From: a virus
IMG/VR virus record: IMGVR_UViG_3300045988_174170
Strand: one strand, 5' to 3'
Length of the DNA stretch: 64,000 nt
In this document: one piece after another, positions 1 through 64,000 of the stretch
Layout of the letters: every line of letters begins with the position of its first letter
Numbering within the stretch: the first letter of the stretch is position 1
Notes under the pieces: model-generated
What the model saw: only the letters and a program-made list of their open reading frames with translations
Database searches by the model: none
What the model was told of the DNA's origin: nothing
Program-made: the position numbers and the translations under genes

Positions 1-1185
1 GACTACCTCATCAACGCACAAGTAGACCTCGGCGTATACCCATACCCAATCGAATGGACAACCTACGACAAAGAAAACCCCGAAGCGGAATGGGACTTCT
101 ACCCCGGACACGTCATCGCCAGCAACTTCTACAAAGCTATCCTAGAATACATCGACCGAGCACCCGAAAAGAACGACGCTTTCCTCGCCTTCCAAGGGCT
201 ACTAGTCTACCGCACAGACACAGAACTAGCATCCATCCAAGGCGAAGTAAGCCCCGACGAACAACACATCAACGGGTCACCATACATCGGGCGCTGTATC
301 ACCATCACCTCCAAAAAAGGTGGAACAGGTAAAACCACAACCTCACTAGGACTAGCAAACGCCCTAGCCAAATACAGCCAAAAAGCCGTAGAAGAAGGAC
401 GCGCCAAAACCCCACTAAAAATCATCGTCATCGACCTCGACCTACAAGACGGACAAGTAGGATACGACACAGGCAACCAAGCAAAAACCGTAGTAGGCAT
501 CTTTGACGACTTCCGCTCAGAATACCGCATACTAGGCGAAGACCCCGCCGAAGACTGGCGTATCATCAACGACAACATCAACCACAACACCCGAGTAGGA
601 GTAGACACACTACTAGCACCCGAAAACCCAACCGACCTCAACGACCTACGCCCACCATTCTACCGCACCATCATCCAGGCAATCCGCGAACACTACGATA
701 TTGTCATCATCGACACATCAGTACTACTCAACGACCCCTACATGAAAGAATGTGCATACCCCCTAACCCACAAACTGTACTACGTGACACAGCCACACTT
801 CAAGCCGCTAATTACCATGAAACGACAGTTTGTGTACGGTCTAGGCTCAGGACGGCACGGCGGAGGAATGGACCCGCGCCGCATCAGTGTATTCGTAAAC
901 GGCGTAGAAGACGAAGATACCGTCAAAGCAGGTTCAGCAGTATCACTCCCCGGAGTGCAAGACTACTGCGCCGCAGGAATCGAAGTGCTCACAGGCGTAC
1001 CATACCTACACAGGAAAGTACTAGACGCAACCAACCCGCGCCTACCCGGAGGATTCGACTACCTACTAGAAAACGACGGATACCGCGAAGGTATGGAAGT
1101 GCTACTATACGACATCATTAGGGGTACCGACTACCCGCTATTTGATGCGGAAACAGCTGAAGCTTTTGAAGCTGACTACCTATAA
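1..1185 (+). CDS. ParA/MinD-family P-loop ATPase (CpaE/TadZ-like), 5'-partial at window edge
   Basis: Frame 1 is open from nt 1 to TAA 1183-1185. Deviant Walker A 'ITSKKGGTGKTTTSLGLA' and a hydrophobic 'IVIIDT' Walker B-like strand. The track ORF 742..1185 is only its C-terminal part. Confidence 0.75.
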   Translation, partial: DYLINAQVDLGVYPYPIEWTTYDKENPEAEWDFYPGHVIASNFYKAILEYIDRAPEKNDAFLAFQGLLVYRTDTELASIQGEVSPDEQHINGSPYIGRCITITSKKGGTGKTTTSLGLANALAKYSQKAVEEGRAKTPLKIIVIDLDLQDGQVGYDTGNQAKTVVGIFDDFRSEYRILGEDPAEDWRIINDNINHNTRVGVDTLLAPENPTDLNDLRPPFYRTIIQAIREHYDIVIIDTSVLLNDPYMKECAYPLTHKLYYVTQPHFKPLITMKRQFVYGLGSGRHGGGMDPRRISVFVNGVEDEDTVKAGSAVSLPGVQDYCAAGIEVLTGVPYLHRKVLDATNPRLPGGFDYLLENDGYREGMEVLLYDIIRGTDYPLFDAETAEAFEADYL

Positions 1186-1200
1186 AATCAGCACCAAAAA

Positions 1201-1248
1201 ATTAAGGCGGGAAGCGACCTGTAAAAACAAGTCACTTCCCGCCTTAAT
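1201..1248. terminator. bidirectional hairpin terminator between convergent genes
   Basis: 14-bp perfect stem ATTAAGGCGGGAAG / CTTCCCGCCTTAAT with a 20-nt loop, sitting between ParA-like (+) and 1255..1524 (-). Confidence 0.55.
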
Positions 1249-1254
1249 GCACTT

Positions 1255-1524
1255 TCAGACTAGAGGAACCGTTACCTCATCATCCCAAGAATTGCTAGGA
1301 GCCGTATTTTCCACCACCTGCGGTGACTCAGGTATCACCCAGCCGATAAACAAGCAGATAGCTGATATTACAAGTAGCAAAATAAAAATAGTTCCGCTAC
1401 CATTCCAGAACTTAACATCACCCAACTGCCCAACAATAAATCCAAGAAACATGATTCCAGGGGCGATAATCAGCATAAGTGAAGCGCCAACCATGCAAGC
1501 CCAGCGCTTCACCTCACCTAGCAT
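1255..1524 (-). CDS. small membrane protein
   Basis: Track ORF 1255..1548. The GTG at 1548 abuts the SD, whereas the ATG at 1524 has GAGGTG 12 nt upstream. Two hydrophobic segments. Confidence 0.4.
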   Translation of the reverse strand: MLGEVKRWACMVGASLMLIIAPGIMFLGFIVGQLGDVKFWNGSGTIFILLLVISAICLFIGWVIPESPQVVENTAPSNSWDDEVTVPLV

Positions 1525-1597
1525 TTGAGAACTATTCACCTCAAACACCCACCTAACGGATAAACAATCATTTTACATGAGAATCATATCCGCAACT

Positions 1598-2104
1598 TTA
1601 CAGGCGCGTAACAACAAGAAGAAAGCCAAGCCCCAGAAATATTAAAACAATAAAACTTATAAGGATTTTAAGAACTTTCTGAACCTCGCCTGTTTTTTCG
1701 GTTTTACTATCCTTGCAGATGCCTGTGCTAACACTGTATGACCCAATGACAGTAGTGCATTTATCAGAAGGGGAAGAACTAGGAGTAGAAGGCGTGGGGC
1801 TAGGCGAAGAGGTTACTTGATTTGCAGGTGCTGACGCTGTGTGCTTAGGTAGTACATGCTGTGTAACACCATAAAGTGCGCCGCCAAGCAACCCAAGAGT
1901 GAAACAGATACCAATAATAACGGCAATAGTTTTACCCAGCTCTCGACGTTTTCACCGTGACTTCTCAGCATCCTGTGCTTTCTGGATACCTTCAACCCAA
2001 TCACACTGCAACTTATCGTAACCCAAGATACGGGCTGAGCCCGCATACGGTGATTCTTTTATCTGCATCGCCGCATTATGCTCTTTGGTATAGACCTTAG
2101 TCAT
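1598..2104 (-). pseudogene. paralog of the 2119..2661 membrane protein interrupted by an in-frame TGA (1952..1954); nonsense-inactivated or read-through/recoded
   Basis: ATG at 2104 with AAGGGG 13 nt upstream. 50 codons align to paralog residues 12-61 (SPYAGSARILGYDKLQCDWVEGIQKAQDAEKSR vs SPYMGAARVLGYDHKQRDWIKAIQDAKDAEEAR). TGA sits at the position of Val in the paralog. The same frame then continues (KRRELGKTIAVIIGI...) for 117 more codons into track ORF 1598..1891, including the TM segments. Confidence 0.45.
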
Positions 2105-2118
2105 AAGAGTTAGACCCC

Positions 2119-2661
2119 TTATTCTATTGCCCCAACGGAGGATATGCTATTTGAGCTTTTACTCGGTGGTGCGGGCAGGTTGTTCATTGCGTAAAATACA
2201 GCTCCAAGCAATGACAGAACGACGATAAGTGGGATAATTAGCCTTATGTTTTGAGCTTTTACGGCATGGAACATGCCAAAAAGAACTATCAAGAGGCTAA
2301 CTACCATAAACAGTTGCATTGCCCTGGAGGAGAAAGGGCTTGTACTGCTACTCGAACTAGTTGTACTTGCTGGTGTCGATTTAGGGAGCAAGTCACCCCA
2401 CGGCACTTGGGAAAGCCCGTAGATAGCCGCAATGATAAGACCGATAATCGCACCAATAATAACTAGAACACCTAGTACCTTGAGTGCTGATTTACCTAGC
2501 TCTTGGCGGGCTACCCGCGCCTCTTCAGCATCCTTAGCGTCCTGAATAGCTTTAATCCAGTCACGCTGTTTATGGTCATAACCCAAGACACGAGCGGCAC
2601 CCATGTACGGCGAGTTAGCTACACGCTCAATTATTCCTTGCCCAGTATTTGCGGTACTCAA
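2119..2661 (-). CDS. small membrane protein (soluble N-domain, TM helices, Ser/Thr-rich tail); likely PspA-associated anchor
   Basis: 180-aa ORF. TTG start 5 nt after the PspA-like stop, with AAAGAGAAAGGG upstream. Hydrophobic stretches LKVLGVLVIIGAIIGLIIAAIYGL and MQLFMVVSLLIVLFGMF. A paralog lies immediately downstream. Confidence 0.55.
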   Translation of the reverse strand: MSTANTGQGIIERVANSPYMGAARVLGYDHKQRDWIKAIQDAKDAEEARVARQELGKSALKVLGVLVIIGAIIGLIIAAIYGLSQVPWGDLLPKSTPASTTSSSSSTSPFSSRAMQLFMVVSLLIVLFGMFHAVKAQNIRLIIPLIVVLSLLGAVFYAMNNLPAPPSKSSNSISSVGAIE

Positions 2662-2666
2662 AAGAA

Positions 2667-3587
2667 CTACAGCCCTTTCTCTTTACGTAGAGCTTCCAGG
2701 CGTTCCTGTGCCGTCAAGCGGGTAAACTCATAGTCGTTACTACCCTCTTGAACTTCCCGCATACCCTGCAAACGAGCCTCGGCTTCCTCGGCAAGTTTAT
2801 CGAACGCGGAGCCGGTAGTCACGTCGCTAAGCTTGTCCTTCAAGCTATTCACCAGTTCTTGCTGTTTCTGTGAAGTATGCAAATCACCTAGGCGACGCAC
2901 CCCACGCTCAGCTTCCTTCAAGATACTAAGATTGCTCTTAAAAGCCGCCTCCGTATCCTTCAGGAACTTACGGCTAACCCTCAGAGAGTTTTCAGCGTCA
3001 ATAAGCTCGATAGCCAGCTCCTCATTGCGGGCGGCAACCTCTTCAGCATCACCCTTCTTACGCCAACTACTCTGACCCTTCAGGCCAGCTTCAATCTCTG
3101 ACTCTAGACGCTTAACCTTAGCCTCCAACATGGCAATATCATCTAGATAGTCAATGATATTAGGTGCCGAATCACCCAAAGCTTCACGTGTCTCAGCAAT
3201 CAGTTTCAGACCCTTAGCAATCTCTTCTTCGTTTTCCATACCTACACTGCTCATGCGTTCAAAAGCCCTTTCAAAAGTAATAATTTTCTCTAGCCTACTA
3301 TCAGACGGTAAACCCCGCCCAACGTAGTACACCTTAGCCGCCGCCAACGTCTCCCGCCTAATCTTCACCAAGTCAGAGGTAAACATCAGGTCAGCACCCT
3401 CACGTTTCTGTGCACCCCTAGCCTTAATAAGAGCACTCCTCAAACTTTCAGGGCACCCCGTGTCGTAATAAGTAAGCAAAGCATCAGCAAGCGTAAGCTT
3501 CTGCTCCAAAACAAGCATCGGTTCAAGCTCGGTAGGCGGCTCAACCTTAGCTTCACGTCGGAAAAACTTCAAAATAGAACCTTTCAT
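2667..3587 (-). CDS. PspA/IM30 (Vipp1/LiaH)-like coiled-coil protein (tentative)
   Basis: Track ORF 2667..3704. The start is more likely M40 (ATG 3587), because a TGACCG-17-TACAAT promoter lies downstream of the 3704 start. N-terminal amphipathic MKGSILKFFRRE, a long heptad-rich coiled coil, and a C-terminal 'SAFDKLAEEAEARLQGM' reminiscent of the PspA/Vipp1 'AFERMEEKV' helix. Similarity is judged by eye only. Confidence 0.45.
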   Translation of the reverse strand: MKGSILKFFRREAKVEPPTELEPMLVLEQKLTLADALLTYYDTGCPESLRSALIKARGAQKREGADLMFTSDLVKIRRETLAAAKVYYVGRGLPSDSRLEKIITFERAFERMSSVGMENEEEIAKGLKLIAETREALGDSAPNIIDYLDDIAMLEAKVKRLESEIEAGLKGQSSWRKKGDAEEVAARNEELAIELIDAENSLRVSRKFLKDTEAAFKSNLSILKEAERGVRRLGDLHTSQKQQELVNSLKDKLSDVTTGSAFDKLAEEAEARLQGMREVQEGSNDYEFTRLTAQERLEALRKEKGL

Positions 3588-3608
3588 AACAAAATTAATA
3601 ACAAACTC

Positions 3609-3637
3609 ATTGTAGCATGTGTGACATAAGGCGGTCA
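3609..3637 (-). promoter_or_regulatory. sigma70-like promoter TGACCG-17-TGcTACAAT for the PspA-like operon
   Basis: Read on the minus strand: -35 TGACCG (3637..3632), 17-bp spacer, extended -10 TGCTACAAT (3617..3609). Confidence 0.45.
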
Positions 3638-3731
3638 CCCCCGAAACACAAAGGCAAAACACGGTCAGCAAGCTATAGGTTACACAGCCTAAAAAAGACC
3701 CCAAACAACCAGTAAAGGAAACACAGACGCA

Positions 3732-5288
3732 ATGACCACTACCGCTGGGCTTTCACTCAACCAAATGCGCAAAGCAACAAAGCGACCCAACAACGTTGCT
3801 GAAACACGCAAACGACTCAACCGAATCAACGAAGAAGTAGCCGCCCACGCGGAAGTAACCCCCAACGAACAGCCAGCCACCAAAGAAAAAGAAGGCACCA
3901 CCCTCACAGCTGAAGAACTCAATGAAATCATTGAATCAGCAATCAGCGCCGCCGCCAACGCAAACCGAAGCCAAGAAAAACCAGAAAAGACTGAAACACC
4001 CAAAGTAGACACGTCACAAGCACGTACCATCAAGACAAGTCTAGGTGACGGCAACCCGCTACGATACTCAGTGCCCGAAGCCCGCGACGAACCGCCCGGC
4101 TTCCCAATCTGCGCAATCCTAACGGAAGCAATCAACAGGGGCGCAACAGACGTATACATCACCCCAGATACACCTATCCGCTTCAAAATCAAAGGCGGAA
4201 ACAACATCTACGACGGGTTCAAAATCCCAGACCGAACCGAAATTAACCGTATGATGAAGGTAATCATCCCAACAGGTGAACAAGACATCTTCACCTCACA
4301 GAAAGAGCTTGATACCTCATATACGCTACCCCTATACGAACATGCCGGTCGAAGGACACGTCTCAACGTCAGCGCGGCAAGCCCCGGATTCGGTAACGCG
4401 GTACTGTCATTCCGTATCCTAGCCGGAAACCTGTACCATCCAAAGTATTACGGGCTACCTGACGTAGTACTTAAAGCAATGCACCAATCCGGCGGACTTA
4501 TCGTATTCTCGGGACCAACCGGTTCAGGTAAAACAACCAGTATCGCGTCGCTACTACTCTACGCATCAAGGGAAGTACATCGACCCGACGCTAACGGCAA
4601 CCCAACAGGGCCGACAATCATCACCATTGAACGCCCAATTGAGTACCTGTTCGACAATAACAATGAGAAGGCAAACGGCTCACTCTTCATCCAGCGTGAA
4701 GTAGGACGTGACACATACTCATTCGATAACGCTATCTCATCAGCTATGCGACAGCAACCTAACATCATCCTTATTGGTGAGGTTAGGAAGTCAGTTGAAA
4801 TGCAAGCCGCTCTAACTGCCGCAACCACCGGTCACCTGACCTTGACCACAGTACACGCCGAAGATACAGCGGGTATTATCCAGCGCCTTATGAGTGCCGC
4901 AGACACCGGTGCGAACACCCGTGAAGACGTTCTACGTTCAATTGCCGCCTCTGGTCGAGTCTTTGTCACGCAGGCTCTAGTAGACCGAATCGACGGCGAA
5001 AAGATAGCTGTACACGAAGTTCTTGTCATCAAGCAGTCTGACCAGTCCCTCATTCAGGCAATTCAAGAAGGCGACTTCCGACATATCCGTCAGTCTCTAC
5101 AAGCAACAGGTGAAGACATGAGTAGTCGCCTAGTGGAACTTTGCCGCGAAGGTGGGCCTTGCTACGTCGAAGCGGCGTTGAAGCACAGCCCCGACCCCAA
5201 TAGGTTCTGGCAACTTATCCAGCTTGAAAAGTCGAACGGAATTGAGCACAACTATGACCCGAACAAGAAGGAAGAAGACCTGTGGTAG
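3732..5288 (+). CDS. PilT/GspE/VirB11-family secretion (traffic) ATPase
   Basis: Walker A 'FSGPTGSGKTTS', Asp box 'IITIERPIEY', Walker B 'NIILIGEVR', His box 'TGHLTLTTVHA'. The N-domain 'AILTEAINRGATDVYITPDTPIRFKIKG' is PilT-N-like. AAAGGA RBS. Confidence 0.85.
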   Translation: MTTTAGLSLNQMRKATKRPNNVAETRKRLNRINEEVAAHAEVTPNEQPATKEKEGTTLTAEELNEIIESAISAAANANRSQEKPEKTETPKVDTSQARTIKTSLGDGNPLRYSVPEARDEPPGFPICAILTEAINRGATDVYITPDTPIRFKIKGGNNIYDGFKIPDRTEINRMMKVIIPTGEQDIFTSQKELDTSYTLPLYEHAGRRTRLNVSAASPGFGNAVLSFRILAGNLYHPKYYGLPDVVLKAMHQSGGLIVFSGPTGSGKTTSIASLLLYASREVHRPDANGNPTGPTIITIERPIEYLFDNNNEKANGSLFIQREVGRDTYSFDNAISSAMRQQPNIILIGEVRKSVEMQAALTAATTGHLTLTTVHAEDTAGIIQRLMSAADTGANTREDVLRSIAASGRVFVTQALVDRIDGEKIAVHEVLVIKQSDQSLIQAIQEGDFRHIRQSLQATGEDMSSRLVELCREGGPCYVEAALKHSPDPNRFWQLIQLEKSNGIEHNYDPNKKEEDLW

Positions 5289-5688
5289 AGTAGCGTAAAC
5301 TGCATAACAAAAACCCCTCAAGAGAATCATCTTGAGGGGTTTTTGTTGTTATAACCTTATGGCTTTACAGTCCGCGAGAGTAATAGCCACATAACATGCC
5401 ACAGATAGCCCAAGAAGCCACCATATAGCCCCTAAAAGCAAGCTTATTACTAGTAAGTGGGCTATGAAAAACCTTGCCTTTAGAGAGCTATATAAGGATT
5501 CAACACACATACTGGAATATATTAGGAAAGGTGGACACCATACAGAAGTAAAGACAAAATATACACAACTAGAACAACGGAACCTACAGGCAGGAAGTCG
5601 AGCACCAGCCACGTAGCCCAGCATACGTAAAAAGGGGAACCTTCAGCACAATCAAGCTAAAGGTTCCCCCTTTTTTTGTCACGACACA

Positions 5689-7332
5689 CTAGAAACTAAA
5701 AACAGATTCCGTATTCTCAAACACGCCACCTTCAGGACGTTCCAACCTGTAAGCAACAATACGGTCAGAAACCCCCTCCTCAGTAGCCCACTTATTCACG
5801 CGGCGAACCATAGTGTCCGATGTGCACAACCAAACCACCTTACTGAACACTGAACGGTCATCACGGTACTGCTCCAAAATCTCAACCAGCTTACCCCTAG
5901 ACTTAGAGGAACCACGCTCAACCTCAACCGCAATACTACGCGCCTCACCATTCTCACCACGCGGCAAAATAGCCACAATATCCGGCACATGGAAAGTCGC
6001 TGTAGAAGCCGCCGACAAAACAGCCCACATCCACTCATTACCACCAAAACACTCAGGGCCAACACCACTACCACCACCAGCACGCCACTCACGCAAAATC
6101 CTAGCACGCTCAGCAATCAGATAATCACGCATCTCAAGCGCATTATTACCCCTCAAAAGACCCTGCAAAGAACCATTAATCTGACGGTCAGACACAACGT
6201 TAAACCCACGAAGAGCAGAACCACCTGAAGAACGACCACCCCAAACACCAGTACCAAGATTCAATACGTCAGTAGACCCGCACCACAACAAGGCACCAAC
6301 ATATGTAACAAGAACCCTATGCGGAAACTCCATATTGCCCAAAGATGAACGCTTAAACGCGCCGCCACCAACACCAAACTCATCAAGCCCAACACGAGTA
6401 CCCACCCAAACACGGTGACCACCAGCACCCGCAACATCAACAGCCTCAATACAGCCCCTAGACTGCAAACCCTTCAAATACTTCAAAGCCGTAACACGAG
6501 TAGACACACCAAGCAAAAGCATAGTAGCCCTAACATCAACCCAACCAAAAATACCGATAAAGCTCATAATCTCAACCTCACGGCGAACACCCATAAGGCG
6601 AGGACGAACACCACCATCAGCACGCTCCTTAGAACGCAAACGCTTCACCCTAGCCTCAACAACATCAGGCGACTCGCCAACCAGCGGCGGCGACACAACA
6701 TCAACACCACCAACACGACTCAACCAATAAGAAGACTGCTCAACAGCCAAAACATTAGAAACTTCAACAGACGACATAACGCCGCCCCTCCCATCATAAT
6801 CAAACCTAAAAGAAGACAAATCAGAAACACCAACACCAACAGGTAACCCCAAAGAACCAGAACCGGAACCAGGCGGCGCAACAAGACCACCCAAAACCAA
6901 ATCCTCAACCCCCGCAGACTCACCCAAAGCACGGGCACCAACACCACCAACAGGAACCCTAAACCCATCAGCAACAGCGTTCAAATCAACCGAACCACCA
7001 AAAGACCAACGAGCACGCGGCGTAACACCAAATGAAAAACCACCATGAGTAAACACAGAACCAGACCAGCCCGACACAGAGGCATCCCACACATAACCCG
7101 AACATTCAGATTCAAACGACCTAAACGGCTTAGGAATATCCGAAAAATCCCTCACACCAACACCACGCTCAAGAACCGACGTGCCACCATGAGGCCAAAC
7201 AAACCCCTCCGTCACATGAGACAAACCAACACCAGAAGGGAACGCCCCCGGCAACAAGCCAGCACCAACACCAGCAATAGCACCAATAACAGGCTTAGAA
7301 ACAGCAGAACCAGCCAAAACCAGAACCTCCAA
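5689..7332 (-). CDS. replication-relaxation (Replic_Relax)-like winged-helix protein with ~260-aa Gly-rich N-terminal extension
   Basis: The C-terminal half 'REVEIMSFIGIFGWVDVRATMLLLGVSTRVTALKYLKGLQSRGCIEAV ... HVPDIVAILPRGENGEARSIAVEVERGSSKSRGKLVEILEQYRD' matches the architecture of plasmid replication-relaxation family proteins, recalled from memory. TTG start, so the start is uncertain. Confidence 0.5.
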   Translation of the reverse strand: MEVLVLAGSAVSKPVIGAIAGVGAGLLPGAFPSGVGLSHVTEGFVWPHGGTSVLERGVGVRDFSDIPKPFRSFESECSGYVWDASVSGWSGSVFTHGGFSFGVTPRARWSFGGSVDLNAVADGFRVPVGGVGARALGESAGVEDLVLGGLVAPPGSGSGSLGLPVGVGVSDLSSFRFDYDGRGGVMSSVEVSNVLAVEQSSYWLSRVGGVDVVSPPLVGESPDVVEARVKRLRSKERADGGVRPRLMGVRREVEIMSFIGIFGWVDVRATMLLLGVSTRVTALKYLKGLQSRGCIEAVDVAGAGGHRVWVGTRVGLDEFGVGGGAFKRSSLGNMEFPHRVLVTYVGALLWCGSTDVLNLGTGVWGGRSSGGSALRGFNVVSDRQINGSLQGLLRGNNALEMRDYLIAERARILREWRAGGGSGVGPECFGGNEWMWAVLSAASTATFHVPDIVAILPRGENGEARSIAVEVERGSSKSRGKLVEILEQYRDDRSVFSKVVWLCTSDTMVRRVNKWATEEGVSDRIVAYRLERPEGGVFENTESVFSF

Positions 7333-7417
7333 AAAGAATCAACAAAAACAAGGTATAAAACAGGCGCAACCCCGCAAAATCAGAGCCGCGCCCACCACCA
7401 ACATAGCGGCAAATAAA

Positions 7418-7437
7418 AAAGTGTGCTACAATTATAA
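7418..7437. promoter_or_regulatory. back-to-back overlapping divergent extended -10 promoters (TGCTACAAT on + / TGTTATAAT on -)
   Basis: gtgTGCTACAATtataacagta. The + strand element feeds 7478 and its reverse complement TGTTATAAT feeds 5689..7332. Confidence 0.4.
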
Positions 7438-7477
7438 CAGTACTTGGTAAACCCCTACAGATAAGGACACCCAACAA

Positions 7478-7669
7478 GTGAACACCCCAACCAACGGCAA
7501 GAACTACCTCAACGGCAAGCTCATTGAAAACCCCATCGGATACCTCTTCGGAGCGGATTATGCAGAGACGCTAGATGAAGACACTAAAGCCTACATGGAA
7601 TACCTTGTTAAGGAGTTTGATAGTTGGGACGAAGAAGCAAAGAATAGCAACACCGAAAGCGAACAGTAA
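7478..7669 (+). CDS. hypothetical protein (GTG start)
   Basis: 63-aa ORF with AAGGA 12 nt upstream. Confidence 0.45.
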   Translation: MNTPTNGKNYLNGKLIENPIGYLFGADYAETLDEDTKAYMEYLVKEFDSWDEEAKNSNTESEQ

Positions 7670-7671
7670 CA

Positions 7672-7986
7672 ATGTTTAGCCAACAGGAATATTATCCCAT
7701 CCTGGCACTAACACTAGAAACCCGTGTACGTAGACCAATGGGCGGAGGCCCACAGTTGGCACGTATGCTAGTCGTACACTTCGTAGACGCTGAGAATAAC
7801 CCCTGCTACAAAACCTATGGATACTCAGGGATGAGCCCAGAATACGACCTGCCCACTGTAAAAATTGTCTTCAAAAACACCGACACCCCCTACCTTGTTA
7901 AGGCGGGGAATAATGGGCGTGACGAAATCCAGCTAAGCAAAGACCATTGGAAAAATATCCATACCGGTAACGTAAGCCTAATCTAA
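7672..7986 (+). CDS. hypothetical protein
   Basis: 104-aa ORF tightly packed after the previous gene. Confidence 0.5.
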   Translation: MFSQQEYYPILALTLETRVRRPMGGGPQLARMLVVHFVDAENNPCYKTYGYSGMSPEYDLPTVKIVFKNTDTPYLVKAGNNGRDEIQLSKDHWKNIHTGNVSLI

Positions 7987-8017
7987 CCCACCCCTAAGAC
8001 AGAAAGATATTCAAAAC

Positions 8018-8284
8018 ATGAATAACTACACCGTCATCAAAATCCAGTTTGAAACCATCGTAACCGAAAGAACCACATCATACAATACACAGAGCGCAAC
8101 CCGCGTACATTACCTGCAAACCGACGGTACAGTAGCGTCAGTTCGGTACGACCCCGGCGAGCTGAAGATGGTTCTTGACCAGCACGAAGGTAAACTACCC
8201 TACCTCACCGACGATAATGTACTACACGTACACCCGGAACACCTGAAAGACATTCAGACTTCCGTCATCAGGTACTTTAAGTAA
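8018..8284 (+). CDS. hypothetical protein
   Basis: 88-aa ORF, followed by a 17-bp perfect GC hairpin at 8311..8361. Confidence 0.5.
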   Translation: MNNYTVIKIQFETIVTERTTSYNTQSATRVHYLQTDGTVASVRYDPGELKMVLDQHEGKLPYLTDDNVLHVHPEHLKDIQTSVIRYFK

Positions 8285-8394
8285 ACCTGCAAACCAAACC
8301 CGCTAAGAAACGCCCCGGCGGGGCGGCATAAACCACCCCAAACCATGCCGCCCCGCCGGGGTGCACAAGCACTACAGAATAGGAAAACCAACCC

Positions 8395-9186
8395 ATGCTG
8401 AATAACCTTGAGCCCGGCGACATCATCATCACCGATGACCACTTCTATAAAGTCACCCGCACAATGCGCACCCTACGAGGTGTCCTCACCTCAATGCACA
8501 TCCTCGGCAAGGAAGGCGCGGAACAGTATATTAATGCAGAAGGTGGGTACCCCATTGAGCTTATCGGCGGCTTTGACCACATCAAGAAGTCGGAAAATGT
8601 AGATATTGAAGAGTTGTTCGATATGGAACGCGGACGGGATGAACTCATTGAAGGATACACCAAAATTCAAACCCTACTGCCGGGAGCTTACAAGCCCGCC
8701 CAGCCGTCTAAAGCTAACAACCCCAACAGCACCTCATGGATGCTCAACCACCCCGACAAGCTGACCCTAAGCCTACACCCAGCTAAGTGTGAAGAAGAGC
8801 TGGAAAAGATAAAGAGCCTACTAGAAGAAGCGGAACGCAAGCTTCATGATGCGGCATGTGATATTCGAGAGGGGCGCAAAAAGTATGCCGCCAAATACAC
8901 GGAGGTAGCAATCGAGAACGCCACCTATCTAGAAACCGAAGAACACCGCAAGAAGTTCTGCAAAGCAATCAAAGAGGCATACCACGAAAGCTTCCCCTGG
9001 GAAAACCAGCCTTTCAACATCGCCTACCCCCGAATCTACAGCACATCATTCCCTGAAAAATTGCACGCGAAACTTCAGGAAAACGTGTACAACACACACC
9101 AGGAAATTATTAAATCACTACTAGTAATCGAATACCTCGACACCCTAGCGGAAACCCTATACGGTGAACCCAATAAAAAGGGTTAA
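8395..9186 (+). CDS. hypothetical protein with N-terminal 'PGDIIIT' motif
   Basis: 263 aa. The motif LEPGDIIITDD is shared with 16024, 32636 and 42749. RBS AGGAAAA. Confidence 0.6.
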   Translation: MLNNLEPGDIIITDDHFYKVTRTMRTLRGVLTSMHILGKEGAEQYINAEGGYPIELIGGFDHIKKSENVDIEELFDMERGRDELIEGYTKIQTLLPGAYKPAQPSKANNPNSTSWMLNHPDKLTLSLHPAKCEEELEKIKSLLEEAERKLHDAACDIREGRKKYAAKYTEVAIENATYLETEEHRKKFCKAIKEAYHESFPWENQPFNIAYPRIYSTSFPEKLHAKLQENVYNTHQEIIKSLLVIEYLDTLAETLYGEPNKKG

Positions 9187-9234
9187 ACCCTAAAACAAAT
9201 AACCCAACAGGTGCACCCCACCAAGGAGTAAAAC

Positions 9235-9786
9235 ATGACAAAACCCAAGAGCCTATCTTACGGAAACATCAACAACCGCTACATCTTTCACAACTCGTTT
9301 GATACCCCCAGTAGGTACTACTGGACAGCCGATAAAATCGCTAAGCGCGAGAATGAACTCCGCAAAGCAGGCTGGGTAGCACTCCCAGGAACCTTCACCC
9401 TAGACGACCCACAGCGAGAAATCGTTGAGGTTAAACCGGGTACTGAAACCACCAAACACCTAGTGCACCTCATCAGGTTCCTTGCGGGCAAGCACAAGAG
9501 GGAAACTGGCACCCCCTACAAAATGTACGCGCACCTCAATGTATCGGTAAACACCAAAGATGAAGACGGCATTGGTGTAGTCGAAATCAATACCACCTTC
9601 ACTAGTGACCCCGAAGGTAAACACAAGATTGGTGTATCAATGACCACCTGCCTAGATGAACCTTGGGAACTCAGTACTGAAGAATGGCTCAAGATGGACG
9701 GTAAAACCTACCCCATCGGAACCCCTATCTGGAGCGACTGGCACAAAGACATCGAAATCCTAATCAACCCCAAACAAGGTAAATAA
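9235..9786 (+). CDS. hypothetical protein, paralog family C
   Basis: 183 aa, about 55% identical by eye to 10875..11441 (GWVALPG.FTLD.PQR.IV..KPG.ET.KHL.HL..F.AGKH...TGTPY.MYAHLNV). Confidence 0.7.
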   Translation: MTKPKSLSYGNINNRYIFHNSFDTPSRYYWTADKIAKRENELRKAGWVALPGTFTLDDPQREIVEVKPGTETTKHLVHLIRFLAGKHKRETGTPYKMYAHLNVSVNTKDEDGIGVVEINTTFTSDPEGKHKIGVSMTTCLDEPWELSTEEWLKMDGKTYPIGTPIWSDWHKDIEILINPKQGK

Positions 9787-9890
9787 CCCCATAACATAAC
9801 GGCAAAGGGCGCCCCTGAACAATCAGTAAAAGGGGTGCCCTAAACGCCACACTAAACCACCAACACCAAAAACACGGAGAGTAAAACACC

Positions 9891-10790
9891 ATGCGAATCC
9901 CCCTAGCACCCCACACCCTAACCGTAGGCGAAGCCTTCATCCTACAAAACAACAACGAAAAATCCCTATACAAAGTAACCCACACCGAAGGCAACACCAT
10001 CACCGCCGAACGCAAACACACCACCAACAGTGAAACAGCACCCCAAACCATCACCGGAACCCTACTCAACGGAACCCTAACCACCACCACACCAGTACAC
10101 AACACCCGAACACCCAAAATCATCGACCTCAACACCACCAAAACCAACACCATAAAAGCCACCACCAACAAACCCGAATACACCATCATCAGCAAGAACA
10201 CCAACGAAGACATCAACATCTGGCAAACCATCGAAACAATCACACCAGACGTAACCCTAGTACAATCACAAACCACCCCCACCCAAAAACGCATACACCT
10301 AACACCCCAACTACAAAAAGAAATCAACACAAACACCACCAACCTAACCCCCACACACACATTCTACCTAAACAACAACAACACAGAATGTGTACCCCAC
10401 GACGCGGCAAAAGCCCTAAAAACCATCATCAACCACCCCCACTGGAACGCCCTAAAACAAAAAGCAGTCAAGAATAATGACTGGGAAACCACCCTAACCA
10501 CCGACTACCTAACCGACACATACTGGGAACAAATCAGCACCGACTACAGTGACGGCTACGCATGGGGAGTCTCCTACGACCTCATCATCGACTACACCAT
10601 CGACTACGCAGAAGAGCTAAAACACCTCACCAACAGCACCGACCCCCAAACCCCAAACAGCAAAAACCTAACACCCAAACAACAAAAACAACTCACCACA
10701 ATGCTGAACAACGTCATCAAAAAACTCGAACAATCCGAATGGTACGAACCCGACCCCGAAGACTACACCATCATCCCCTACATCGAATAG
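9891..10790 (+). CDS. Thr/Asn/Pro-rich low-complexity protein with structured acidic C-terminal domain
   Basis: 299 aa, GGAGAG RBS, flanked by the family-C paralogs. Its C-terminus (DWETTLTTDYLTDTYWEQISTDYSDGYAWGVSYDLIIDY) is non-repetitive. Confidence 0.5.
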   Translation: MRIPLAPHTLTVGEAFILQNNNEKSLYKVTHTEGNTITAERKHTTNSETAPQTITGTLLNGTLTTTTPVHNTRTPKIIDLNTTKTNTIKATTNKPEYTIISKNTNEDINIWQTIETITPDVTLVQSQTTPTQKRIHLTPQLQKEINTNTTNLTPTHTFYLNNNNTECVPHDAAKALKTIINHPHWNALKQKAVKNNDWETTLTTDYLTDTYWEQISTDYSDGYAWGVSYDLIIDYTIDYAEELKHLTNSTDPQTPNSKNLTPKQQKQLTTMLNNVIKKLEQSEWYEPDPEDYTIIPYIE

Positions 10791-10874
10791 TTTGCATACC
10801 CCTAGCCGGTGTGGTAACCTATACCTACAGGTGCCACACCGGTACCCCAAAACACGCAACCAAGGAAATCAAAA

Positions 10875-11441
10875 ATGAAGTCTTACGAAGATGACATCCT
10901 AAACGGGTATATGTTCTGGGATGACGATAAATGGAATTACAAGGCGAAGATGGTTACTGAAGCTGAAGGCTACCCCTGTGTGGAGCACGCTATCATGTGG
11001 GACAACAGGTTCCGCAAATCAGGCTGGGTAGCACTCCCAGGAGCCTTCACCCTAGACGAACCCCAACGAAAAATCGTCAAAGCTAAACCGGGTCAAGAAA
11101 CAGCTAAGCATCTGATGCACCTCATGGCGTTCCACGCAGGCAAGCACCAGAAAGCAACCGGCACCCCCTACAATATGTACGCGCACCTCAACGTATGGGT
11201 GAACTCCGGTGACGAAGACGACCCCCACGAAATCGGAATTGACGCAACATTTACCAACGACCCCGAAGGTAAAAACCCGGCAGGTGCTTCAATGGCAACC
11301 TACCTAGCAGGTGACTGGGGTGGGCTAACCATGAAAGAATGGCTCAAGCTAGACGGTAAAACCTACCCCGTAGGTTGCCCCATCTGGACAGACTGGGGCA
11401 ACCGAATCGAAATCCTCATCCACCCAAAACGGGGTAAGTAA
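10875..11441 (+). CDS. hypothetical protein, paralog family C
   Basis: 188 aa, paralog of 9235..9786. Confidence 0.7.
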   Translation: MKSYEDDILNGYMFWDDDKWNYKAKMVTEAEGYPCVEHAIMWDNRFRKSGWVALPGAFTLDEPQRKIVKAKPGQETAKHLMHLMAFHAGKHQKATGTPYNMYAHLNVWVNSGDEDDPHEIGIDATFTNDPEGKNPAGASMATYLAGDWGGLTMKEWLKLDGKTYPVGCPIWTDWGNRIEILIHPKRGK

Positions 11442-11455
11442 CCCCAACACAATAA

Positions 11456-11492
11456 GCCCCGGCAACCCAAACAAAACACAGGTTACCGGGGC
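11456..11492. terminator. GC hairpin terminator
   Basis: CCCCGGCAACC ... GGTTACCGGGG followed by CTTC. Confidence 0.45.
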
Positions 11493-11552
11493 TTCATGCT
11501 ACCTTTTCAATACAGAAATCGCGTATCCCGCACTAAGGAAGGAACACCCACC

Positions 11553-11777
11553 ATGAGCTTCTACCACACCAACTGTAGCTACGACCCTACCGATGCCATA
11601 GGCAACGACGACGAATGGAACCCAGGAGAACCAGACTGGCAAACCAACGAAGAAGAATGGGACTGGATAGCTTGGAGAAACAACATCGCCATGTCCGAGC
11701 CACCAGAACACGAATACGAAGACTACCCCAACAGTCCATATGAAAGCGTCTCTGTTGCACTTGAAAACAGGGAATAA
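11553..11777 (+). CDS. small acidic Trp-rich protein
   Basis: Track ORF 11496..11777. The ATG at 11553 has AAGGAAGG upstream. Confidence 0.5.
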   Translation: MSFYHTNCSYDPTDAIGNDDEWNPGEPDWQTNEEEWDWIAWRNNIAMSEPPEHEYEDYPNSPYESVSVALENRE

Positions 11778-11816
11778 GTAAACACCACCAACACCACGTC
11801 GCATATACAGCAAAAC

Positions 11817-11853
11817 CCCCGGCAACCCGCACACGCAGGAAACCGGGGGTTTA
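11817..11853. terminator. bidirectional terminator between convergent genes
   Basis: CCCCCGG-N20-CCGGGGG + TTT. Closely resembles the 11456 hairpin. Confidence 0.5.
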
Positions 11854-11904
11854 CTAACACCCAAAACACCAAACAAAACACCACACCAAACCAGACACTA
11901 AACC

Positions 11905-13422
11905 CTACAATAGGTCAGACACAACACCGGCAACATCCACCAAATCAACACCTAAGCCCGCAACCGGCGAACCCACCGGAACATCAACAACACCACCAAC
12001 AAACCCCTCGCCAACACCAGCAGAACCACCAAACAAACCAGCAGAACCACCACCACCATTCACAACACCAACCGGCGAACCATAACCCTCACTACCACCA
12101 ATAAAACCCAAACCCAAACCAGGCACAATATCAGAACCAGAACTAGAACCCGAACCAGAACCAGCAGAAATAGTACCTACAACATCACCCCAACAGGCAC
12201 GACCAACACCACCAACAACACTATCAACCCAATTACGGACAAGCCACCAACCGGCGAAACGACCCAAACCAGCAACCCTAGCCTCAACCGGCGAAACACC
12301 ACCCAAACCACCAACAGAACCAAACTCAACATCAGGCACATCAACCAATGCAACACCATCAACAGACCCAGACACACCAACCCCAACAGAACCCGCCACA
12401 TCAACAAAACCAGCAGGAGCCAAACGCGAACCAAACACCAAACCCCTATGTGTCACACCATCAACAACAACCTCAGACCCAACACCAACACCACCAGAAA
12501 CACCAACAACACCAGGAACAAAACCACCAGCACCCAAACCCGAAACACCCAAAACACCACGCCAACCAGAACCCCCACCACCAACAGACAAAACACCCAA
12601 AGAAGCCGAAGACAAACCCCAAGACACAGACAAACCACCAAAACCAGACACACCAGACACCACAGGAACACCCACCAAAGACACACCACCAGAACTACCA
12701 GAAACACCACTAGAAATACCCGAACCCACACCAACACTCAAAGGAAAACAACCCACCAAAGCATCACCAACACCACGCCAACCAGAACCCCCACCACCAA
12801 AAGGCAAAGCACCAAACCCCACAGACGAAACACTCAACCCCGAAAAATCACCAACAAAACCCTCCCACAAAGGAACACCAACACCACCAACAACAGACAA
12901 ACCACCACCAGAAACACACCCCAAAACACCACCACACTCCTCCACAAAAGACAAAGACACACCCTCAGACACAGACACCACACCACCACCAGAACACACA
13001 CCACCCACAGACACCAAAAACCCATCCCAAACACTAGAAACAGACCCGGACACACCAAAAGAATCAACAAAACCCACAGAAGCCTCATAGGGGCACTCAA
13101 ATACACTAGAGGTATAATCACCCACCCCAACACCAAAAGAACCCATAGAAGGCTCCACAGGGGGTGTAAAAGAATGACCATACCCCCACGCCTCCTCAAC
13201 ATTAGAAGCAATAAACCCCCTACCACTAACACCCCAAGCAGAAGACTGCCAACCACACTGCACAAAACCAGGCATAGTCAAACCACTAGCAGACGGGGGA
13301 TTATGACCAACAGGGGTATAAAGTACACCACCATCAGGTAGCGTATCACCTATCGGCGGGGCTGTTAGAGTGCCAGGAACCCACGTCTCAACAACACCAA
13401 TAACAGTGCTATCTACAGCCAT
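11905..13422 (-). CDS. Gly/Val/Ser-rich 505-aa protein with internal repeat GGGGSGWRGV
   Basis: Track ORF 11905..13443 (TTG). The ATG at 13422 is preceded by GGGAAAGGG. The non-repetitive N-terminal 100 aa and the terminator at its 3' end support this strand over the mirror-image + strand Thr/Asn ORF. Confidence 0.5.
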   Translation of the reverse strand: MAVDSTVIGVVETWVPGTLTAPPIGDTLPDGGVLYTPVGHNPPSASGLTMPGFVQCGWQSSAWGVSGRGFIASNVEEAWGYGHSFTPPVEPSMGSFGVGVGDYTSSVFECPYEASVGFVDSFGVSGSVSSVWDGFLVSVGGVCSGGGVVSVSEGVSLSFVEECGGVLGCVSGGGLSVVGGVGVPLWEGFVGDFSGLSVSSVGFGALPFGGGGSGWRGVGDALVGCFPLSVGVGSGISSGVSGSSGGVSLVGVPVVSGVSGFGGLSVSWGLSSASLGVLSVGGGGSGWRGVLGVSGLGAGGFVPGVVGVSGGVGVGSEVVVDGVTHRGLVFGSRLAPAGFVDVAGSVGVGVSGSVDGVALVDVPDVEFGSVGGLGGVSPVEARVAGLGRFAGWWLVRNWVDSVVGGVGRACWGDVVGTISAGSGSGSSSGSDIVPGLGLGFIGGSEGYGSPVGVVNGGGGSAGLFGGSAGVGEGFVGGVVDVPVGSPVAGLGVDLVDVAGVVSDLL

Positions 13423-13475
13423 ACTTAAAGCCCTTTCCCGCAATCACAAAAGTGTGACATAAACATAATTTTAGT

Positions 13476-14360
13476 GTGTTATATCTTCTACAAAATTCCG
13501 AGCGGAACACAACCCCCAGAACAGCAATCAAAAAAAATACCCATAGCAAAGGGCTAATAAAAGACGACCCCCAGCACAAAACCCGAATAAAAATAACAAA
13601 AATTTTCCAACACGCCACACCCACCAAAAAACACAAACCACCAAACCCAAAAAACAAGCGCCCATCACACCACCATGATAAACGCCACAACAAACGGGTA
13701 ACACGCAACACAACAGTACACAGCACACATACAGAACACAGAGAAGAACATACACAGCCACACAGGATACATACATACAGGAGAGCGCACACAGGCAGAC
13801 ACATATAGATACATGCAGACAATATACACAGACACACAATAGACACATAAGAGTAACAGGCACACAAGCAACAGACCCAAGGAGAACAACACACAAGACA
13901 CACACAACAGACACATACAGGGGAACAACACATAAGACACAGAACAAAGAAGACCACAAACACAGACACAATAGACACACAAGAGACAAAACACAGGAAC
14001 ACAAGAACACAACAAGGGCACAGGGGAACAGAGGGAACAAAAGCTAGACAGAACACACCAACAACACAGCTAGACAGAAACAACACAACAGACACACAAT
14101 AGACACACAGAGAACAGCTAGACAGAACACACGGGGGGTAACACACGGAACAGAGTAAAGGTAAAGAAGGCTAGACAGGGCACGGGGTAATAAGGGGTAG
14201 AAGAAGGGCGGGTAGAAGGGGAAGGAAAGGGGGGCGGGAAAGAGGAAGCGAAGGGTGGAAGGTAGAGCGGGGTGGTAGTAGGTGGGGTGGTGGTGTTTAT
14301 TCTCTGTTTTGTTTTGTTTTTTGGGGTGGTTTTTCTTGTTTTTGGCTGTTTTTTGGGGGT
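13476..14360. repeat. non-coding low-complexity tract graded CA-rich to GA-rich to GT-rich, with iteron-like direct repeats
   Basis: Three copies of CACAATAGACACA(T/C)A(A/G)GAG at about 13836, 13967 and 14096 with ~130-bp spacing. Four copies of GCTAGACAG at about 14043, 14069, 14117 and 14170. Purine-only GA stretch 14160..14280, GT-only stretch 14280..14420. Confidence 0.7.
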
Positions 14361-14376
14361 GTTTTTTGGTATAATG

Positions 14377-14386
14377 GTTTTGGGTG
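14377..14386 (+). promoter_or_regulatory. extended -10 promoter TGGTATAATG
   Basis: Consensus TGnTATAAT, rightward. Confidence 0.4.
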
Positions 14387-14557
14387 GTTTTTTTGGTATC
14401 TAGCCCTGTGTGGAAAGTAGCCTTTTGCCTTGTCAGGGCGTTATGCACTGTGGTGCATTTTCTTCATTTTTGGGGTCTATAATCAACCTGTAGGGGTTGT
14501 TTTTGGGTTGGTGGGGCACCTTACTCCTGTTTAGGGTATGTGGGTGGGGTTATTTTA

Positions 14558-14565
14558 GGTATAAT
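14558..14565 (+). promoter_or_regulatory. extended -10 promoter (a)GGTATAAT(g) upstream of 14607
   Basis: Second copy of GGTATAATG, 40 nt before the start codon. Confidence 0.4.
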
Positions 14566-14606
14566 GTGGGTTATGTACTGTTCAATTGACGGCTGGAGGC
14601 GTATCT

Positions 14607-14816
14607 GTGTTTGCTACGACTGGTGAGATTCTTTACGTGTTTTTCAGTGGCGCGTTGTTCACTTGTTTTGGGGCTTGGTTCTTTTGGAGGGCGGGTGATA
14701 AGAAGCTTATTTCGCGTGATGGGGTGCATATGGCGTGCTTGTTTTTAGTTCCGGGTGTTCTGTCTATTGTGGTGGCATTGCCAGTTGTTCTGAGGTTAAT
14801 GTTTGGTTGGTCATAA
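14607..14816 (+). CDS. small membrane protein
   Basis: Track ORF 14586 (TTG). The GTG at 14607 has GGAGG 7 nt upstream. Two TM segments. Confidence 0.4.
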   Translation: MFATTGEILYVFFSGALFTCFGAWFFWRAGDKKLISRDGVHMACLFLVPGVLSIVVALPVVLRLMFGWS

Positions 14817-15098
14817 TAAGTAGGAACGCGAGCGCCTAACTGTGAAGGAAGAAGTACCCATCGGGGCGGCTACAGGAACCACCGAAAGCATCGAAGCCGA
14901 AGGCAGTAAAGTACCTGAACCTACCGAAGTAACCGGTAGTATTCTTAGCGACGGAGAACGCGCTGAACTCAAAGAGGCTGAAGAGGCACCGGGTGCACTC
15001 AATGACTAGCCATATAGTTGTTACTGTCGTGTAACGCCTAGACGCAGTTCAGGTCACCCCCCCGCGAGCGCTTACTAGTTGCTTGTACGTGTATTGAA

Positions 15099-15141
15099 CA
15101 CCCCCTAGTGGTTATCCGCCGCTAGGGGGGGGTCTTTTTTT
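15099..15141 (+). terminator. rho-independent terminator
   Basis: CCCCCTAGTGGTTATCCGCCGCTAGGGGGGGG followed by TCTTTTTTT. Confidence 0.6.
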
Positions 15142-15250
15142 GGGGGGGGTGTTGCTTGTGTCTATATGTGCTGTCTGTGTCGCCTGTGGTAGGATGGGGG
15201 TATCTTATTGTTAGTATTGCGGGGGTGTACCCTGAGAGGATTTGATGTTT

Positions 15251-15424
15251 ATGATTGAGCCGTATGTGTCGTTGGTTTGGTGGGCTGTTGGTTGCCTTGT
15301 GGTTGCGGTGGCGTTTGAGGTGGTGGCTTTTAGGTGTGCGTCTGTTGGGCGGCGTTCTTGGTGTGGTTGGTTCTTCAGGCTGGGTTACAGTTTCGGTGGT
15401 TGAGCATAAGCGCCCTGGTAGGGA
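15251..15424 (+). CDS. 57-aa membrane peptide
   Basis: The ATG has GAGAGGA 10 nt upstream. The same 'GGA(A/G)GGATTTGnTnTTT-ATG' context recurs at 16024. Below the track size cut-off. Confidence 0.3.
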
Positions 15425-15656
15425 TAGTGCCTCTGAGATTCGTACTGCTTACACGTGGAGCGAGGTGCGCGGCAATGAGACTGTCGCTAAGACTACTACT
15501 GTTGAGCAGGATGACGTTTCGGTAGTTGAAGACGTTGCGGCGGGTGGCACGCCGTGGGTTGAGTACATTCCCATGTATCATCTTGTGCCTGCTGGCATTT
15601 TTGATGGTTCGCACGCTGACCCGGTTCAGGGTAAGCTCTGTGTTCGGGGGGCGTGA
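15255..15656 (+). CDS. hypothetical protein (alternative frame, TTG start; true start unclear)
   Basis: The C-terminal 85 aa are non-repetitive (VEHKRPGRDSASEIRTAYTWSEVRGNETVAK...), but there is no convincing RBS. Confidence 0.25.
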   Translation: MSRMCRWFGGLLVALWLRWRLRWWLLGVRLLGGVLGVVGSSGWVTVSVVEHKRPGRDSASEIRTAYTWSEVRGNETVAKTTTVEQDDVSVVEDVAAGGTPWVEYIPMYHLVPAGIFDGSHADPVQGKLCVRGA

Positions 15657-16023
15657 TACTGACTGTAAGGTGAACGCATTGCGGGCGAACATGAAGTATG
15701 TGCTACATGTCCCGGCGAGCGCCTAATAGTCAATGAACTATCACGCTAGAGGTGGCGTCAAGTTCCGGCGGGTAAGCGCCTCTAGTCGCACCCTAGTTGC
15801 TCAGCGGTAGCCCGTAGTGCCCACGCTCAGCTTTTGACTTAATGTGGGTACTACGGGCTTTTCTGTGCCCTCCTGTAACCTTTCAAGGATTCGGGTATTG
15901 TGGTTACCCGTGTCCGGCGCGTACTGTACATGGCGGCTTGTCTATGGTAGGATAGGTGTATCTTATATTGTTGTTACCCCCTGTTGGTTAGGGGGTGTGT
16001 TCTTTTGGAAGGATTTGTTTTTC

Positions 16024-17127
16024 ATGTCTGTTGTGTCTGTTTGCCCTGGTGATGTTGTGTCTACTGGTGTGGGTGTTCTGCATGTGGGGTCTGTTATTGT
16101 GGAGCGTTCGCGTGAGGGTGAGTCTTTTGCTGTGTCTGGTGTTACTGGTGATGGTGTGGTACGTGCGGGTGTTCCTGTCACTGATGATGTGGTTCCGTTG
16201 GCTGTTGATGCGTCTGATGCTGAGGCGTTGGTGTGGTTTGACCGTGAGCGTTATTTGAAGCGTTTGAGTGAGGCTGTGTTTTGTCCGGGTGATGGGTTTG
16301 CGGCTTTGGGTAGGTGTATGTCTGAGTGGGTGGATTTGTCTTTGTCTGACCGTGAATCGGTTGATGCTGTTCTTGAGCGTCTGGTCAAGGTTGATGCTGG
16401 TCTTGTTTGGGATTACCAGTGGGTTGTTAGGAAGCGTGCTGAGTGCTTGGAGGCGTTTGAGGATTTTCATGCGGGTTGGTTGAAGTATCAGAGTAAGCCT
16501 TGGAGTGAGCCGGTTTTGGGTGAATGTCGTAAGATTGATGCCCATAAGGTTGTTGGTGGTGTTGAGCTTAGGGTTGGTGGTATCTATCAGTTCCGGCGTG
16601 CTGATGCGCCTGTAGAGGGCGGGTATGAGTACTTTAAGGTTGTTAGTAGTAACTATAACCCTGAGATTATTCTTTATGGTGCGTCTACTAGGGTGAATGG
16701 TTGTTCGGGTGTTATTATTAGCAGTAATGGGGGTTTTGTTTCTTACGCTAACCTGCGGGCTAAAGTGGGTGATGAGCTGTTTTGGATTGATGCGGATACT
16801 GTGAAGCTTCTACCTATTGGCTCTCTTAATGATATTGACTCTTACCTTGAGTTGAGCGAGTATGCGGACGTTTCTCTTTCTGAGGCATTGCAGGGGATTT
16901 TCCTTGACATGTTCAGTGCCGATGAAGGTAAGCCTAAGTGCCTACCTGTTCGTGAGGAACTTGATGATGACCGCTACTGTTGGGATGATGATTATGCTAA
17001 GTGTCGTGGTGTGCTGATGTCTGCTACTGCTGACCTGCTGTTCGATATTGAGAAGAGCCTTGGGCATGTCCGGTGGGTGCGTGACCAGCTGAAAGTCTTC
17101 TACCGCGAACTAGGGTTCACCTTCTAG
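16024..17127 (+). CDS. hypothetical protein with N-terminal 'PGDVVST' motif
   Basis: Track ORF 15844. M61 (ATG 16024) has GGAAGGA 11 nt upstream. Motif CPGDVVSTG. Confidence 0.55.
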   Translation: MSVVSVCPGDVVSTGVGVLHVGSVIVERSREGESFAVSGVTGDGVVRAGVPVTDDVVPLAVDASDAEALVWFDRERYLKRLSEAVFCPGDGFAALGRCMSEWVDLSLSDRESVDAVLERLVKVDAGLVWDYQWVVRKRAECLEAFEDFHAGWLKYQSKPWSEPVLGECRKIDAHKVVGGVELRVGGIYQFRRADAPVEGGYEYFKVVSSNYNPEIILYGASTRVNGCSGVIISSNGGFVSYANLRAKVGDELFWIDADTVKLLPIGSLNDIDSYLELSEYADVSLSEALQGIFLDMFSADEGKPKCLPVREELDDDRYCWDDDYAKCRGVLMSATADLLFDIEKSLGHVRWVRDQLKVFYRELGFTF

Positions 17128-17296
17128 GGGCTAAGAGGGGTTAGTCTATGGAGTCTCTGACCAGGTTTAGGTAACCGCCTGTACTGGAAAGGTGGCACCC
17201 GTTTAGGTGTGTGCGTCTCAGTGGGTGCGGGTCTAAGTGGGTGTATTCCTTGGTGGGTGTGTTCCTTACTGGTGGTTGCCTGGATGGTTCACTGTG

Positions 17297-17340
17297 TGCG
17301 ATAATGGGTGCGAGTACCAACTCAAGTACTCGCACCCATT
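17297..17340 (+). promoter_or_regulatory. extended -10 promoter TGcGATAAT overlapped by a perfect 15-bp inverted repeat (operator-like)
   Basis: AATGGGTGCGAGTAC-caactcaa-GTACTCGCACCCATT starts inside the -10 element. Downstream lie GGAAGGAAGG and ATG 17374. Confidence 0.45.
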
Positions 17341-17373
17341 ATTTATTTCTTGTGGAAGGAAGGTGTACCTATC

Positions 17374-17715
17374 ATGGGTACTGTGCAGGATAGCCTGATT
17401 AGTAAGTTCGGTTGGGGTATCCGTGATTCGCTTGAAAGCTTTGAGGAAGCTGAGTGGAGCGAGGCGGTGGCGAACGCAGGCGTTTCCCCCGCTGAGGCAC
17501 GCCGCACGTTCATGGTTGGGCTGTTGCGAGAGATTGAGTCTCTAGTCAATAAGGCTAGGTATAGTGGTTCCATGTGGCGGCTACAGCACCTTGAGCGTAA
17601 AGTGAGCGAACTGATTGTTTCCAGGTTTGAGGAAGAAGAGAAGACGGTTCGTGGTCGTATCGACAAGTTGCGCGAAGCGCTAGAGACTGTAGTCGAAATC
17701 AACAGCCAGAAATAG
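17374..17715 (+). CDS. hypothetical protein
   Basis: Track ORF 17308. M23 is preceded by GGAAGGAAGG. 113 aa. Confidence 0.55.
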   Translation: MGTVQDSLISKFGWGIRDSLESFEEAEWSEAVANAGVSPAEARRTFMVGLLREIESLVNKARYSGSMWRLQHLERKVSELIVSRFEEEEKTVRGRIDKLREALETVVEINSQK

Positions 17716-17989
17716 TCATAAGTGCTTAACATTAGGCGAGAGAAGCCGCCATACGCCCTGTACCGCCCCTCTAAAGGGTCGCAAGTGCCTGTGGTGGCTC
17801 TTTCCTTTCTTAGGGGTGCGAGCGCCCACTGTGTCCACTGGTGGTGGTTCTGTTGCCGCCCGTGTGGTGCTAGTGGCTTAGTGCTAGTGAAAGCTTGTAT
17901 GAGCGCCTACGTGGTATCATTGGGGGTGGGATACCTTGAGGGTTCCCACCCTGTTTTGTTTACTGGCTTATTGAAAGGATGTGCCTGTT

Positions 17990-18406
17990 ATGGGTGTTGT
18001 TGGTTTTATAGATTTGTTTGCACCTTTCCGGTTCTTGATTGAATCCCCACCGTGGGTTTCATTCTTCGTACCCGGTCTTGTGCTTCCTGTGGCTTTGCTA
18101 GTTATTGGAGTTATTGCCACCGCTATTAACCCGGCACTTGGGTTTATTTCCGTGCTTTATGTCATGATTGCTTGGGTTGGTGGGGTTCCAATAACCTTGG
18201 CTGTGGTTCTTTATAACGCCGGGGTTCATGATAGTTTCCCTTTGGGTTTACTTGTGATACTAGGGTTCATGTCGAACACTGTTGTTGCGGCGACGGTGTT
18301 CGCGACTATCTGCTGGGTTCTTGAACGCTTTGTAGGTGAAGAGCCTGTAGAAGCTGTTGAGTCTGGACGGGTTAAGACCTACCCCCCATATGAGAAGACC
18401 TCTTAG
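17990..18406 (+). CDS. membrane protein related to family G (MFVDxxNxF...PxW..F.PG)
   Basis: Track ORF 17981 (GTG abutting the SD). The ATG at 17990 is 9 nt after GAAAGGA. 4 TM. N-terminus GFIDLFAPFRFLIESPPWVSFFVPG. Confidence 0.55.
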   Translation: MGVVGFIDLFAPFRFLIESPPWVSFFVPGLVLPVALLVIGVIATAINPALGFISVLYVMIAWVGGVPITLAVVLYNAGVHDSFPLGLLVILGFMSNTVVAATVFATICWVLERFVGEEPVEAVESGRVKTYPPYEKTS

Positions 18407-18481
18407 TGCTTTCCTTACGCCCACCTCTAATGGTGTAACCCCAATACATTTTTGATTCACTAACGGAAAGATTAGCAAGTT

Positions 18482-18685
18482 ATGAGTACAGCGGCGCTAT
18501 TCACCATCTCCATGTTCGGATTCATACTAGCAATGAGCGGACTAGCTATCGCGCTGGAAAGCTCTAGTATCCGAGACCGAAACGGTAATAAGCTGAAAAC
18601 TATCAGCACCACTGTTGCTGTTATAGGGTGGCTCATGATGGGCTTTTCCGCTTTCACTAGCGCTCAAAACATGGGCATGTTATAG
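18482..18685 (+). CDS. small membrane protein
   Basis: 67 aa, 2 TM, GGAAAG RBS. Confidence 0.45.
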   Translation: MSTAALFTISMFGFILAMSGLAIALESSSIRDRNGNKLKTISTTVAVIGWLMMGFSAFTSAQNMGML

Positions 18686-18764
18686 GATAAACAAGGTAAG
18701 CCGCGTATTACCCGTCGTGTAGCGGGCATACACTACTAATCCATAAAGGGAAAGGGAACACGTC

Positions 18765-18947
18765 ATGTGGATACTTCTAGTTCTAGCACTAGTTGCCTGT
18801 ATCGTCGTTTGCTCACTGGGTGGTATCACAATGGGTGAATATTTCGACTCTGATAATGATATGGTGGGTGTGGGTTGCCTCATGATACTCATCGGTATTA
18901 TTTGCTGTACTGTCATTATCATCGTTGCGCTGGTCATGGCACCCTAA
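18765..18947 (+). CDS. small membrane protein
   Basis: 60 aa, 2 TM, AAGGGAAAGGGAA RBS. Confidence 0.45.
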   Translation: MWILLVLALVACIVVCSLGGITMGEYFDSDNDMVGVGCLMILIGIICCTVIIIVALVMAP

Positions 18948-19212
18948 AGGTAATCACTACCTTACCACCCGCACATGGTAGCCGCCCTACTACCAGGTGT
19001 AGCACGGTTTGCGTCCCAGCCGTTTACTATGCTAAAATATTTACGTACCCCTTCCTTGGGGTACACATACCTCGACGGTTTGTTCTTACACAAAAGCCCC
19101 TATGTCTTTATCTGTTAATAAGGCATAGGGGCTTTATATTCTGGCATAACCTAGGTGTTCGTCATCTTCAACTTTGGTAAACGTTCACAGTTTGCGTTCC
19201 GGTCATTCGTCA

Positions 19213-19222
19213 TGCTACAATA
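19213..19222 (+). promoter_or_regulatory. extended -10 promoter (ca)TGCTACAAT
   Basis: Same TGCTACAAT element as at 7421 and on the minus strand at 3609. It sits between two near-identical hairpins at 19093..19136 and 19277..19324. Confidence 0.4.
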
Positions 19223-19228
19223 AGAGTG

Positions 19229-19324
19229 TCCCGCTAGGTAACTAGTGGGAACAATATACACATAACCTTACTGTTGCGAAAGCCTCTATGTCTTTGTCTG
19301 TAAATGAAGACATAGGGGCTTTGC
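19229..19324 (+). ncRNA. candidate ~95-nt small RNA (promoter to hairpin terminator)
   Basis: Bounded by the TGCTACAAT promoter and AAGCCTCTATGTCTTTGTC...GACATAGGGGCTTT. No ORF or RBS inside. Confidence 0.25.
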
Positions 19325-19328
19325 CTTA

Positions 19329-19337
19329 TGTTATAAT
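19329..19337 (+). promoter_or_regulatory. extended -10 promoter TGTTATAAT
   Basis: Lies upstream of GGAGGG and ATG 19383. Confidence 0.35.
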
Positions 19338-19382
19338 CAGTGTGTTCACTATTCCTATTCCATCTAATACCTGGAGGGCTTC

Positions 19383-19502
19383 ATGTTTTTCTTTATTGGC
19401 GCTATTGCCCTGAGTCTATACGCCTTATACTCCAAGATGAGCACTGAGGATTATCTCATGTGGTTCGCTCTACTTGTGTTCTTCTCATTCATCCTTGGGT
19501 AG
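19383..19502 (+). CDS. 39-aa hydrophobic peptide
   Basis: GGAGGG RBS 6 nt before the ATG. Sequence MFFFIGAIALSLYALYSKMSTEDYLMWFALLVFFSFILG. Confidence 0.35.
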   Translation: MFFFIGAIALSLYALYSKMSTEDYLMWFALLVFFSFILG

Positions 19503-19618
19503 GTATCCCACTTCGCACATATTCGACTTGCATACTATTTTAAATCTGTTTTAGACTATAGGCGTAAAGCAACCCGAAGTTTTAGAAAGTTTTCAAGCCT
19601 ACCGAAAGGTCGTTCATT

Positions 19619-20038
19619 ATGGCACAGGCAACCCTTAATCCCATCAAGTTCCTTGGTCGCCCTCTCCTTAAAACTGGCGAGTCAGGTCGAACATTCTTGG
19701 GTGAGAAAGTTGAGCTTGACCGCGATGCTGTTATCGAAGCACTAAAAGAGGTTAAGCTTTCAGCTATCCATGCTGTAGCTGAGGAGGAGCCCGGCATCTT
19801 TACTCTGGCATTGGACATATGGGAGGAGACGAAGTATATGCCCGGCTTTGCAAACCATACCCCGTTCGTTGCTTTCATTTGCAATAAAGACTCTCTGACA
19901 GGCGGCGCTAACTACCGTATTTACGCCATTGTGGAAGCCGATGGCGAAATTGCAGACGATTTCCAAACCATGCTTGAGTCTGGCATCCCAGCCAGCGCTA
20001 AGTTCAATGAGAAAGACGGTATTACCACCAGCTTCTAA
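19619..20038 (+). CDS. hypothetical protein, paralog family A
   Basis: 139 aa, GAAAGG RBS, paralog of 39040..39462 (LNFIGR.L...E.GR...GE..EL.R.AV..I). Confidence 0.75.
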   Translation: MAQATLNPIKFLGRPLLKTGESGRTFLGEKVELDRDAVIEALKEVKLSAIHAVAEEEPGIFTLALDIWEETKYMPGFANHTPFVAFICNKDSLTGGANYRIYAIVEADGEIADDFQTMLESGIPASAKFNEKDGITTSF

Positions 20039-20124
20039 CGCCCCCCTAGTGGGTGCCACCTAGCACAGGTGGTTACCTGTCACGTTTTATTAGACCTTGA
20101 TTTTGAAAGAAGGTTACACCCCTC

Positions 20125-20565
20125 ATGTCACCCCGCACTGTTGATTCTGTGGTGAAGGATTTCCTAAAAATTGAATGGGATGCCACTCTAGTAAGCATGA
20201 CCGCTTACCCGCCTGGTGACTATGTAGAGCAACCTGTACGGGATAACATGGCTAGGTCACGCAATAAGGCAGAGGCTCTCGCTAAGGTTGCCGAACAGTC
20301 CGCTAAGTATCTTGAGATGGTTGCTAATGGGTCGAGTGGTGACCTTGAGGATTTGCTGATTTTTGCGAGCGCGCAGGTTTCTGTACTTCGTGAACAAATG
20401 GCTAGTATTTCTGACTTGGGGTACTACTCTGAGCATGTTGCAAGCAAGGCGGCACGCAAGACACTATCTGAAGTTGCTGAAAGGTACGCGCCTTATAGGA
20501 AGAATTGGGCTGAGCGGCGTGAGAGTAAGGGGCTTATTTTCAAGCAAAACCCTCATGTGAGCTAA
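20125..20565 (+). CDS. hypothetical protein
   Basis: 146 aa. Its stop codon overlaps the TGTGA of the next cassette. Confidence 0.65.
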   Translation: MSPRTVDSVVKDFLKIEWDATLVSMTAYPPGDYVEQPVRDNMARSRNKAEALAKVAEQSAKYLEMVANGSSGDLEDLLIFASAQVSVLREQMASISDLGYYSEHVASKAARKTLSEVAERYAPYRKNWAERRESKGLIFKQNPHVS

Positions 20566-20610
20566 TTCACACGGTTTTAACTTGCATGGGGGTTATTGTT
20601 GTGCCATAAT
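20556..20610 (+). promoter_or_regulatory. cassette promoter C1
   Basis: TGTGAgctaatTCACA, TTGCAT, 17-nt spacer, TGcCATAAT. Confidence 0.6.
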
Positions 20611-20677
20611 AGAAATGTAGCAAGGGGATAACTCCTAAAGCTACTTCCACTATCTACCTTATGAAAGGGTTTCCATC

Positions 20678-20923
20678 ATGGCACGTTTTAAGATTGCGAA
20701 TCACGAGCTGGCTATCGAAGCTATCAAGGAAGGCATGAAGCTTTACCCCAGCCTGATTTGCCGTGACCACTACAGCAAGCAGGGTCGCTTTACCGTATGG
20801 TGCGGCGAAGAACGTGGCACTGTTGATGTGAAGGTACTTGCAGATTACGAAAACTTCCAGGATGTTTTCGATACCCCCAAGGTCAATTGGGAAGAGGGTT
20901 ACATCACCATTAACAAGAAGTAG
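20678..20923 (+). CDS. hypothetical protein, paralog family B
   Basis: 81 aa, paralog of 36885..37202 (..WCGE.R....V......NWEEGY.T.). Confidence 0.75.
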   Translation: MARFKIANHELAIEAIKEGMKLYPSLICRDHYSKQGRFTVWCGEERGTVDVKVLADYENFQDVFDTPKVNWEEGYITINKK

Positions 20924-21008
20924 TACCTAGTGCCCCGTATCTAACCTAGCCGGGTTGGATACGGGGTTTTCTGTATCCCTATTGGTTGATGACGCATCTC
21001 AAATATAA

Positions 21009-21063
21009 TGTGACCTAATTCACACGTTTTTAACTTGCGCACCCTTAATGGTTGTGTCATAAT
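21009..21063 (+). promoter_or_regulatory. cassette promoter C2 (leader deleted)
   Basis: Perfect palindrome TGTGAcctaatTCACA, TTGCGC, TGtCATAAT. The ATG lies only 5 nt after the -10. Confidence 0.55.
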
Positions 21064-21068
21064 AGTTC

Positions 21069-21377
21069 ATGACTAACTACCGCATCTTTAACCTGGTCGA
21101 GGGCGCTACCCCCACCCTGGAAAGCATGGCAAAGGCACTGGTTGCCGCTGTAGAAAACGAGTGGTTCCGTGATAACACTCTCTGCGTAGATGATGTAAAG
21201 GTCGAAAACGACGCGCTTCTCTTCGAGATTGACGGCTCGCACTTCAAGGCTGTAATTTCCGGTCGAGAAATCCACCTGTACGCCCGCAATGACGAAAGCG
21301 AGCTGGGTACCGACGGCGCAACCCAGTTCATTAAGACCATGAACCGCATCGGTTGCACTAAGGAATACATCTACTAA
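21069..21377 (+). CDS. hypothetical protein, probably translated from a leaderless mRNA
   Basis: ATG at 21069 lies 5 nt downstream of the -10 (CATAATagttcATG). No SD is possible. 102 aa. Confidence 0.6.
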   Translation: MTNYRIFNLVEGATPTLESMAKALVAAVENEWFRDNTLCVDDVKVENDALLFEIDGSHFKAVISGREIHLYARNDESELGTDGATQFIKTMNRIGCTKEYIY

Positions 21378-21450
21378 GCAACCCCAAACCACCCCCCCTA
21401 TGGACTCTACCTACCATAGGGGGGGGAGATTACCCACAGGAAGGTTTACC

Positions 21451-21819
21451 ATGTCGCACATTCTCGAAGCCGCCGCAGAACTTTTTGAAGCAATCGAAAA
21501 GGACGCGCGCGCCCTAGTATTCCCCTCCTCGGAGATGAATCAGAACGACTTCACGCGGGCACTCATGCCTATTAGCACTGAGATGCGTGTTATTGCAGGC
21601 TTTGCACAGCGCTACGCGGAACGTTGCCGCGCCTATCTTGAGAGTGGCAACGTTGTCGCCGGTAAAGAGTTTGCCTATGTGCAATCAGGGGAAATTAGCA
21701 ACATGATTAGCAATGCATGTGAAAAGTACCTAGAGCCAGGAGTCCGCTACCTACCATATGATGTAAAACAGCGCCTTGCGGCAATGTACCAGAACTATAC
21801 CATCCCAGTCGCACCGTAA
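21451..21819 (+). CDS. hypothetical protein
   Basis: Track ORF 21400 starts inside the upstream terminator hairpin. M18 has CAGGAAGG upstream. Confidence 0.6.
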   Translation: MSHILEAAAELFEAIEKDARALVFPSSEMNQNDFTRALMPISTEMRVIAGFAQRYAERCRAYLESGNVVAGKEFAYVQSGEISNMISNACEKYLEPGVRYLPYDVKQRLAAMYQNYTIPVAP

Positions 21820-21906
21820 GACCTATAAGACTCCCACCCCTTTGGAGCGAACGGGGGTGGGGGTTGAGTGCCCCCCCGTAATACATGACCCCTAGAAAGA
21901 ATCAAC

Positions 21907-22323
21907 ATGTCAGCTACCATCATTGAATTAGATGAAGAAATTAAGGCGCACCTGACCCTTAGTGTCGCCCCCGATAAGCGCAAGGAAATTGTAGAGTATC
22001 TTTCCTGGAAGCAACCACCCGCCCACCTAGGCGGATACATCACAGTAGAAGAAGTAAGAGGAAGCGTTTACCCTATTGCCCTAGTGCAAGCGTATGACTC
22101 AAATATGGAATGTGAGCTTATTCCAAGCCTTGAAGTTCATTTCAGGGGTGAAGATGGTGCCCTTATCTATGGAACCTTGGAGGCGGAAAATTGGCGGGTA
22201 ATGTACCTGCTGGCTGGTATTGGGGTTACAGGTGCCGATATTACGTCCTACCAAGTGCAGGGCGGCGAATCTGAAGAGCTGGCACAAATGATTATTAGGA
22301 AGCTTGAGGTTATCGCCTACTAG
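21907..22323 (+). CDS. hypothetical protein
   Basis: 138 aa, GAAAGA RBS. Confidence 0.6.
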   Translation: MSATIIELDEEIKAHLTLSVAPDKRKEIVEYLSWKQPPAHLGGYITVEEVRGSVYPIALVQAYDSNMECELIPSLEVHFRGEDGALIYGTLEAENWRVMYLLAGIGVTGADITSYQVQGGESEELAQMIIRKLEVIAY

Positions 22324-22423
22324 GGGCTTTACCTAGACCACGAACCGCTCGATAGATTGATAGAGCCCTAGAGACGCTAAAGCCTGTAGATAAAAGATAG
22401 TGGAACACGCCCCATAACCCCTA

Positions 22424-22478
22424 TGTGAGCTATTTCACGTGATTCTGGCTTGCATAGGGGTTAGGGGTGTGTCATAAT
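22424..22478 (+). promoter_or_regulatory. cassette promoter C3
   Basis: TGTGAgctattTCACg, TTGCAT, 17-nt spacer, TGtCATAAT. Confidence 0.6.
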
Positions 22479-22546
22479 AGAAGTACAGCAAGGAGGGAAG
22501 CCCCTAGCAATGAATCCACTATCTACCTACCGAAAGGTTACCAACC

Positions 22547-22891
22547 ATGAGCACCTACGCAATTCAGGACATTGTTGTCATTGGCACCGCAAGCGAACAC
22601 CTCTGGGACGCTCTCGAAACCTATAACGCCTTCAGTGAAACCGAAGCCCGCCGCAAGTTTAACGACATCTTCTCTCACGTTATCAAGGGTCTGAATATCA
22701 CCCCCGACACCGTTCTTTACGTAAACGAAGGTAACCGCCACGGTGATAAGGTGTGGCTCAACCTCTCCACTGATGAAGCCCTCACCAAGTACACCGAGCT
22801 CGATATTGTAATTAAGACCCCGACCAAGATTGAAGATGGTCAGGCTGTAACCCTGAGCATTGGCGACACCCCCCAGGTGACCATCAAGTAA
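22547..22891 (+). CDS. hypothetical protein
   Basis: 114 aa, cassette leader ending in GAAAGG. Confidence 0.7.
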   Translation: MSTYAIQDIVVIGTASEHLWDALETYNAFSETEARRKFNDIFSHVIKGLNITPDTVLYVNEGNRHGDKVWLNLSTDEALTKYTELDIVIKTPTKIEDGQAVTLSIGDTPQVTIK

Positions 22892-23117
22892 CCACCCCAT
22901 AGGGGAAACCCTATGACTAACACCCCGCCCTAGCGTAAGACATGCAGGGCGGGGTGTTACTGTACCCCTATAGACCGGGGCACCTGTATAATTAGGCGTG
23001 TTTGGCTTTGAGAGTTGCACGCCCCCGGTCAAGCCTGACATAATGGCTTACATAGGCGCTAGAAAACCCGCCTAGCCACACAATCCACCATTTCCCGCCT
23101 GAAAGGAAATAAATACC

Positions 23118-23915
23118 ATGACTAAGAAGAGTAATAAGGAAGAGCCTGCCTGGGTAGAAGTCACACCCGAAGCGGTCACCCCACCCGCAGACCTATTGCG
23201 AGTGGCTAACCTCGTGTTCGACACGCTAAGGAGGGGTCGCCCCATCTTTAAAGACCCGGAACTAGATACCCTTGGGTCACCTCTGAGTAGTCTTGGGGAA
23301 GCTTTAAGCTGGGATGGGACGCACCCCGAACGGGAGGGGGTTCTCTATCAGGACTTGAAGCCACTAGAGCGGCTACCTAGCCGGGAGATTATTGACGCAC
23401 GCATCAACTACTATATGCAGGAATGGCACGCGGGGCGTATAGACAACCGGTATAATCGTCCGGCATTTCTTGGTGGTGCCCTACTAACGATTGATGATGT
23501 TTCGCGAAATACTGGAATCCCGGTTGATGAGCTACTGCGTGAAACTGATTCACGCGAGCCACGTTTCATCACAGACCGCTGGTATGAAGATTTTAACAGC
23601 GACGAACCTCCGCATTTCTACTCGGAACAGTTCAACCCCGACGGAACACTCAATGGGCGTAAAGCTAACTACATCTCTTACGCGGCAGAATACTATGATG
23701 ACGCAGATGGCTTCTTTTCTGACGTATTCGAGCCTAAAGTGATTTTGGGGTTTGTTAGCCCGGTATCCTATGTTGCTTTGAGTGATGAGCATCTAGAAGC
23801 ATGTAAGAAGGCGTTTAGTGCGTATATGTCATGGGATGCCAACCGCTGGGAAGATGACCCTCTTGAGTTCGACCCTCTTGAGTGGAATGATGCCCTCTTT
23901 AATAATTGGTTCTAG
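23118..23915 (+). CDS. hypothetical protein
   Basis: 265 aa, GAAAGGAAA RBS. Confidence 0.6.
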   Translation: MTKKSNKEEPAWVEVTPEAVTPPADLLRVANLVFDTLRRGRPIFKDPELDTLGSPLSSLGEALSWDGTHPEREGVLYQDLKPLERLPSREIIDARINYYMQEWHAGRIDNRYNRPAFLGGALLTIDDVSRNTGIPVDELLRETDSREPRFITDRWYEDFNSDEPPHFYSEQFNPDGTLNGRKANYISYAAEYYDDADGFFSDVFEPKVILGFVSPVSYVALSDEHLEACKKAFSAYMSWDANRWEDDPLEFDPLEWNDALFNNWF

Positions 23916-23989
23916 CAATAGGCGCTAACTGCATATATTCCCCTGTGATTCACCCATAATAAGGGGCAACCCTCTATAGCTAACTCCTA

Positions 23990-24044
23990 TGTGACCTATT
24001 TCACATGATTTAGATTTGCAAAGGGGTTAGGGGTGTGTCATAAT
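23990..24044 (+). promoter_or_regulatory. cassette promoter C4
   Basis: TGTGAcctattTCACA, TTGCAA, TGtCATAAT. Confidence 0.6.
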
Positions 24045-24104
24045 AGAAGTGTACCGAGGGGTTAGCCCCTCAAACAGTCCACTATCTACCGAAAGGTGCT
24101 AATC

Positions 24105-24464
24105 ATGGCTAACACCGTATTTAACTTCCAGAACGGTTACGAAGATATCAAGGTTTCCGCTTGTGACTTCCTGATGCCCGATGATGAAGTAGTGAACTTT
24201 ATCAACAATGAAGCAATTAGCGGTAAGTTTAGCTTCGAGTATGGCACCTGGGATTTTGGCGGCTTCGATGACGATGAGGAAGACATGGTGTTTATTAACT
24301 TCCAGGGCAACGACCCCCGTAAGACCCTCAAGGTAGAAGTAAGCAACACTGGCGAGTACTTCAGCTATTGGTGCGCAATTGCACGCAGTGAAGCTGTGAT
24401 TACTGACTTTGAATTGATGACCGACGAGATGGAACGTCACACTATCCTCCGCATCAAGGGCTAA
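24105..24464 (+). CDS. hypothetical protein
   Basis: Track 24096 (GTG). The ATG at 24105 is 8 nt after GAAAGG. Confidence 0.7.
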   Translation: MANTVFNFQNGYEDIKVSACDFLMPDDEVVNFINNEAISGKFSFEYGTWDFGGFDDDEEDMVFINFQGNDPRKTLKVEVSNTGEYFSYWCAIARSEAVITDFELMTDEMERHTILRIKG

Positions 24465-24527
24465 GCCCCTTATAATGCACCCCCGCTAGAGCTTTCCTAG
24501 CGGGGGTGCATCCAGCTCTAAATATAA

Positions 24528-24582
24528 TGTGACACAATTCATATAGTTTAGACTTGCACACCCGGCTAGGGTGTGGCATAAT
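24528..24582 (+). promoter_or_regulatory. cassette promoter C5
   Basis: TGTGAcacaatTCAtA, TTGCAC, TGgCATAAT. Confidence 0.55.
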
Positions 24583-24650
24583 AGTTATATAAGCGATAGA
24601 GAAAACCTCTAGAACTAGTTCGTTATCTACCTACCGAAAGGCTGGATACT

Positions 24651-24989
24651 ATGTCTACCGTTATTACCTACTCCGAGTTCCTTCTCACCTTCGACATTCC
24701 CGAAGAGCTTAGCGCAAAGGTGAAGGTATCCGATTTAACCCCCGAGGTTGTTTCCTTCGTTTTGTCCGGTGGTCGTGGTTCCGGTCGTGCCGTGCTTACC
24801 GTAAAGCTCGACGGTGAAGAGTACAAGCTGAACACCCGCCTGTACCCCGAGGAGTATGATGCCCTTGATTCTATTACCAATGATGGTATCAACTGTGATA
24901 CCAACAAGATTGTAGGCATTGAATGGGGTTCCTACTGTGCTTACGTTGAGTTTGGAGAGATTCGCCTCGCGGTCGGTAAGGCGCGCTAA
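24651..24989 (+). CDS. hypothetical protein
   Basis: 112 aa, cassette leader. Confidence 0.7.
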   Translation: MSTVITYSEFLLTFDIPEELSAKVKVSDLTPEVVSFVLSGGRGSGRAVLTVKLDGEEYKLNTRLYPEEYDALDSITNDGINCDTNKIVGIEWGSYCAYVEFGEIRLAVGKAR

Positions 24990-25051
24990 GCCCCTAGAAG
25001 CCCTAGTTGCTGAACCTAGTAGCTAGGGCTTGCTTCATGCCTTAAAACCCA

Positions 25052-25106
25052 TGTGCTCTATTTCACATGATTTTGACTTGCATGGGGGTTAGGGGTGTGG
25101 CATAAT
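25052..25106 (+). promoter_or_regulatory. cassette promoter C6
   Basis: TGTGCtctattTCACA, TTGACT, TGgCATAAT. Confidence 0.55.
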
Positions 25107-25172
25107 AGTTATATCAGGCGTTAGGGGAACCACCCTAGAGCCAATTCATTACCTACCGAAAGGCTAAATATA

Positions 25173-25466
25173 ATGGCTATCACTGTTTCTTACGAGCTCT
25201 CTCTCGACTACACTGCCCCCGAGGAACTTCTCGAAAAGATGGATGAGCTCAATGAAGACCCCGAGCCCGTTTCTTTGGATTCAGATGGTACGCTCACCGT
25301 TGAGCTTGACGGTGAAGAGTACGAACTGGATATTAACCATAGTCTTCTCGCTGAGGAAGTTGATGCTCTTGAGACAGTAGGCTTTAGTGCCGAGGCAATT
25401 GAAGAGATTATCTGGAGCGGGAATGATGCAATCGCACACTTCGCGGATATTAGCTACACTCCGTAA
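25173..25466 (+). CDS. hypothetical acidic protein
   Basis: 97 aa. 'LTVELDGEEYEL' resembles 'LTVKLDGEEYKL' of 24651..24989, so these may be divergent paralogs. Confidence 0.7.
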   Translation: MAITVSYELSLDYTAPEELLEKMDELNEDPEPVSLDSDGTLTVELDGEEYELDINHSLLAEEVDALETVGFSAEAIEEIIWSGNDAIAHFADISYTP

Positions 25467-25762
25467 GGCGCTCTAGAGCCTATGAGTCCTAGTTACTGCA
25501 TCTAGTGGCTAGGACTTGCCCTATACCCTTAGAAGGACACGGGAAGCCCGTAGAGCCACCGTAGACCTAATGGCACTACAGGAAGGTGTAAAAGGGCTTA
25601 GGTGCCCCCTAATGCTTCCTGGAAGCCGTCTAGCACCCCTCAAGGGTATTTAGGGGTATAGATTATAGGCGTGAGTGCCTAAAGCGCCCCCTTAGAACGC
25701 CCATAGAGCCCTATATAGGGCTTCTAGCCAATCCACCCCTATATGACAGAAAGAGATAAACC

Positions 25763-26173
25763 ATGCCACACGAAATCATAAAGCTCATTACCGAACACAC
25801 AACCGAGGTGTATGCCGGGTATGGTCTACTGACTGCCCTGATTATTACCGGGTGTACTATCCATCTGTTCCTAAGCGCCCACAAAAAGGGCTCCGGGTCG
25901 AATAATACGAAGAACTACCGTAGCGCCTTTTGTGTAGCAATTGGTGGTATGGTGCCCTGGGGTTTTGCTACAATCCTACTAACTAGCGGTACCCATGTGG
26001 GTCTACTGGCACTTATCCTAGTGCTGGCTATTCTGGCATCTTTTGCGACCTCTACTAGTGAGATTAGGGGCTTTGAGGTGGTACCCCGTGACATTCTGGC
26101 TTTCGTGGCACAGGCGGCGGGTATCGCACTCACTACTAGCCTAATTACCTTGGTTACCATTGCTGGGATTTAG
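25763..26173 (+). CDS. membrane protein (4 TM)
   Basis: 136 aa, AGAAAGAGA RBS. No cassette upstream; a 300-bp spacer precedes it. Confidence 0.55.
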   Translation: MPHEIIKLITEHTTEVYAGYGLLTALIITGCTIHLFLSAHKKGSGSNNTKNYRSAFCVAIGGMVPWGFATILLTSGTHVGLLALILVLAILASFATSTSEIRGFEVVPRDILAFVAQAAGIALTTSLITLVTIAGI

Positions 26174-26255
26174 CCTAATACCCCTAAATACACATAACCC
26201 CTTTACTGTAGTGTTTAGCTCATGTGCCCCGTGATTTTCAGCCTTCTACGGGGTA

Positions 26256-26310
26256 TGTGAGCTATTTCGCATGATTTGGACTTGCACACCCCTAAAAGGT
26301 GTGCCATAAT
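26256..26310 (+). promoter_or_regulatory. cassette promoter C7
   Basis: TGTGAgctattTCgCA, TTGCAC, TGcCATAAT. Confidence 0.55.
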
Positions 26311-26378
26311 AGTTACATAAGCAAGGGAAAACCCCTACAGCTTAGTCCACTATCTACCGACCGAAAGAGGTTAGAACC

Positions 26379-26876
26379 ATGATGCAGTCCACCACCAACA
26401 CCACCGTAGCGGCAATCGTTGAGCGTATCGGCGCTGAACCCCTGTACGGCATGAAGAAGCTTGAAATTGAAATCCGCGCAATGGTAGAGGTTGCCACTCA
26501 GGAACAGAAGGCACAGCTCAACAAGGAAATTGACGCATACCGCAACAACTTCCTGGAAGCGCTCAATGGCGACACCTTCAACGACGAAGCGGGTAACCGT
26601 AGCCTGGAATTTTCCGCCCTGATGAGCAAGCTGACCACCTTTGCCGACGGAATCGCTATCTATTGCGAGGTAGCAACCGAAGACGTAAAGGAAAGCTTCA
26701 ACGGCGACTTTGACGAAATGCCCTATATCCAGCACGGCATCACCGACAAGGAAGAAATGAAGAAGATTCGCCTCGAGGAAGCCCTGAACGCATTTACCAA
26801 CGTGTGCAGTGGATTCATGCGCAAGCACGAATGCTTCACCGCCGAGTGGGATAACCTGATGCTCAAGTTCAACTAG
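26379..26876 (+). CDS. hypothetical protein, paralog family I
   Basis: 165 aa, paralog of 56519..56986 (NGDF...PY.....E...K..R...A..F). Confidence 0.7.
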   Translation: MMQSTTNTTVAAIVERIGAEPLYGMKKLEIEIRAMVEVATQEQKAQLNKEIDAYRNNFLEALNGDTFNDEAGNRSLEFSALMSKLTTFADGIAIYCEVATEDVKESFNGDFDEMPYIQHGITDKEEMKKIRLEEALNAFTNVCSGFMRKHECFTAEWDNLMLKFN

Positions 26877-26980
26877 CCACCCCGGTAGCCGTGCCCCTAG
26901 TGATAACCAACTAGGGGCACGGCGCGCACCCCATTCTGACACTACCCCCCCCGGATAACCCCTAGCGAAAGGATAAAACA

Positions 26981-27379
26981 ATGTCTCACTATCACATAGA
27001 ATACGCTTTCCCTGAAAATCACTCAATGCCCATTATTGCGAAAACCATCCGCGACATTGAAAGCAATCACTTCGTTCCAAAAGAGCACATTGCGCCAGTA
27101 GACGAGGTACACGAGATTGATGACACCTATACTGCAATCGGTATTGATGGTGAATGGTTCCATATTGCGGCGTATGAGTTTGAGCGTGTTCTATCCCTTA
27201 AAGGTGAGCGTAAAGACCCATACCGCTCTGTAAATGTTTTCGAGGATGAGTATATTCAGTACTGTGCTGGTGAATGTGAACACGGCGGGGAATGTCCAGC
27301 CACAGCCGGTGCCAAACCCCCGAAGGGGTGGGTTATGCTCACTGAAATCATTAAGGCGCTCGGATACAAGGAGATGTAA
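26981..27379 (+). CDS. hypothetical protein
   Basis: 132 aa, GAAAGGA RBS. Confidence 0.6.
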   Translation: MSHYHIEYAFPENHSMPIIAKTIRDIESNHFVPKEHIAPVDEVHEIDDTYTAIGIDGEWFHIAAYEFERVLSLKGERKDPYRSVNVFEDEYIQYCAGECEHGGECPATAGAKPPKGWVMLTEIIKALGYKEM

Positions 27380-27471
27380 CCACACATACCTAAATCCGTA
27401 GACTCTAAGCCCTACCCCTGGCAAATCGCCAATAGGAGGTTTTCCCTATGCGCCCTACCCCCTAACCCTTA

Positions 27472-27526
27472 TGTGAGCTAATTCACATGGTTTCAAGTTG
27501 CATACGCCGTTAGAGCGTGTCATAAT
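27472..27526 (+). promoter_or_regulatory. cassette promoter C8
   Basis: Perfect TGTGAgctaatTCACA, TTGCAT, TGtCATAAT. Confidence 0.6.
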
Positions 27527-27595
27527 AGTTATATAAGCAAGGGGGAAACCCTCTAGCAATAAGTTCACCATCTATCTACCGAAAGGTTGAATACT

Positions 27596-27916
27596 ATGTC
27601 TCTTGCTACTTTTACTTTTGAAATGCCCCTCGAGGAACTTGATGAGGTTGCACCTCACCGCAACTACGAATACCCTGGTTGTTGTGAACTTATTGTTGAG
27701 GGTGTTGAATTTAATGACCATGACCACACCCTGACTCTCACCCTGGGCAATGACCACGGTAGCCGCGATGTAGACGCTCAGCCTAAAGATGTAGAAGACT
27801 TTGAAGCTCTTAGGGCACGCTACGAAGGCGAAGAAATCCCTGAGTACTACCTGTTTGAAAAGTCGGCTGTCTGGGACGTAGACCCCGAAGAAGGTTACGT
27901 AAAGTTCAACGTCTAA
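27596..27916 (+). CDS. hypothetical acidic protein
   Basis: Track 27587 (TTG). The ATG at 27596 follows GAAAGG. Confidence 0.7.
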   Translation: MSLATFTFEMPLEELDEVAPHRNYEYPGCCELIVEGVEFNDHDHTLTLTLGNDHGSRDVDAQPKDVEDFEALRARYEGEEIPEYYLFEKSAVWDVDPEEGYVKFNV

Positions 27917-27989
27917 AACATGCATACAAACCCCCTCTACGGGCTTCCTAGAGGGGGTTTAGCACCTACCATAAGGAAAGAAGAGTAAC

Positions 27990-28778
27990 ATGTCTACTAC
28001 CGAATACGTTTACGCTCAAGCTGGAACCCCTAAGCTGTGCTGGGATATTACCCCCGGCGACAAGGTGCGCCTACTAATTCCCGCCCGGTTTGGCGGGGGC
28101 GCAATCGAAGGCACCTATGGGTGTGAAATTAACACTGACCAAGGCGTTATCTATAGGCGCGGTGACATGGTGACCGATAACGCGGGACAGGTCTACAACT
28201 TCCTAGAGCTACTGGCATACTGGAATAGTACCGCCCTGCGTTCAATGGTAGTTAAGAGTGGCTTTGCCACCCTTGGAGACATTGCACGCCGCCCCGCCGA
28301 TACCCCGTCGAACCAGGACTATGACGTTACCGGCAACTTCCTAGAGAACCCACCTGTAGAGCCTGAAAGCATCACAGAGGTCATGGCACGCATTGGGGTA
28401 CGTTTCACCTTTGGTGGTACTGGAAGCGACCAGCAAGATAAGCTTGAATATCAGCTACGAATCACCCCCAGCATTAGCACCCTCACCTATGAAGAGTGCG
28501 AATACTACAGCGGCGCAGTCGTACCGGAAGACCCGCTATCGTTCATTCCAGACCTAAAGGAAGACACCCGCCCCATAACCGACCGCGACATCAAGGGGCT
28601 CTACCCTGTACCTACCGACAATGACAAGGTGAATAACAGCCAGGTCATTAGCCCCCGCAAACAGGAACAGGTCATGCGTGAAATCAGTGCATACAAGGCA
28701 CACCTAGACGAAATGGCGCTAGATAATGATGAATCGCACCGGGTAGACCCGAACGACCCCTGGGGCAACTACCTTTAA
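27990..28778 (+). CDS. hypothetical protein
   Basis: 262 aa, AAGGAAAGAAGAG RBS. Confidence 0.6.
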   Translation: MSTTEYVYAQAGTPKLCWDITPGDKVRLLIPARFGGGAIEGTYGCEINTDQGVIYRRGDMVTDNAGQVYNFLELLAYWNSTALRSMVVKSGFATLGDIARRPADTPSNQDYDVTGNFLENPPVEPESITEVMARIGVRFTFGGTGSDQQDKLEYQLRITPSISTLTYEECEYYSGAVVPEDPLSFIPDLKEDTRPITDRDIKGLYPVPTDNDKVNNSQVISPRKQEQVMREISAYKAHLDEMALDNDESHRVDPNDPWGNYL

Positions 28779-28791
28779 AGCACTTGAAAGG

Positions 28792-28799
28792 TACGTGTA
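28792..28799 (+). promoter_or_regulatory. extended -10 TGTATAAT promoter
   Basis: gtacgTGTATAATgtt, 45 nt upstream of 28844. Confidence 0.4.
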
Positions 28800-28843
28800 T
28801 AATGTTAGCTGTACCCCCCCTATCTGAAAGGTAGACACTTATT

Positions 28844-29245
28844 ATGTTTGTGGATATTCTAAACAGCTTCCAGCCCGTCCAGTTCTTCATGGATTCCCCT
28901 ATATGGGTTACCGTTGTTGTGTTTGGTGTTATTGGTATTTTTAGGAAAGTCCTTACTGTCAGCATAATGGTGGGTGTTGAGCAAGCTATCGAAGAAATTG
29001 ACAAAGGTGAACCGGTGGACGGTATTGCTGGTGCGCTTGTTACGTTAATTACGGCTTTCATTGTGGCTATTATTAACGCTATCTACCTTTTTTCCCTTGG
29101 TTATGTATCACTCTCGGTACTGACACATAAGGGCGTAGATAATGGTTTCCCTGTAGCGGCTGGACTGTGCATTATTGTGCTCTTGTCATGGGGTTTATCG
29201 GCTCTTGCTTACAAGGTTATTGCTAAGCTTCGTAAGAAGCCCTAA
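28844..29245 (+). CDS. membrane protein, paralog family G
   Basis: 133 aa. N-terminus MFVDILNSF matches MFVDFVNMF (58750) and MYVEFVNMF (60579). Confidence 0.65.
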   Translation: MFVDILNSFQPVQFFMDSPIWVTVVVFGVIGIFRKVLTVSIMVGVEQAIEEIDKGEPVDGIAGALVTLITAFIVAIINAIYLFSLGYVSLSVLTHKGVDNGFPVAAGLCIIVLLSWGLSALAYKVIAKLRKKP

Positions 29246-29285
29246 AGCGCCCATATACCCCTAATAGGGATACCCATAACCCCTT

Positions 29286-29340
29286 TGTGACTCAATTCAC
29301 ACGTTTTTGAGTTGCAAGGGGGTTATAAGTGTGTCATAAT
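29286..29340 (+). promoter_or_regulatory. cassette promoter C9
   Basis: Perfect TGTGActcaatTCACA, TTGCAA, TGtCATAAT. Confidence 0.6.
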
Positions 29341-29413
29341 AGAAATGTAGCAAGGGGATAACCCCTAAAGCTACAGGTTTTGTTTATTGTTTCTCTACTG
29401 AGAGGTGTTTATC

Positions 29414-29785
29414 ATGTCGGTTACTTTCGAGGCTCTGATTGCTGATTACAAGTCCTTTAAGGACGACGCTAGTGAGTTCGGTTTCGCCGCCCTGAGCGCC
29501 CCCAACGCCCTGTCGGTAAACCACATCAGCCTTGCAGGTACTATGCTTCACCTTGCACGCCAGGCTAACGAAGCTATCGCAAACCTGGAGGCTGTCGGTG
29601 ACAAGGAAGGCGCAAAGGAATTTGCCGCCCTCATGCTCGAAGGTGCAAAGCGTAGCATGGCACTGTCCATTATTGACCTGCGCACCCGTACCGAGTTTGC
29701 CCCCGAAAAGCTGGAACAGCTGGAAGGTATCGCGGCAAAGTACCACGCATACCTCACCGACGAAGATTACGAGGGCGACTTCTAA
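29414..29785 (+). CDS. hypothetical protein
   Basis: Track 29405 (GTG). The ATG at 29414 is 9 nt after GAGAGG. Confidence 0.65.
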   Translation: MSVTFEALIADYKSFKDDASEFGFAALSAPNALSVNHISLAGTMLHLARQANEAIANLEAVGDKEGAKEFAALMLEGAKRSMALSIIDLRTRTEFAPEKLEQLEGIAAKYHAYLTDEDYEGDF

Positions 29786-29896
29786 GACTAGTCACCCCTA
29801 GCACCCGCCCCGCTACCCACACTGTAGCGGGGTTAGGGTATACAACCACCACCACGCGAACCACGCCCTATAGGAAGCCACGAAAGGACACCACGC

Positions 29897-30379
29897 ATGA
29901 GCAAGAATCAGAGCCCCGAAATGGACACCGGCGACAAAATCACGTTCGCTTTCCTATTCGGATTCCCCCTTCTACTTCTCATCATTTTCATTGCCGGTTT
30001 GCTGATTACCCGTGAATCTATCCCGAACTATTGCCACATCAACCAACAAACCACCGACACGCCCATCGAGACGCGAAACTACAAGCCGTCTAGGTCATGG
30101 AGCACCCACGAATGGGGTTGGTGCTTCAACCCCACCAAAGCCACCTATGAGGGGTGCTGGAAGGACGAAGACCACTACGAACCGGCAACCTTTGAATGGC
30201 GCTACGTAGGAACCGAAGACTGGGCTAAGGAAACCCGCGAACCCGCCGGAACCGACAATGAGCACCCGTACCGCCGTGTCACCGAATACGACGTACAGAT
30301 TTGCGACGGACGCTCACAGCACGCGGACAAGAACGGGCAGATTGAATCCCACCAGGTATCCGTAAGCTACTACATCTAA
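29897..30379 (+). CDS. membrane-anchored protein, paralog family F (Cys/Trp motif)
   Basis: 160 aa with an N-terminal TM. Motif 'FEWRY...W......HPY.R.T.YD.Q.CD.R.QHA..NG.I..H' shared with 42209, 48296 and 54079. Confidence 0.7.
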   Translation: MSKNQSPEMDTGDKITFAFLFGFPLLLLIIFIAGLLITRESIPNYCHINQQTTDTPIETRNYKPSRSWSTHEWGWCFNPTKATYEGCWKDEDHYEPATFEWRYVGTEDWAKETREPAGTDNEHPYRRVTEYDVQICDGRSQHADKNGQIESHQVSVSYYI

Positions 30380-30449
30380 CTACCCATCTACCCCCCGGTT
30401 GCTAACCGTGACCTGGGGGGGTAACCCCTAACCCGAAAGGAACCCCATA

Positions 30450-30884
30450 ATGTTCATTCCACAGAAGAAATACGAATACACCCGCACCTGGGAAGAAGTA
30501 CACGCCTTCCAAAGCGCCCTATGGAGTACGGAGAAGTCCAAGGCTGAACGCATGGCGGAATACCGCGCCGCCGGTGGTAAGATTCTTCTCGCATGGGAAT
30601 TTGATGCCGATTTCAGCCTCATTATCGAAGATAGCGATACCAATGTTAATGATGGTTACGAATCACAGTACAGCTACAAGCTAAACCTAATGGTGCCATA
30701 CCTTGAGGGTGAAGACCCCTGCACCGGATTCATGACCCTAGAGGGCAACACTGAATATTTCGACTGGGAGCACTACACCTTCAAGGCATCTATGCCCGGC
30801 AACCCCTTCGAGGAAGCCGAAAACGAACTACTAGCAAAGTATGGACTCACCAAAGAAGATGTAGATTACTACCAGAGCTTCTAA
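30450..30884 (+). CDS. hypothetical protein
   Basis: 144 aa, GAAAGGAA RBS. Confidence 0.65.
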   Translation: MFIPQKKYEYTRTWEEVHAFQSALWSTEKSKAERMAEYRAAGGKILLAWEFDADFSLIIEDSDTNVNDGYESQYSYKLNLMVPYLEGEDPCTGFMTLEGNTEYFDWEHYTFKASMPGNPFEEAENELLAKYGLTKEDVDYYQSF

Positions 30885-30918
30885 ACTAAACCACCAACAG
30901 AAAGGGGCTTACCCGCCC

Positions 30919-31590
30919 ATGCAACGAAATATTGACTGGCTAACTAATGTACTAGACCATGACATTAAAGAGCTCAAGGAAACGCTAGAAACCATACTAG
31001 CCCTTCGCGCCGAGGAAGAAAGCTACCATGTTGTGACTAATCAGCACGCCGCCGGTAAGCGTGAAGAACAGGGCGCACTTTTGGAGCGCGTCAAGAATCT
31101 AGCTGAGTACACCCATAAGGTATGTGTACGCCGCAATGAAGTATGTGCCGCCGAAATTGCGAGGGTGACTCATAATGTGACTAGTGAGCCGTCTATCGCG
31201 GGCGTGGAGTGGGTGCCTGTCAGTTTCCATATGGAGTTTCAGTCACCCGAAGATGCGCACCGCATCTTTCACCTGTGGGCAAATATGCGCACCTTCACCC
31301 TGGAAGATTTTACGCACCCGGAGACTGTGAACACAGCTTCACGTCTCTATTGTGCTACCTTTAAGATTCCGGCTATCAATGACGGATTCACGCAGGCACC
31401 GGAGCGGCTGTTCTACGGCTGGACTACATGCCAGGCATCAGGTGGCTCCCTCGAATGGCTTAATGGCGCTAACGGCGGCATGGTTGATGGTGTGCCATGC
31501 ATTATCTCTGACATTTTCCGTCGCGAAGGTAAAGGAAATGATACCGACATGGTTGTAGATGCGCTAGTTCCTACACACCCCAAATACTAA
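30919..31590 (+). CDS. hypothetical protein
   Basis: 223 aa, GAAAGGGG RBS with 13-nt spacing. Confidence 0.55.
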   Translation: MQRNIDWLTNVLDHDIKELKETLETILALRAEEESYHVVTNQHAAGKREEQGALLERVKNLAEYTHKVCVRRNEVCAAEIARVTHNVTSEPSIAGVEWVPVSFHMEFQSPEDAHRIFHLWANMRTFTLEDFTHPETVNTASRLYCATFKIPAINDGFTQAPERLFYGWTTCQASGGSLEWLNGANGGMVDGVPCIISDIFRREGKGNDTDMVVDALVPTHPKY

Positions 31591-31613
31591 GGGAATATAC
31601 CCAATAACCCCTA

Positions 31614-31668
31614 TGTGAGCTATTTCATATGATTCTGGCTTGCATAGGGGTTATTGGTGTGTCATAAT
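31614..31668 (+). promoter_or_regulatory. cassette promoter C10
   Basis: TGTGAgctattTCAtA, TTGCAT, TGtCATAAT. Confidence 0.6.
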
Positions 31669-31731
31669 GGTTATATACAGAAGGGGTAACCCTTGAAGTT
31701 AGTTCCATTATTTACCGAAAGGGGCTTTATT

Positions 31732-32040
31732 ATGATTCAGGAACTTCTGGCAAAGTCAGGGGAGCTTGTTCGGTGTACCGAAAAGCTGGATAAGCTTGCA
31801 GGTGTTGCCAATGGTTTTGCGGGTGCCATGCGTTTCATTGGTGACATGGAGCGCTCTAGTGAAGCCCGGAATCTCTATAAGGAAATTTGCGCTAAACGTA
31901 ATCATTGCAAGGCTCTTACTGCTTGGTACTATTCTTCCGATGTGCGTATGCGCAAAATTGAAGACCTGGATATTCGGGCTATCGAAGAAACTATAGAAGA
32001 GTATCGAAGCCAGCTAACCGCCCTTATCGAGGGAAAGTAG
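31732..32040 (+). CDS. hypothetical protein
   Basis: Track 31693 (TTG inside the leader). The ATG at 31732 follows GAAAGGGG. Confidence 0.65.
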   Translation: MIQELLAKSGELVRCTEKLDKLAGVANGFAGAMRFIGDMERSSEARNLYKEICAKRNHCKALTAWYYSSDVRMRKIEDLDIRAIEETIEEYRSQLTALIEGK

Positions 32041-32056
32041 CATACTCTCAATTCAG

Positions 32057-32111
32057 TGTGACTAGGTTCACATGAATCTGGCTTGCATACCCGGCTAGGG
32101 TGTGCCATAAT
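32057..32111 (+). promoter_or_regulatory. cassette promoter C11
   Basis: Perfect TGTGActaggtTCACA, TTGCAT, TGcCATAAT. Confidence 0.6.
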
Positions 32112-32172
32112 AGAAGTATAGCAAGGGAAAACCCTTAAAGCTACTTCCACTATCTACCGAAAGGCGCTAATC

Positions 32173-32538
32173 ATGGCTAACATTATGAACCCCTTCAACC
32201 GTAAGGTAATCCTCGAAGACGTGAACATTGGCGACTCACTCAAGTTTGTGTACGTCGGTGATAATGGTGAGCTTGTCAAGCACGACGACTATATTGCCGC
32301 CTACGATTCGTTTGCCGGTGCGCGCCTTGAAAACTGTGAAGGTAAGCTTATGGGTTACCTCAAGGTTGCCGAGTTCACTACCGAATGTGAAGAGTGCATG
32401 AGTGAAGATGACGAAGTTCACGCAATGGTCTGTGATGGTAACTACGTAATCGACGGTATGCGCTACATTGACGCTAAGGGGCGCGATTGGGGTCAGGCAT
32501 TTAACCTGCACGTATCCAGCAAGGTAACCTGTCTCTAA
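32173..32538 (+). CDS. hypothetical Cys-rich small protein
   Basis: 121 aa with CEGK...CEEC...C. Cassette leader. Confidence 0.7.
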   Translation: MANIMNPFNRKVILEDVNIGDSLKFVYVGDNGELVKHDDYIAAYDSFAGARLENCEGKLMGYLKVAEFTTECEECMSEDDEVHAMVCDGNYVIDGMRYIDAKGRDWGQAFNLHVSSKVTCL

Positions 32539-32635
32539 GTCCACAGCCTCTGCCCTATCCCCTAGAGTAGCTTCTAGGGGGTAGGGGTAACCCCACACAA
32601 CTACCCCCTATTCCTGGAAGGAACCTAGACCTATT

Positions 32636-33826
32636 ATGCGACCTATTGACTTTGCAAACCTGAACCCCGGCGACATTCTCATTGCTGACACCTTCGACTC
32701 TGAGGTTATGTTTTTTGACTTGTACTATCAGTACCGTTACCGCCTGTTTGTTGTAGAATCTTGCAACAAGGTAGATAATGCCTTTATCGTGTCGGTAGGT
32801 GGCCGTGGGTACCGTAACGTTGTTACCAAGCATGACGACGAATATGTTATTACCAGTATGCTGAATGGAAACTCTGTATTCGTCGCTAACGGTGCTATCT
32901 ACCACTACACTGCCGAGGAAGCTGAAGCCGCTAACCTGTATGAGCGCGCTGAGGCGCAGGAAGACTTGCGTGACTTTGTGTGCCGGAGTGGTGGTCGCAA
33001 TGCCCCTAAGAGCCTTGAAGAGGTGTTTGATAACCTGTATGCTCAGCATGTCCCGAATAATGACCATGCACTAACTAGCGTTGTAAACAATGAGACGGCG
33101 CGCGCTATCATGGGTGAAGTTGTTCGCGGCGGTATCAATATTGCCCGTGACCTTCTGGAGGAAGACCTCAAGAAGATTGATGAGCTTATCCAGGAAGCAA
33201 AGGAAGCCCGTAACAAGATTAACCAGCTCGCTACCGAGAATACTGTTGCCCTCCAGCCGAACAGTGAAGTCGCTATCTTCGTTAATCCGACCATTCCCAA
33301 GCCGTTCGATAACCTGCTCATCACTGGAACCGCAATCACTGAAGACGGTACCGAATATCTTGTTAGCCGCATGGATGAGAGCCGCGCATACGTGACCGAC
33401 CCGGCAACCGGTAAGGAAGTAGGATACCTGGCTGTAGATTCTCATGACCACCCCGACCTGCACTTCAACAATGGCGATAAGGTAAGTTTTTACGAGTCCG
33501 CACGCGCATACCCCGCCGTATCCATTGAGGACATTGAAGCCCGTAAGGAACTTACCGAACAGGTAAAGGTTATCTTTACCGCCTTTTGGGAGCCGTTGAA
33601 GAAGGCTAAGAAGGAAATGAATTACCCTGTTGATACCTGGGGTCACCCTATGCGTCAGATTGATAGTGGGTGGGATGAGCGTGGTAATAACACTATCTCT
33701 AACATTCTTCCCCTGGCAACCCACCGTGTGTCACAGTTGAAGACGGCGCGCCGCGAACTTATCAAGCAGGCGAACGGATACATCGCTCAGCTTGAAGAGT
33801 ACTACGAGCTGGCACATGGCGAGTAA
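32636..33826 (+). CDS. hypothetical protein with N-terminal 'NPGDILIA' motif and central coiled coil
   Basis: 396 aa, GGAAGGAA RBS. Confidence 0.6.
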   Translation: MRPIDFANLNPGDILIADTFDSEVMFFDLYYQYRYRLFVVESCNKVDNAFIVSVGGRGYRNVVTKHDDEYVITSMLNGNSVFVANGAIYHYTAEEAEAANLYERAEAQEDLRDFVCRSGGRNAPKSLEEVFDNLYAQHVPNNDHALTSVVNNETARAIMGEVVRGGINIARDLLEEDLKKIDELIQEAKEARNKINQLATENTVALQPNSEVAIFVNPTIPKPFDNLLITGTAITEDGTEYLVSRMDESRAYVTDPATGKEVGYLAVDSHDHPDLHFNNGDKVSFYESARAYPAVSIEDIEARKELTEQVKVIFTAFWEPLKKAKKEMNYPVDTWGHPMRQIDSGWDERGNNTISNILPLATHRVSQLKTARRELIKQANGYIAQLEEYYELAHGE

Positions 33827-33921
33827 CTAGCCCCCCTATTCATGTACCCCCTGGAAGAGTCCCTAGAGCCTTCTAGGGGGTATAGGTGGGTAGCGCCCCT
33901 GGCTAGACCCTCAATATTAAA

Positions 33922-33976
33922 TGTGACCTATTTCACGCCATTTCAGTTTGCACACCTCTAAAAGGTGTGTCATAAT
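33922..33976 (+). promoter_or_regulatory. cassette promoter C12
   Basis: TGTGAcctattTCACg, TTGCAC, TGtCATAAT. Confidence 0.55.
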
Positions 33977-34056
33977 AGAAGTGTAGCGAGGAAGTGATAG
34001 ATAACTTCCATAAGGCACTAAGCCCGCTACGATAGATTCCCTGAAAGGAATACCTA

Positions 34057-34434
34057 ATGTTTACTGCTATTTCCCGTGGCGACCACCGACTCAACGACCG
34101 CCTGATTGACCTTCGACAGGTTGAAGACGTGAAGCGTCTCGAAGTCATTGCCTGCGGCGACATGGCAACCACCGGTAAGTTTGCAAAGATGCTGGAGCCT
34201 AAAATCCGCATTGAAGACATTGATACCGAAAGTGAAGAAGACGCAGTACGAGCTGAACTTACCATCTTCGACCCTGAGACTAATGCCTACTATGACTTTA
34301 TCGCCGTTGAAGACATTGACAGCTCTATCGGTCAGTTCCTTATCAACGGGGAATACGGCGAATTTACTGTACTTCTTATGGTGGTAAATGAAACCGACGA
34401 GGATGCCGTCATCTACCTCACCACCACCAACTAG
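34057..34434 (+). CDS. hypothetical acidic protein
   Basis: 125 aa, GAAAGGAA RBS. Confidence 0.7.
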   Translation: MFTAISRGDHRLNDRLIDLRQVEDVKRLEVIACGDMATTGKFAKMLEPKIRIEDIDTESEEDAVRAELTIFDPETNAYYDFIAVEDIDSSIGQFLINGEYGEFTVLLMVVNETDEDAVIYLTTTN

Positions 34435-34552
34435 GCATAACCGCTAAGGTACCCCTAAGCTTGAGGGGGGGGGTGCATAATCCCACCCCCTCAAGCCCCC
34501 TAACCAACACCCCATTACCCCTAATATCTATTACACGAAGGAAATAACACAC

Positions 34553-35083
34553 ATGGCTAACAGCACCCTGGCACACCAGACCTTTTTCGCAAACCGCTAC
34601 GCCGACACTGAAGCCGGTATGCGTGACCTCCCCGCCGGTGAATACTACATTGAGCTTATTGATGAAGTAGTAGACGCTAAGACCCTAGAGGAACAGCTCT
34701 CGACCATTGGAGACACTACCGTAGTTCGAGTACCGTTCGAGGTCTTTAAGTGCATGAAGCCCCTGTACAGCCTGTACAACGACATGTACGACATTCACCG
34801 CGCACACAAGCACCTGAACCTCAACAGCGAACAGGAAATTCCCCTGCGCGTATATGGTCACCTCAAGCAGGAATACCTCTACGAGTACTCTCTGGCTCTC
34901 ATGACCGACATTGACGGCTGGATGGACATTACCCGCTTCACTATCCCCCGTCCCACCAGTGACGAGCAGGAGGCGGCAATGGAAAAGGTTGCCGGTAAGT
35001 ACCGCTACATGCGCCTGGGTGCCATTGTAGATAATCGTGAAACCATTGACTTCTACTTCACCAACGAGCCCGCCGGTGCCTAG
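34553..35083 (+). CDS. hypothetical protein
   Basis: 176 aa, GAAGGAAA RBS, followed by terminator CCCTAGC-aatccac-GCTAGGG. Confidence 0.6.
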   Translation: MANSTLAHQTFFANRYADTEAGMRDLPAGEYYIELIDEVVDAKTLEEQLSTIGDTTVVRVPFEVFKCMKPLYSLYNDMYDIHRAHKHLNLNSEQEIPLRVYGHLKQEYLYEYSLALMTDIDGWMDITRFTIPRPTSDEQEAAMEKVAGKYRYMRLGAIVDNRETIDFYFTNEPAGA

Positions 35084-35321
35084 TTAGCCCACCTATAAGT
35101 AATAGGCATTATATAGATTTCTCACCCAACCCCAAACCCCCTAGCAATCCACAGCTAGGGGGTTTATCCATGCCCACTAAAATAACCAGCCACACCACAC
35201 TACAATCCACCATGTGCTACACTAGAAACACAAAAGGCAACCCAACACGCCAAACCCGGCAACACATAAGGGGAAGCCCTATAACCCCACATATACCCCT
35301 ACAAGAAAGGCATATAAAGCA

Positions 35322-36692
35322 TTGGGTAACGAACCAGTCACAAAAGACCCACCAAAGTACACCGACACCATGACCGAAAAGGTCACCACGCCACCACTCG
35401 ACCCGGTAACCAACAGGCGAAACCGTGAAAACGTCGTAACCGTCATTACTAGCATCGTCTTCATTGCTTCACTCGCTGGGGGTATCACCTACAGGGCGCT
35501 AAACCCCGAACTGACAGCCAATAGCTTCTATACACTGACGCTACTAAACGCTATCGGCATAATCTCAGGTGCCGCCGCCCTTGTCGGACTCACCCTCAAC
35601 TTTAAAACAAGTAAAGAGCTTAATATTTGCCAGTGGGAAATTTCCCCCTACCTGTACCCAAAAAACCTCCGTTCCGTCCTACTAGGAAGCCAGGAAGAGA
35701 TTACATTCAAGGTAAAGGCAACACAGCCCACCGATAGGAACCCCCTAGCCCCCTGGATTTCAAACCAAGACGGCAACGTAGTTCTAGACGTACAGAACGA
35801 CAAGCACGGTGAAGGCACCCTAGTTATTCACCCCGCCGACATCTACGAAGTCACATTTGACCTACTCGAAGGCAACGAACCGCAACTAGTTGGATACGCC
35901 TCAGAATGGCGATACGACACCCGTAGCGTTTGCTGGCATCTACACCTACCCGCAAGCTACCGCAAGCACTACAGCGCCGCTTTCGGTGAAAGGGCAAAGG
36001 GTAAAGAGCTATTCAACAGCAAGATAACCCTACAGGATAAGGCCCTATCCTACAAGGGAGACATTTACCCCTATACGCTAGGTAAGCCCAAGGATAGGCT
36101 ATCGCACAGGCTAAGCCCTAAAGCATTTGGCGGCTACGGGGCATTGCTTCTTGTAGCTGGAGTATTTGGCGGCACATCCCTAACGCTTGCTATAGACGCT
36201 CTCGCAAACCTGCGTTTTGGTGACGCATTTTTCCCTCTCCTACTTGCTGTAGGCTGTGTTTTCATGGCTGTAACGTTTGTATCCTTTACCTTAGGGGAAG
36301 CTTGGATTAATAGGGTAACCCCCCTCAAGGATTATTCTGAGATGTGGGACTGGTCATCTATGGGTCTTCCTAAGAATTTCAAGGAAGAACTAAAGTACCG
36401 TTCCCGCTCGATTGTCCTGCCGCTTATCCCATTCGGTAAAGACGGTAGCAAGTATGCAGACTGGATTCAGAGCCGCCCCACTCAAGATGCGGACGGTAAG
36501 AGCAAGAGCGTGGTAGGTGTGTATCTACCGCGCGGCGAGTATGGTCTTATTGAGATTCCCGATAAGACGAAAATCAAGTACGAACACCTAAAGTATCCAA
36601 CAGATGCCCCCTGGGTTTCCTTGGAAGTCAGCCCCGAGATTGAAGAGCCATACAGTGCTACTATCCACCTACCGAGTAGTGTTCTAGAATAG
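35322..36692 (+). CDS. multi-pass membrane protein (456 aa)
   Basis: TTG start 11 nt after GAAAGG (alternative ATG at 35370). At least 4 TM segments. Followed by terminator 36703..36755. Confidence 0.5.
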   Translation: MGNEPVTKDPPKYTDTMTEKVTTPPLDPVTNRRNRENVVTVITSIVFIASLAGGITYRALNPELTANSFYTLTLLNAIGIISGAAALVGLTLNFKTSKELNICQWEISPYLYPKNLRSVLLGSQEEITFKVKATQPTDRNPLAPWISNQDGNVVLDVQNDKHGEGTLVIHPADIYEVTFDLLEGNEPQLVGYASEWRYDTRSVCWHLHLPASYRKHYSAAFGERAKGKELFNSKITLQDKALSYKGDIYPYTLGKPKDRLSHRLSPKAFGGYGALLLVAGVFGGTSLTLAIDALANLRFGDAFFPLLLAVGCVFMAVTFVSFTLGEAWINRVTPLKDYSEMWDWSSMGLPKNFKEELKYRSRSIVLPLIPFGKDGSKYADWIQSRPTQDADGKSKSVVGVYLPRGEYGLIEIPDKTKIKYEHLKYPTDAPWVSLEVSPEIEEPYSATIHLPSSVLE

Positions 36693-36761
36693 GCATTGTG
36701 GTAACCTGAAATACCCTAGATAGTTTGTGAATCATCAAGTTATCTAGGGTATTTTTGTGTA

Positions 36762-36817
36762 TGTGACCTATTTCATATTATTTTGACTTGCAACCCCATG
36801 CTCAGGTGTGCCATAAT
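36762..36817 (+). promoter_or_regulatory. cassette promoter C13
   Basis: TGTGAcctattTCAtA, TTGCAA, 18-nt spacer, TGcCATAAT. Confidence 0.55.
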
Positions 36818-36884
36818 AGAAGTACAGCAAGGGGAGAACCCCTAAAGCTACTTCTACCATCTACCTATTGAAAGGGTTTCAATT

Positions 36885-37202
36885 ATGGCGCTGTTCGAGT
36901 TCGAGCTCAAGCACCACGAAGATGTTATCGACGCAATCAATGAAGGCATTAAGATTCGCGTTGGTCAGATTCACCAGAACAGCAACGGCTATCTCACTGT
37001 GAACGTATGGTGTGGCGAAGACCGCGACTGCGCCGAGGTGTGGGTAGATGGTGACTATGACGAAGAGAACGCCCTTATCAAGCTCATCAAGAATAATGAT
37101 TATTATGACCTGGATATTAACTGGGAAGAGGGCTACCTGACTGTCGAATTTGACGAGTACGAAGAAGAAGACGACTGGGGCGACGAAGATGACGAGTGGT
37201 AA
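36885..37202 (+). CDS. hypothetical protein, paralog family B with acidic tail
   Basis: 105 aa, paralog of 20678..20923. Confidence 0.75.
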   Translation: MALFEFELKHHEDVIDAINEGIKIRVGQIHQNSNGYLTVNVWCGEDRDCAEVWVDGDYDEENALIKLIKNNDYYDLDINWEEGYLTVEFDEYEEEDDWGDEDDEW

Positions 37203-37339
37203 GTCACTCAACTAGCCCCTAGCCTATCTACCGTTTACCCCACCCTTATACTCAGGGGTGGGGTAAACGGAAACCAAAGCACCAATGACTTAACCAACAC
37301 TAACTAACTAATTTTCCACCAAGAAAGGGAATACCTACC

Positions 37340-37717
37340 ATGTCTATTATTACCATCGAGAAGCTGACCGACCTGCTGTTTGATGACCTGAACCGCATCG
37401 CAAGCATTATCAACACCCTCAACTCTGGCAACTTCCTCATGACCTGCTACGTCAATAAGTCCAAGGACAAGATGACCGCAAAGGGTGAAGTTGAGGCGAA
37501 GAAGATTAGCGCCAAGTACATTAAGCTCATCAAGGACGCGAACAACCTTAACAACGCAATCAATAAGGCTATCGCTGAACCGAACCCGAGCCGACACATG
37601 GCACTCCGCCCGAACAAGCGCGGCATGATGACTACCAACTGGGCGGGCGAAATCGAAGAGCTTCTAAAGCATGTCGATAAGCTGACCGAGAAGCGCATGG
37701 AGTTCCGCGCCCACTAG
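37340..37717 (+). CDS. hypothetical protein
   Basis: 125 aa, GAAAGGGAA RBS. Confidence 0.6.
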   Translation: MSIITIEKLTDLLFDDLNRIASIINTLNSGNFLMTCYVNKSKDKMTAKGEVEAKKISAKYIKLIKDANNLNNAINKAIAEPNPSRHMALRPNKRGMMTTNWAGEIEELLKHVDKLTEKRMEFRAH

Positions 37718-37827
37718 CATCTAAGCCACAAAACCATATAGGGGGTGGTGTACACCTTCACCATGTACCACACCCCCTATATGGACACCCATTTTCAACT
37801 CTAGCAACACAGAAAGGGGAAACCCTT

Positions 37828-38295
37828 ATGTCCATCTTCACTAACGGCGGGGCACCTAGCCAGGAAGCCCTAACCGCCCTCCTGAACGCCCTAGCACCTG
37901 CAACCATTATGAGCGACACCTGTAGGCTAACGGCTATTCAGCCGCGCGGCGACTGGGGCTTCCATAATAGCCTGTTTGGGGCATGGCACCCTATTCACGC
38001 TGAGGTGCCAACTAGCGCCACCCCTAAGGATGTTCGAGAGGCACAGTTTGCCCTGCTCCACAAGGCACTCACTGGCTGTACGGTGCGTGAGCTTGCAGAA
38101 GCACTCACGGAAGCCCCTGTAGAGGGGTCTTGGGATTGGTGGTGTGCCATTTACGACAGCTACCTCGGTGTGCGTGTTCAGGGGCGCGGTAAGACCCTTG
38201 AAGATACTCGTAGGCACATTATGGCATGGGCTAGTAGCATGGAACGCTCAAACCTTCTAGAACACCTAACGCCTATCTCTGACGAATCCATCTGA
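37828..38295 (+). CDS. hypothetical protein (one of only three TGA-terminated genes)
   Basis: 155 aa, GAAAGGGGAAA RBS. The TGA is followed by 16 sense codons up to the next gene's RBS. Confidence 0.6.
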   Translation: MSIFTNGGAPSQEALTALLNALAPATIMSDTCRLTAIQPRGDWGFHNSLFGAWHPIHAEVPTSATPKDVREAQFALLHKALTGCTVRELAEALTEAPVEGSWDWWCAIYDSYLGVRVQGRGKTLEDTRRHIMAWASSMERSNLLEHLTPISDESI

Positions 38296-38345
38296 CATTA
38301 CACAGTAACCACAACATTAAACACCCACAAGGAAGGGGAATAATC

Positions 38346-38792
38346 ATGACTCTGGGAATTATTCAATATGGAGGCAAGGAGCTAGGTTTTGGTACCTATC
38401 TATCAACCCCCCGACCTGCTGGCAAAATTATTGATGAAGTCATTCTACTGCACAAGGCATCTGAGTTAGACAGTAGCAAGACCAAGGTTTCCCTGCCGCG
38501 CCTTGATAAGATTAACCGTATCTGCTTTGAGGTCGAAGACATTCCTGTAGAAATTTCCTGGGACACCGACGGGTACGACACCTGTGATGAGGATACCTCA
38601 TGGGATTATTTCTCAGGGGGTGCTATTGCGTGCCTCATTAGCCCTAAAAGCACGGCATCCACCTCTGAGGAGGTTGTGCTTGACCGAACTGTTACGAAGG
38701 TAATGGGGCGAATCCTGGCTTTGGTTTCAGGTCTTGAGGTTATTGGTGAGATAGAAGAATATCATAAGGTCTATGAAAAGTACCATCCGTAA
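38346..38792 (+). CDS. hypothetical protein
   Basis: 148 aa, GGAAGGGGAA RBS. Confidence 0.6.
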   Translation: MTLGIIQYGGKELGFGTYLSTPRPAGKIIDEVILLHKASELDSSKTKVSLPRLDKINRICFEVEDIPVEISWDTDGYDTCDEDTSWDYFSGGAIACLISPKSTASTSEEVVLDRTVTKVMGRILALVSGLEVIGEIEEYHKVYEKYHP

Positions 38793-38917
38793 CACTTTGG
38801 CGGAAAGCCCCTAGTAGCTACAGGAATTAGTCGCTAGGGGCTTCCTATTGCTGGGTATTGCTGATTTTAGCTGGCTCATTGCCTGAGATTTAGGGAAATC
38901 TACAATCCCTAGCTAGA

Positions 38918-38972
38918 TGTGACTAGGTTCACGCGGTTTTGACTTGTATATCCTATTTGAGTGTGCCATAAT
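38918..38972 (+). promoter_or_regulatory. cassette promoter C14
   Basis: TGTGActaggtTCACg, TTGTAT, TGcCATAAT. Confidence 0.55.
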
Positions 38973-39039
38973 GGTTATATACACAGGGGAGAACCCCTAA
39001 AGCTACTTCTACCATCTACCTATTGAAAGGGTTTCAATT

Positions 39040-39462
39040 ATGGCGCTGGCAACTATCACCCCGCTTAACTTCATTGGTCGCGAGCTCACCGCAACTGACG
39101 AGCCGGGCAGGTTCCACATGGGTGAAATCACCGAGCTTAACCGCGAAGCCGTAACCGATATCATCCTTGAGGACCAGGAGCTTTCCCGGGTTCAGGCAAT
39201 CAAGGAGACTGAACCCGGCATCTTCATTCTAGCTCTTGATGTTTGGGATGAAGACCCGTACATGCCTGGCTCTGCCCACCATGCCGATTTTATTGCTTTC
39301 CTCCCCAAGGAAGGTCGCCGTTTCGAGGAAGCCCGCTACCTCATCATGGCAACCGCCCAGGCAGATGGCGAGCTTGCCGATAGGTTCCGAGACATGATTG
39401 AGCATGAGTGGAGCGCCCGCGCCGAGTTCAACTACGAGGATGAAACCATCACCGTCTTCTAA
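39040..39462 (+). CDS. hypothetical protein, paralog family A
   Basis: 140 aa, paralog of 19619..20038. Confidence 0.75.
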   Translation: MALATITPLNFIGRELTATDEPGRFHMGEITELNREAVTDIILEDQELSRVQAIKETEPGIFILALDVWDEDPYMPGSAHHADFIAFLPKEGRRFEEARYLIMATAQADGELADRFRDMIEHEWSARAEFNYEDETITVF

Positions 39463-39581
39463 AGTCGTTTGCAGTCCCACCCCTTATATTTAGGGTTGAG
39501 ACTGCAAGCCATACAATCCCAACTGACCATCTAACAAGTGTAAGCCGTGAAGAGCTTACACTATGAAAGGAAAACTGAAAC

Positions 39582-39977
39582 ATGACTATCCTGCGACTTC
39601 CTGAATCCCTGGAATTTGAGCTTGAGCTTGAGCCTATCGAGGGCGTAAGCATTGACGACATTGTAGAAGCCCTTGAAGCAGGGGCGGAATACGTCGAAGT
39701 TGCCGATACCTCACTTACTGTTATTGATAAGTATATGGAATTTTATTTCTACGATAGCAACGGTGAGCCCCTTATTGCAGATGAAGATAATGACGAAATG
39801 ATTTGCGGCTCACTAATTGGTGAAGCACGTAATGTTGATAGTGAGCAGAACTGCATCTATCGCACTATGCGCACCCTAGAGCTTGTGGGTGAAGTGGAAA
39901 GCGTTTCGTTTGATGGTGAAGTGCTTACCGTGTCCATTAGCAACTTTCCTACCCGCACCGGAACCCTAGCATACTAA
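39582..39977 (+). CDS. hypothetical acidic protein
   Basis: 131 aa, GAAAGGAAAA RBS. Confidence 0.6.
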   Translation: MTILRLPESLEFELELEPIEGVSIDDIVEALEAGAEYVEVADTSLTVIDKYMEFYFYDSNGEPLIADEDNDEMICGSLIGEARNVDSEQNCIYRTMRTLELVGEVESVSFDGEVLTVSISNFPTRTGTLAY

Positions 39978-40003
39978 CCCCCTTCCTGCACCCCTAACCC
40001 CTT

Positions 40004-40058
40004 TGTGACTCAATTCACACGTCTTCGAGTTGCAAAGGGGTTAGGGGTGTGTCATAAT
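40004..40058 (+). promoter_or_regulatory. cassette promoter C15
   Basis: Perfect TGTGActcaatTCACA, TTGCAA, TGtCATAAT. Confidence 0.6.
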
Positions 40059-40127
40059 AGTTATATAAGCGGTAGAGAAAAATTCTAGCGCACAGTCCAC
40101 TACCTACCTATTGAAAGGTTGTTTATC

Positions 40128-40514
40128 ATGGCAAAGCTCATTCTCGACGGTTACATGGGTATCAACACCGAAATCGCCTCCCTCCTGGTCGAAAACCACA
40201 AGTATGTAACCGACGACACCGAAAACGAAGAGCTCTGGGAAATCCTTGAGAATACCGCAACCAAGGTAGACATTTCGATTGGTGAAGAGTACGAAGATGC
40301 CGCCTGGTTTGACTTCACTTTCCACACGGACACCGACGATAGCCACATTGCATACGAAGGCGTGACCCGCTCCATTACCGGCGTAAGCGTAGTAGGTAAG
40401 GATAACCCCAAGTACGAAACCCGGCGATTCATTGCTAAGAGCGGCATGACCGCAACCATTGAAAGCATTGATAAAGGCATTATCTTCATTGACGGCGCAA
40501 CCAAGGACGACTAA
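40128..40514 (+). CDS. hypothetical protein
   Basis: Track 40119 (TTG). The ATG at 40128 follows GAAAGG. Confidence 0.7.
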   Translation: MAKLILDGYMGINTEIASLLVENHKYVTDDTENEELWEILENTATKVDISIGEEYEDAAWFDFTFHTDTDDSHIAYEGVTRSITGVSVVGKDNPKYETRRFIAKSGMTATIESIDKGIIFIDGATKDD

Positions 40515-40685
40515 CCCCAATTAGTCACCCGCCCCGCGTGAATACCATAAGGTACACGCGGGGCAAGCCCGCACCCCCACAACATTATCCCCAGCAGGCG
40601 ACAAAACCGCGCCGAAGAGTGATACAATCAATACGCACCCCTATAGAAGAAGGGTACCACACAACAGGAAAGGGAAGACCCTGCA

Positions 40686-41036
40686 ATGAACAAGGACATT
40701 CAAGAACTTATCGCCAAAATCAATAGTAAAGACTACGGTAAGCCCACCCTAAGCGGACACAACCTAAACCGCCTCATTACCCCAGAGGTAGGCTGGCTAC
40801 TGTCCTGTATGGAAAAGCGTGCCTCAACCGTAATCATGACCACCAAATACCCACAGGTACGCCAAAATGCACAAAATATTATGCTGGGCGCTATCAAAAC
40901 CATCACGCAGGAAGGTCGAGCCGCCCGCCGCTGGAATAAGCGAGGACGAACAGCCTACTACAAGGCACTAGCCCGACACGCCCTAAACCTTGAAAAACTA
41001 GGAAAAAGCAACACCTACACTATCTACATCCCCTAA
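40686..41036 (+). CDS. small basic protein (possible nucleic-acid binding)
   Basis: 116 aa, pI high by eye (many R/K), GGAAAGGGAAGA RBS. Lies in an AC-rich island. Confidence 0.55.
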   Translation: MNKDIQELIAKINSKDYGKPTLSGHNLNRLITPEVGWLLSCMEKRASTVIMTTKYPQVRQNAQNIMLGAIKTITQEGRAARRWNKRGRTAYYKALARHALNLEKLGKSNTYTIYIP

Positions 41037-41070
41037 ACAACAGACCCCACTAATGGAAGGAATACGCCCA

Positions 41071-41616
41071 ATGTTCAACACCTCAAAGCCCGCCCGTAAA
41101 GGAATCCGCCTCATGCTCAGCGACCGCAAGATAAACCGTGAGCTCAAAAAAATCAACAAAGCAAACGGTATCAACATCGCACTACAGTATCAGGCGAAAG
41201 CAACCCTAACGGCAACCCGTCAAGACCTCAAAGAAATTATCGAAGCCCTGCGCACCATAGGCGGCAACGAAAGCACCAATCCCTACAAGAGCGACCTAAT
41301 CCGCACCGCAAAGGTACTAGACAAGCAAATCATCCCCGCACAAGAAAAAACCGTCGAACAGCTAACCGAAATGGTACGCGCCGGACAAGAAGCCGCAACC
41401 AAACTCAACGAAGCCCTACGCAACAAGCGCCTCACCGCCGCCACCAAATCCCTAATCAGCAACGTGCAACACATCAACGCGCTACCCAACGTAGACGACA
41501 CCGACCTGAACCTCAGCCACGAAACCCTCAAGGCATACAACGAAATTCAGGACGAATATAAAGAACTAGACAAGCTAGACGATGAAGCATACATCAAGGA
41601 ACTACTAGCACGATAA
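41071..41616 (+). CDS. hypothetical coiled-coil protein
   Basis: Track 41053. M7 follows GGAAGGAA. Confidence 0.55.
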   Translation: MFNTSKPARKGIRLMLSDRKINRELKKINKANGINIALQYQAKATLTATRQDLKEIIEALRTIGGNESTNPYKSDLIRTAKVLDKQIIPAQEKTVEQLTEMVRAGQEAATKLNEALRNKRLTAATKSLISNVQHINALPNVDDTDLNLSHETLKAYNEIQDEYKELDKLDDEAYIKELLAR

Positions 41617-41645
41617 CCACCCACCCGACGAAAAGGAACCCTACA

Positions 41646-42167
41646 ATGCGGAAGCTTACCGCACAAGAGCACCTAGAAAACATCATTATTCAACAGAATA
41701 AAGACCAGTCCGTAAACCAGTACACAGCCCTACTATGGAATGAAGGCAAGACTGGATTTGAACGTCCACATTATATTATGGACTACGGAGAGTATAATAG
41801 TGAAGAAGAACTCTCAACGGTTCAGGGCATAATGTGCATCTCACTGCTCATCTTTGCCCCGCTAATGATTCTTGTTTGGTTGCTTCTTGATTTAGGTGTT
41901 GTGAACTTTATAGGTTGCCGAAACAATAAGTCTATTATTCGCGTATTTCAAGACCAAGGTAGCTGGGCACTTATAGGACTAGGATTTATTGCGCATTTTA
42001 TTTTGACTGGAGGCGTTACTTTGGTGTCTTCTGTGAGTGGTGGAACCTCTGGATTTTGGGGTATTTTTATGCTCCTAAACCTGATTGGTCTAGCATGGGT
42101 TATTCTTGCAGAAAGCGTTAATGCCCTAGTATCACTCGCATACCTTAAAACCCTAGAGCAATCGTAA
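41646..42167 (+). CDS. membrane protein (4 TM)
   Basis: 173 aa, AAAAGGAA RBS. Confidence 0.55.
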   Translation: MRKLTAQEHLENIIIQQNKDQSVNQYTALLWNEGKTGFERPHYIMDYGEYNSEEELSTVQGIMCISLLIFAPLMILVWLLLDLGVVNFIGCRNNKSIIRVFQDQGSWALIGLGFIAHFILTGGVTLVSSVSGGTSGFWGIFMLLNLIGLAWVILAESVNALVSLAYLKTLEQS

Positions 42168-42208
42168 CTATACCCCAGACCCTATAGAAGAGTATGGAGC
42201 CGCAACAC

Positions 42209-42640
42209 ATGCGTAAGAAACTAGCCGCACTCACGGCACTACCTGTGCTACTACTGACCGGGTGCGATAGTCCTAACCTTTGTGAAGTGAACATCAATGA
42301 GACGCGGGTTAATGTTGAGGTTCGCAACGTCTCGTCTAGCTACACGTGGTACAGTACCGAGTACTACACCTGCCCCGACGGTAAAGGCGTATGCAGTCGT
42401 CAAGACCCGCACTGGGAAGACGGCGGCCTTGATTGGCGTGAAGCAGGTAAGTATGATAACCCTGATGAGGGGTGGACTCACTGGGTGGGTGACGCTAAGC
42501 GGGTAGATAACCTAGACCAACCCTATAAGCTGGACGTTGAGAGTGACGACATGATTTGTGACGGTCGCGAGAACTATAAGGCGCGTGACGGCGAAATCGT
42601 AGCTCACAATTCATACTCCAAGTTCTATGTACGTAGCTAA
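42209..42640 (+). CDS. lipoprotein, paralog family F
   Basis: Track 42194. MRKKLAALTALPVLLLTGC is a classic lipobox signal. Conserved 'ICDGRENYKARDGEIVAHN' motif. Confidence 0.7.
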   Translation: MRKKLAALTALPVLLLTGCDSPNLCEVNINETRVNVEVRNVSSSYTWYSTEYYTCPDGKGVCSRQDPHWEDGGLDWREAGKYDNPDEGWTHWVGDAKRVDNLDQPYKLDVESDDMICDGRENYKARDGEIVAHNSYSKFYVRS

Positions 42641-42748
42641 CGCCACACAGTAACCCCCTCTAAGGGAACGAAGGCTACAGTCACCGCTGAAAGCTTCCAC
42701 CCCTAGAGGGGGTACCCCCTAACCCTACTAATAGAAGGAATTTAACCT

Positions 42749-43987
42749 ATGACTAACATTAGCTTCAACCCCGGCGACATCATTATCACTAGCCATGCCG
42801 TGACCGGCGAATACGGTATGCACACCATTGCAGGTACCAACGGTGGCGGCAATATCGCAATGATGAAAGATAGCCCCTACTGGGATAGGCGATACGCCCT
42901 AGAGTACAACCCCGGAATCACAGAGGAAGGACACCCCTACACTCACACTCTCTACCAGAGCGATAAGTGGTCAAAGCGCAACCCTAAAGGCTCAAAGGCA
43001 GAGCCGGTAAACATCATCAACCACTTCACCAAGGAAGAAGCCGCCAAACGGAACATTGACCGATACTATGCCAACCTCTACAAGGCACATAACCTACTAG
43101 CTGATATTAGGCGTGAAACCCGGCATGACAAGCCGGTACCACCACTGAACCAGTGGTGCAACAACCCGCACACTGTAGCCAGCGAACAGGACGTGACCGA
43201 CATTATCCGTTGCTTCCAGGAAGAAAGCAACGAGCATGTCGAAAACTACCGCAAGGAAACCGGGTGGGCGGTAGACATTATCAATGACCATGCACGACAG
43301 GATGAAGAGCAAGTAAACGCCTACATGGGCAAAGTGCGGGCAAGTAAGGTTATGTCCGGCTGTGAGTTCATCTATCTACAGGACGGAATCACAGGAATCT
43401 ACGACATGGGCGTTACCGTAGGTGACATTCTACAGGTAACAACCCGCCACGGCTGGCAATACTTTCAGGTGACCGGCGGCAACACCAAAAAGGCTACCTT
43501 GAAGAACCTTGACACGGGCGACGAAAGTACCCTAGCCGTAGTAGCAACCCACGACGACAGTAACCCCTCATTCTGTCAGCCTGACTGTGACCTTGAGTTC
43601 CACTACAAGACCGACCTACAGCTAGGCTGGGCAGACGGAACCGTAGATACCGTAGCAGAGTACACTATCTTGCCTAGCCCTGACCTGGAACTAGTGGAAG
43701 ATTACCATGCACTAGTGACGGGACAGCATAAGTCATTGCATAGTATGCGCAATATGCTCGGCGGTTACGAGCAGAGCTTGATGAGGTCTAGCTTCACTCT
43801 TGCAAACCTGTGTGTTGAAACTGACAGGTTATTGCATGAGGTCGGCAATATCTTCCGTATCCAGAAGCTCAAGGAACATACACGCGAGCATATTAAGCAT
43901 GAAGTCAATGACTACCTAGAAGAGTCCAAGCGGAATCACGCTGAGCTTTGGTCATGCTTGCAGGGCATTGCTGAATTTAATAGATAG
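42749..43987 (+). CDS. hypothetical protein with N-terminal 'NPGDIIIT' motif
   Basis: 412 aa, GAAGGAA RBS. Confidence 0.6.
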   Translation: MTNISFNPGDIIITSHAVTGEYGMHTIAGTNGGGNIAMMKDSPYWDRRYALEYNPGITEEGHPYTHTLYQSDKWSKRNPKGSKAEPVNIINHFTKEEAAKRNIDRYYANLYKAHNLLADIRRETRHDKPVPPLNQWCNNPHTVASEQDVTDIIRCFQEESNEHVENYRKETGWAVDIINDHARQDEEQVNAYMGKVRASKVMSGCEFIYLQDGITGIYDMGVTVGDILQVTTRHGWQYFQVTGGNTKKATLKNLDTGDESTLAVVATHDDSNPSFCQPDCDLEFHYKTDLQLGWADGTVDTVAEYTILPSPDLELVEDYHALVTGQHKSLHSMRNMLGGYEQSLMRSSFTLANLCVETDRLLHEVGNIFRIQKLKEHTREHIKHEVNDYLEESKRNHAELWSCLQGIAEFNR

Positions 43988-44010
43988 AGCACTATACCAT
44001 CTAACCCTTA

Positions 44011-44065
44011 TGTGAGCTATTTCACGTGAATCTAGTTTGCATAAGGGTTAGGGGTGTGTCATAAT
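44011..44065 (+). promoter_or_regulatory. cassette promoter C16
   Basis: TGTGAgctattTCACg, TTGCAT, TGtCATAAT. Confidence 0.6.
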
Positions 44066-44135
44066 GGTTATATAAGCGTTAGGGAATCACCCCTAACACG
44101 TAATCCACTAACTATCTACCGAAAGGCTGGACACT

Positions 44136-44567
44136 ATGACTGCAAAGAAGACCTACAAGGTTTCCCCGTTCTTTATGTCTAAGAGATTTGCAAAGGCTGA
44201 ATGGGAAACCCAGGAAGAACATAATGAAGACATTATGAAGCTGGCAAACTCTTTCTTCCTTGCAACCCGCCCCGGTAGTATTATCACCATTGAGAAGGCA
44301 AATCAGCATTACGGCGAAGATATTGTACTGATTAAGTACCCTGTTACCAGCCTTGAAAAGATGGGTGACTATTGGGAATACTACGTTAGCATCCGCAACC
44401 AGGTCGCCCAGTCCTGGTCTGACCGTGGATACGAAACCCCTATGAACGGTAAGTACAAGGTCATCAAGTCAGAAGACGAGGAATGGGTACGTACCGGCGG
44501 AGATGAAGGTGCATACTACTGCGACGGCATGACCCTCACCCTTGAAAAAGTAACCGAAGAGTTCTAG
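44136..44567 (+). CDS. hypothetical protein
   Basis: 143 aa, cassette leader. Confidence 0.7.
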   Translation: MTAKKTYKVSPFFMSKRFAKAEWETQEEHNEDIMKLANSFFLATRPGSIITIEKANQHYGEDIVLIKYPVTSLEKMGDYWEYYVSIRNQVAQSWSDRGYETPMNGKYKVIKSEDEEWVRTGGDEGAYYCDGMTLTLEKVTEEF

Positions 44568-44966
44568 CCCCCCCCCATAGGCACCCCCTGGTAATAGGGG
44601 GTGCCTGGAACCATACTATCCACTTACCTATTGAAAGGTTTCCCAATGTCCAAGAGTGCCACCTGTACTTTTTCTGAGCCTATTTCTTTTGATATTGGCT
44701 TCGGTTTGCCCTAGGTTTATCCAAGCGCACCTAAGCTCCAAAAGCTAGTACGGGAATACGTAGTGGCTGAGCTTTATAAACCCACCTATTCCCCGCCTGA
44801 TAGAGTGAACAGGCGGGGAATAGGCACACCCCTTACACCTCAAATCGACAGGAACAGTAGAACATGCTCCTAGTAATCATCGCCATGTCATGCCCCGCGC
44901 TACTAGGCGTATGGTGGGCTGTGAACGTGACCCTATAACCAACCATTCAGAAAGGCTAGATGAATA

Positions 44967-45353
44967 ATGAGAGAAGTTAATGTAACCCCCGAAATGCTAC
45001 GTGAAACCGGCGACAAGGTATGGGCGACTATTCGGGAGATGAGGCGTAACGTCCGCATCTGCAACCTTACCGACGAACTACCTAAAGATAACCCCACCTT
45101 TAGTGAAATGGACACTATTACCTATAAGCTCGAAAATCTAGGACTTACACTCAGGGGTATGACCAACGACCTCGAACATGCCCTACAGTCACCAACCGGA
45201 AAGACGGGCATTAAGTCCCTAGAAGTAATTGTGCGTGATGGGCAGGTAACCCTCAATGAAGCTAACCGCATGATTCAAGAAGGGGAAGCTAGTATCGAGA
45301 CACTTATCCAGGAAATCGCTAGAAGCAAAGAGCGGGGTAATGCGGATAAGTAA
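44967..45353 (+). CDS. hypothetical protein
   Basis: 128 aa, GAAAGG RBS. Confidence 0.55.
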   Translation: MREVNVTPEMLRETGDKVWATIREMRRNVRICNLTDELPKDNPTFSEMDTITYKLENLGLTLRGMTNDLEHALQSPTGKTGIKSLEVIVRDGQVTLNEANRMIQEGEASIETLIQEIARSKERGNADK

Positions 45354-45418
45354 ACATGGGGTGCTTGGGTGACTGTGACTAGCCTGTAATACCAAGAGTA
45401 TCCCCCAAATAACCCCCG

Positions 45419-45473
45419 TGTGAGCTATTTCACTTGATTTTGGCTTGCGTAAGGTTTTAGAGTGTGTCATAAT
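45419..45473 (+). promoter_or_regulatory. cassette promoter C17
   Basis: TGTGAgctattTCACt, TTGCGT, TGtCATAAT. Confidence 0.6.
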
Positions 45474-45548
45474 AGTTATATAAAGCAAAGGGGTGCTACC
45501 CCTAATACCAGTTCCACTATCTATCTATCTACCGAAAGGGTAACCATC

Positions 45549-46013
45549 ATGACCGTATCTATTGCTAACCTCCGCAATGCTTTTGCAACCCTTCAGAATG
45601 AGGGTCATGCAACCCCGCTCGTGGCACGCTTTGAAACCCTGAACCGTACCGAGCTTGAAGATGATGTATACACCGAAGAGTTTACCCACATCGGCAACTA
45701 CGTAACTGTTGAGTGGGAGCTCGAAGACGGTATCATTATCGGTTTTGATGAAGCTATCTACTACCTTGCAGGTGAAGAGCTTGAAGCTTTCAGTGAAGCC
45801 ATTAAGGAAGGAAAGCTCTACTTTGAGCATACCCAGGAAATTCCCGCCGGTGCCAATCTCAAGGAAGTACAGGATGAAGTAGACGCAAAGATTGAAGACA
45901 TGGTATCCGCATGGACTGAATACCTGTTCGGTGACATTGAGCTTGAAGAGTCCCCCTCCTCTTCCTACGAAATTATGGACATTGAAGGGGAATATGAGGA
46001 ATACGAAGGCTAA
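45549..46013 (+). CDS. hypothetical acidic protein
   Basis: The track ORF 45462 begins inside the cassette. M30 follows GAAAGGG. Confidence 0.7.
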   Translation: MTVSIANLRNAFATLQNEGHATPLVARFETLNRTELEDDVYTEEFTHIGNYVTVEWELEDGIIIGFDEAIYYLAGEELEAFSEAIKEGKLYFEHTQEIPAGANLKEVQDEVDAKIEDMVSAWTEYLFGDIELEESPSSSYEIMDIEGEYEEYEG

Positions 46014-46194
46014 CACCAAAGCCCCTTAGCTACAAATAAAAGCTAAGGGGCTTCATTATTGCCCTAAAATACCCCCTGGAAGCCCTCTAGGGGGTATTTC
46101 GCGCCCTAAAACTAGTTGATAGTATAACTTTACCCCCAGGTAAACAAAAGCCCCCTACGGGGCGATAGGCGGCGCGTCAAAATATATATATGTT

Positions 46195-46203
46195 TGCTAT
46201 AAT
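46195..46203 (+). promoter_or_regulatory. extended -10 promoter TGCTATAAT
   Basis: An AT-rich tract (aaaatatatatatgtt) precedes it, and GTGACATAAGG follows. Confidence 0.4.
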
Positions 46204-46288
46204 TGACACGTGACATAAGGTGTAATATGTGCCGCAATGACCACGCAAACATCCCCCTAAAGGCTAGATAGAAAGGAAGTCCTAGCCC

Positions 46289-47341
46289 ATGCTGAAAAAG
46301 ACCCTAGAATCACTCAAGGATAAGCTTAATCATAAGGAAGCATACAGTGCCGATAGTGACCGTAAGTATGAAATCCTGCATGGTGACTATAAAGATATTG
46401 GTACGACCCGCTACTATCGCATTAAGGCACTACGTCATATTGACCGTCCCCTTAATCTACCCTCTGTGGAAGCGGGCGACCTGGGTGGGTACGTATCCCG
46501 TGAAGATTGTCTAAGTCATGAGGGGACATGCTGGGTTGGTGACATGGCGCTAGTGTCCGGTGAAGTGTCAGGTGACGCGCAGGTTAGTGGTCAAGCAACC
46601 GTGCAGTTCCCCGCAGTGGTTACTGGGCTATCCTATGTATCGGACTATGCGCGTGTACTGCATGGCGCATTTGTGGAAGATTCAAAGATTATTAACACTG
46701 CAACCGTGACCGGCAATGCAACCTACATAACTAACTCCATGATAGCTAAACTGAGGGGCGACGTACCCGAAAATGAGTCACCAATTCGGGAAACAATCAT
46801 AAAGCGTTCTGTCATTATGGATAACGCCCATGTAGCCAATGGTGTACGCATTGAAGATAGTACCGTTAGCGGCTCTGTGTATCTTGCAGGCAATATCTCT
46901 GTGAAAGACCGTTCCATGATTCATGGCGCAATCGCACTAGTAGCAGAATCAGACCCACTTAGTATTGAGAATGTCATACTGGAAGAACCAGTGAACAGCA
47001 ACGGCTCACCCAACGCATTTACGACCGGTTACAGGGATAAGGGGTGGAAGATTACCCCCGATAGCTGTGACATTACCGAACTATCGCACAAGTCACAAGG
47101 TGCCTCAGATGACCTTCAGAAACATATAAGGGACAGTGAAAAGCACCATAGTAACCTTGCGTGGGTAAATCCCGGACAGGGCAAGTTCACTAGGCATTGG
47201 CGTAAATCGTATTATCTCAGGGCTACCCGCTGGAGTACACGAAATCCCAATGATGAGCTACTGGAATACGCGGCAACCAATAGGGTTCTAGGCGTTTACT
47301 ACAGGAAGCCCCTAGAAGACGTTGAAGAATTTGAAGATTAG
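46289..47341 (+). CDS. hypothetical protein with C-terminal beta-helix-like repeats
   Basis: 350 aa. Repetitive V/I-x-G-x-x motifs (VSGEVSGDAQVSGQATV ...), similar in character to the C-terminus of 59154. Confidence 0.6.
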   Translation: MLKKTLESLKDKLNHKEAYSADSDRKYEILHGDYKDIGTTRYYRIKALRHIDRPLNLPSVEAGDLGGYVSREDCLSHEGTCWVGDMALVSGEVSGDAQVSGQATVQFPAVVTGLSYVSDYARVLHGAFVEDSKIINTATVTGNATYITNSMIAKLRGDVPENESPIRETIIKRSVIMDNAHVANGVRIEDSTVSGSVYLAGNISVKDRSMIHGAIALVAESDPLSIENVILEEPVNSNGSPNAFTTGYRDKGWKITPDSCDITELSHKSQGASDDLQKHIRDSEKHHSNLAWVNPGQGKFTRHWRKSYYLRATRWSTRNPNDELLEYAATNRVLGVYYRKPLEDVEEFED

Positions 47342-47433
47342 CACTTAGTGCATTGAACATTAGACCCCCTAAAGGACAAACTTTAGGGGGTCTAATGTTT
47401 TGGGGCATATTGTATAAATCACAGTATTTCGGG

Positions 47434-47462
47434 TTGCGCTACGCATTAGAGTGTGTCATAAT
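47434..47462 (+). promoter_or_regulatory. cassette promoter C18 (upstream palindrome degenerate)
   Basis: TTGCGC, 17-nt spacer, TGtCATAAT. Confidence 0.5.
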
Positions 47463-47531
47463 GGAAGTATATTAAGTAAGCGGGGAACCACCCCGGTACC
47501 CACCCACTGCCCACTGAAAGGAATAGATACC

Positions 47532-47900
47532 ATGTCCTGGGACTTCATGAACGAAGAGTTTAGCCGTGAGCGCCATGTCTTCATCCCCAATACCTACACC
47601 GTCGAGGATATTTTCGCACATATTGAGCGCACCATGAAGAGCGGAAACGTTCAAGAGTACGCCCGAGAGTACACCAACGGGTGGATTGGTGAGCCTATGG
47701 GTAACCAGATTGGTATTATCCACCTTGAGTTTGGCGACAATGAACAGGAGATTGAAGTATACATCTACGAGGATAAGGACTCTAAGAACCGCCTCGCAGT
47801 AGACGGTGATGCCATTCATGAAGATTACCTTGAATGGTCAGATGCAAGCTTCGATACCTTTGAGTCGGTAGTTAATTGCCTCAAGGAACTAGAACGTTAG
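47532..47900 (+). CDS. hypothetical protein, tandem paralog family D
   Basis: Track 47451. M28 follows GAAAGG. About 50% identical by eye to the next gene. Confidence 0.7.
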   Translation: MSWDFMNEEFSRERHVFIPNTYTVEDIFAHIERTMKSGNVQEYAREYTNGWIGEPMGNQIGIIHLEFGDNEQEIEVYIYEDKDSKNRLAVDGDAIHEDYLEWSDASFDTFESVVNCLKELER

Positions 47901-47939
47901 TCACCACCAATAGACCCACTACCGTAAAGGAATGACACC

Positions 47940-48260
47940 ATGACCGAGTTCTTTAGCCGCGAACGACACATCTACCTCCCCGGCACCTACACCGTTGAAG
48001 ATATTTTCAACCACATCGAAGCTAACGAAGACACCCTAGAATACACATCCTGCAACCTTGGTGAACCCGCCGGTGAACAGATTGGAATTATCCACTTTGT
48101 ATTTGGTGACAATGAACAGGACATTGAGGTGTGCATCTATGAATCCAATCACCTCGTAGTAGACGGTGAAACCTTCGGTGAAGACTACACGGATTGGTCG
48201 CCTGCAAGTATCCGTGCCTTTGAGTCGGTAGTAAATTGTCTCTATGAACTTCAGGGCTAA
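47940..48260 (+). CDS. hypothetical protein, tandem paralog family D
   Basis: 106 aa (FSRERH...TYTVEDIF.HIE...GEP.G.QIGIIH..FGDNEQ.IEV.IYE). Confidence 0.7.
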   Translation: MTEFFSRERHIYLPGTYTVEDIFNHIEANEDTLEYTSCNLGEPAGEQIGIIHFVFGDNEQDIEVCIYESNHLVVDGETFGEDYTDWSPASIRAFESVVNCLYELQG

Positions 48261-48295
48261 ACAGTACCAATAGACCTGCTAGGAAAGGAAAGCTA

Positions 48296-48769
48296 ATGAG
48301 TGACGACGAAGAAACCATTGGTGGCATCATTGCTAAGGCGGTAACCGCAATGGTTGTAGGGCTAGGTGTATTCGGCATTATCAGTGCCAACGAAAAGCCT
48401 AATACATGTGTCAGGAACGAAACCAGCCAGGAAGTTCGGGTAGAAATCCGAAACTACAGCCCCGGATACTACGAAAGCGTCCACGAAATGCGCCCGTGCC
48501 TGAACGCTGACGGGTCTATGGGCTCATGCCCCTACGACGGCTCAGAATGGCACAGTGGTAGCTACCAGTGGCGATACGCTGACAAGTACACAGACCCCGA
48601 GGAAGGTTGGACTAACTGGAGTGGTGACCCTGAAAAGTCCAGCACCGGTTACTCTTACTACCTCCACCAAGAAAGCGACACCGCAGTCTGTGATGGACGT
48701 GAACGATTCAAAGACAAGGACGGGCAGGTTATCAAGCATAACGTAAGCGACACGTTCTATATGGCATAA
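48296..48769 (+). CDS. membrane-anchored protein, paralog family F
   Basis: 157 aa with an N-terminal TM. Conserved 'YQWRY ... VCDGRERFKDKDGQVIKHN'. Confidence 0.7.
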   Translation: MSDDEETIGGIIAKAVTAMVVGLGVFGIISANEKPNTCVRNETSQEVRVEIRNYSPGYYESVHEMRPCLNADGSMGSCPYDGSEWHSGSYQWRYADKYTDPEEGWTNWSGDPEKSSTGYSYYLHQESDTAVCDGRERFKDKDGQVIKHNVSDTFYMA

Positions 48770-48893
48770 CCCACCCCCGCAGGCGTGCCCCTAGAGCTAA
48801 CCAGAAAAGCACTAGGGGTACGCCACCAACACCCCAGGGGTGCCGCCACAGAACAACCCCCTACCCCCCTCTAAGAGTAAAGGAACCTAAACC

Positions 48894-49322
48894 ATGAGCA
48901 CACCCCTCATCCCCATCACGAAGGTGCGGTTAGCTACAAAGTCGAACAATGTACTCAAGGCACACCTGAGCAACAATATTATCCGTAAGAACGGCGAAGA
49001 ATACTGCACAATCAAGGACACCCTACGTGGCATTGCCGCAATCGGTGAAGAACACGCCTATGTCGATTACTGGAACGAAAAAACGGCACCCACATTTAGG
49101 ACAGCCGGATTTGGTCTAGTAAACACCAAGTCAAAGACCGTGCCACTCATCATTGCTAGACGCAAGGCACTAAACGCACCCCTAGAAGCATTGAAAGAAC
49201 CCAGCCTCCTGGTAGGTCGTAAGTTCCCCAGTAAAGACGGTTCCTACTACAGTAGGATTACCAGCGCACACATGACAGATAAAGGCAACCTATATGTTGC
49301 CTACGGTCTAGTCCTTCGATAG
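48894..49322 (+). CDS. hypothetical protein, family E1 (first copy of duplicated block)
   Basis: 142 aa, paralog of 50119..50559 (IPI.KV.L..KSN..L......I..). Confidence 0.7.
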   Translation: MSTPLIPITKVRLATKSNNVLKAHLSNNIIRKNGEEYCTIKDTLRGIAAIGEEHAYVDYWNEKTAPTFRTAGFGLVNTKSKTVPLIIARRKALNAPLEALKEPSLLVGRKFPSKDGSYYSRITSAHMTDKGNLYVAYGLVLR

Positions 49323-49339
49323 AGCAGGAAACAAGTACA

Positions 49340-49714
49340 ATGAACACGATACCCCTCGACGCTTTCAGCTTCACCTCACGTGAAGTAAAGGAACTACTGC
49401 AAGTAGCATACAAACCCGTCAATGGCGGATACACCCTGAAAGACATCCTAGCCGCCATAGAAAAGCTAGAGGCTGGTTATGCCAGCACAGATAGCCACAC
49501 CTTCACAGAGGCACTATTCGGTAAGGTTAGCCGTGGAAAGGTTGCCCTCACAGACGACGCAAACCTACTAGGCACCTTTGACGCAAGCGTCATGCTCAAC
49601 CCTGGTAAGCTGGTAGGTGAAAAGGTGACACTAGGAAACAGTATCAAGGGGCGTATCGAGAATTTCCGAATCACCCAATACGGCGGACTACTCCTAGCTA
49701 TCCACGAAGAATAA
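49340..49714 (+). CDS. hypothetical protein, family E2
   Basis: 124 aa, paralog of 50584..50976 (YTL.DIL...E.L). Confidence 0.7.
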   Translation: MNTIPLDAFSFTSREVKELLQVAYKPVNGGYTLKDILAAIEKLEAGYASTDSHTFTEALFGKVSRGKVALTDDANLLGTFDASVMLNPGKLVGEKVTLGNSIKGRIENFRITQYGGLLLAIHEE

Positions 49715-49744
49715 AAACCACCCCTAACGAAAGACTAATTACTC

Positions 49745-50089
49745 ATGGCATTTTTTGGACTCGAAGCAATTACTAAGATTATCGACAGCATCAAGAATAG
49801 TATTCCCTCCTGGGTTAGTTCCCTTGGAAACAAGGACGAAAAGCCTACCACTGATTCTGAGGAACACGACGATAAATCGTGGGGTAGTGAACCGCATTAC
49901 GGTTATCACGATGATGATTACGATGATGACTACGAGGACTATAACCCCGACGGGGAATATTATCACGAAGAATACGACGCTGATGACGGTTCCTATAGTG
50001 TGACTGAAATTGGGCGGCGCGGCGCTTACGATGATGATGACAACTTTAGTTTCGTCATGTTCTCGGAATATGACGACGACGATTATTAG
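49745..50089 (+). CDS. highly acidic Asp/Tyr-rich protein
   Basis: 114 aa with DDDYDDDYEDY and DDDDNFSFVMFSEYDDDDY. GAAAGA RBS. Confidence 0.5.
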   Translation: MAFFGLEAITKIIDSIKNSIPSWVSSLGNKDEKPTTDSEEHDDKSWGSEPHYGYHDDDYDDDYEDYNPDGEYYHEEYDADDGSYSVTEIGRRGAYDDDDNFSFVMFSEYDDDDY

Positions 50090-50118
50090 ACCAAGGAAAA
50101 AGTAAGGAAATAGAAGCC

Positions 50119-50559
50119 GTGATTTCGGGAATCCCTATCCCTGTCAAGAAGGTAAAACTTGACAGTAAGAGCAACCGTGAGCTAAGGGGTTGCATTGGTG
50201 AAGATATTATCTATCATAATAACCAACCGTTCGCCACGCCGCGTAATATCATGAAGGGGCTCGCCCTGCTGGAAGAATCAAGCGCCTATTATTATCGTGG
50301 GGAATTTATCTTCGCCACCGCCGATATTTTTGTTCACGTAGGATTCGGCGCAGTAGACCCCATTAAGAAGACCGCCCCGGTCTTCATGCTTGGCGAAAAG
50401 ATTCTTGATGTCCCGCTGGAAGTCGTAAAGAATCCTGATAAACTAGCGTGTCAGCGGTTTAATTGGGGCGAGCCATGTAATCCAACTTTCAGGGTTTCAG
50501 ACGTTTACGTGTCGGATACTGGAAGCGTTTATGTTGCATACGATGCTAGTGGTTTCTAA
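50119..50559 (+). CDS. hypothetical protein, family E1 (second copy; GTG start)
   Basis: 146 aa, AAGGAAA RBS. Confidence 0.65.
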   Translation: MISGIPIPVKKVKLDSKSNRELRGCIGEDIIYHNNQPFATPRNIMKGLALLEESSAYYYRGEFIFATADIFVHVGFGAVDPIKKTAPVFMLGEKILDVPLEVVKNPDKLACQRFNWGEPCNPTFRVSDVYVSDTGSVYVAYDASGF

Positions 50560-50583
50560 AGCTAAAAGATAGGAAGATAAATC

Positions 50584-50976
50584 ATGGTGTATTTGGCATG
50601 GCGTGGAATTTCAGTAAGTAAGATTCAGGATAAGGAAGTCGCACGGGTACTTGTGGCAACATGTAAGCCCGTCGCTGAAGATAGGTACACCCTAGAGGAT
50701 ATTCTAGAAGTTCTTGAAAATATGGATAAAAAGAATCTTCAGACGTGGGCTGGGTATATGTTTAGCCGAGTACAGTTCGGGTCACCTGTTGATGGTCGAG
50801 TGTTCTTGTACCGCGACGCTTCGCTTATCGGGTCGATTAACGAACGGGGAATGATGAATCAGCGGAACCTCGTTGATGAGATTATTACTAGCAAGAACGG
50901 GGAGCGTGTAGGACAGATTGCGGCTGTTCGTGTAACCCGGCTAGGTGATGTATTCCTAGCTATTAAATATGACTAA
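50584..50976 (+). CDS. hypothetical protein, family E2 (second copy)
   Basis: 130 aa, GGAAGA RBS. Confidence 0.65.
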   Translation: MVYLAWRGISVSKIQDKEVARVLVATCKPVAEDRYTLEDILEVLENMDKKNLQTWAGYMFSRVQFGSPVDGRVFLYRDASLIGSINERGMMNQRNLVDEIITSKNGERVGQIAAVRVTRLGDVFLAIKYD

Positions 50977-51026
50977 CTAGAGTACACGCCTATATCTACC
51001 CCCTATAGGCAGTACTATAACCCCTA

Positions 51027-51081
51027 TGTGAGCTATTTCGCACTATTTTAGCTTGCATAGGGGTTGTTGGTGTGCCATAAT
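51027..51081 (+). promoter_or_regulatory. cassette promoter C19
   Basis: TGTGAgctattTCgCA, TTGCAT, TGcCATAAT. Confidence 0.6.
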
Positions 51082-51159
51082 GATTACACAAGCAAAGGGG
51101 GTATCTCACTAAGGGGTGCCACCTACACACCTTACCCACTTACTTGAAAGGCTGTAACC

Positions 51160-51525
51160 ATGTACCAAACTAATGAATTTGACACATACATCACCGTTCC
51201 CGAGTCTCTTACCCTTCAGGAAGTAAAGGACTTCCTTGCCGCGAATAGGGAGAAGCTTAATATTTCCCCCGCAAACGGTAAGTACAACATTGATAGTGGC
51301 TTGTGCATGTACACGTCCGGCAACGGGTCTATCGACGTTCACCGACTCAAGGGTGAACAGGGGCTTAATATTAGGTTCCATGACCGCTACTCATGGGGCG
51401 GCAAGGTACTCGAAATTGCAAGTTTGGCAATGATTGATGAAGAGTACAACGAGTACTACATTCCCTGTGAAGACTTTAGCGACCTAACCGACGCTCTTCT
51501 CGAAAAGTTTGAGATTACCCCCTAA
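51160..51525 (+). CDS. hypothetical protein
   Basis: 121 aa, cassette leader. Confidence 0.7.
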   Translation: MYQTNEFDTYITVPESLTLQEVKDFLAANREKLNISPANGKYNIDSGLCMYTSGNGSIDVHRLKGEQGLNIRFHDRYSWGGKVLEIASLAMIDEEYNEYYIPCEDFSDLTDALLEKFEITP

Positions 51526-51608
51526 CCCCTTCAACCCCCCTTGCCCCCTGAAGTTGATGAGAAGCTACAGGGGGTAAGGGCACCCAAGCCATAACACCCT
51601 AAACCTTA

Positions 51609-51663
51609 TGTGAGCTATTTCACCTGATTTTAACTTGCGTGGGGGTTAGAGGTGTGCCATAAT
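51609..51663 (+). promoter_or_regulatory. cassette promoter C20
   Basis: TGTGAgctattTCACc, TTGCGT, TGcCATAAT. Confidence 0.6.
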
Positions 51664-51745
51664 AGAAATGTAGCAAAGGGAAAGCCCCTAGCAATGAGTT
51701 CACCATCTAACCTTTGTCGCAAAGACCGAAAGGACAAGCCCACCA

Positions 51746-52087
51746 ATGAGTAACGCTGTTTACAATCTACTGTACGCCCGCCTGCACACCCGCAAGTACA
51801 CTACCGGTAAGATGTCCCCCGAAACTCGCACCAATAGGGACGTTCATAACGCCTCTCTGGAAACCAAATATGAGATGACCACTACTATGAGTATGGTCAA
51901 TCCCGAAACTCAGGAATTGCGTAATGTGACCGTTCCGCGTAGTAAGGTGACCATTATTGGTGACCAGCCTGCGGGCACCCTGCCTTACGTCATTATTGAT
52001 GAACGTGACCGCTACTACGTGCATATTGACTCTACCTTCACCTACGATACCCGCATTGACTTTATCACCCCGGAACTGAACTTCTAA
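51746..52087 (+). CDS. hypothetical protein
   Basis: 113 aa, GAAAGGACAAG RBS. Confidence 0.65.
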   Translation: MSNAVYNLLYARLHTRKYTTGKMSPETRTNRDVHNASLETKYEMTTTMSMVNPETQELRNVTVPRSKVTIIGDQPAGTLPYVIIDERDRYYVHIDSTFTYDTRIDFITPELNF

Positions 52088-52163
52088 TCCGTACCCCCCC
52101 TTTACCCCCGCCCCCAAATGAGGTGGGCGGGGGTTGCCGCCCATCAACTGAAAGGAATCACCC

Positions 52164-52577
52164 ATGACTGAACTGCCCCCGATTGAAAAGCGTGCTATCG
52201 AACCTATCACCTTCTCGCTCAGCTTTAAGCACGTCAATAACATTCCCGTTGAAGAACTTGCAGAGCGCGCAATGGGCAAGGATGTGATTTACATTGATGC
52301 CGTGACCGAAGATAACGAAGACGATGGTCTTCCTATGGTGGACTTCTGCGACGAAGACGGCTACCCCGTAGGTGTTATCGACCCTGAAGACCCACTAGAG
52401 CTCACCCAGGACGTTACCGCCTACATTGAAAGTGTCGATACTCGACAGCTGGACGGTCACGAAGCACTCAAGGAAGGCGAATACCTCGGTACCGACCTCA
52501 GCTTCACTGTAGAAGAAGACGGCTGGGTATCAGTAACTATCAACTCTGTTATTGACCGCAACATTCTTCGATTCTAA
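52164..52577 (+). CDS. hypothetical acidic protein
   Basis: 137 aa, GAAAGGAA RBS. Confidence 0.65.
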   Translation: MTELPPIEKRAIEPITFSLSFKHVNNIPVEELAERAMGKDVIYIDAVTEDNEDDGLPMVDFCDEDGYPVGVIDPEDPLELTQDVTAYIESVDTRQLDGHEALKEGEYLGTDLSFTVEEDGWVSVTINSVIDRNILRF

Positions 52578-52686
52578 AGCGCACCTACCTAACTCCTAAC
52601 CCCCGTATCTATATGGTTGGGGGTTAGGCAGAACGTGGTACCCCACCCTAACCGTCATGACTAACACCCCATAGAAAGGCTCTAAC

Positions 52687-53484
52687 ATGGAACGAGAAGA
52701 CGCTCTAGAGCGCTACGTAAACGCCCTCGTAAGCTACCACCACGACCGGGATACCGGTGCCCGCTGGTACAACGTACTAGGTGCAACCCTGCATATTGAC
52801 CGCAACAACGGCGGATACTATGTCCCCAATGAGGATATTATCGGCTGGGAGGGAGCCGAATACCATATCGACGGGTACACACACGGCGACTACACGTTCG
52901 TAACCAACACCTACTACAAGGTGGAAAACAACCCCCTCAACGCTAAGCTACACGTGCTCGCATACTACGCCCTAGCACACAAGCACAACAAGTACGGCAA
53001 CCCGCACAACATCCCAGACTTTGTACGCACCAGCTTCTTCATTGAACCCGTACATGACTACGCATACTCTGAACTAGCCCACTACGAACATAAGGGGCAG
53101 GGTGTAGCTGAAGCTGTAGCGAACATCAACATCAACACCCTAATCATTTATATTAAAAAGGCGCTCGCTAACTGTGAGCTAGAACATGGTGAGGGCGAGT
53201 TCATTATCGAAGATGATGAGCTGGAAAAGCTGTACAAGCTCACCAACCCGCCCGTAGAAAACGTGCCGCCCGTAACCCAGCAGGAATGGCTCACCGGCGA
53301 CGAGTTGAAGGAACGCTACAACGAAATCAAGGAAGCTACTAGCCACCTTGCAGGACTTCTCGAAACCCTGCCCACCTACGCAACCCTAGACGTACTAACC
53401 TGGGTAGACTGGCAAGAATCCCACACCGTACTAGACATCATCAAGAACGTCATCGGTACCGAAATCGACAGTAAGATGAAGTAG
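52687..53484 (+). CDS. hypothetical protein
   Basis: 265 aa, GAAAGG RBS. Confidence 0.6.
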   Translation: MEREDALERYVNALVSYHHDRDTGARWYNVLGATLHIDRNNGGYYVPNEDIIGWEGAEYHIDGYTHGDYTFVTNTYYKVENNPLNAKLHVLAYYALAHKHNKYGNPHNIPDFVRTSFFIEPVHDYAYSELAHYEHKGQGVAEAVANININTLIIYIKKALANCELEHGEGEFIIEDDELEKLYKLTNPPVENVPPVTQQEWLTGDELKERYNEIKEATSHLAGLLETLPTYATLDVLTWVDWQESHTVLDIIKNVIGTEIDSKMK

Positions 53485-53521
53485 CACACCGTAACCATTA
53501 ACGGAAAGGAAACCAGCCATT

Positions 53522-54091
53522 ATGGAAACCACGGAAACCAACAAGTACCCCCGCCTCAGTGAAGACAATTTCGACTCCGGCGAGTTCTACCAGTTCCTCA
53601 AGAACGCCCTCATCGGTCGCCGCATCATGAAGCTCACCTCTACCTACATTGAGCTTGATAACGGATACACTGTCAAGATTCGCCCTAACTGGGGTTGCGA
53701 CTGTGGCAATGGTAGCGCCGTCATTGAATCAGATTATGTCGGTGAACCCCTAGATGCCGCCGTTATGAATGTTGATTATGAGGAAATCAAAGAGTACGAC
53801 GACCGCTATCACGAAGGCTTCAACATCTTCATCTACATGAAGAACAAGGTCATCAACATTGAAGGCACCGACGCATATGAAGACGGAAACTACTACGGCT
53901 CCGGTTTCTGGGTAAGCGCAGAAATGCCAGTAGACCACGAACGTGAAGTGGAGGAATCTAAGCGCCGCGAGGAAGAAGCCGCTAGGAAGCGTAAGCGGGC
54001 TGGCGGCGCAATGGGGTACATGGCAACCCGCCCCATTATCCGCCCTAAGAAGAAGGTAAAGCCGGGGAATAACCTGAAGTGGAAAATCTAA
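53522..54091 (+). CDS. hypothetical protein with basic C-terminal tail
   Basis: 189 aa. The C-terminus (EEAARKRKRAGG...RPKKKVKPGNNLKWKI) is lysine/arginine rich. Confidence 0.6.
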   Translation: METTETNKYPRLSEDNFDSGEFYQFLKNALIGRRIMKLTSTYIELDNGYTVKIRPNWGCDCGNGSAVIESDYVGEPLDAAVMNVDYEEIKEYDDRYHEGFNIFIYMKNKVINIEGTDAYEDGNYYGSGFWVSAEMPVDHEREVEESKRREEEAARKRKRAGGAMGYMATRPIIRPKKKVKPGNNLKWKI

Positions 54092-54525
54092 TCAGACGAG
54101 CTAAGCAGTTCCTTCTAGCTTTCGGGTTCATCGCCGGTCTAGTCGGTATCGTTGCCGGGGTGAACTATATTACCCCTAAGACGTGCCGGGTCAATGAGCA
54201 TAATGACGATACCCCTATTCAGGTGCAGAACTATGTAGAAGAGTTTAACGGCGAAACGTTACAGCACACGTTCTGCACCGAAGACGGTGCTTATAAGCCG
54301 TGCATGAAGATGATGCCTACCCACCGCGCCGAAAGCTTTGAGTGGCGATACGAGGGAACCTGGAATTGGGTTAAGCATGAAGGTAAGCCCACGGGTAAGA
54401 ACAACAGTCACCCTTACCACAGGTTCACTCACTATGACCAGCAGGTATGTGATAGCCGCGAACAGCACGCAGGAGTGAACGGTAAAATCACCAAGCATGT
54501 TGTAGAAGAATACTTCTTCATCTAA
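54079..54525 (+). CDS. membrane-anchored protein, paralog family F (GTG start overlapping upstream gene by 13 nt)
   Basis: 148 aa with an N-terminal TM. Conserved 'FEWRYEGTWNW ... HPYHRFTHYDQQVCDSREQHAGVNGKITKH'. Terminator 54547..54596. Confidence 0.6.
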   Translation: MENLIRRAKQFLLAFGFIAGLVGIVAGVNYITPKTCRVNEHNDDTPIQVQNYVEEFNGETLQHTFCTEDGAYKPCMKMMPTHRAESFEWRYEGTWNWVKHEGKPTGKNNSHPYHRFTHYDQQVCDSREQHAGVNGKITKHVVEEYFFI

Positions 54526-54546
54526 CTACACGATATGTGCCCACAT

Positions 54547-54596
54547 AAGGGGCACCTACTCGCTAACAGTAGCAGGTAGGTGCCCCTTCTTTTTGC
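54547..54596 (+). terminator. rho-independent terminator
   Basis: AAGGGGCACCTACT ... AGCAGGTAGGTGCCCCTT followed by CTTTTTG. Confidence 0.6.
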
Positions 54597-54745
54597 TATC
54601 GGGTCATTAACCACGCCCGCTAAGTTGATAAACTTACAGCTTCACGTGTACACTAAGAAACATCAAAGGTTCACAGGGCACTATGAACACGCCCCTAAAG
54701 GTTCACGACACGAACCCGTAGGGGGTAGTAGACTGTGAATCTGCA

Positions 54746-56314
54746 ATGTTCCACGACAGGAAGAATAACTACATAATGCAAGTAGCGAACCTACTAATTA
54801 TCGCCGTAGCCGCACTCATCATCATTGGTATCGGTGTGGCAATCTTCATGGCGGGTATCGTATCGGCAAGCCCCGGCGAGGTGAAGGTCATCTCAGGTCG
54901 CCGTGGTATCCGTGTACTGCAAGGTAAGACTGGTTGGCGTGTCCCGTTCATTGAGCGTGTAGACTCCATGACCGCAAGCATGGTATCTATCGACGTGAAG
55001 ACGAACGGTAGCACCCCCACCAACGACTTTATCAACGTGCAGGCTGAAGCTGAAGTGAAGGTACGTATCGGTCTAGACCGTAAGGAACTGTTCGAGGTTG
55101 CCGCTAGGAACTTCCTCGGTAGGACTGATATTGAAATCGCTGACTCGGTACGTGAAACCCTTGAAGGTCACCTACGTTCCATCATTGGTGAGATGGAGCT
55201 GAAGGCTATCGTCCAAGATAGGCAACAGCTCGCTAACAAGGTTCAGGAAAACGCAACGAACGACCTAGAGGAAATGGGTCTAGAAATCGTAGCGTTCAAC
55301 ATCCAGACCGTCCGTGACGATAAGGGTGTTATCGACAACCTTGGTGCTGACAATACCGAAAAGATTCGACAGGAAGCGGCAACCGCTAAGGCTATCGCAA
55401 CCCAGAAGATTGAGGAACAGCAGGCAAGCTCTGAAAAGCTCGCAAACGACGCACGTGTCGCCGCTGATAAGGAAATCGCTAAGAGGCAGAACGAGCTCGA
55501 AATCTCTAAGAGCCAGCTGAAGGCTGAAGCTGAGAAGGAACGAGCAATCGCTGAAGCCGCGTTCGAGACTGAGTTCGAGAACCAGCGAAGCCGAACCGAA
55601 GCCGCCCGCGCTAACGCTAACATTGTCCGACAGGAAAAGGAAGCACTAGTCAAGGCTAAGGAAGTTGAAGTCCGAAAGCAGACCCTAGTCGCTGAGGTTG
55701 AAGAAACCGCGAACACTGAACGTCGAGCACGTGAACAGCGCGCACAGGCTGAACTATTCGAGAGCATGAAGAAGTCCGAAGCTGAAGCGTACCGCCGCCA
55801 GCAGGAGGCAGAAGTGCTGAAGATGACCGCTGAAGCTGAGGCGTACCGCCGTCAGCAGGAAGCGGAAGCTCTCAAGATGACGGCAGAAGCGGAAGCAGAC
55901 GCAATCCGCCTACGTGGTGAAGCAGAAGCAGAAGCAGTGCGCCTCAAGCTTGAAGCAGAAGCAGACGGTCTAGACAAGAAGGCTGAAGCAATGCTCAAGA
56001 TGAAGGATGCCGCTGTTATTGAGATGCTTGTCAATGTCCTACCTGAAGTTGCCCGCGCTGTATCTGAGCCGCTGAATAATGTTGATAGCATCACCATGTA
56101 CGGTGAAGGTAATGCCGGGCAGATGGTTGGCGACATTATGACCAGCATGGATAAGGTAACCGCCGGACTAGGACTTGATGTTCGTGACCTGATTCAGGCA
56201 ACCGTAACCGGTCGAGCTATTGGTAGTGGAATCAATGCCGCTACCAAGAAGGATGCTGAGACGGTTTCGGCACCTCTGAACCTAGATGACCTAGAGAATG
56301 AGGACGCTATCTAG
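54746..56314 (+). CDS. flotillin (SPFH/band-7 domain protein, FloT/YuaG-like)
   Basis: An N-terminal TM is followed by an SPFH domain. 'LEGHLRSIIGEMELKAIVQDR ... LEEMGLEIVAFNIQTVRDDKGVIDNLG' closely matches Bacillus FloT 'LEGHLRSILGSMTVEEIYKNR...LAKMGLVIVSFTIKDVRDKNGYLESLG'. A long EA-repeat coiled coil (AEAEAYRRQQEAE, twice) precedes a C-terminal 'MLVNVLPEVARAVSEPLNNVDSITMYGEG' that matches FloT 'MIVKMLPEYAKQAAAPLSNIDKITVVDTG'. The alternative start at ATG 54776 is possible. Confidence 0.85.
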   Translation: MFHDRKNNYIMQVANLLIIAVAALIIIGIGVAIFMAGIVSASPGEVKVISGRRGIRVLQGKTGWRVPFIERVDSMTASMVSIDVKTNGSTPTNDFINVQAEAEVKVRIGLDRKELFEVAARNFLGRTDIEIADSVRETLEGHLRSIIGEMELKAIVQDRQQLANKVQENATNDLEEMGLEIVAFNIQTVRDDKGVIDNLGADNTEKIRQEAATAKAIATQKIEEQQASSEKLANDARVAADKEIAKRQNELEISKSQLKAEAEKERAIAEAAFETEFENQRSRTEAARANANIVRQEKEALVKAKEVEVRKQTLVAEVEETANTERRAREQRAQAELFESMKKSEAEAYRRQQEAEVLKMTAEAEAYRRQQEAEALKMTAEAEADAIRLRGEAEAEAVRLKLEAEADGLDKKAEAMLKMKDAAVIEMLVNVLPEVARAVSEPLNNVDSITMYGEGNAGQMVGDIMTSMDKVTAGLGLDVRDLIQATVTGRAIGSGINAATKKDAETVSAPLNLDDLENEDAI

Positions 56315-56340
56315 CCTGTAATGACATAAGGTGCAACACT

Positions 56341-56392
56341 AAGCCCCTAACCTATAGAGTATGAAACCTCTTAGGTTGGGGGCTTTCTTTAT
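56341..56392 (+). terminator. rho-independent terminator
   Basis: AAGCCCCTAACCTAT ... TTAGGTTGGGGGCTT followed by TCTTTAT. Confidence 0.55.
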
Positions 56393-56430
56393 ACCTCTAT
56401 TGGGGCGTGATGTATATCATAGTATTTAAC

Positions 56431-56459
56431 TTGAAAGCACGTCTAAAGTGTGCCATAAT
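56431..56459 (+). promoter_or_regulatory. cassette promoter C21 (degenerate upstream half)
   Basis: TTGAAA, 17-nt spacer, TGcCATAAT. Confidence 0.45.
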
Positions 56460-56518
56460 AGACATATAGAAGTTCCTATAAGAAACCCAAGCCACTACAG
56501 GAAAGGAAAAGGTACACA

Positions 56519-56986
56519 ATGAACACCCCTGAAATTGAAGAAGTGCTAGAAAGCATTGGCGAAAAGCTCCAAGCCCTATATGGGCTACAGCAAGAAGCGA
56601 ACCGCCTCCTCATCAAACTCAAGCAAGAAGAGCTTAACCCTGAGCGTGTAGAAGCCGTAGCAGATGCATACGCAAACTTCAGCACTATCAATATTGGGAA
56701 CAAGATTAACGACGGCACCCTAGCCAAGACTAAGCAGTCACTATACAGTGACCTTATCAAGCTCTCCAATGATATTGACACCCACCGGTTCGCCTTCACT
56801 AACGACGCAAGTCAGACCCTCAACGGCGACTTCTCGGCAATCCCATACCAGGGGCTAGAAGAACCGACTGTCCACGAAGTGCAGATGAAGCGACTCCGCA
56901 ATGCTGAAAGCTTCCTCGAACGCTCCATCACCCTATATGAGTTCGGGCGAGACAAGCTCAAAGAAGCAGTAGAAGCCGCAAACTAA
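56519..56986 (+). CDS. hypothetical protein, paralog family I
   Basis: 155 aa, paralog of 26379..26876. Confidence 0.7.
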   Translation: MNTPEIEEVLESIGEKLQALYGLQQEANRLLIKLKQEELNPERVEAVADAYANFSTINIGNKINDGTLAKTKQSLYSDLIKLSNDIDTHRFAFTNDASQTLNGDFSAIPYQGLEEPTVHEVQMKRLRNAESFLERSITLYEFGRDKLKEAVEAAN

Positions 56987-57023
56987 CCCCACCCAATTAC
57001 CCCCCCAAAGGAAAGGACACGTC

Positions 57024-57806
57024 ATGAGCCTCACCGAAGCAGGACGCATCATCTGGGACATCACCTGGAACTATGGGAAGCACCAGGTTCAGAGTATTAT
57101 CGACACTGGACAGGTTCGACGTATGACCCCCCCCGACTGTAAGAAGCATCCTTACTTGAAAGATAAGGCGTTCCGTGATAGTAACCGCTACCTCTACGTG
57201 GAAGACCCTACAGGTATTCATTTCCCCGAAACCTTCGGTGCCGCCTCGCTCACCATCCTACTTAATCGCGACTACGACGTGAAGAAGCGAGAGCATAGCC
57301 TCATGGGTTGGTGGGACCACAGTACCCTCTACGGCTGGTCGAAGGGTAACGCTGTTGTACTTAATGGTTCCAATCGCCCCCACAAGCCCCGAAACCAGGA
57401 TGAGAGCCGAAAGGCTAAGGAAGCTATCAATTGGTACACCGAAGAGAAGCGGCACCTAGTAACCTCCTTCACCCCGAAACAGTCCTTTGAGGTGACTGTG
57501 AACTTCAGTAAGGGTGACGAATGGGATTTTGAAGACTTCCTCTACGACTATTCGCCGCTCTACTACTACAAGGGTAAGAACCCGGCGAAGTATCTTGCAA
57601 ACAACTACCCCACTGAGCGAGAGATTGTCTTCATCAGTGACAGTATCGCCGTCTGCGTACCCAGTAAGCCCTTCCATGATGAGCCGCTGATTATTCTCAC
57701 CGCAGATAAGCCTATCGCGTCAGGTCTTGCAGGGCACACCTTCAATATTGCATCAGTAGAAGTTGATGGGTGTCACCGCAATAAGGCTAAGGTAACCCTC
57801 AAGTAA
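57024..57806 (+). CDS. hypothetical protein
   Basis: 260 aa, AAAGGAAAGGA RBS. Confidence 0.6.
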   Translation: MSLTEAGRIIWDITWNYGKHQVQSIIDTGQVRRMTPPDCKKHPYLKDKAFRDSNRYLYVEDPTGIHFPETFGAASLTILLNRDYDVKKREHSLMGWWDHSTLYGWSKGNAVVLNGSNRPHKPRNQDESRKAKEAINWYTEEKRHLVTSFTPKQSFEVTVNFSKGDEWDFEDFLYDYSPLYYYKGKNPAKYLANNYPTEREIVFISDSIAVCVPSKPFHDEPLIILTADKPIASGLAGHTFNIASVEVDGCHRNKAKVTLK

Positions 57807-57948
57807 CCAAGAGCAACCAACACGAACTACCCCTCCCTTAGCGGACAGTAAACAGTACTCTGTTTTGTTTACCCGGGGGGGGGTACGTTTTTGCCCACAA
57901 CACGGAAAGCGTACCCACCAAACAAGCAGAAAGGACACAGGCAAATAT

Positions 57949-58572
57949 ATGCTGACAGCACCAGCAAACATCACCGTGCAGATACTAGGGCTAGGCGTGA
58001 GCGCCGGTCTATTCTTCATTGGGTACGCAAACCGCACCTGGGTCAGAAACATCAGTCTAGGAATGTGTGCCCTAACAGCCGCCCAATCATTCCTCCTAGG
58101 ACAAACCGGCGTTCTAGCCATGAACCTAGTGAACCTGGCATACTACATCATGCTACTATTCGAGAACCGTCTAGCGTTCGTCCAGTCACCCATCTACCGT
58201 GCCGCATCAATGAGTGTAGCAGTCGGTACCGCCGCCGTCACACAGTACGGCATACTAGGCTGGGGCTTATGGTCACCCGGCACCCTAGCGCTACTAGGTG
58301 GACTAACAGGACTCATTATGGCGCTACTAGAAAACTTTGTAGCACTCAAAACCGTAACAGTTCTCAATGTGGCGTGCTGGGTCAGCTACTATATTCTAGT
58401 CGGTAGCTACACTAACATTATCGGTAACGGGCTAGTCCTCGTAGGTGTAGCATTAAGTGTATGGCAACGTATGCACACCACCGAACCGCCGCCCATCACC
58501 TCGTCCGGTATCACCGTCCCGGTCGATACTGGAAGCCTGCGACAAGCAGAACTACACACCGAACAACAATAA
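57949..58572 (+). CDS. multi-pass membrane protein
   Basis: The track ORF 57865 begins in a basic low-complexity stretch. M29 follows GAAAGGA. At least 5 TM. Confidence 0.55.
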   Translation: MLTAPANITVQILGLGVSAGLFFIGYANRTWVRNISLGMCALTAAQSFLLGQTGVLAMNLVNLAYYIMLLFENRLAFVQSPIYRAASMSVAVGTAAVTQYGILGWGLWSPGTLALLGGLTGLIMALLENFVALKTVTVLNVACWVSYYILVGSYTNIIGNGLVLVGVALSVWQRMHTTEPPPITSSGITVPVDTGSLRQAELHTEQQ

Positions 58573-58749
58573 CCATATAGGGGCAGTTAAGCACCGTAAG
58601 AGCACAAACATTGAACCGTGCCCTTACGGTGCTTTAGTACATATAGGGGTAACCTGCAAGATGCAGTAACCCAGCTTACTAGACCCAGCAGTAGCACCAC
58701 TGGTAGAATGAAACAATGAATACTATCCTGAACGAAAAGGTGACCGCCT

Positions 58750-59112
58750 ATGTTTGTTGATTTTGTAAACATGTTCGCAGACCCGACTGGGTTCTTTAGT
58801 GCCGCACCCCTATGGTTAGCCTTCGTGATACCAGGGGTTATCACAGCCGTGCCTGTGGCTCTAGTGTGGTGGCGGCTAGGGTGTCCCGTGTGGGAAGCCA
58901 CGTTCAAGGGCGGCACCTCAATCATTATTGGGGTAATCCAGGCTGTTGCCACTGTCTATTGGGGTATCGTTGTTACACCCGCGTTCATTGCACATGGAGT
59001 CATTGAAGGGAACCCCCTAATCATTTCCGGTACCTTCGGCTGGGGTGCAATGATGCTAATTTCCAACCTAGTACCCTGGGCTGTTACAAAGTACAAGGAA
59101 CGCTACAACTAA
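58750..59112 (+). CDS. membrane protein, paralog family G
   Basis: 120 aa (MFVDFVNMFADPTGFF..AP.W..F..PG). Confidence 0.7.
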   Translation: MFVDFVNMFADPTGFFSAAPLWLAFVIPGVITAVPVALVWWRLGCPVWEATFKGGTSIIIGVIQAVATVYWGIVVTPAFIAHGVIEGNPLIISGTFGWGAMMLISNLVPWAVTKYKERYN

Positions 59113-59153
59113 AAGCCAGTCGTAAGCCCACAGAAAGGTGAAACCCTATAACT

Positions 59154-60491
59154 ATGACCAAGCATAAAACCGCCACCGGTTCCAGTAAGAAGCCGCTAGT
59201 CCCCGTGTGCCTTACCCCCGAGCCTCAAGGCAGTGTAACAGCTGAAAACGTTCCAGACCCAAAAACAGTGGTAGCTCTCATTGGGCAAGAACAGCGCCTC
59301 ATGAACCTATGGGTTGAAGGTGGAACAAGGGCACTAGCTGAAATCCTAGAAGTACCCGAAGACGTTCTAGCTAAACGTTGGAACCGAATCAAGAACCACT
59401 CTAACTTCGTAGACGGCTACCTACCTATGGAAGCACGGGTAAGGTGCCTTCCGCCTCTTGAGCCAATAGTTGAGGCCTTGGAAAAATATGCGCACGAGAC
59501 ATTCCGTGACCTCGACTATACGGAAAGGGACACGCTCGTAATGATGCCCCGCCCAGACCTCGGGTGGGTATCCCTAGCAGAGTACGCCCGCATCAACGAA
59601 TCATACCGATACCTGGAAGTTGCCGGGGTAGTCATCAAGAAATACTACGACTACAAGAAGCCGCCCCGCTACGACCTAGACCCAGGAATCAGCAAAAGCT
59701 ACCAAGTGCTACCCGGAACCGTGTTTAGCCGCTACACAGGCAAGACACTACGGTTCGGACGTAAATACCGCGAAGCACACAAGCACCTACTAGCATACCC
59801 TCGCACCTCCGCAAGGACACACAGGGTAGTATGGGACAAGCCGGAAACCTACGAAGGGGAAAAATACTACCCCGTAGAAGCTATCCACGACTTCACGCAA
59901 CCATACGGTAAAGACGATTGGAAAGTTCGCGCCGGTGAACAAGGCGGATACGTCAAAGAATACGACAATCTCGAACCTTACAGCTGGGTAGCAGACACCG
60001 CACACGTAAAAGGTAAAGTCAGTGATGGTTCACTAGTAGCAGGTAACGCCTATATTTGCGAATACACTACCGTCCTAGCCCGCTCCATCATCTCAGGTGA
60101 CGTGCGAATCAATAGGAAAACAAAGGTTGCAGGCTCCAATGTCACGGGTGAAGTCACTATCGGCACCAAGCCCACCCTAAGCGGTGAAGAGCTGACACTC
60201 TACTATGCGACAGTAGACGGTAAGGTAACCATTGACGACAATGTTAAATGCATTGCACAAGCAACCATTAGCGGCGACATTGAAATTAACGGTGACCTGA
60301 CTATCGCCAACAACATTAGCCTAACCGGTTCAATGGCTGTAAACTCTACCGGAGGGTATGAGCTGTACGACTCCATAGAGGGCAAGCTAGACCATAAGGG
60401 AAATAAGCCCATATTTGAGCTACACAATGGTAGCGACAGGCGATTCCACCGCAGTATGGGACTCTACCAGCAGAAACTGCCGGTAGACTAA
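59154..60491 (+). CDS. family H protein: HTH-like N-domain plus C-terminal beta-helix-like repeats
   Basis: 445 aa. 'LIGQEQRLMNLWVEGGTRALAEILEVPEDVLAKRW' has a helix-turn-helix pattern and aligns to 'LIGREQWLMDIYVQGGIPAVAKILDIPVSTLTYRW' of 60962. The C-terminus has V/I-x-G repeats (VAGSNVTGEVTIG...ISGDIEINGDLTI). Confidence 0.6.
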   Translation: MTKHKTATGSSKKPLVPVCLTPEPQGSVTAENVPDPKTVVALIGQEQRLMNLWVEGGTRALAEILEVPEDVLAKRWNRIKNHSNFVDGYLPMEARVRCLPPLEPIVEALEKYAHETFRDLDYTERDTLVMMPRPDLGWVSLAEYARINESYRYLEVAGVVIKKYYDYKKPPRYDLDPGISKSYQVLPGTVFSRYTGKTLRFGRKYREAHKHLLAYPRTSARTHRVVWDKPETYEGEKYYPVEAIHDFTQPYGKDDWKVRAGEQGGYVKEYDNLEPYSWVADTAHVKGKVSDGSLVAGNAYICEYTTVLARSIISGDVRINRKTKVAGSNVTGEVTIGTKPTLSGEELTLYYATVDGKVTIDDNVKCIAQATISGDIEINGDLTIANNISLTGSMAVNSTGGYELYDSIEGKLDHKGNKPIFELHNGSDRRFHRSMGLYQQKLPVD

Positions 60492-60578
60492 CACCCAAAC
60501 ACCCAATAACCAAGTGTGCCCCTGAGTAAGGGCAACCAAGCCCAGGGGCACACACCCTAAAACAGAAAGCATAAACGC

Positions 60579-60944
60579 ATGTACGTTGAATTTGTGAACA
60601 TGTTCACCGACCCGACCGGGTTCTTCAAGACAGCCCCAATGTGGGCATCCTTCATACTGCCCGGCGCTATCAACGCCCTACTTATTGTCATTCCCGCCGC
60701 CATAGCTGGTCTTATCGCCCACGATGAAGAGTTTGCCCTGTCTACCTCTTGGGTATTGAGTGTGTTGAATCTAGCTGTAGGTACTATATTTTGGGGTATT
60801 ATCGTTTCGCCTGCATTTGAGGCGCACGGCGTGAACCCTGGATTCCCCACTGTAATATCATTTGCACTAGGTTTCCTGGCAATGGCATCTGAAACCTGCC
60901 TGGCAACTCTACTATTCACAAAATTTGTAAGCAATAACTTCTAA
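60579..60944 (+). CDS. membrane protein, paralog family G
   Basis: 121 aa. Confidence 0.7.
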   Translation: MYVEFVNMFTDPTGFFKTAPMWASFILPGAINALLIVIPAAIAGLIAHDEEFALSTSWVLSVLNLAVGTIFWGIIVSPAFEAHGVNPGFPTVISFALGFLAMASETCLATLLFTKFVSNNF

Positions 60945-60961
60945 GGAAAGCAACATAAACT

Positions 60962-61951
60962 ATGGCAACCGATGTTGTGATACCCGCCCTGTTTCTAGAC
61001 CTCCCATGCAACCCATATTCACTAGAGTACTGGGAACTTACCGCTTTCCCCGATAGTTTCAAGGTAATATCTCTCATTGGTAGGGAGCAGTGGCTTATGG
61101 ACATCTACGTGCAGGGCGGTATCCCCGCTGTGGCAAAAATCCTTGACATTCCTGTTTCAACACTCACCTATCGGTGGTGGAAGTTCAAGAAACACCACTG
61201 GAAAGACCTAGCTGTAGAGCCCCCGTTTGGGATTAGGTGCGAATATGACTATGAGAAGCTATTGGCAGACGATTACTGTATCCATGAGACAGCTTACAGT
61301 AAAGGCTCTAAATGCATAACTTGGAAACTTGAAAGGTTCTGCATGGCTTCCGAGAAACGGCGAGAACTTAAAGAGCTTCTAGAAGAAGCAAGTAAAGGCA
61401 TTGAGTTGTCATATGAAGACCGGGCATGGATACTTTTCGCACCCCGCCTAGACCTTGGACTATTGTCGCTAGTAGACTACGCGGAACTGTGCAACCTTGA
61501 CAAGGAAGTGTCGGCACTCATTATCAAAAACCTTCTAGCTTACAAGAAGCCCCCACCGGAAAAGCTTGTTGATGGTCGCCCCGAATGGATGCGCCAATAC
61601 ACACTAAACACAGCATTTACCGACGATAACGACAAGGAACCCGCCTACAAGAAACAGCTACTAATGCGCCGGTACCGCAAGAGCCAATGCTACAAACTCG
61701 CATACCCACGGTACAAGAGTAGGAAGTTTCGGGTACTCTGGAACGAACCTCAAACACATAACGGGGTAACCTTCTATCCGGTTGAAGCACTATGGAACCT
61801 CATGGCTGAAAACAAAGGGCACCCAACTAGCATTAAAGCCGGTTCACGCGGTGGATATGTGACAGCTGAATATGTTGCAGAGAACGGCTGTGGCACATGG
61901 ATTCTAGAAGGCGAATACGCCACAGTGAAGAAATCCGCTAATGAAAGGTGA
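60962..61951 (+). CDS. family H protein (HTH-like N-domain); TGA stop in frame with next gene
   Basis: 329 aa. The C-terminal block 'KLAYPRYKSRKFRVLWNEPQTH.GVTFYPVEAL....GGYV' is shared with 59154. The TGA at 61949 overlaps the GAAAGGTGA RBS of 61958. Confidence 0.6.
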   Translation: MATDVVIPALFLDLPCNPYSLEYWELTAFPDSFKVISLIGREQWLMDIYVQGGIPAVAKILDIPVSTLTYRWWKFKKHHWKDLAVEPPFGIRCEYDYEKLLADDYCIHETAYSKGSKCITWKLERFCMASEKRRELKELLEEASKGIELSYEDRAWILFAPRLDLGLLSLVDYAELCNLDKEVSALIIKNLLAYKKPPPEKLVDGRPEWMRQYTLNTAFTDDNDKEPAYKKQLLMRRYRKSQCYKLAYPRYKSRKFRVLWNEPQTHNGVTFYPVEALWNLMAENKGHPTSIKAGSRGGYVTAEYVAENGCGTWILEGEYATVKKSANER

Positions 61952-61957
61952 TACGTT

Positions 61958-62359
61958 ATGGTTTTAGCCGCCGCTAATGCGGATACGAAAGACCCTATGG
62001 CGATTCTAGTAATACTGATATTTTTTGGTGCCTTGTTCTTGGTACTTGCCGCCTATACGGGCATTATATGGTTCGTTAAGCGGGGCAAGACGATTGATAA
62101 GCTAGGCATTATCTATAATGTCACCCCTACTATCGCTATTGGTGTTGCTGTTATCATTCTTGGTACTCAGCCTAGTTTCACTAAGGGGCTGTTTATGGGT
62201 GCTACATCTTTGGTTATTATGTTGTTTGCTCTGAGCTTCTTGTCGAGGTATTGTGAGCCGCCGGTGGCTGTTGGTAAGACGGCAACGCTAATGTTTGCTG
62301 GTTTAGGTGCATCTATTATTGTGTGTGCTATTCTGGCTTCTTTGACGGCAACCCTCTAA
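61958..62359 (+). CDS. membrane protein (4 TM)
   Basis: 133 aa, GAAAGGTGA RBS. Confidence 0.55.
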   Translation: MVLAAANADTKDPMAILVILIFFGALFLVLAAYTGIIWFVKRGKTIDKLGIIYNVTPTIAIGVAVIILGTQPSFTKGLFMGATSLVIMLFALSFLSRYCEPPVAVGKTATLMFAGLGASIIVCAILASLTATL

Positions 62360-62417
62360 GGTACATACCCCCTATCTGCAGGTGATTCACTTACGGTTAG
62401 GGGGTATGTCTATGCCG

Positions 62418-62474
62418 TGTGACCTATTCCCCATAATGTCTTGGTTTGCAAACAATACTAGAGTGTGTCATAAT
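62418..62474 (+). promoter_or_regulatory. cassette promoter C22
   Basis: TGTGAcctattcC.., TTGCAA, TGtCATAAT. Confidence 0.5.
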
Positions 62475-62537
62475 TGAAGTATCCACTTTCCTGGTAACCC
62501 TATAACGGGTACCAACACACCATGAAGGAGTCCAAAC

Positions 62538-63119
62538 ATGCTATTCAAGACTGAAGCCGAATATATCACTTTCCCCATCGAGAATAACCCCGATTTCATT
62601 AAGGAAGCCGAAGCGGGTAAGCCTATCAACATGCTCTACCGTAGCGACTTCCGCATCACCCGCCTCGGATACCTCAATAGTGAAGGCGCGTGCGACATTG
62701 GTGTTACCCTCGCATGTGGCGACGCTATCCACTATGTAGAAAAGAACTTCGACTTCCTCTATGCGCTCCCGTTCCACAGCACCGGCGTAAAGAACAACCC
62801 CGGCGAACTCTGGAACCACCCAGAGCGTAAAACCCCCGCCGTAGCGTTCAACTTCAAAGGAAAGTTCTTTGAAATTGATAACCCGCAGGTACCCATCCAC
62901 TTCAACGTACATGCCGTAGAAGAACGCGCTCTCAAAGAAGCCACCAAGATTACCGGAAAACCCTGTAGTAACCTCAATGCATACAAGGAACACGTAGAAG
63001 ATGGTGCATACCATGCACTATGCAACTACACCACCCAAGCCGAAGACGGGAACGGTATAGTCTACCACACTGGAAACCTGACCGTGGACTTCACCACCGG
63101 AAAGCTCACTATCTCATAA
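62538..63119 (+). CDS. hypothetical protein
   Basis: 193 aa, AAGGAG RBS. Confidence 0.6.
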   Translation: MLFKTEAEYITFPIENNPDFIKEAEAGKPINMLYRSDFRITRLGYLNSEGACDIGVTLACGDAIHYVEKNFDFLYALPFHSTGVKNNPGELWNHPERKTPAVAFNFKGKFFEIDNPQVPIHFNVHAVEERALKEATKITGKPCSNLNAYKEHVEDGAYHALCNYTTQAEDGNGIVYHTGNLTVDFTTGKLTIS

Positions 63120-63264
63120 CATGCAACAGGCATACCCCTGCGTAGGTCAAATAGCACCTAACCGGGGGTATTCTATGATATGATTAAGGCATACAGGTCA
63201 CCTGTAGCATAAGCATACAAAGACTGTATACCACAAGTCACTAGACAGAAAGGTTATAAGAACC

Positions 63265-63576
63265 TTGAAACGTAAGTCTGTAACCAAAAAGCATAAGGCA
63301 CGCGATTCACGCTACAACCACTGGCACTGGAAGTCCAACAAGAACGTCATCATCAACTCTAGCTGGGCAACAACCGGCGGTGGTGGTGCACGCAGTGTAG
63401 TTCACCCGTGGCGTGACGAGTCAGACCTTCACCTTCTAGCCAATGAGTACAACACTTACGGGCACCTAGAAGAGGAAAGCGTAGAAAACCTTGATGCCAA
63501 CCTACGCCGCCCGTCCGTGAACAGCTGTAGTGTCCATTGGTGTGATAGCTTATCATGCATGTACATCAAAAAGTGA
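63265..63576 (+). CDS. small basic protein (TTG start)
   Basis: 103 aa, AGAAAGG 12 nt upstream, TGA stop. Confidence 0.4.
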   Translation: MKRKSVTKKHKARDSRYNHWHWKSNKNVIINSSWATTGGGGARSVVHPWRDESDLHLLANEYNTYGHLEEESVENLDANLRRPSVNSCSVHWCDSLSCMYIKK

Positions 63577-63636
63577 CGCACATCACATGAAATCGACTTG
63601 CAAAGCACAAAATACTGTGCCATAATAGTTATATAA
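63573..63636 (+). promoter_or_regulatory. cassette promoter C23 (drives a leader with no ORF, upstream of the tRNA promoter)
   Basis: GTGACgcacaTCACA, TTGCAA, 17-nt spacer, TGcCATAAT, then leader hairpin CGGGG-ttatcgagag-CCCCG. Confidence 0.5.
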
Positions 63637-63725
63637 GCCGCCGGGGTTATCGAGAGCCCCGACAGCTTACACAATGAGGAATACTGACAAACGACTGAAC
63701 GTGATACAAAACACAGAAAGTCGAG

Positions 63726-63754
63726 TTGCATACCCCGCCAGGGAGTGCTATAAT
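63726..63754 (+). promoter_or_regulatory. consensus sigma70 promoter TTGCAT-17-TATAAT for tRNA
   Basis: TTGCAT 63726..63731, 17-bp spacer, TGCTATAAT 63746..63754, about 40 nt upstream of the tRNA. Confidence 0.6.
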
Positions 63755-63793
63755 GAAACATGTACTCAGCTGAAAAGCTGGTATGCAACGTAA

Positions 63794-63866
63794 GCCCCTA
63801 TCGTCTAGCAGCCAAGGATATTGCCCTTTCACGGCAAGGACACGGGTTCAAATCCCGTTAGGGGTA
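63794..63866 (+). tRNA. tRNA-Glu: tRNA-Glu (anticodon UUC)
   Basis: Manual fold with acceptor GCCCCTA/TAGGGGT (G1-U72), D-stem GTCT/GGAT, anticodon stem TTGCC/GGCAA with loop CTTTCAC (U33, UUC, A37), T-arm ACGGG-TTCAAAT-CCCGT, discriminator A, no encoded CCA. Confidence 0.7.
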
Positions 63867-64000
63867 CGTAACACATTCCTTTCGAGTGTGTTCACCCACC
63901 TCGCCTGCGAGAGACGGGAGAGGTGACTAATCTAAACGGACATTCACGTGTCAAGGCCAGGGTCAGCTTCGGCTGGCTTGAGGGTCACCGTCTAACAAAA

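Follow-up and report, generated by a model that had tools for sequence, protein, structure and literature searches.

A conserved non-coding site of two-sided strand-composition flip in large elements of human oral metagenomes, with a possible origin-like role

Strand asymmetry in described systems and at the present site

Strand skews serve as the usual computational guide to replication origins, and they are normally weak and genome-wide. In vertebrate mitochondrial DNA (mtDNA), the asymmetry is tied to strand-displacement replication (OH/OL) and to the time spent single-stranded. R-loop-prone, G-rich non-template DNA is found downstream of promoters, for example at CpG-island promoters, immunoglobulin switch regions and the R-loop origins of T4 and ColE1. 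In such regions the skew starts from a promoter-bearing site, places G-runs on the displaced strand, extends for kilobases and is divergent at bidirectional sites. The L-strand of vertebrate mtDNA is described as AC-rich and the H-strand as GT-rich (PMC1794132). At the oriV of the IncQ plasmids RSF1010 and R1162, direct repeats lie beside G-rich and A/T-rich stretches and the origin is opened in opposite directions; hairpins on complementary strands face each other across it, and leading-strand-only synthesis leaves displaced single strands (PMC8567376).

The window analysed here is the whole 64,000-nucleotide stretch of the virus record IMGVR_UViG_3300045988_174170. Like vertebrate mtDNA, it has one G+T-rich and one A+C-rich strand, with both GC and AT skews involved and with a bias that shapes synonymous sites and amino-acid usage. 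At fourfold-degenerate sites this bias (0.01-0.98) is at least as extreme. Unlike in mtDNA, the asymmetry is two-sided, flips sign at one site and occupies a few kilobases of roughly 300 kb. Like the IncQ oriV, the site has direct repeats adjoining G-rich and A/T-rich stretches, and its hairpin elements on complementary strands may be counterparts of the IncQ hairpins. Unlike in IncQ plasmids, the repeats are shorter and irregularly spaced, and no homologues of RepA, RepB or RepC were found (no family matches to RepA helicase, RepB' primase or RepC initiator). The element is also about 35 times the size of an IncQ plasmid (RSF1010/R1162). To our knowledge, no comparable local skew has been described for IncQ plasmids, and by eye we noted no likeness between the site and the RSF1010 iterons or ssiA/ssiB. 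As with the theta origins (oriC type) of bacteria and plasmids, the outward-pointing strand on both sides is the G+T-rich, leading one, and cumulative GC skew has a minimum at 14 kb. Unlike at theta origins, the switch is not replichore-wide, the baseline keeps the same sign, no DnaA boxes were found and gene orientation does not change; the magnitude is an order above usual replication skews. The start of the skew at a site with promoter hexamers, its divergence and kilobase extent, and the G-runs on the displaced strand recall R-loop-prone regions, from which the element differs in that site-facing genes carry the bias of the strand and not their own, and in that T/A as well as G/C is purged. 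We found no description of a local skew like this one in the literature searched.

Extent of the flip and the genes that carry it

At about 14160-14280 the + strand switches abruptly from a G+T content of 0.22 to one of 0.74. Neighbouring 600-bp windows differ most at 14160, by 0.52; elsewhere in the 64-kb window the largest step is 0.25, and in shuffles of 100-bp blocks (n = 200) the jump never exceeded 0.295. The sharp strand switch described in the earlier note is thus real, and stronger than it had claimed. Its A+C-rich runs on the left and G+T-rich + strand on the right were likewise recovered: the keto (G+T) share of the + strand is 0.10-0.35 for most of 1-14130, being lowest (0.10-0.17) at 10000-10400 and 11800-13000, with some 200-bp windows in 800-5400 up to 0.40-0.53. 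It reaches 0.80 at 14201-14400 and, apart from one normally composed patch (14800-15000), stays at 0.6-0.8 as far as about 18400; between about 19.6 kb and 64 kb the value is about 0.46.

To the left of the site the skew has faded to baseline after about 9 kb, to the right after 2-5 kb, and the G+T-rich domain is 1.6-4 kb long in lineages where its end is visible. In the mean profile of 19 representative loci, values run from a baseline of 0.40 through 0.31-0.26 to 0.20, then step to 0.70 and fall through 0.64, 0.59 and 0.54 to 0.47, which gives a gradient on both sides and a step at the site. GC skew and AT skew change sign together there, so both transition classes would be involved. On the left and on the right, the G+T-rich strand runs 5'->3' outward from the site, which is the polarity of an origin, and these outward-pointing G+T-rich (leading) strands with a sign change at the site were found in the window and in all relatives. 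At gene scale the skew comes in patches whose limits often coincide with those of genes, and the origin reading therefore needs the extra assumption of gene turnover.

The cumulative GC skew, proposed as a check in the earlier note, does have a minimum at 14 kb, but the inflection is local. Over the sequence covered (about 70 kb of roughly 300 kb), composition is back at a baseline that leans mildly to A+C from about -9 kb outward on one side and about +5 kb on the other. Given that this baseline has the same sign on both far sides and that cumulative GC skew falls again after 21 kb, the flip is not the inflection of a replichore-scale skew.

At fourfold-degenerate sites the bias goes with the strand whatever the direction of the gene, as had been proposed. 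Their + strand G+T is 0.01-0.34 on the left (one minus ORF 0.47) and 0.67-0.91 on the right. Left + genes have values of 0.24-0.34, with 0.01 in the + ORF 9891-10790, and three of the four left minus-strand ORFs have 0.09-0.22, one of these three being 11905-13424, in which no coding constraint is visible; the remaining ORF is the one at 0.47. Among the + genes at 14586-18406, five of six have 0.67-0.91. In the relative L006, where genes of both orientations are interleaved, strand G+T at fourfold sites is 0.98, 0.98, 0.96, 0.95, 0.72, 0.84, 0.83 and 0.61 with increasing distance. The bias is thus graded with distance, though patchily from gene to gene, and the composition of synonymous sites fits both C->T and A->G classes on the same strand regardless of gene direction, as expected of mtDNA-like single-strand deamination. 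Asymmetry due to transcription would make coding strands G+T-rich whatever their orientation, whereas in genes that face the site the coding strand is A+C-rich, its G+T being 0.01-0.05 (0.02 and 0.05 in L006, 0.01 in window ORF 9891-10790). The latter ORF is a local counter-example to gene-direction bias, although its coding signal is weak and its strand ambiguous (pN/pS 0.45 when read in the + frame, 0.53 when read in a minus frame).

The first genes on either side of the site point outward, and the backbone genes lie on the + strand left and right of it with unchanged orientation. The G+T-rich domain at 14284-18400 holds small + strand genes without family matches. Codon-position differences in ORF 11905-13443 are 84/70/74 (pN/pS 0.80), and coding constraint was not detectable. 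The 547-aa protein, the family marker in this analysis, falls into only nine clusters among 5.8 billion proteins, has no Pfam or PDB match (PDB profile search included) and was modelled by AlphaFold2 with a mean pLDDT of 38. Inspection of its sequence suggests a winged helix in the C-terminal half and, after it, a PD-(D/E)xK-like motif (HVPD...AVEVERG..K).

Searches of about 55 ORFs in the window and left flank gave no match to initiator, helicase, primase or polymerase families (Pfam, PHROG); since most of the proteins have no match at all, the absence of replication genes is weak evidence. No relaxase family match was obtained either. The left flank contains a conjugation- or secretion-like module with a weak TcpE-like match and AAA_10/VirB4-like, ParA-like and T2SSE/VirB11-like ATPases. 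Neighbouring genes are strongly mosaic, with 41-98% identity, gene by gene, between the window and the relative L003. A suspected N-terminal motif shared by ORFs 8395-9186, 9891-10790 and 15844-17127, with A+C and G+T versions perhaps interconvertible by transitions, was withdrawn because nucleotide, purine/pyrimidine and protein alignments were no better than shuffles.

The non-coding switch tract and its conservation

The tract containing the switch is non-coding, as the earlier note had it (Table 1). Gene callers put a 245-aa ORF into it; A+C-only or G+T-only sequence cannot hold stop codons, so ORFs called there carry no weight. The proposed grading from CA to GA to GT was confirmed, with A+C of 0.79 at 13600-14130, A+G of 0.82 at 14131-14283 and G+T of 0.91 at 14284-14400. 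The low-complexity core varies in length and sequence across loci, and conserved blocks and motifs flank it.

Repeats at the site are short and irregularly spaced. The reported four-copy repeat GCTAGACAG is exact in all copies and absent elsewhere in the 64 kb (chance expectation 0.38); it is itself clade-specific, with a GCTAGA core common to most clades, and across loci GCTAGA is 15-fold enriched at -500 to +300 of the switch. The three-copy repeat held in part: the 19-mer CACAATAGACACAYARGAG has two exact matches only, at 13835 and 13967, and the copy at 14096 shares with it only the 13-nt core CACAATAGACACA present at all three positions. Seven TAGACA cores, all on the + strand, lie at 13840-14177. 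The G-quadruplex motif at 14206-14238 is the only one on the + strand in the 64 kb.

As to the outward-facing promoters claimed earlier, three rightward TATAAT hexamers make up three of the 21 perfect TATAAT of the whole window, but a -35 element was not recognisable for any of them and a two-hexamer promoter scan called none; leftward there are only the -10-like TAAAAT and TATAAC. The conserved right module is unique within the window; nearly all clades have it, 150-680 bp to the right of the switch and often with a duplicated box, and in some relatives further copies of the box lie deeper in the G+T-rich domain. Hairpin-plus-T-run elements occupy the outward strand at each side (13657-13686 on the minus strand, 14443-14458 and 14482-14503 on the plus strand), the left one being kept only within the window's clade. 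Covariation was absent from the right module, folding of the conserved blocks was no better than that of shuffles (z = -1.4), and Rfam had no match in the tract and a single tRNA in the whole window. A DnaA-box cluster was not found, nor a terminal repeat or palindrome at the centre of the site. The left and right blocks were considered as an inverted duplication, which was rejected, their likeness being compositional only.

Table 1 Features of the window at and around the strand-composition flip
Feature	Position	Strand	Remarks
A+C-rich + strand domain	1..14130	.	overall G+T 0.33; composition and fourfold-site values
Hyper-skewed A+C patches	5689-7400, 9800-10800, 11800-14130		+ strand composition
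547-aa protein gene	5689..7332	-	pN/pS 0.08 vs L003; coding strand fourfold-site G+T 0.91
299-aa ORF, Thr- and Asn-rich	9891..10790	+	coding strand A+C-rich; gene caller agrees on + strand
First leftward ORF, 512 aa	11905..13443	-	long Gly/Val/Ser-rich low-complexity body
Non-coding switch tract	13444..14585	.	5 of 14 indels vs relative L003 are multiples of 3
-10-like hexamers	TATAAC 13478-13483, TAAAAT 13468-13473	-	would serve the leftward ORF; left side without better hexamers
Left conserved block	13475..13715	-	near-identical in window and L003
13-bp hairpin, then T-run	13657-13686	-	in left block
CA-rich low-complexity core	13716..14130	+	
GCTAGACAG direct repeats	14043, 14069, 14117, 14170 (14043..14178)	+	4 exact; spacing 26, 48, 53 bp
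Purine (GA) tract with G-runs	14131..14283	+	
T-tract-rich G+T segment	14284..14369	+	G+T 0.91
Three perfect rightward TATAAT hexamers	14370-14375, 14478-14483, 14560-14565 (14370..14565)	+	first is TGgTATAAT (extended TGn)
Conserved right module	14420..14503	+	box GCCTTTTGCCTTGTCAGGGCG 14420-14440; hairpin ATGCACTGTGGTGCAT + T-run 14443-14458; hairpin ATCAACCTGTAGGGGTTGTTTT 14482-14503
G+T-rich + strand domain	14284..18400	.	overall G+T 0.65; fourfold sites 0.67-0.91

The family consists of uncharacterised elements of 290-370 kb (roughly 300 kb), represented by contigs of 255-371 kb from human oral metagenomes, and includes several deep clades; 11-14 loci were compared through reference-anchored BLAST pseudo-alignments. 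All relatives of sufficient length, about 45 loci, showed the flip at this one conserved non-coding locus. Every locus reaching the site carries the flip, including those of clades in which the marker protein is just 48-63% identical. Megablast against phages and plasmids gave no match, and a scan of GTDB species genomes with the T2SSE ATPase and with the profile of the 547-aa family found no relatives. Inocle elements were excluded by their GC content (24-32% vs 49% here). The flip, its polarity, its independence of gene direction, its gradient and the conserved site with its motifs are established here.

A proposed origin-like opening site and rival explanations

We tentatively explain the tract as an origin-like unwinding site from which, on each side, the outward 5'->3' strand is recurrently single-stranded, as in initiation of the strand-displacement or R-loop type. 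Repeated outward opening of the DNA, as at a replication origin, would be the simplest explanation; single-strandedness, deamination as the cause and any replication role are what we infer. The region 13444-14585 would be a conserved cis-acting site at which the duplex is opened both ways, most likely by strand displacement or from R-loops rather than by a fully coupled fork. The displaced strand, + to the right and minus to the left, each pointing outward 5'->3', would remain single-stranded up to the priming of its complement some kilobases off. Deamination of C to U and of A to hypoxanthine is much faster in single-stranded than in duplex DNA, so the displaced strand would drift to G+T and its partner to A+C. 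This drift would be strongest beside the site and fade over 2-10 kb, and genes entering the zone would gradually be recoded, which we propose as the reason why the skew is patchy and why proteins encoded there are odd in amino-acid composition. The TAGACA/GCTAGA repeats are putative binding sites of some protein, the purine/G-run tract and the A- and T-tracts may favour opening, and the hairpin-plus-T-run elements on both outward strands may be priming or termination signals. We counted for the unwinding site the sharp flip, its polarity, its dependence on strand and distance, its conservation across clades, the conserved blocks and motifs around the core, the repeats, the G-quadruplex motif and the clustered -10 hexamers, with vertebrate mtDNA and RSF1010 as precedents. 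Counted against it were the locality of the skew, the + strand backbone genes on both sides, the lack of a DnaA-box cluster and of an initiator match, the short irregular repeats, the patchiness and the eroding variants. Of the bidirectional origin suggested in the earlier note, the polarity, the conserved non-coding site and the short direct repeats stood, but neither a DnaA-box cluster nor a replication gene was found.

Very strong divergent transcription starting in the tract, whether or not long R-loops form, would predict the same polarity as an origin, the exposed non-template strand being deaminated with no role for replication. The three TATAAT hexamers are directed rightward and the -10-like ones leftward, the first gene on either side is outward, and non-template G-runs at the switch favour R-loops; the short and variable G+T-rich domain (1.6-4 kb or more) resembles a transcription unit, within which some relatives carry the extra box copies. 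We nevertheless consider this explanation unlikely. Genes facing the site, 3-7 kb into the skewed zone, are equally extreme with coding strands of the opposite sense; as these are A+C-rich, their own transcription cannot be the cause and antisense read-through would have to dominate over functional genes. The skew also carries on past strong terminator-like hairpins inside the G+T-rich domain, at 15101-15129 and 17300-17343. A conjugative oriT with an adjacent leading region, skewed by the transferred single strand, would fit the module in the left flank and the nuclease-like motif in the 547-aa protein. The same strand would be transferred all round the element, so a same-sign skew is expected on both sides of nic; the observed signs are opposite with maxima on both sides, and a relaxase family match was not found, which leaves an oriT improbable. 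A packaging site or a physical genome end, joined in assemblies and with replication starting from the ends, was an alternative raised previously and is the one to which we give almost no weight. The polarity fits the joined ends of a linear genome replicated in this way, and about seven large contigs do end inside the skewed zone. Their ends are scattered over differing positions, though, and well over half of the large contigs run straight through the site; displacement starting from ends predicts a gradient over half the genome, not over 2-10 kb, and the centre has no terminal repeat or palindrome. Patchy, gene-delimited skew among strongly mosaic neighbours could also be a historical residue, a pre-skewed segment inverted or imported beside oppositely skewed DNA with no process acting today. 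This seems very improbable against a flip that all clades have at one and the same conserved non-coding site, a two-sided distance gradient and an effect on non-homologous neighbour genes as well.

It is also rather unlikely, to the same degree as strong transcription, that the asymmetry is kept by selection or fixation bias for an A+C-only or G+T-only strand without palindromes or Watson-Crick self-structure. A two-letter strand of this kind would be free of most restriction sites and would not fold on itself, either on unwinding or on first entry into a cell. Rare within-clade variants eroding the skew outnumbered those restoring it by 282 to 70 at all sites and by 56 to 6 among singletons at fourfold sites, and the erosion ratio was 4:1 for rare variants vs 1.9:1 at intermediate frequency (Fisher p = 1e-4). 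The earlier conclusion that the bias is "therefore mutational" is thus not secured. The fourfold per-site restoring rate is only about 6 times the eroding rate, and equilibrium needs about 20-30 times, though small counts and multiple hits blunt this test, whose outcome we do not take as contrary to the unwinding-site reading. The frequency test is likewise confounded by multiple hits, and a sixfold restoring rate still compares with 1.75-fold in baseline genes. Homoplasy expected of hypermutable sites was not in consistent excess, in a test blunted by multiple hits at the few unpreferred sites, and no deaminase-like dinucleotide context was seen on the G+T strand (TC 1.14, GC 0.72). The skew persists in all clades at saturation divergence and in non-homologous neighbouring genes, which is as selection would have it. 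Palindrome avoidance alone leaves unaccounted the patches of one sign per side and the 5'->3' flip at a conserved point, and selection would have to act site by site across thousands of synonymous and non-coding positions at the expense of protein composition. When substitutions were polarised with T2SSE orthologues, synonymous sites were saturated at 45-53% amino-acid identity, and close pairs had too few differences; the polymorphism data leave mutation versus selection unsettled.

A broader version of the unwinding-site reading, which we hold as possible but doubtful, is an undescribed kind of origin-like site in giant extrachromosomal elements of the human mouth, where either kilobase-scale, strand-specific single-strandedness or selection for structure- and palindrome-free DNA would purge two of the four bases from each strand on both sides. 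If this is true, synonymous recoding would be near-complete, resident proteins would be forced into Thr/Asn/Pro-rich or Val/Gly-rich composition, and the zone would be a standing natural experiment on the tolerance of coding sequence for two-letter DNA. The skew is local, near-total, two-sided and at a conserved site. If that site is the opening point, the skew would locate initiation from sequence alone and indicate how long the single-stranded phase is in abundant, uncultured oral elements; a selected skew would instead represent a new way of designing sequence, palindrome-free and without self-structure. The skew explains two practical problems, namely that assemblies of these elements break in the zone and that gene callers invent ORFs there. 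On either reading, conserved real proteins, one of them with a pN/pS of 0.08, are coded almost wholly by two bases per strand.

Strand-composition flip in the window and in related loci

Over positions 1 to about 14130 of the window the + strand is A+C-rich, with a G+T fraction of 0.33. From 14284 the same strand becomes G+T-rich (0.91 over 14284-14400 and 0.65 over 14284-18400), and between about 19.6 kb and 64 kb its G+T of 0.46 is close to parity. The step of 0.52 at 14160 is the largest between neighbouring 600-bp windows, the maximum elsewhere in the window being 0.25, and in 200 shuffles of 100-bp blocks the step never exceeded 0.295. GC skew and AT skew change sign jointly at this switch. 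The strand-composition switch described in the earlier note is thus confirmed, and it extends to the whole element family: all related loci on metagenome contigs that reach far enough carry the same step, from 0.12-0.26 to 0.68-0.81, and in the most distant clade it runs from 0.17 to 0.57.

A mean profile of + strand G+T was calculated in 1-kb bins from 19 representative loci. It is about 0.40 from -18 to -10 kb of the switch, 0.31-0.26 from -9 to -4 kb and 0.20-0.24 from -3 to 0 kb, then 0.70 from 0 to +2 kb, 0.64, 0.59 and 0.54 from +2 to +5 kb, and 0.47 by +5 kb. Where its end is visible, the GT domain of the L010 clade measures 1.6 kb and that of the window 4 kb; in the relative L003 it exceeds 4.9 kb. 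The skew is patchy at gene scale, and since neighbouring genes are strongly mosaic among relatives (41-98% identity), the patches may reflect how long each gene has sat in the zone. The most distant clade has a break in the A+C domain adjacent to the low-complexity core of the site: in L064, L066 and L070, over about 0-4 kb to the left of it, the gene for the 547-aa marker protein and its neighbour are unskewed or slightly G+T-rich on the + strand, and the A+C-rich domain starts again beyond them, an exception that every model must accommodate. Contigs of 70-371 kb (L028, L035, L040, L054, L057, L061 and L063) end at scattered points within the hyper-skewed zone; short-read assemblies seem prone to break there, through low complexity or coverage loss.

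The + strand G+T at fourfold-degenerate sites was then determined per gene. Left of the switch it is 0.24-0.34 in + genes and 0.09-0.22 in three of four minus-strand ORFs (0.47 in the fourth); right of it, all but one of six + genes between 14586 and 18406 have 0.67-0.91, and most + genes past 19.6 kb have 0.32-0.56. A 512-aa minus-strand ORF adjoining the tract is without codon periodicity and has a pN/pS of 0.80. The clearest case is the relative L006, in which both gene orientations alternate on one side of the switch and strand G+T, from the nearest gene to the farthest, is 0.98, 0.98, 0.96, 0.95, 0.72, 0.84, 0.83 and 0.61. Because L006 genes of both orientations share strand values, the bias tracks strand and distance to the site. 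The proposal that it follows strand and not gene direction therefore holds, both at fourfold sites in the window and in L006.

Features of the window and of the switch site
Feature	Position	Strand	Remarks
T2SSE-type ATPase	3732-5288		Residue-for-residue copies encoded on human oral metagenome contigs
547-aa protein gene	5689-7332	-	Family marker
Extreme A+C patches	5689-7400, 9800-10800, 11800-14130	+	G+T 0.10-0.27
Paralogous pair, 183 and 188 aa	9235-9786, 10875-11441	+	Normal composition; flanks the hyper-A+C ORF; counterparts in L003
Hyper-A+C ORF	9891-10790	+	Fourfold-site G+T 0.01; weak coding signal
Long ORFs from gene callers	13409-14146	-	In two-letter tract
	13476-13808 and similar	+	In two-letter tract
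Tract around the switch	13444-14585
CA part	13600-14130	+
GA part	14131-14283	+
GT part	from 14284	+
TAGACA cores	13840-14177	+	Seven, all on this strand
G-quadruplex motif	14206-14238	+	The only one on this strand in 64 kb
TATAAT hexamers	14370-14565		3 of the window's 21, all rightward
Left block			Window clade; -10-like hexamers for the leftward ORF; 13-bp hairpin and T-run on the minus strand
Right module	150-680 bp from switch		All clades; 21-nt box GCCYTTYSCCYWGTCAGNGCG plus a pair of short hairpins with a T-run after each
Unusually long hairpins	15101-15129, 17300-17343, 19279-19322, 20932-20967	+	Stems 12-19 bp, perfect or near-perfect, between small genes; some followed by T-runs
Two PHROG 5070/7964 matches and one SPFH/flotillin protein	46289-47341, 59154-60491, 54746-56314	+
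tRNA-Glu(TTC) gene	63794-63867	+	Sole RNA gene detected in the window

Anatomy of the switch site

The tract contains four exact copies of GCTAGACAG, absent elsewhere in the window, just as the earlier note had counted; of the 19-mer for which it gave three copies, two match and the third has only a 13-nt core in common. The tract is non-coding, as the note describes it: only 5 of 14 indels relative to a related locus are multiples of three, and ORFs called there are meaningless because two-letter DNA cannot contain stop codons. Contigs in ENA carry a 245-aa "gene" annotated across the non-coding core, which is a composition artefact.

The core varies in length and sequence between relatives and retains the order CA, GA, GT. 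GCTAGA-type motifs are also retained in it; across clades, the site is enriched 15-fold in them. Conserved blocks lie on both flanks of the core. The right module occurs once in the window; it had no match in Rfam and no covariation was detected in it, so it is conserved as sequence, with no demonstrable RNA structure. Its 21-nt box is frequently duplicated. Extra copies lie 1.4-4 kb right of the switch, within the G+T domain, in L003, L030, L033, L034 and L038, and this repetition suggests a reiterated regulatory or priming element heading several units. A search for a DnaA-box cluster found none.

Element family and its marker protein

Megablast against phage and plasmid collections gave no match for the window, and no relative was present among the 185,579 species-representative genomes of GTDB. 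Among 5.8 billion proteins the family of the 547-aa protein has just nine clusters; all are metagenomic, and the contigs that carry them reach 367 kb. Scanning metagenome contigs with a profile yielded 60 loci, with contig sizes clustering at 255-371 kb, and one diverged relative is carried in IMG/VR as a viral contig. The window is a member of an apparently undescribed element family from human oral metagenomes. Identity with Inocles was ruled out, their GC content being 24-32% versus about 49% in this element.

The left flank encodes a weak TcpE-like match, an AAA_10/VirB4-like ATPase, a ParA-like ATPase and the T2SSE ATPase, and resembles a module for conjugation or secretion more than a phage. 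The other approximately 50 ORFs tested gave almost no family matches. PHROG families 5070 and 7964 are polymer-forming or bactofilin-like in some phage annotations; together with the SPFH/flotillin protein they form an unusual cytoskeleton- and membrane-related cargo.

The 547-aa gene is coding and strongly constrained (pN/pS 0.08 versus L003), and its product is kept in all clades. The Val/Gly/Ser/Arg-rich composition of the protein is forced by G+T-rich codons. Despite this it keeps the invariant motifs FRFDYDGRG, GVTPRARWSFGG and HxPD...AVEVERG..K. It may be a winged-helix and PD-(D/E)xK nuclease; the AlphaFold2 model (pLDDT 38) is too poor for judging the fold.

Maintenance and polarity of the flip

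Rare variants were polarised within three clades using reference-anchored alignments. In the hyper-A+C zone, 282 singletons erode the skew versus 70 in the opposite direction, and among variants found in two or three genomes the counts are 157 versus 82 (Fisher p = 1e-4); high-coverage contigs give the same erosion pattern. Fourfold sites of hyper-skewed genes include 1342 invariant preferred and 24 invariant unpreferred sites, with 56 eroding versus 6 restoring singletons. The per-site restoring-to-eroding ratio is about 6 in these genes versus 1.75 in baseline genes, and a ratio of about 20-30 is required for keeping the observed 3-5% of unpreferred bases. A homoplasy test gave no consistent sign of hypermutable sites, and no enzyme-like dinucleotide context was found. 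One possibility is that the asymmetry is selected, or episodically renewed. By a back-of-envelope calculation, singleton ratios of 1:2 to 1:3 can arise even at equilibrium through multiple hits at the few sites with unpreferred bases, so singleton counts do not separate mutation from selection.

On both sides, the G+T-rich strand is the one whose 5'->3' direction leads away from the site. This polarity is expected for strands displaced from an origin bubble or for lagging-strand templates, and also for non-template strands where transcription is divergent. Resection 5'->3' at a break would give the opposite polarity, and a single transferred strand is incompatible with G+T-rich outward strands on both sides. 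Simple transcription as the cause, despite fitting the polarity, is contradicted by genes pointing towards the site, whose coding strands are A+C-rich and as extreme as those of their neighbours, and by the skew running on despite terminator-like hairpins within the GT domain. A replichore-scale origin skew is likewise contradicted, since the effect stays local, both sides have an identical baseline and genes keep their orientation. The bidirectional origin proposed earlier is partly supported: the polarity, the cis elements conserved at the site and the gradient that follows the strand agree with it, but as a genome-wide skew inflection it fails.

Strand-specific single-strandedness over kilobases, fading with distance, is a behaviour of strand-displacement systems. 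RSF1010 opens its oriV in opposite directions, has priming hairpins on complementary strands and uses leading-strand synthesis only (PMC8567376). Vertebrate mtDNA has a GT-rich H-strand and an AC-rich L-strand (PMC1794132). No paper describing a similar strand purge in a bacterial element, local, near-total and two-sided, came up in our literature searches.

We infer the mechanism behind the flip, any role in replication included. A process acting locally, where the DNA opens at an origin-like site, would leave one strand single-stranded for kilobases, the + strand to the right and the minus strand to the left, with the effect fading over 2-10 kb. Tentatively, and at somewhat less than an even chance, we read the switch as such an opening site in this element family.

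Follow-up and report, generated by a model that had tools for sequence, protein, structure and literature searches.

Repeated promoter, hairpin and leader cassettes, probably of PeSL type, in a small-gene array of an uncultivated oral phage

The window analyzed is a stretch of 64,000 nucleotides from an uncultivated phage of ~290 kb from the human mouth. In a 44-kb region of the window, about one third of the small genes of unknown function are preceded by a unit of ~140 bp comprising a promoter, a hairpin and a leader. A profile search (nhmmer) located 24 copies of this cassette between 20,546 and 63,650 (20.5–63.7 kb), all on the + strand, and none between 1 and 19.5 kb; a 25th copy, consisting of the promoter only, lies ahead of a tRNA gene. 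This confirms the sharing of one cassette by at least 23 units, as proposed in the initial annotation. The promoter pattern TTGNNN-N14-16-TGN[CT]ATAAT (regular expression) gave 25 matches on the + strand and none on the - strand, the dyad TGTGA-N6-TCACA with at most one mismatch gave 21 matches (1.8 expected), and a composite pattern of dyad, -35 and extended -10 (55 nt) gave 15 matches (0 expected). At 14.3–14.6 kb, TATAAT promoters of another construction form a cluster of their own.

The region contains 68 genes (at least 60 amino acids) for ~25 promoters, and 16 of the 67 junctions are shorter than 45 nt and operon-like; the array is thus not, as first described, a series of ~65 single-gene units with a promoter for nearly each gene. 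Downstream of the cassettes, the genes are for the most part unrelated or, as had been annotated, belong to small paralog families (10 families, 21–59% amino-acid identity). No structural or replication core genes were found in the window or in the loci of relatives examined. The leader matched no curated family of Rfam, the sole element in the window at gathering score being the tRNA. Because the promoter is sigma-70-like and most proteins of the region are without a match in Pfam (62 of 68) or PHROG (63 of 68), an early or host-takeover regulon is a plausible reading of the array.

The cassette is composed, in 5' to 3' order, of an ATGTGA-N6-TCACAT dyad, a promoter (TTGCA-N17-TGnCATAAT), a leader hairpin with a G-poor tract, and GAAAGG-N6-9-ATG as the 3' end of the conserved block; the earlier consensus, including AGCTACTTCCACTATCTACC...GAAAGG, was correct. 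In the alignment, similarity extends from ~12 nt 5' of the dyad to the ATG and not past it, and the first 135 nt downstream of the cassettes are 29% identical, which is the random level. As already noted in the initial annotation, the repeat goes beyond the -35 and -10 hexamers, for the alignment adds the upstream dyad, a conserved spacer and the structured leader. The copies are, however, not the identical 130-bp blocks initially described: their identity is ~60% globally and 70–87% in local alignments, and the longest exact run common to copies has a median of 14 nt.

The -35 to -10 geometry is fixed in 110 distinct copies (spacing ~17 bp), the spacer ends with an invariant GTGTG, and the -10 element is always CATAAT, beginning with C in every copy; the -35 element agrees with TTGACA at three of six positions. 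The 10 bp ahead of the -35 are T-rich (tgaTTTtgac), and the upstream region is dominated by the specific dyad, not by generic AT-richness. Both half-sites of the dyad are conserved in the 110 distinct copies and its central 6 bp are variable; within the window, the dyad is essentially confined to cassettes. It spans -61 to -44, with a predicted centre at -53.5 as reckoned from a start site predicted 7 nt past the -10.

In about half of the copies (type A), the promoter is interleaved with the hairpin that follows the preceding gene and encloses a dyad half-site, the -35 and the spacer. Such promoter-overlapping stems have 20–22 bp (dG -27 to -39.5 kcal/mol) and begin 8–38 nt past the upstream stop codon. 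In type B copies, the palindrome CACCC..GGGTG sits in the spacer and a separate hairpin lies upstream; the dyad is retained there, outside the long promoter-overlapping hairpin. The type A copy before g40128 (39991..40130, + strand; 22-bp stem, dG -39.5 kcal/mol) serves as reference: arm 1 of the stem (39,990–40,003) is followed by the dyad TGTGACTCAATTCACA (40,004–40,019), the -35 TTGCAA (40,030–40,035), the spacer (40,036–40,052), of which the first 13 nt together with the last -35 base form arm 2, the -10 CATAAT (40,053–40,058), the predicted start site (~40,065), the leader hairpin (40,069–40,091), the G-poor tract (40,092–40,112), GAAAGG (40,113–40,118) and the ATG (40,128).

The other copies, all on the + strand, were found by nhmmer unless stated otherwise. 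Type A cassettes precede g20678 (20546..20680; 121 bits), g22547 (22411..22549; 127 bits), g29414 (29273..29416), g31732 (31600..31734; hairpin dG -36 kcal/mol, beginning 8 nt past the upstream stop codon) and g51160 (51014..51162), and type B cassettes precede g24651 (24515..24653) and g32173 (32045..32175). Further cassettes lie before g24105 (23980..24107), g25173 (25040..25175), g26379 (26244..26381), g27596 (27458..27598), g36885 (36759..36887), g39040 (38909..39042), g44136 (43998..44138), g45549 (45408..45551) and g51746 (51596..51745), and one with a variant leader before g34057 (33910..34056). The cassette before g47532 (47418..47533; 44 bits) is divergent, and cassette-type promoters with a different leader precede g56519 (56407..56518) and g62538 (62414..62537); another cassette-type promoter is located at 63573..63650, and one detected by regular expression (63726..63754) precedes the tRNA-Glu gene (63,794–63,867). 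A promoter-only cassette (21001..21067) lies before g21069, whose mRNA is predicted to be leaderless since the ATG follows CATAAT after 5 nt; orthologs of this copy in other strains retain a leader of ~64 nt. A divergent promoter-leader without dyad precedes g23118 (23009..23114; regular expression, weak nhmmer score of 18 bits). Apart from the nhmmer copies, a degenerate unit with TTGCAT and a leader ending in CTACCGAAAGG precedes g19619 (19510..19618).

The type A hairpin covaries in 48 copies, with 81.8% of positions paired (78.0 +/- 0.6% in shuffles) and 54 double-sided changes (30.3 in shuffles), values that 0 of 500 shuffles reach, and slid registers are paired to 27–52% only; the excess is modest, and kinship among the sequences can inflate it. 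Hairpins with dG of -20 kcal/mol or lower occur in 42 of the 51 junctions of at least 45 nt, and a T-rich tail (at least 5 T in the 9 nt next to the hairpin) in only three of these 42. The intrinsic (rho-independent) terminator assigned to almost every gene in the initial annotation is therefore not supported; as the U-tract is nearly always missing, the intergenic hairpins may not terminate transcription, and they could function in termination, attenuation, processing or stabilization.

A leader hairpin is present in 84 of 94 distinct leaders, beginning 12–16 nt past the -10, with 34 different stem sequences and a mean dG of -10.5 kcal/mol (-5.6 kcal/mol in shuffles); its most frequent loops are A-rich (AAAAC, GAAA, ATAA), and some leaders have loops of 8–10 nt.

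The cassette is confined to a family of ~290–313-kb phages from human oral metagenomes, its carriers among the relatives being related metagenome contigs of 200–313 kb. The composite pattern had no match in 185,579 GTDB species genomes, and in IMG/VR it matched one contig only, of the same phage family. The arrays of the relatives include genes for RNA ligase, polynucleotide kinase, thymidylate synthase and DHFR, which are not diagnostic of a T4-type myovirus.

Gene content varies strongly among the strains; the segment 19,510–20,097, for example, is missing in three of them (L001, L174 and L175), and synteny of the window with L175 and L176 ends at the cassette before g27596. Of 40 unique ends of homology blocks, 16 fall inside cassettes, which make up 8.3% of the region (p = 5e-8), an enrichment of ~five-fold between strains, with the caveat that BLAST alignment ends can be drawn toward repeats. 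The other 24 lie in other intergenic DNA (11) and in genes (13), hence cassettes are not the sole recombination sites. A two-gene module (g44136 and g44967; 44139..45410, + strand) between the cassettes before g44136 and g45549 is missing in the related strain L053, in which a single chimeric cassette is left with the crossover inside TGTGAGCTATTTCA. Likewise, a one-gene module (g24105; 24047..24527, + strand) between the cassettes before g24105 and g24651 is missing in the IMG/VR relative L147, in which a single chimeric cassette is left with the crossover inside GTGTGnCATAATAG. The two crossovers are at different positions of the cassette, each within the longest shared identical run, and L175 carries an additional cassette and two genes inserted at the copy before g25173, with yet other boundaries. 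The idea that the repeats act as recombination linkers fits these block ends and the two modules that left chimeric cassettes, and the different crossover positions indicate that modules are probably exchanged by homologous and not by site-specific recombination.

The closest known system is PeSL, the promoter-early stem-loop cassettes of the T4-type phages RB49/phi1, T4/PST and KVP40/nt-1 (Arbiol et al. 2010, PMC2839356; Comeau et al. 2014, PMC4122927); the array thus has more of a precedent than was first assumed. In both, a sigma-70-like promoter with a 17-bp spacer is accompanied by a G-run/C-run stem-loop that lies next to the promoter or overlaps it, the unit closes with the Shine-Dalgarno sequence and start codon of a gene (here GAAAGG-N6-9-ATG), and about 100 bp are conserved. 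Among the published PeSL subclasses are one whose stem-loop overlaps the -35 and one that has it between -35 and -10 (PMC2839356, PMC4122927). Both also form dense clusters in hyperplastic regions rich in unknown genes, where genes that two cassettes enclose in one phage give way to one chimeric cassette in a related phage. The oral cassette differs in being longer (~140 bp), in having, instead of a generic AT-rich region, a CRP-like dyad that is strongly conserved (-61 to -44), in the invariant GTGTG spacer end and constant CATAAT, in a conserved structured leader of ~60 nt, and in the 20–22-bp hairpin around dyad half-site, -35 and spacer in about half of the copies. For PeSL, which is carried by T4-type phages, promoter and terminator activity and the formation of mini-circles have been demonstrated (PMC2839356, PMC4122927), whereas the oral cassette, carried by an uncultivated phage of ~290–313 kb, is a predicted promoter.

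We consider it probable that the repeats are composite regulatory cassettes of the PeSL type, by which the initial observation is partly confirmed and its first interpretation partly supported. Each unit would join the closing stem-loop of the gene before it to an operator (the dyad), a strong promoter of sigma-70 type with extended -10, and a standard 5' leader made up of hairpin, unstructured G-poor tract and GAAAGG ribosome-binding site. In front of any small gene, it would provide for transcription by the host RNA polymerase, a structured mRNA 5' end and efficient initiation of translation, and would insulate its gene from the neighbors; such an arrangement would suit an early accessory or host-takeover region. 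As the units are alike while the intervening genes differ, they probably also act as homology patches, between which the phage recombination machinery exchanges, deletes, inserts and duplicates gene modules, and this traffic would keep the region hyperplastic among strains. The anatomy, the copy number, the covariation of structure, the confinement to one phage family and the indels bounded by cassettes, with their chimeric junctions, are seen directly in the sequences; promoter activity and start site, early timing, the functions of hairpins and leader, and a dimeric factor on the dyad are inferred from them.

The array superficially resembles a chromosomal integron; integron attC arrays also are long arrays of small genes in the same orientation with structured repeats of ~130 bp. 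A site-specific system in which the repeat is a recombinase site and the promoter secondary would be in line with the long same-strand array of small unknown genes, the inverted repeats within the ~130-bp repeats between them, and the TnpB/IS605-like genes in arrays of related strains. It is nevertheless highly improbable, given that the crossovers in L053 and L147 differ in position and the L175 boundaries differ again, that the repeat lies upstream of each gene, bears a promoter and ends exactly at the ATG, that all copies have one orientation and a fixed promoter geometry, and that Pfam and PHROG comparisons of the region's 68 proteins revealed no integrase. We give equally little credence to the repeats being the mere residue of tandem duplication of genes with their promoters, alike through recent common descent and not through selection or any part played in recombination. 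Tandem duplications do occur, as in the paralog pair g47532/g47940 (59% amino-acid identity) and a two-gene repeat (48,894–49,714 and 50,119–50,976), but these genes lie mostly in operon-like stretches that contain no cassette; most genes preceded by a cassette are unrelated, the similarity ends at the ATG, the hairpin stems covary, and cassettes are recognizable in distant relatives where the flanking genes are without DNA similarity to the window.

Other readings concern the control of the cassettes. A dimeric regulator binding at the dyad might either be needed for the promoters or silence them, and these would then not be simple early promoters of the host-only kind; the dyad ATGTGA-N6-TCACAT is identical to the core of the E. 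coli CRP consensus. Candidates are a CRP/GlxR-family protein of the host, by which early expression would be coupled to host physiology or the factor titrated, and a phage-encoded activator or repressor defining a delayed-early or middle class; the TATAAT promoters at 14.3–14.6 kb could be the true immediate-early class. The conservation of both half-sites around a variable centre, the retention of the dyad in type B copies outside the long hairpin, and its near restriction to cassettes in the window argue for such a factor. Classical activation by CRP, however, takes place from sites at -41.5, at -61.5 or whole helical turns farther upstream, and the predicted centre at -53.5 is none of these; the 68 proteins gave no Pfam or PHROG match to a CRP-family or other DNA-binding domain, and scans of genome collections gave no lead to the host. 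We regard a dimeric regulator as a serious but less probable account. The leader hairpin, in turn, might be a nut/boxB-like site that loads an antitermination or RNA-binding factor, so that polymerase passes the U-less hairpins or translation or decay of the whole regulon is controlled. In 84 of 94 leaders the hairpin keeps a constant spacing to the promoter, with varied stems and commonly A-rich loops, and ~25 promoters serve 68 genes separated by strong hairpins; both are consistent with this. Yet the loops are not uniform (8–10 nt in some leaders), no boxA-like element or N-like protein was identified, and a plain stabilizing or insulating hairpin accounts for the data equally well; we regard such a site as unlikely. 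Somewhat less remote, and still doubtful, is that the dyad at -53.5 and the fixed leader hairpin are two handles of one dedicated phage circuit: a CRP-family or phage dimer would switch, or be titrated by, at least 25 promoters in 44 kb, and the leader hairpin would be the target of an antitermination or RNA-binding factor. If so, the phage would have one-step control of a whole exchangeable gene library, with the cassette also being the homology patch that keeps this library fluid.

Several other known systems share single features with the oral cassettes. CRP-dependent class I and class II promoters of enterobacteria and actinobacterial GlxR/Crp sites carry the same core dyad upstream of a sigma-70-type promoter; the oral phage differs by the non-canonical predicted centre and by ~25 copies in one phage region. 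In the host-takeover module of Bacillus phage SPO1, small early genes are likewise clustered, with recurring strong promoters of host type and ribosome-binding sites that are also strong, and the leader of T7 gene 10 has the same order of 5' hairpin, unstructured enhancer and Shine-Dalgarno sequence; neither is known to have a ~140-bp unit repeated with such fidelity or to mediate module exchange. The start-associated sequences of cluster K mycobacteriophages (SAS/ESAS) likewise place a conserved short motif directly upstream of many start codons, sometimes with inverted repeats; SAS is a 13-bp element without promoter, whereas the leader motif of the oral phage belongs to a unit that also contains a promoter. 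An actinobacterial host might fit the U-less hairpins, the GAAAGG ribosome-binding site, the TGnGnCATAATgG extended -10, the leaderless variant and the CRP/GlxR-type box.

The window carries a recurrent cassette of ~140 bp that combines a dyad, a promoter (TTGCA-N17-TGnCATAAT) and a leader; single copies are named by their start coordinate. A profile built from the copies identified 24 cassettes within 20,546-63,650 and none in 1-19.5 kb, and a strict promoter-core pattern (TTGNNN, 14-16 nt, TGN[CT]ATAAT) gave 25 matches on the + strand of the window and none on the - strand, confirming that the conserved repeat is real. The dyad TGTGA-N6-TCACA (at most one mismatch) was found 21 times in the window (1.8 expected), and the 55-nt composite of dyad, -35 and extended -10 was found 15 times (0 expected). 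In a multiple alignment of the copies, the shared sequence starts ~12 nt 5' of TGTGA and ends at ATG; inside it follow the -35, spacer, -10, an initial transcribed block (AGTTATATAAGC or AGAAGTGTAGCA), a hairpin, a G-poor tract (CCACTATCTACCTACC) and GAAAGG. Because the similarity spans this whole range, the consensus proposed in the initial annotation is correct, and the copies share far more than the -35 and -10 hexamers. The blocks are not identical, as had been stated there: the copies share ~60% identity globally and 70-87% in local alignments, with a median longest exact run of 14 nt. The genes behind the cassettes share 29% identity over their first 135 nt, as expected by chance. A MITE-like mobile element was ruled out, since all copies point the same way and keep a constant distance to both the -10 and ATG.

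The complete dyad is ATGTGA-N6-TCACAT, with both half-sites conserved and a variable centre that lies at -53.5 relative to the predicted start site (7 nt after the -10). Two copy types were distinguished in a pool of 110 distinct promoter segments, drawn from the window together with contigs related to it. Spacer sequence alone assigned 48 segments to type A, in which the 14 nt 5' of the dyad (e.g. CCCCTAACCCCTT) are reverse-complementary to the last -35 base plus the first 13 spacer nt (AAGGGGTTAGGGG), and the stem extends through TGTGA:TTGCA pairing via G-U pairs (20-22 bp; dG -27 to -39.5 kcal/mol). This stem begins 8-38 nt past the upstream stop codon, and is therefore read as a stem-loop that closes one gene and is interleaved with the promoter of the next. 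Across the 48 copies, 81.8% of the cells are paired (78.0 +/- 0.6 in shuffles) and 54 double-sided changes are found (30.3 in shuffles), each value being reached by 0 of 500 shuffles; in slid registers only 27-52% are paired. One covarying pair joins the base 5' of TGTGA with the sixth -35 base (A..T or T..A). Type B has an AT-rich segment upstream, a separate hairpin farther upstream, and a small palindrome, CACCC-N5-GGGTG, in its spacer.

The leader hairpin begins 12-16 nt past CATAAT in 84 of 94 distinct leaders and is built from 34 different 5' arms, the commonest loops being A-rich; the mean dG is -10.5 kcal/mol, compared with -5.6 kcal/mol in shuffles. Structures were taken from folding each sequence separately; a consensus fold of the MAFFT-aligned leaders by RNAalifold contained only 3 pairs, because the stems differ in length and sequence. 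The copy at 21,001-21,067, before gene g21069 (window 21,035-21,071), is without the ~64-nt leader and has ATG 5 nt past CATAAT, and the orthologous copies in four loci of related strains (L147, L174, L175 and L176) retain it; this loss is compatible with a start site 6-7 nt past CATAAT and a predicted leaderless mRNA. Pairing of the leader motif CCACTATCTACC with an upstream inverted copy was rejected as a general feature, as it was found only near 22,380-22,400. The partial inverted copy (..TAGATAAAAGATAGTGG..) at 22,375-22,400, 5' of cassette copy 22,411, is kept in L094 and L147 and was not seen at other cassette copies. An Rfam search of the window matched tRNA only.

The gene set comprises 68 genes on the + strand, each encoding at least 60 aa; only ~25 of them have the cassette-type promoter, and 16 of the 67 junctions are shorter than 45 nt, with operon-like stretches of short junctions at, for example, 40,686-42,640, 47,532-50,976 and 60,579-62,359; the ~65 single-gene transcription units counted earlier are therefore too many. 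A hairpin of dG <= -20 kcal/mol lies within 100 nt of the stop codon at 42 of the 51 longer junctions. Only 3 of these 42 hairpins have a T-rich tail, so that the intergenic hairpins are not canonical intrinsic terminators, one of which had been assigned to almost every gene. Cassette-free junctions have the hairpin, a C/A-rich spacer and GAAAGG, and no recognisable promoter. Tandem duplications are found inside cassette-free operon-like stretches (47,532-48,260 and 48,894-50,976): g47532 and g47940 share 59% amino-acid identity, and the two-gene unit g48894-g49340 recurs as g50119-g50584 (~34%). The largest gene of the array (54,746-56,314) encodes an SPFH/flotillin-family protein (Band_7, E = 6e-21), one of only six region proteins matching Pfam; 62 of the 68 region proteins had no match in Pfam, and 63 of 68 had none in PHROG.

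Fifteen related loci were compared with the window and yielded 40 unique homology-block ends. The cassettes make up 8.3% of the region and contain 16 of these ends (binomial p = 5e-8); other intergenic DNA (16%) contains 11, and the genes (76%) contain 13. The two-gene segment 44,139-45,410 of the window is missing from L053, where a single chimeric cassette has the 5' part of copy 43,998 and the 3' part of copy 45,408, switching within the shared TGTGAGCTATTTCA; likewise, the one-gene segment 24,047-24,527 is missing from L147, whose single cassette begins like copy 23,980 and continues like copy 24,515, with the change within GTGTGnCATAATAG. L175 has an additional cassette and two genes inserted at copy 25,040, and the synteny of L175 and L176 with the window breaks inside copy 27,458, followed by different gene sets. 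The crossover points differ, each within a run of identity, which indicates that module exchange is homologous and not site-specific. The proposed role of the cassettes as recombination linkers fits the 16 of 40 block ends and the chimeric junctions in L053 and L147, and is limited by the 24 of 40 ends elsewhere; the cassettes are probably preferred sites of recombination, and not exclusive ones, because many breakpoints fall elsewhere.

Thymidylate synthase and DHFR are among the replacing genes of L176, and also of L174, whose synteny breaks earlier; in both, the window genes after copy 27,458 give way to a module that encodes thymidylate synthase, a 170-aa protein and DHFR (L174 13,926-15,489; L176 7,887-9,997). 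The arrays of more distant relatives contain RNA ligase, polynucleotide kinase, Ro/TROVE, PspA and Bax-inhibitor genes. TnpB/IS605 OrfB-like genes (Cas12f1-like TNB domain) are inserted in the cassette arrays of L185 (3,866-5,437, - strand), L099, L110 and L032; the L185 gene, on the opposite strand, is the sole case with the strand read.

Exact look-up of the window proteins led to human oral metagenomes (PRJEB6997 and others), in which the matching contigs measure 267-313 kb; about 30 contigs of 288-313 kb seem to be near-complete genomes of the family. Scans of metagenomes and IMG/VR found the cassette only in contigs of this oral phage group. The initial, loose collection pattern gave mostly single chance matches, and true relatives were separated with an nhmmer profile. 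The composite pattern had no match in GTDB genomes (one per species, 185,579 species), and matched one family contig plus two chance sequences in IMG/VR; the IMG/VR loci L190 and L191 were dropped as relatives, being chance matches at 38-41% GC. The region had no nucleotide match among 50,697 GenBank phage records (megablast, blastn), and therefore no cultured relative is at hand. Pfam and PHROG scans of the window's and relatives' proteins gave no usable host or lineage signal, the cassette scan of GTDB genomes gave no host lead, GTDB genomes searched for relatives of the PilT-like ATPase yielded no usable host signal, and no Neisseria uptake sequence was found.

The closest known system is that of the promoter-early stem-loop (PeSL) cassettes of T4-type phages. 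PeSLs are composite elements with a sigma-70-like promoter preceded by AT-rich DNA, a GGGG...CCCC stem-loop that can sit before, between or across the promoter boxes, and a Shine-Dalgarno sequence plus ATG at the 3' end; they are conserved over ~100 bp and cluster in hyperplastic regions, and genes between two PeSLs in one phage can correspond to one chimeric PeSL in a relative (PMC2839356, PMC4122927). The PeSL model further predicts mini-circles, each made of a gene and one cassette. Compared by sequence alone, the oral-phage cassette agrees with every testable PeSL criterion, save perhaps the generic AT-rich upstream region, in place of which it has a specific CRP-like dyad. Tests for canonical intrinsic terminators, for integron cassettes and for Rfam families were all negative. 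The repeat is real and striking, with a clear evolutionary signature; new are the size and elaboration of the cassette (dyad operator, promoter-interleaved hairpin, structured leader), the fact that an uncultivated oral phage family of ~290 kb carries it, and the large set of natural variants.

The best-supported reading is that the cassette is a composite expression-and-insulation unit. Alongside the observed anatomy, covariation and comparative recombination signature, we infer functional roles for its parts: the upstream stem-loop would end or attenuate the message of the gene before it, or mark the 3' end of that message; host polymerase would be brought in by the sigma-70-type promoter and its extended -10; and the leader would provide a structured 5' end, then an unstructured, G-poor stretch that leads up to a uniform ribosome-binding site. 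The dyad may most simply be the site of a dimeric regulator that runs the whole set as a regulon. That the promoters actually depend on a dyad-bound regulator, either host CRP/GlxR-like or phage-encoded, is conceivable and somewhat doubtful; the dyad agrees with a CRP-dependent promoter, whereas its predicted position does not. A nut-like role of the leader hairpin is unlikely. An integron-like, site-specific system was dropped as highly improbable, given the variable crossovers and the lack of an integrase among the 68 region proteins, and it is just as hard to credit that the cassettes are mere residue of tandem duplication, as the genes are unrelated and the similarity ends at ATG.

With this cassette, the PeSL idea, i.e. 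a standard regulatory unit that also serves as a recombination linker, reaches beyond T4-type coliphages and vibriophages in culture and takes in a jumbo phage that is abundant in the human mouth and uncultivated. The at least 110 natural variants in metagenomes are a ready comparative set for promoter, operator and leader function, and the chimeric junctions are direct genomic evidence of accessory-library turnover in large phages. Furthermore, the conserved dyad offers a concrete handle toward the regulator, and possibly the host, of this oral phage group, and as it stands the cassette is a natural expression unit of compact size.

Window 1-18,000 shows extreme strand asymmetry with a switch at ~14,260: the + strand of 1-14.2 kb has hardly any T or G (AT skew reaching +0.70, GC skew reaching -0.50), 14.3-18 kb is its mirror image, and transcription seems divergent from ~14,260, with a G+T-rich sense strand on either side. 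ORFs in this part encode Gly/Val/Ser/Trp-rich products, e.g. 11,905-13,443 (-) and 5,689-7,332 (-), and 13,450-14,260 is non-coding and of low complexity ('ACACAGACA'-type). A PilT/GspE-like secretion or twitching ATPase (518 aa; 3,732-5,288, +), for which no close relative was found in GTDB genomes, is encoded on the A/C-rich strand, opposite its neighbours. Three tandem T-rich promoter-like boxes, unlike the cassette type (..GGTATAATG.., ..TCTATAATC.., ..GGTATAATG..), lie at 14,300-14,570 in rightward orientation, heading the + strand gene array, and may represent an immediate-early promoter cluster. A gene-poor gap of ~2.5 kb lies just past the window end (L192 11,040-13,500), and at 63,726-63,867 a cassette-type promoter without a protein-gene leader stands directly 5' of a tRNA-Glu gene.

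Follow-up and report, generated by a model that had tools for sequence, protein, structure and literature searches.

A family of promoter cassettes recurs along one 64,000-nucleotide stretch of viral DNA (IMG/VR record IMGVR_UViG_3300045988_174170, the whole of which is referred to here as the window), and its promoters are followed directly by a hairpin that holds a fixed position and whose pairing is kept across 83 distinct stem sequences. A hairpin of this kind is present in almost all of 204 distinct leaders from the window and from related metagenome contigs of 240-306 kb, and its likeliest role is that of a generic module for RNA stability or insulation, not of a novel type of regulator.

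Architecture of the promoter-leader cassette

The segment 20611-20650, which we use as the focal copy, adjoins the 3' side of a near-consensus sigma-70-type promoter. The transcription start was placed 7 nt downstream of the -10 element from promoter geometry alone, which puts it after the discriminator AGAAAT (20611-20616) at G20617, a purine preceded by T, as it is in all copies of the cassette. The features of the focal copy are:

20556-20571, + strand, CRP-like box TGTGAGCTAATTCACA, centred near -53.5 and overlapping the stop codon of the upstream ORF 20125-20565
20582-20610, + strand, promoter with -35 element TTGCAT (20582-20587), 17-nt spacer and extended -10 element TGCCATAAT (20602-20610)
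20617-20644, + strand, leader hairpin with outer stem GTAGC/GCTAC, inner stem AGGGG/CTCCT containing one G.U pair, and loop ATAA (20628-20631)
20643-20658, + strand, G-poor CU/CA-rich tract ACTTCCACTATCTACC, degenerate and unpaired by prediction
20663-20680, + strand, Shine-Dalgarno sequence GAAAGGG (20663-20669) and ATG (20678) of ORF 20678-20923 (81 codons)

The focal RNA is predicted to form a two-tier structure, GUAGC-A-AGGGG-AUAA-CUCCU-AAA-GCUAC, with an MFE of -11.7 kcal/mol and a z-score of -2.25. The gene at 20678-20923 is followed by a canonical terminator (20932-20967, a 16-bp stem then TTTTCTG), a feature that is rare between the other cassettes.

A repeat search combined with a pattern scan of the window identified 24 plus-strand cassettes of one design between 20.5 and 63.8 kb, and a related 25th promoter precedes a tRNA-Glu gene. 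The consensus order begins with an upstream C-rich arm, the palindrome TGTGA-N6-TCACA, approximately 10 nt of intervening sequence, TTGCAT and a 17-nt spacer that often reads AGGGGTTAGGGGTG, and continues with TGnCATAAT, AGTTAT or AGAAGT, the start, the hairpin, the G-poor tract, GAAAGG (beginning at +46 to +51 in most leaders) and ATG. The first-pass annotation had stated that each cassette carries a stem-loop directly after the -10 element; a convincing leader hairpin follows 22 of the 25 promoters in the window, two others being weak or ambiguous and one promoter lacking a leader entirely. Taken together, the leaders have an MFE far below that of shuffled sequences (see below). Beyond the focal copy, the leader hairpins are:

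22488-22508, + strand, leader hairpin, with the -10 element of its cassette at 22473-22478
23053-23074, + strand, leader hairpin TAGGCG/CGCCTA, loop of 10 nt
24056-24071, + strand, leader hairpin GAGGGG/CCCCTC
24592-24624, + strand, leader hairpin with inner stem TAGAG/CTCTA
25117-25142, + strand, leader hairpin GGC-TTAGGG/CCCTAG-GCC
26318-26344, + strand, leader hairpin TAAGC-AGGG/CCCT-GCTTA
27537-27557, + strand, leader hairpin AGGGGG/CCCTCT
29347-29374, + strand, leader hairpin GTAGC-AGGGG/CCCCT-GCTAC
31681-31694, + strand, leader hairpin AAGGG/CCCTT, loop GTAA
32119-32143, + strand, leader hairpin
33983-34030, + strand, branched leader with outer stem GTAGCG/CGCTAC from +1 enclosing the hairpins GGAAGT/ACTTCC and GGC/GCC (-19.9 kcal/mol, z -4.3)
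36826-36849, + strand, leader hairpin
38985-38998, + strand, leader hairpin AGGGG/CCCCT
40069-40091, + strand, leader hairpin GCG-TAGAG/TTCTA-CGC
44076-44099, + strand, leader hairpin GTTAGGG/CCCTAAC
45489-45503, + strand, leader hairpin AGGGGT/ACCCCT
47476-47499, + strand, leader hairpin CGGGG/CCCCG
51673-51692, + strand, leader hairpin AGGG/CCCT
62492-62514, + strand, leader hairpin TGGTA-CCC/GGG-TACCA in a divergent leader
63634-63669, + strand, leader hairpin TAAGC...CGGGGTT/AGCCCCG...GCTTA
63762-63784, + strand, hairpin with which the tRNA-Glu precursor begins (promoter 63726-63754, tRNA 63794-63867), with two compensated pairs among orthologues

Two of the individual structures proposed earlier needed correction. 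The fold GGGT-aa-CCCT at 31685 would have an impossible 2-nt loop and is replaced by AAGGG-GUAA-CCCUU; at 47477 the stem CGGGG/CCCCG is as described, and its loop is AACCA instead of aaccac.

Several cassettes depart from the common design. In the cassette at 21035-21071 (+ strand) the whole leader of approximately 62 nt, comprising hairpin, G-poor tract and Shine-Dalgarno sequence, is cleanly missing, so that ATG 21069 sits 5 nt after CATAAT; eight relatives have the full leader before the same gene. This arrangement predicts a leaderless mRNA for the gene starting at ATG 21069. Two tandem cassette-type promoters lie upstream of the tRNA-Glu gene 63794-63867 (region 63598-63867): the first (63598-63626) is followed by a strong leader hairpin without an obvious ORF, and from the second (63726-63754) the tRNA precursor starts with its own covarying hairpin. 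Elsewhere, the 88-nt promoter-leader segments 36806-36893 and 38961-39048 are 91% identical into the first codons (ATGGCGCTG) of different genes, which suggests a recent duplication or conversion that extended beyond the start codon.

Upstream of the promoter, the palindrome TGTGA-N6-TCACA gave 21 matches in the window at up to one mismatch, compared with 1.8 expected by chance. This CRP-type palindrome occupies a fixed site 5' of the -35 element, at about -53.5 relative to the inferred start, in the focal cassette and approximately 19 others (for example 21009-21024, 23990-24005 and 27472-27487). Since both of its arms are conserved, without covariation, it suggests a candidate protein site, either for host CRP or for an encoded factor. 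A second, longer inverted repeat surrounds the CRP-like box and the -35 element, in which the upstream C-rich arm (-95 to -60) pairs with the promoter spacer region (-33 to -13) of each cassette, as at 22403-22474, 31593-31664 and 24490-24575. Its sequences differ between cassettes, and arms from the same cassette pair at -15.5 kcal/mol versus -12.1 for permuted arms (z approximately -12 to -13). Rfam returned weak miRNA-precursor-like matches at this repeat.

Relatives of the cassette-bearing element

A degenerate 21-nt pattern derived from the promoter and leader retrieved 65 metagenome loci. Contigs of 240-306 kb supply the majority of them, and alignment with the window shows 77-98% identity for most; a further 21-kb locus of a 257-kb contig bears the same cassettes. 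Related contigs include ERZ1674288.1 (306 kb), ERZ1674051.1 (304 kb) and QWBZ01000001 (291 kb). The relatives encode thymidylate synthase, RNA ligase, a TROVE protein, UvrD and TnpB. Megablast of 4-24 kb of sequence against phages (50,697 records), plasmids and E. coli genomes gave no match, nor did a search for the exact promoter 18-mer in viral contigs (IMG/VR). The single match to a genome contig (L001, from a Bacilli MAG) was rejected as a chance match within coding sequence. At the protein level, tblastn of two window proteins returned distant matches only, protein searches matched solely unnamed metagenome proteins, and the flotillin-like protein, the one window protein looked up in the contig index, was absent from it. 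Only six Pfam families were found among 70 plus-strand ORFs of the window, and almost all of these ORFs are ORFans. We treat the element as a putative uncultivated jumbo-phage-like genome of approximately 300 kb.

The gene content includes a type II/IV secretion-family ATPase at 3732-5288 (PF00437, E 1e-32), a weak DotD match in one small ORF among the plus-strand ORFs of 18.4-63.1 kb, and a flotillin/Band 7 protein at 54746-56314. This is unusual cargo for a phage and the phage assignment of the element is therefore provisional. The ATPase gene adjoins a region of extreme strand asymmetry (5700-18000), in which A and C make up nearly the whole plus strand between about 6 and 14 kb, with GC skew down to -0.5 and AT skew up to +0.7, and polarity flips at about 14 kb. 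ORFs of this region are either Gly/Val/Cys-rich or Thr/Asn/Pro-rich and have no Pfam match.

The leader set is more strongly folded than expected, at a fixed position

To evaluate the leaders as a set, we took 258 cassettes with 400 nt of downstream sequence from the window and the related loci, which yielded 204 unique 40-nt leaders and 69 orthologue groups. Across the unique leaders the mean MFE of +1 to +40 is -9.43 kcal/mol, compared with -5.47 for dinucleotide shuffles (standard deviation of set means 0.145), and control coding 40-mers of the same loci gave -6.9 and -5.9 kcal/mol. The 5' arm lies at +4 to +13 and the 3' arm at +16 to +28, and in 80% of 226 unique leaders the best simple hairpin begins 11-15 nt past the -10 hexamer. 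Single copies are often unremarkable (z-scores of -0.3 to -0.7 in three of eight tested); the folding signal is a property of the leader set and of its fixed position, not of single copies.

The hairpins have 4-10 pairs. Their 5' arm is always purine-rich (55% G) and their 3' arm pyrimidine-rich (53% C), and the A-rich loops (54% A, often GAAA, AAAAC or ATAA) comprise more than 40 sequences of 3-12 nt, the commonest of which, AAAAC, occurs in 15 of approximately 220 leaders (about 7%). Two comparisons addressed the strand. Folding is equally good on the minus and plus strands (-10.1 and -9.4), and G.U pairs are not in excess over A.C mismatches, which served as the test for selection on plus-strand RNA. 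As neither wobble statistics nor strand folding discriminates, we infer from the position just 3' of the promoter that the plus-strand RNA is the selected form.

The tract that follows the hairpin had been described as an invariant CU-rich sequence; it proved to be a degenerate G-poor spacer. The 16-mer ACTTCCACTATCTACC has only two exact copies in the window and 11 plus-strand copies within three mismatches, and among the relatives a 13-nt core of the tract is exact in 12% of leaders and within three mismatches in 55%. Over approximately 20 nt its composition is 9% G, 35% C, 31% A and 25% T, and its predicted probability of being unpaired is 0.67 versus 0.58 in shuffles, properties that would fit a ribosome-loading platform.

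Pairing is preserved while stem sequences vary

As the first-pass annotation had observed, the stem differs in sequence between copies and remains paired. When the 5' and 3' halves of leaders were recombined, own halves paired at -9.0 kcal/mol versus -5.8 for chimeras, and none of 300 permutations was as good (z -12.8). The same held for fixed coordinates (+1 to +15 against +16 to +32), where the halves are defined without use of structure: own halves gave -9.74 and permuted halves -6.95 kcal/mol (z -21).

The covariation analysis of aligned leaders that had been proposed at the outset gave counts above both shuffled and slid controls. In a gapless class of 25 leaders the pair-covariation count is 0.298, compared with 0.100 +/- 0.019 in shuffled alignments (0/500) and 0.03-0.14 in slid controls. 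A covariance-model alignment of 85 distinct leaders gave 0.206 versus 0.091 +/- 0.008 (0/500 shuffled), with double changes in seven of ten pairs and the inner four pairs formed in 96-99% of sequences. MAFFT alignments of non-orthologous leaders placed the 3' arms out of register and were left out of the pair counts, and subfamily structure and indels swamped the column-wise mutual information. Within orthologous alignments, the tRNA-leader hairpin shows two compensated pairs and no broken ones, and another orthologue group shows one compensated pair, with one of 24 cells unpaired. Among near-identical leaders there is one stepwise double compensation, and of the single changes, 33 preserve a pair and 37 disrupt one; rates of change among close relatives are 4.8% at paired and 5.6% at unpaired sites. 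The covariation is real but old.

Cassettes are exchanged between genes

Cassettes have been exchanged between genes, and orthologous genes frequently have leaders of different types. Of 48 orthologue groups with at least two members, 12 contain at least one pair whose leaders are less than 70% identical while the coding DNA stays approximately 83% identical, and nine identical 28-nt leader starts occur before non-orthologous genes. Homology blocks between related genomes break exactly at cassettes: the alignments of six loci (L009, L017, L018, L032, L037 and L061) end at 21067/21068 and those of four others (L010, L011, L059 and L063) at 35072. The recurrence of homology ends at the same cassette-associated positions fits recombination at cassettes. 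The leader itself is conserved, changing by 3-4.6% per comparison versus 12-16% upstream of the cassette, which is 3-4 times slower.

Because stepwise compensation is rare in near-identical leaders, the diversity of hairpins stems mainly from older divergence together with module exchange. Present-day diversity is mostly a reshuffling of an existing stock of hairpin modules, a process known from the promoter-early stem-loop (PeSL) cassettes of the T4-like phages RB49, phi1, PST and nt-1 (PMC2839356, PMC4122927). The compensatory changes reported in the first-pass annotation can thus be restated: covariation and matched arms across copies were borne out, and the changes are mostly those of whole-module exchange. 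Its further proposal, a structured 5'-RNA element under selection, is upheld at the family level, where structure at the start of the transcript is kept for pairing, and is not supported by the wobble and strand tests as far as selection on the plus-strand RNA is concerned.

The hairpin as a proposed stability module, and alternative explanations

Our best explanation, which we put forward tentatively, is that the hairpin is a sequence-independent 5'-proximal stability module in an optimised promoter-leader-ribosome binding site cassette. It would be transcribed as approximately +1/+5 to +25 of every RNA from the cassette and would act by shape, not sequence, its main job being to prolong the life of the transcript by making the first bases less accessible to host 5'-end-dependent decay, first to RppH and then to the 5'-monophosphate pocket of RNase E. 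As a secondary effect, the only G-rich stretch of the leader would be held in a closed local fold, which could leave the ribosome-loading tract single-stranded whatever gene follows.

RppH and RNase E require a single-stranded 5' end, and for this reason E. coli mRNAs with secondary structure there are more stable (reviewed with the ompA and papA work in PMC3997798). The 5' stem-loop of T7 gene 10, when placed before a ribosome binding site, raised expression 1.5- to 3-fold and stabilised the mRNA (PMC6146998). The freedom of 83 stems and more than 40 loops to vary fits a role for shape only, and the presence of a hairpin before a tRNA gene implies that this role concerns the transcript and not translation. 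The RNase E motif RNWUU is depleted approximately two-fold in the leaders (81 occurrences versus 144 +/- 12), a count drawn from related, non-independent sequences. On these three properties, a stability or processing element fits best of the functions listed in the first-pass annotation. The fixed position just after the inferred start, the set-level excess of folding, arms that match within a cassette, the covariation counts, the compensated pairs of orthologues, the slow change of the leader and the G-poor tract with its raised unpaired probability also count in favour of the inferred stabilising function. A specific site of the RegA/RegB or N type and an attenuator are both disfavoured for the reasons given below.

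Confidence in a stability module is kept low by the geometry of the 5' end and by the behaviour of RNase E. Counted from the inferred start, the MFE fold leaves at most four free 5' bases in 63% of the 204 unique leaders, which favours protection, and at least five in 36%, which does not. The stem begins at +1 or +2 in the window copies at 20617, 29347, 33983, 26318, 32119 and 63634; the typical leader has 3-4 free bases, no fewer than shuffled sequences, and the probability that +1 to +4 are unpaired (0.70) equals that of shuffles. As RppH requires only 2-3 free 5' bases (PMC3997798), protection would be marginal for many copies. Moreover, RNase E scanning is hardly hindered by a plain stem-loop within the 5' UTR (PMC11194081), on which ground we rejected a role as a scanning obstacle; the module would help only if it is truly terminal. 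The stability reading is further weakened by the near-equal numbers of pair-breaking and pair-keeping changes in close relatives, by the similar rates of change at their paired and unpaired sites, by the equal folding of the minus strand and by the window gene that has no leader. Two other candidates were set aside. A Shine-Dalgarno-like stabiliser (STAB-SD type) is rejected, as AAGGGG occurs in only about one-fifth of 5' arms, many arms are not Shine-Dalgarno-like and the sequence is sequestered in the stem; an attenuator-style switch was dropped because the leader arms pair only weakly (z -3 to -4) with the upstream arm or the promoter spacer.

A PeSL-type attenuator or barrier is unlikely; in it the G-tract/C-tract stem-loop would dampen read-through from the preceding cassette or stop a 3' exonuclease after cleavage, so that each gene would be expressed mainly from its own promoter. 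The whole cassette fits the PeSL description (sigma-70 promoter, polyG/polyC stem-loop, Shine-Dalgarno sequence and ATG, ORFan-rich surroundings and exchange; PMC2839356, PMC4122927), and the rarity of canonical terminators between cassettes means that read-through transcripts probably exist. However, the leader hairpin is not followed by a U-tract (of the 8 nt past the stem, 0-2 are T in 93% of copies and no copy has more than four), the terminator scan flagged no leader hairpin, and a hairpin located 3' of the cassette's own start would attenuate its own promoter too; the second, longer inverted repeat over the -35 element and spacer fits the PeSL stem-loop position better. An explanation without any RNA function takes the inverted repeat for a DNA-level feature of a recombining cassette, such as a recombination or template-switch hotspot or a hitch-hiker, whose uniformity gene conversion maintains. 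In PeSLs, crossovers have been located within a stem-loop (PMC2839356). Leaders swapped in 12 of 48 orthologue groups, identical leader starts before unrelated genes, homology blocks that break at cassettes, the equal folding of both strands with no excess of G.U over A.C, and the slight purifying signal on pairs in close relatives all speak for this explanation. Nevertheless, we regard it as unlikely, since gene conversion alone cannot yield 83 stems with matched arms at one fixed position and leaves the compensated pairs in orthologous alignments unexplained; furthermore, cruciform extrusion requires stems longer than 5-10 bp.

A specific site for an RNA-binding protein of the element or the host (an N/boxB-like antiterminator, a RegA-like repressor or a marker of own transcripts) would account for the constant position relative to the promoter, the A-rich loops, the purine-rich 5' and pyrimidine-rich 3' arms, and the conserved tract that follows in about half of the copies. 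Against it stand the multitude of loops and stems, the commonest loop being confined to about 7% of leaders, together with the absence of a boxA-like sequence from 224 leaders and of any Rfam family match. The sites number about 24 in 43 kb, every one of them has a promoter of its own and there are few terminators to overcome; moreover, the purine/pyrimidine polarity is the expected leftover of descent by transitions through G.U intermediates; we consider a protein site improbable. To a similar degree we doubt an early-elongation element, in which the nascent hairpin forms when RNA polymerase is near +35 to +42 and assists release from a very strong promoter, prevents backtracking or imposes a pause before the Shine-Dalgarno sequence emerges for ribosome coupling. 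Its distance from the -10 element is fixed more tightly than the 5'-end distance or the stem length, its occurrence on a non-translated tRNA precursor fits a role at the level of transcription, and the promoters are near-consensus with an extended -10 element. On the other hand, a consensus pause signal is not readable in the G-poor tract and the cited literature contains no comparable case for repeated phage cassettes. Finally, the hairpin and G-poor tract might together form a self-mark on probably more than 100 transcripts, read by an element-encoded factor that tells own from host RNAs; stem shape and position would then be recognised, examples being immunity to an element-encoded RNase or a cis-acting modifier of RNA polymerase or the ribosome. 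This is a long shot. On present evidence the cassettes do not point to a new class of RNA regulator.

Comparison with known systems

Comparison with characterised leader structures excluded three classes. The hairpin is not an intrinsic terminator, given the paucity of T residues after the stem. T7 early-type RNase III sites are irregular helices of about two turns (approximately 20 bp), and the leader hairpins have only 4-10 pairs. The lambda nut site resembles the leader in having a small 5-bp hairpin with a purine-rich loop shortly 3' of an early promoter; the leaders differ in that boxA (CGCUCUUA or the rrn-type GCUCUUUAACAA) was found in 0 of 224 within 1-2 mismatches, there is no conserved 5-bp stem with a GNRA-like pentaloop, loop length and sequence are not conserved, and the copies are far too many. 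Rfam matched only the tRNA at gathering score, and at E up to 1 in the 20.4-34.2 kb region it gave no match on leader hairpins.

The 5'-terminal stabilisers of ompA and papA (PMC3997798) are similar in placing a sequence-independent hairpin at the mRNA start, followed by an efficient ribosome binding site, and several copies here have a stem that begins at +1 or +2 of the inferred transcript. They differ in being single-gene elements with mapped 5' ends, whereas here the start is inferred and the typical copy has 3-4 free bases. In the ompA type the stem begins no more than about 2-4 nt from the RNA 5' end and extends mRNA half-life in dependence on RppH and RNase E. The T7 gene 10 leader found in expression vectors has a comparable layout, in which a 5' stem-loop comes directly after a phage promoter, then an enhancer region without structure and, last, a strong Shine-Dalgarno sequence; its stem-loop raises both expression and mRNA level (PMC6146998). 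T7, however, uses its own RNA polymerase and has few copies, whereas the present cassettes have host-type sigma-70 promoters, dozens of copies and many stem variants.

Like the cassettes described here, PeSLs are short intergenic repeats that combine a strong sigma-70-type promoter with a G-tract/C-tract stem-loop and end in a Shine-Dalgarno sequence and start codon; they are concentrated among ORFans and move between genes by recombination. The two are unrelated in sequence, and a T4-like context is not seen here. In PeSLs the stem-loop, interpreted as a terminator, is found between or over the -35 and -10 elements, 5' of them or immediately ahead of the start (PMC2839356); the present hairpin lies inside the transcribed leader (approximately +4 to +28) without a U-tract, and the PeSL position is instead occupied by the separate inverted repeat of -95 to -60 with -33 to -13. 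The cassette also adds a CRP-like box, that second long-range repeat and a conserved G-poor leader. The cassette hairpin is thus a variation on mobile promoter/stem-loop cassettes and on 5' leader hairpins, in an undescribed large element. Should the module work in the way suggested here, this element would show a natural, highly standardised cassette copied before dozens of unrelated small genes and even a tRNA. The PeSL notion of mobile regulatory cassettes would then hold outside T4-like phages too, and many natural stem variants would be available for testing the effects of 5' hairpins on RNA life and output.
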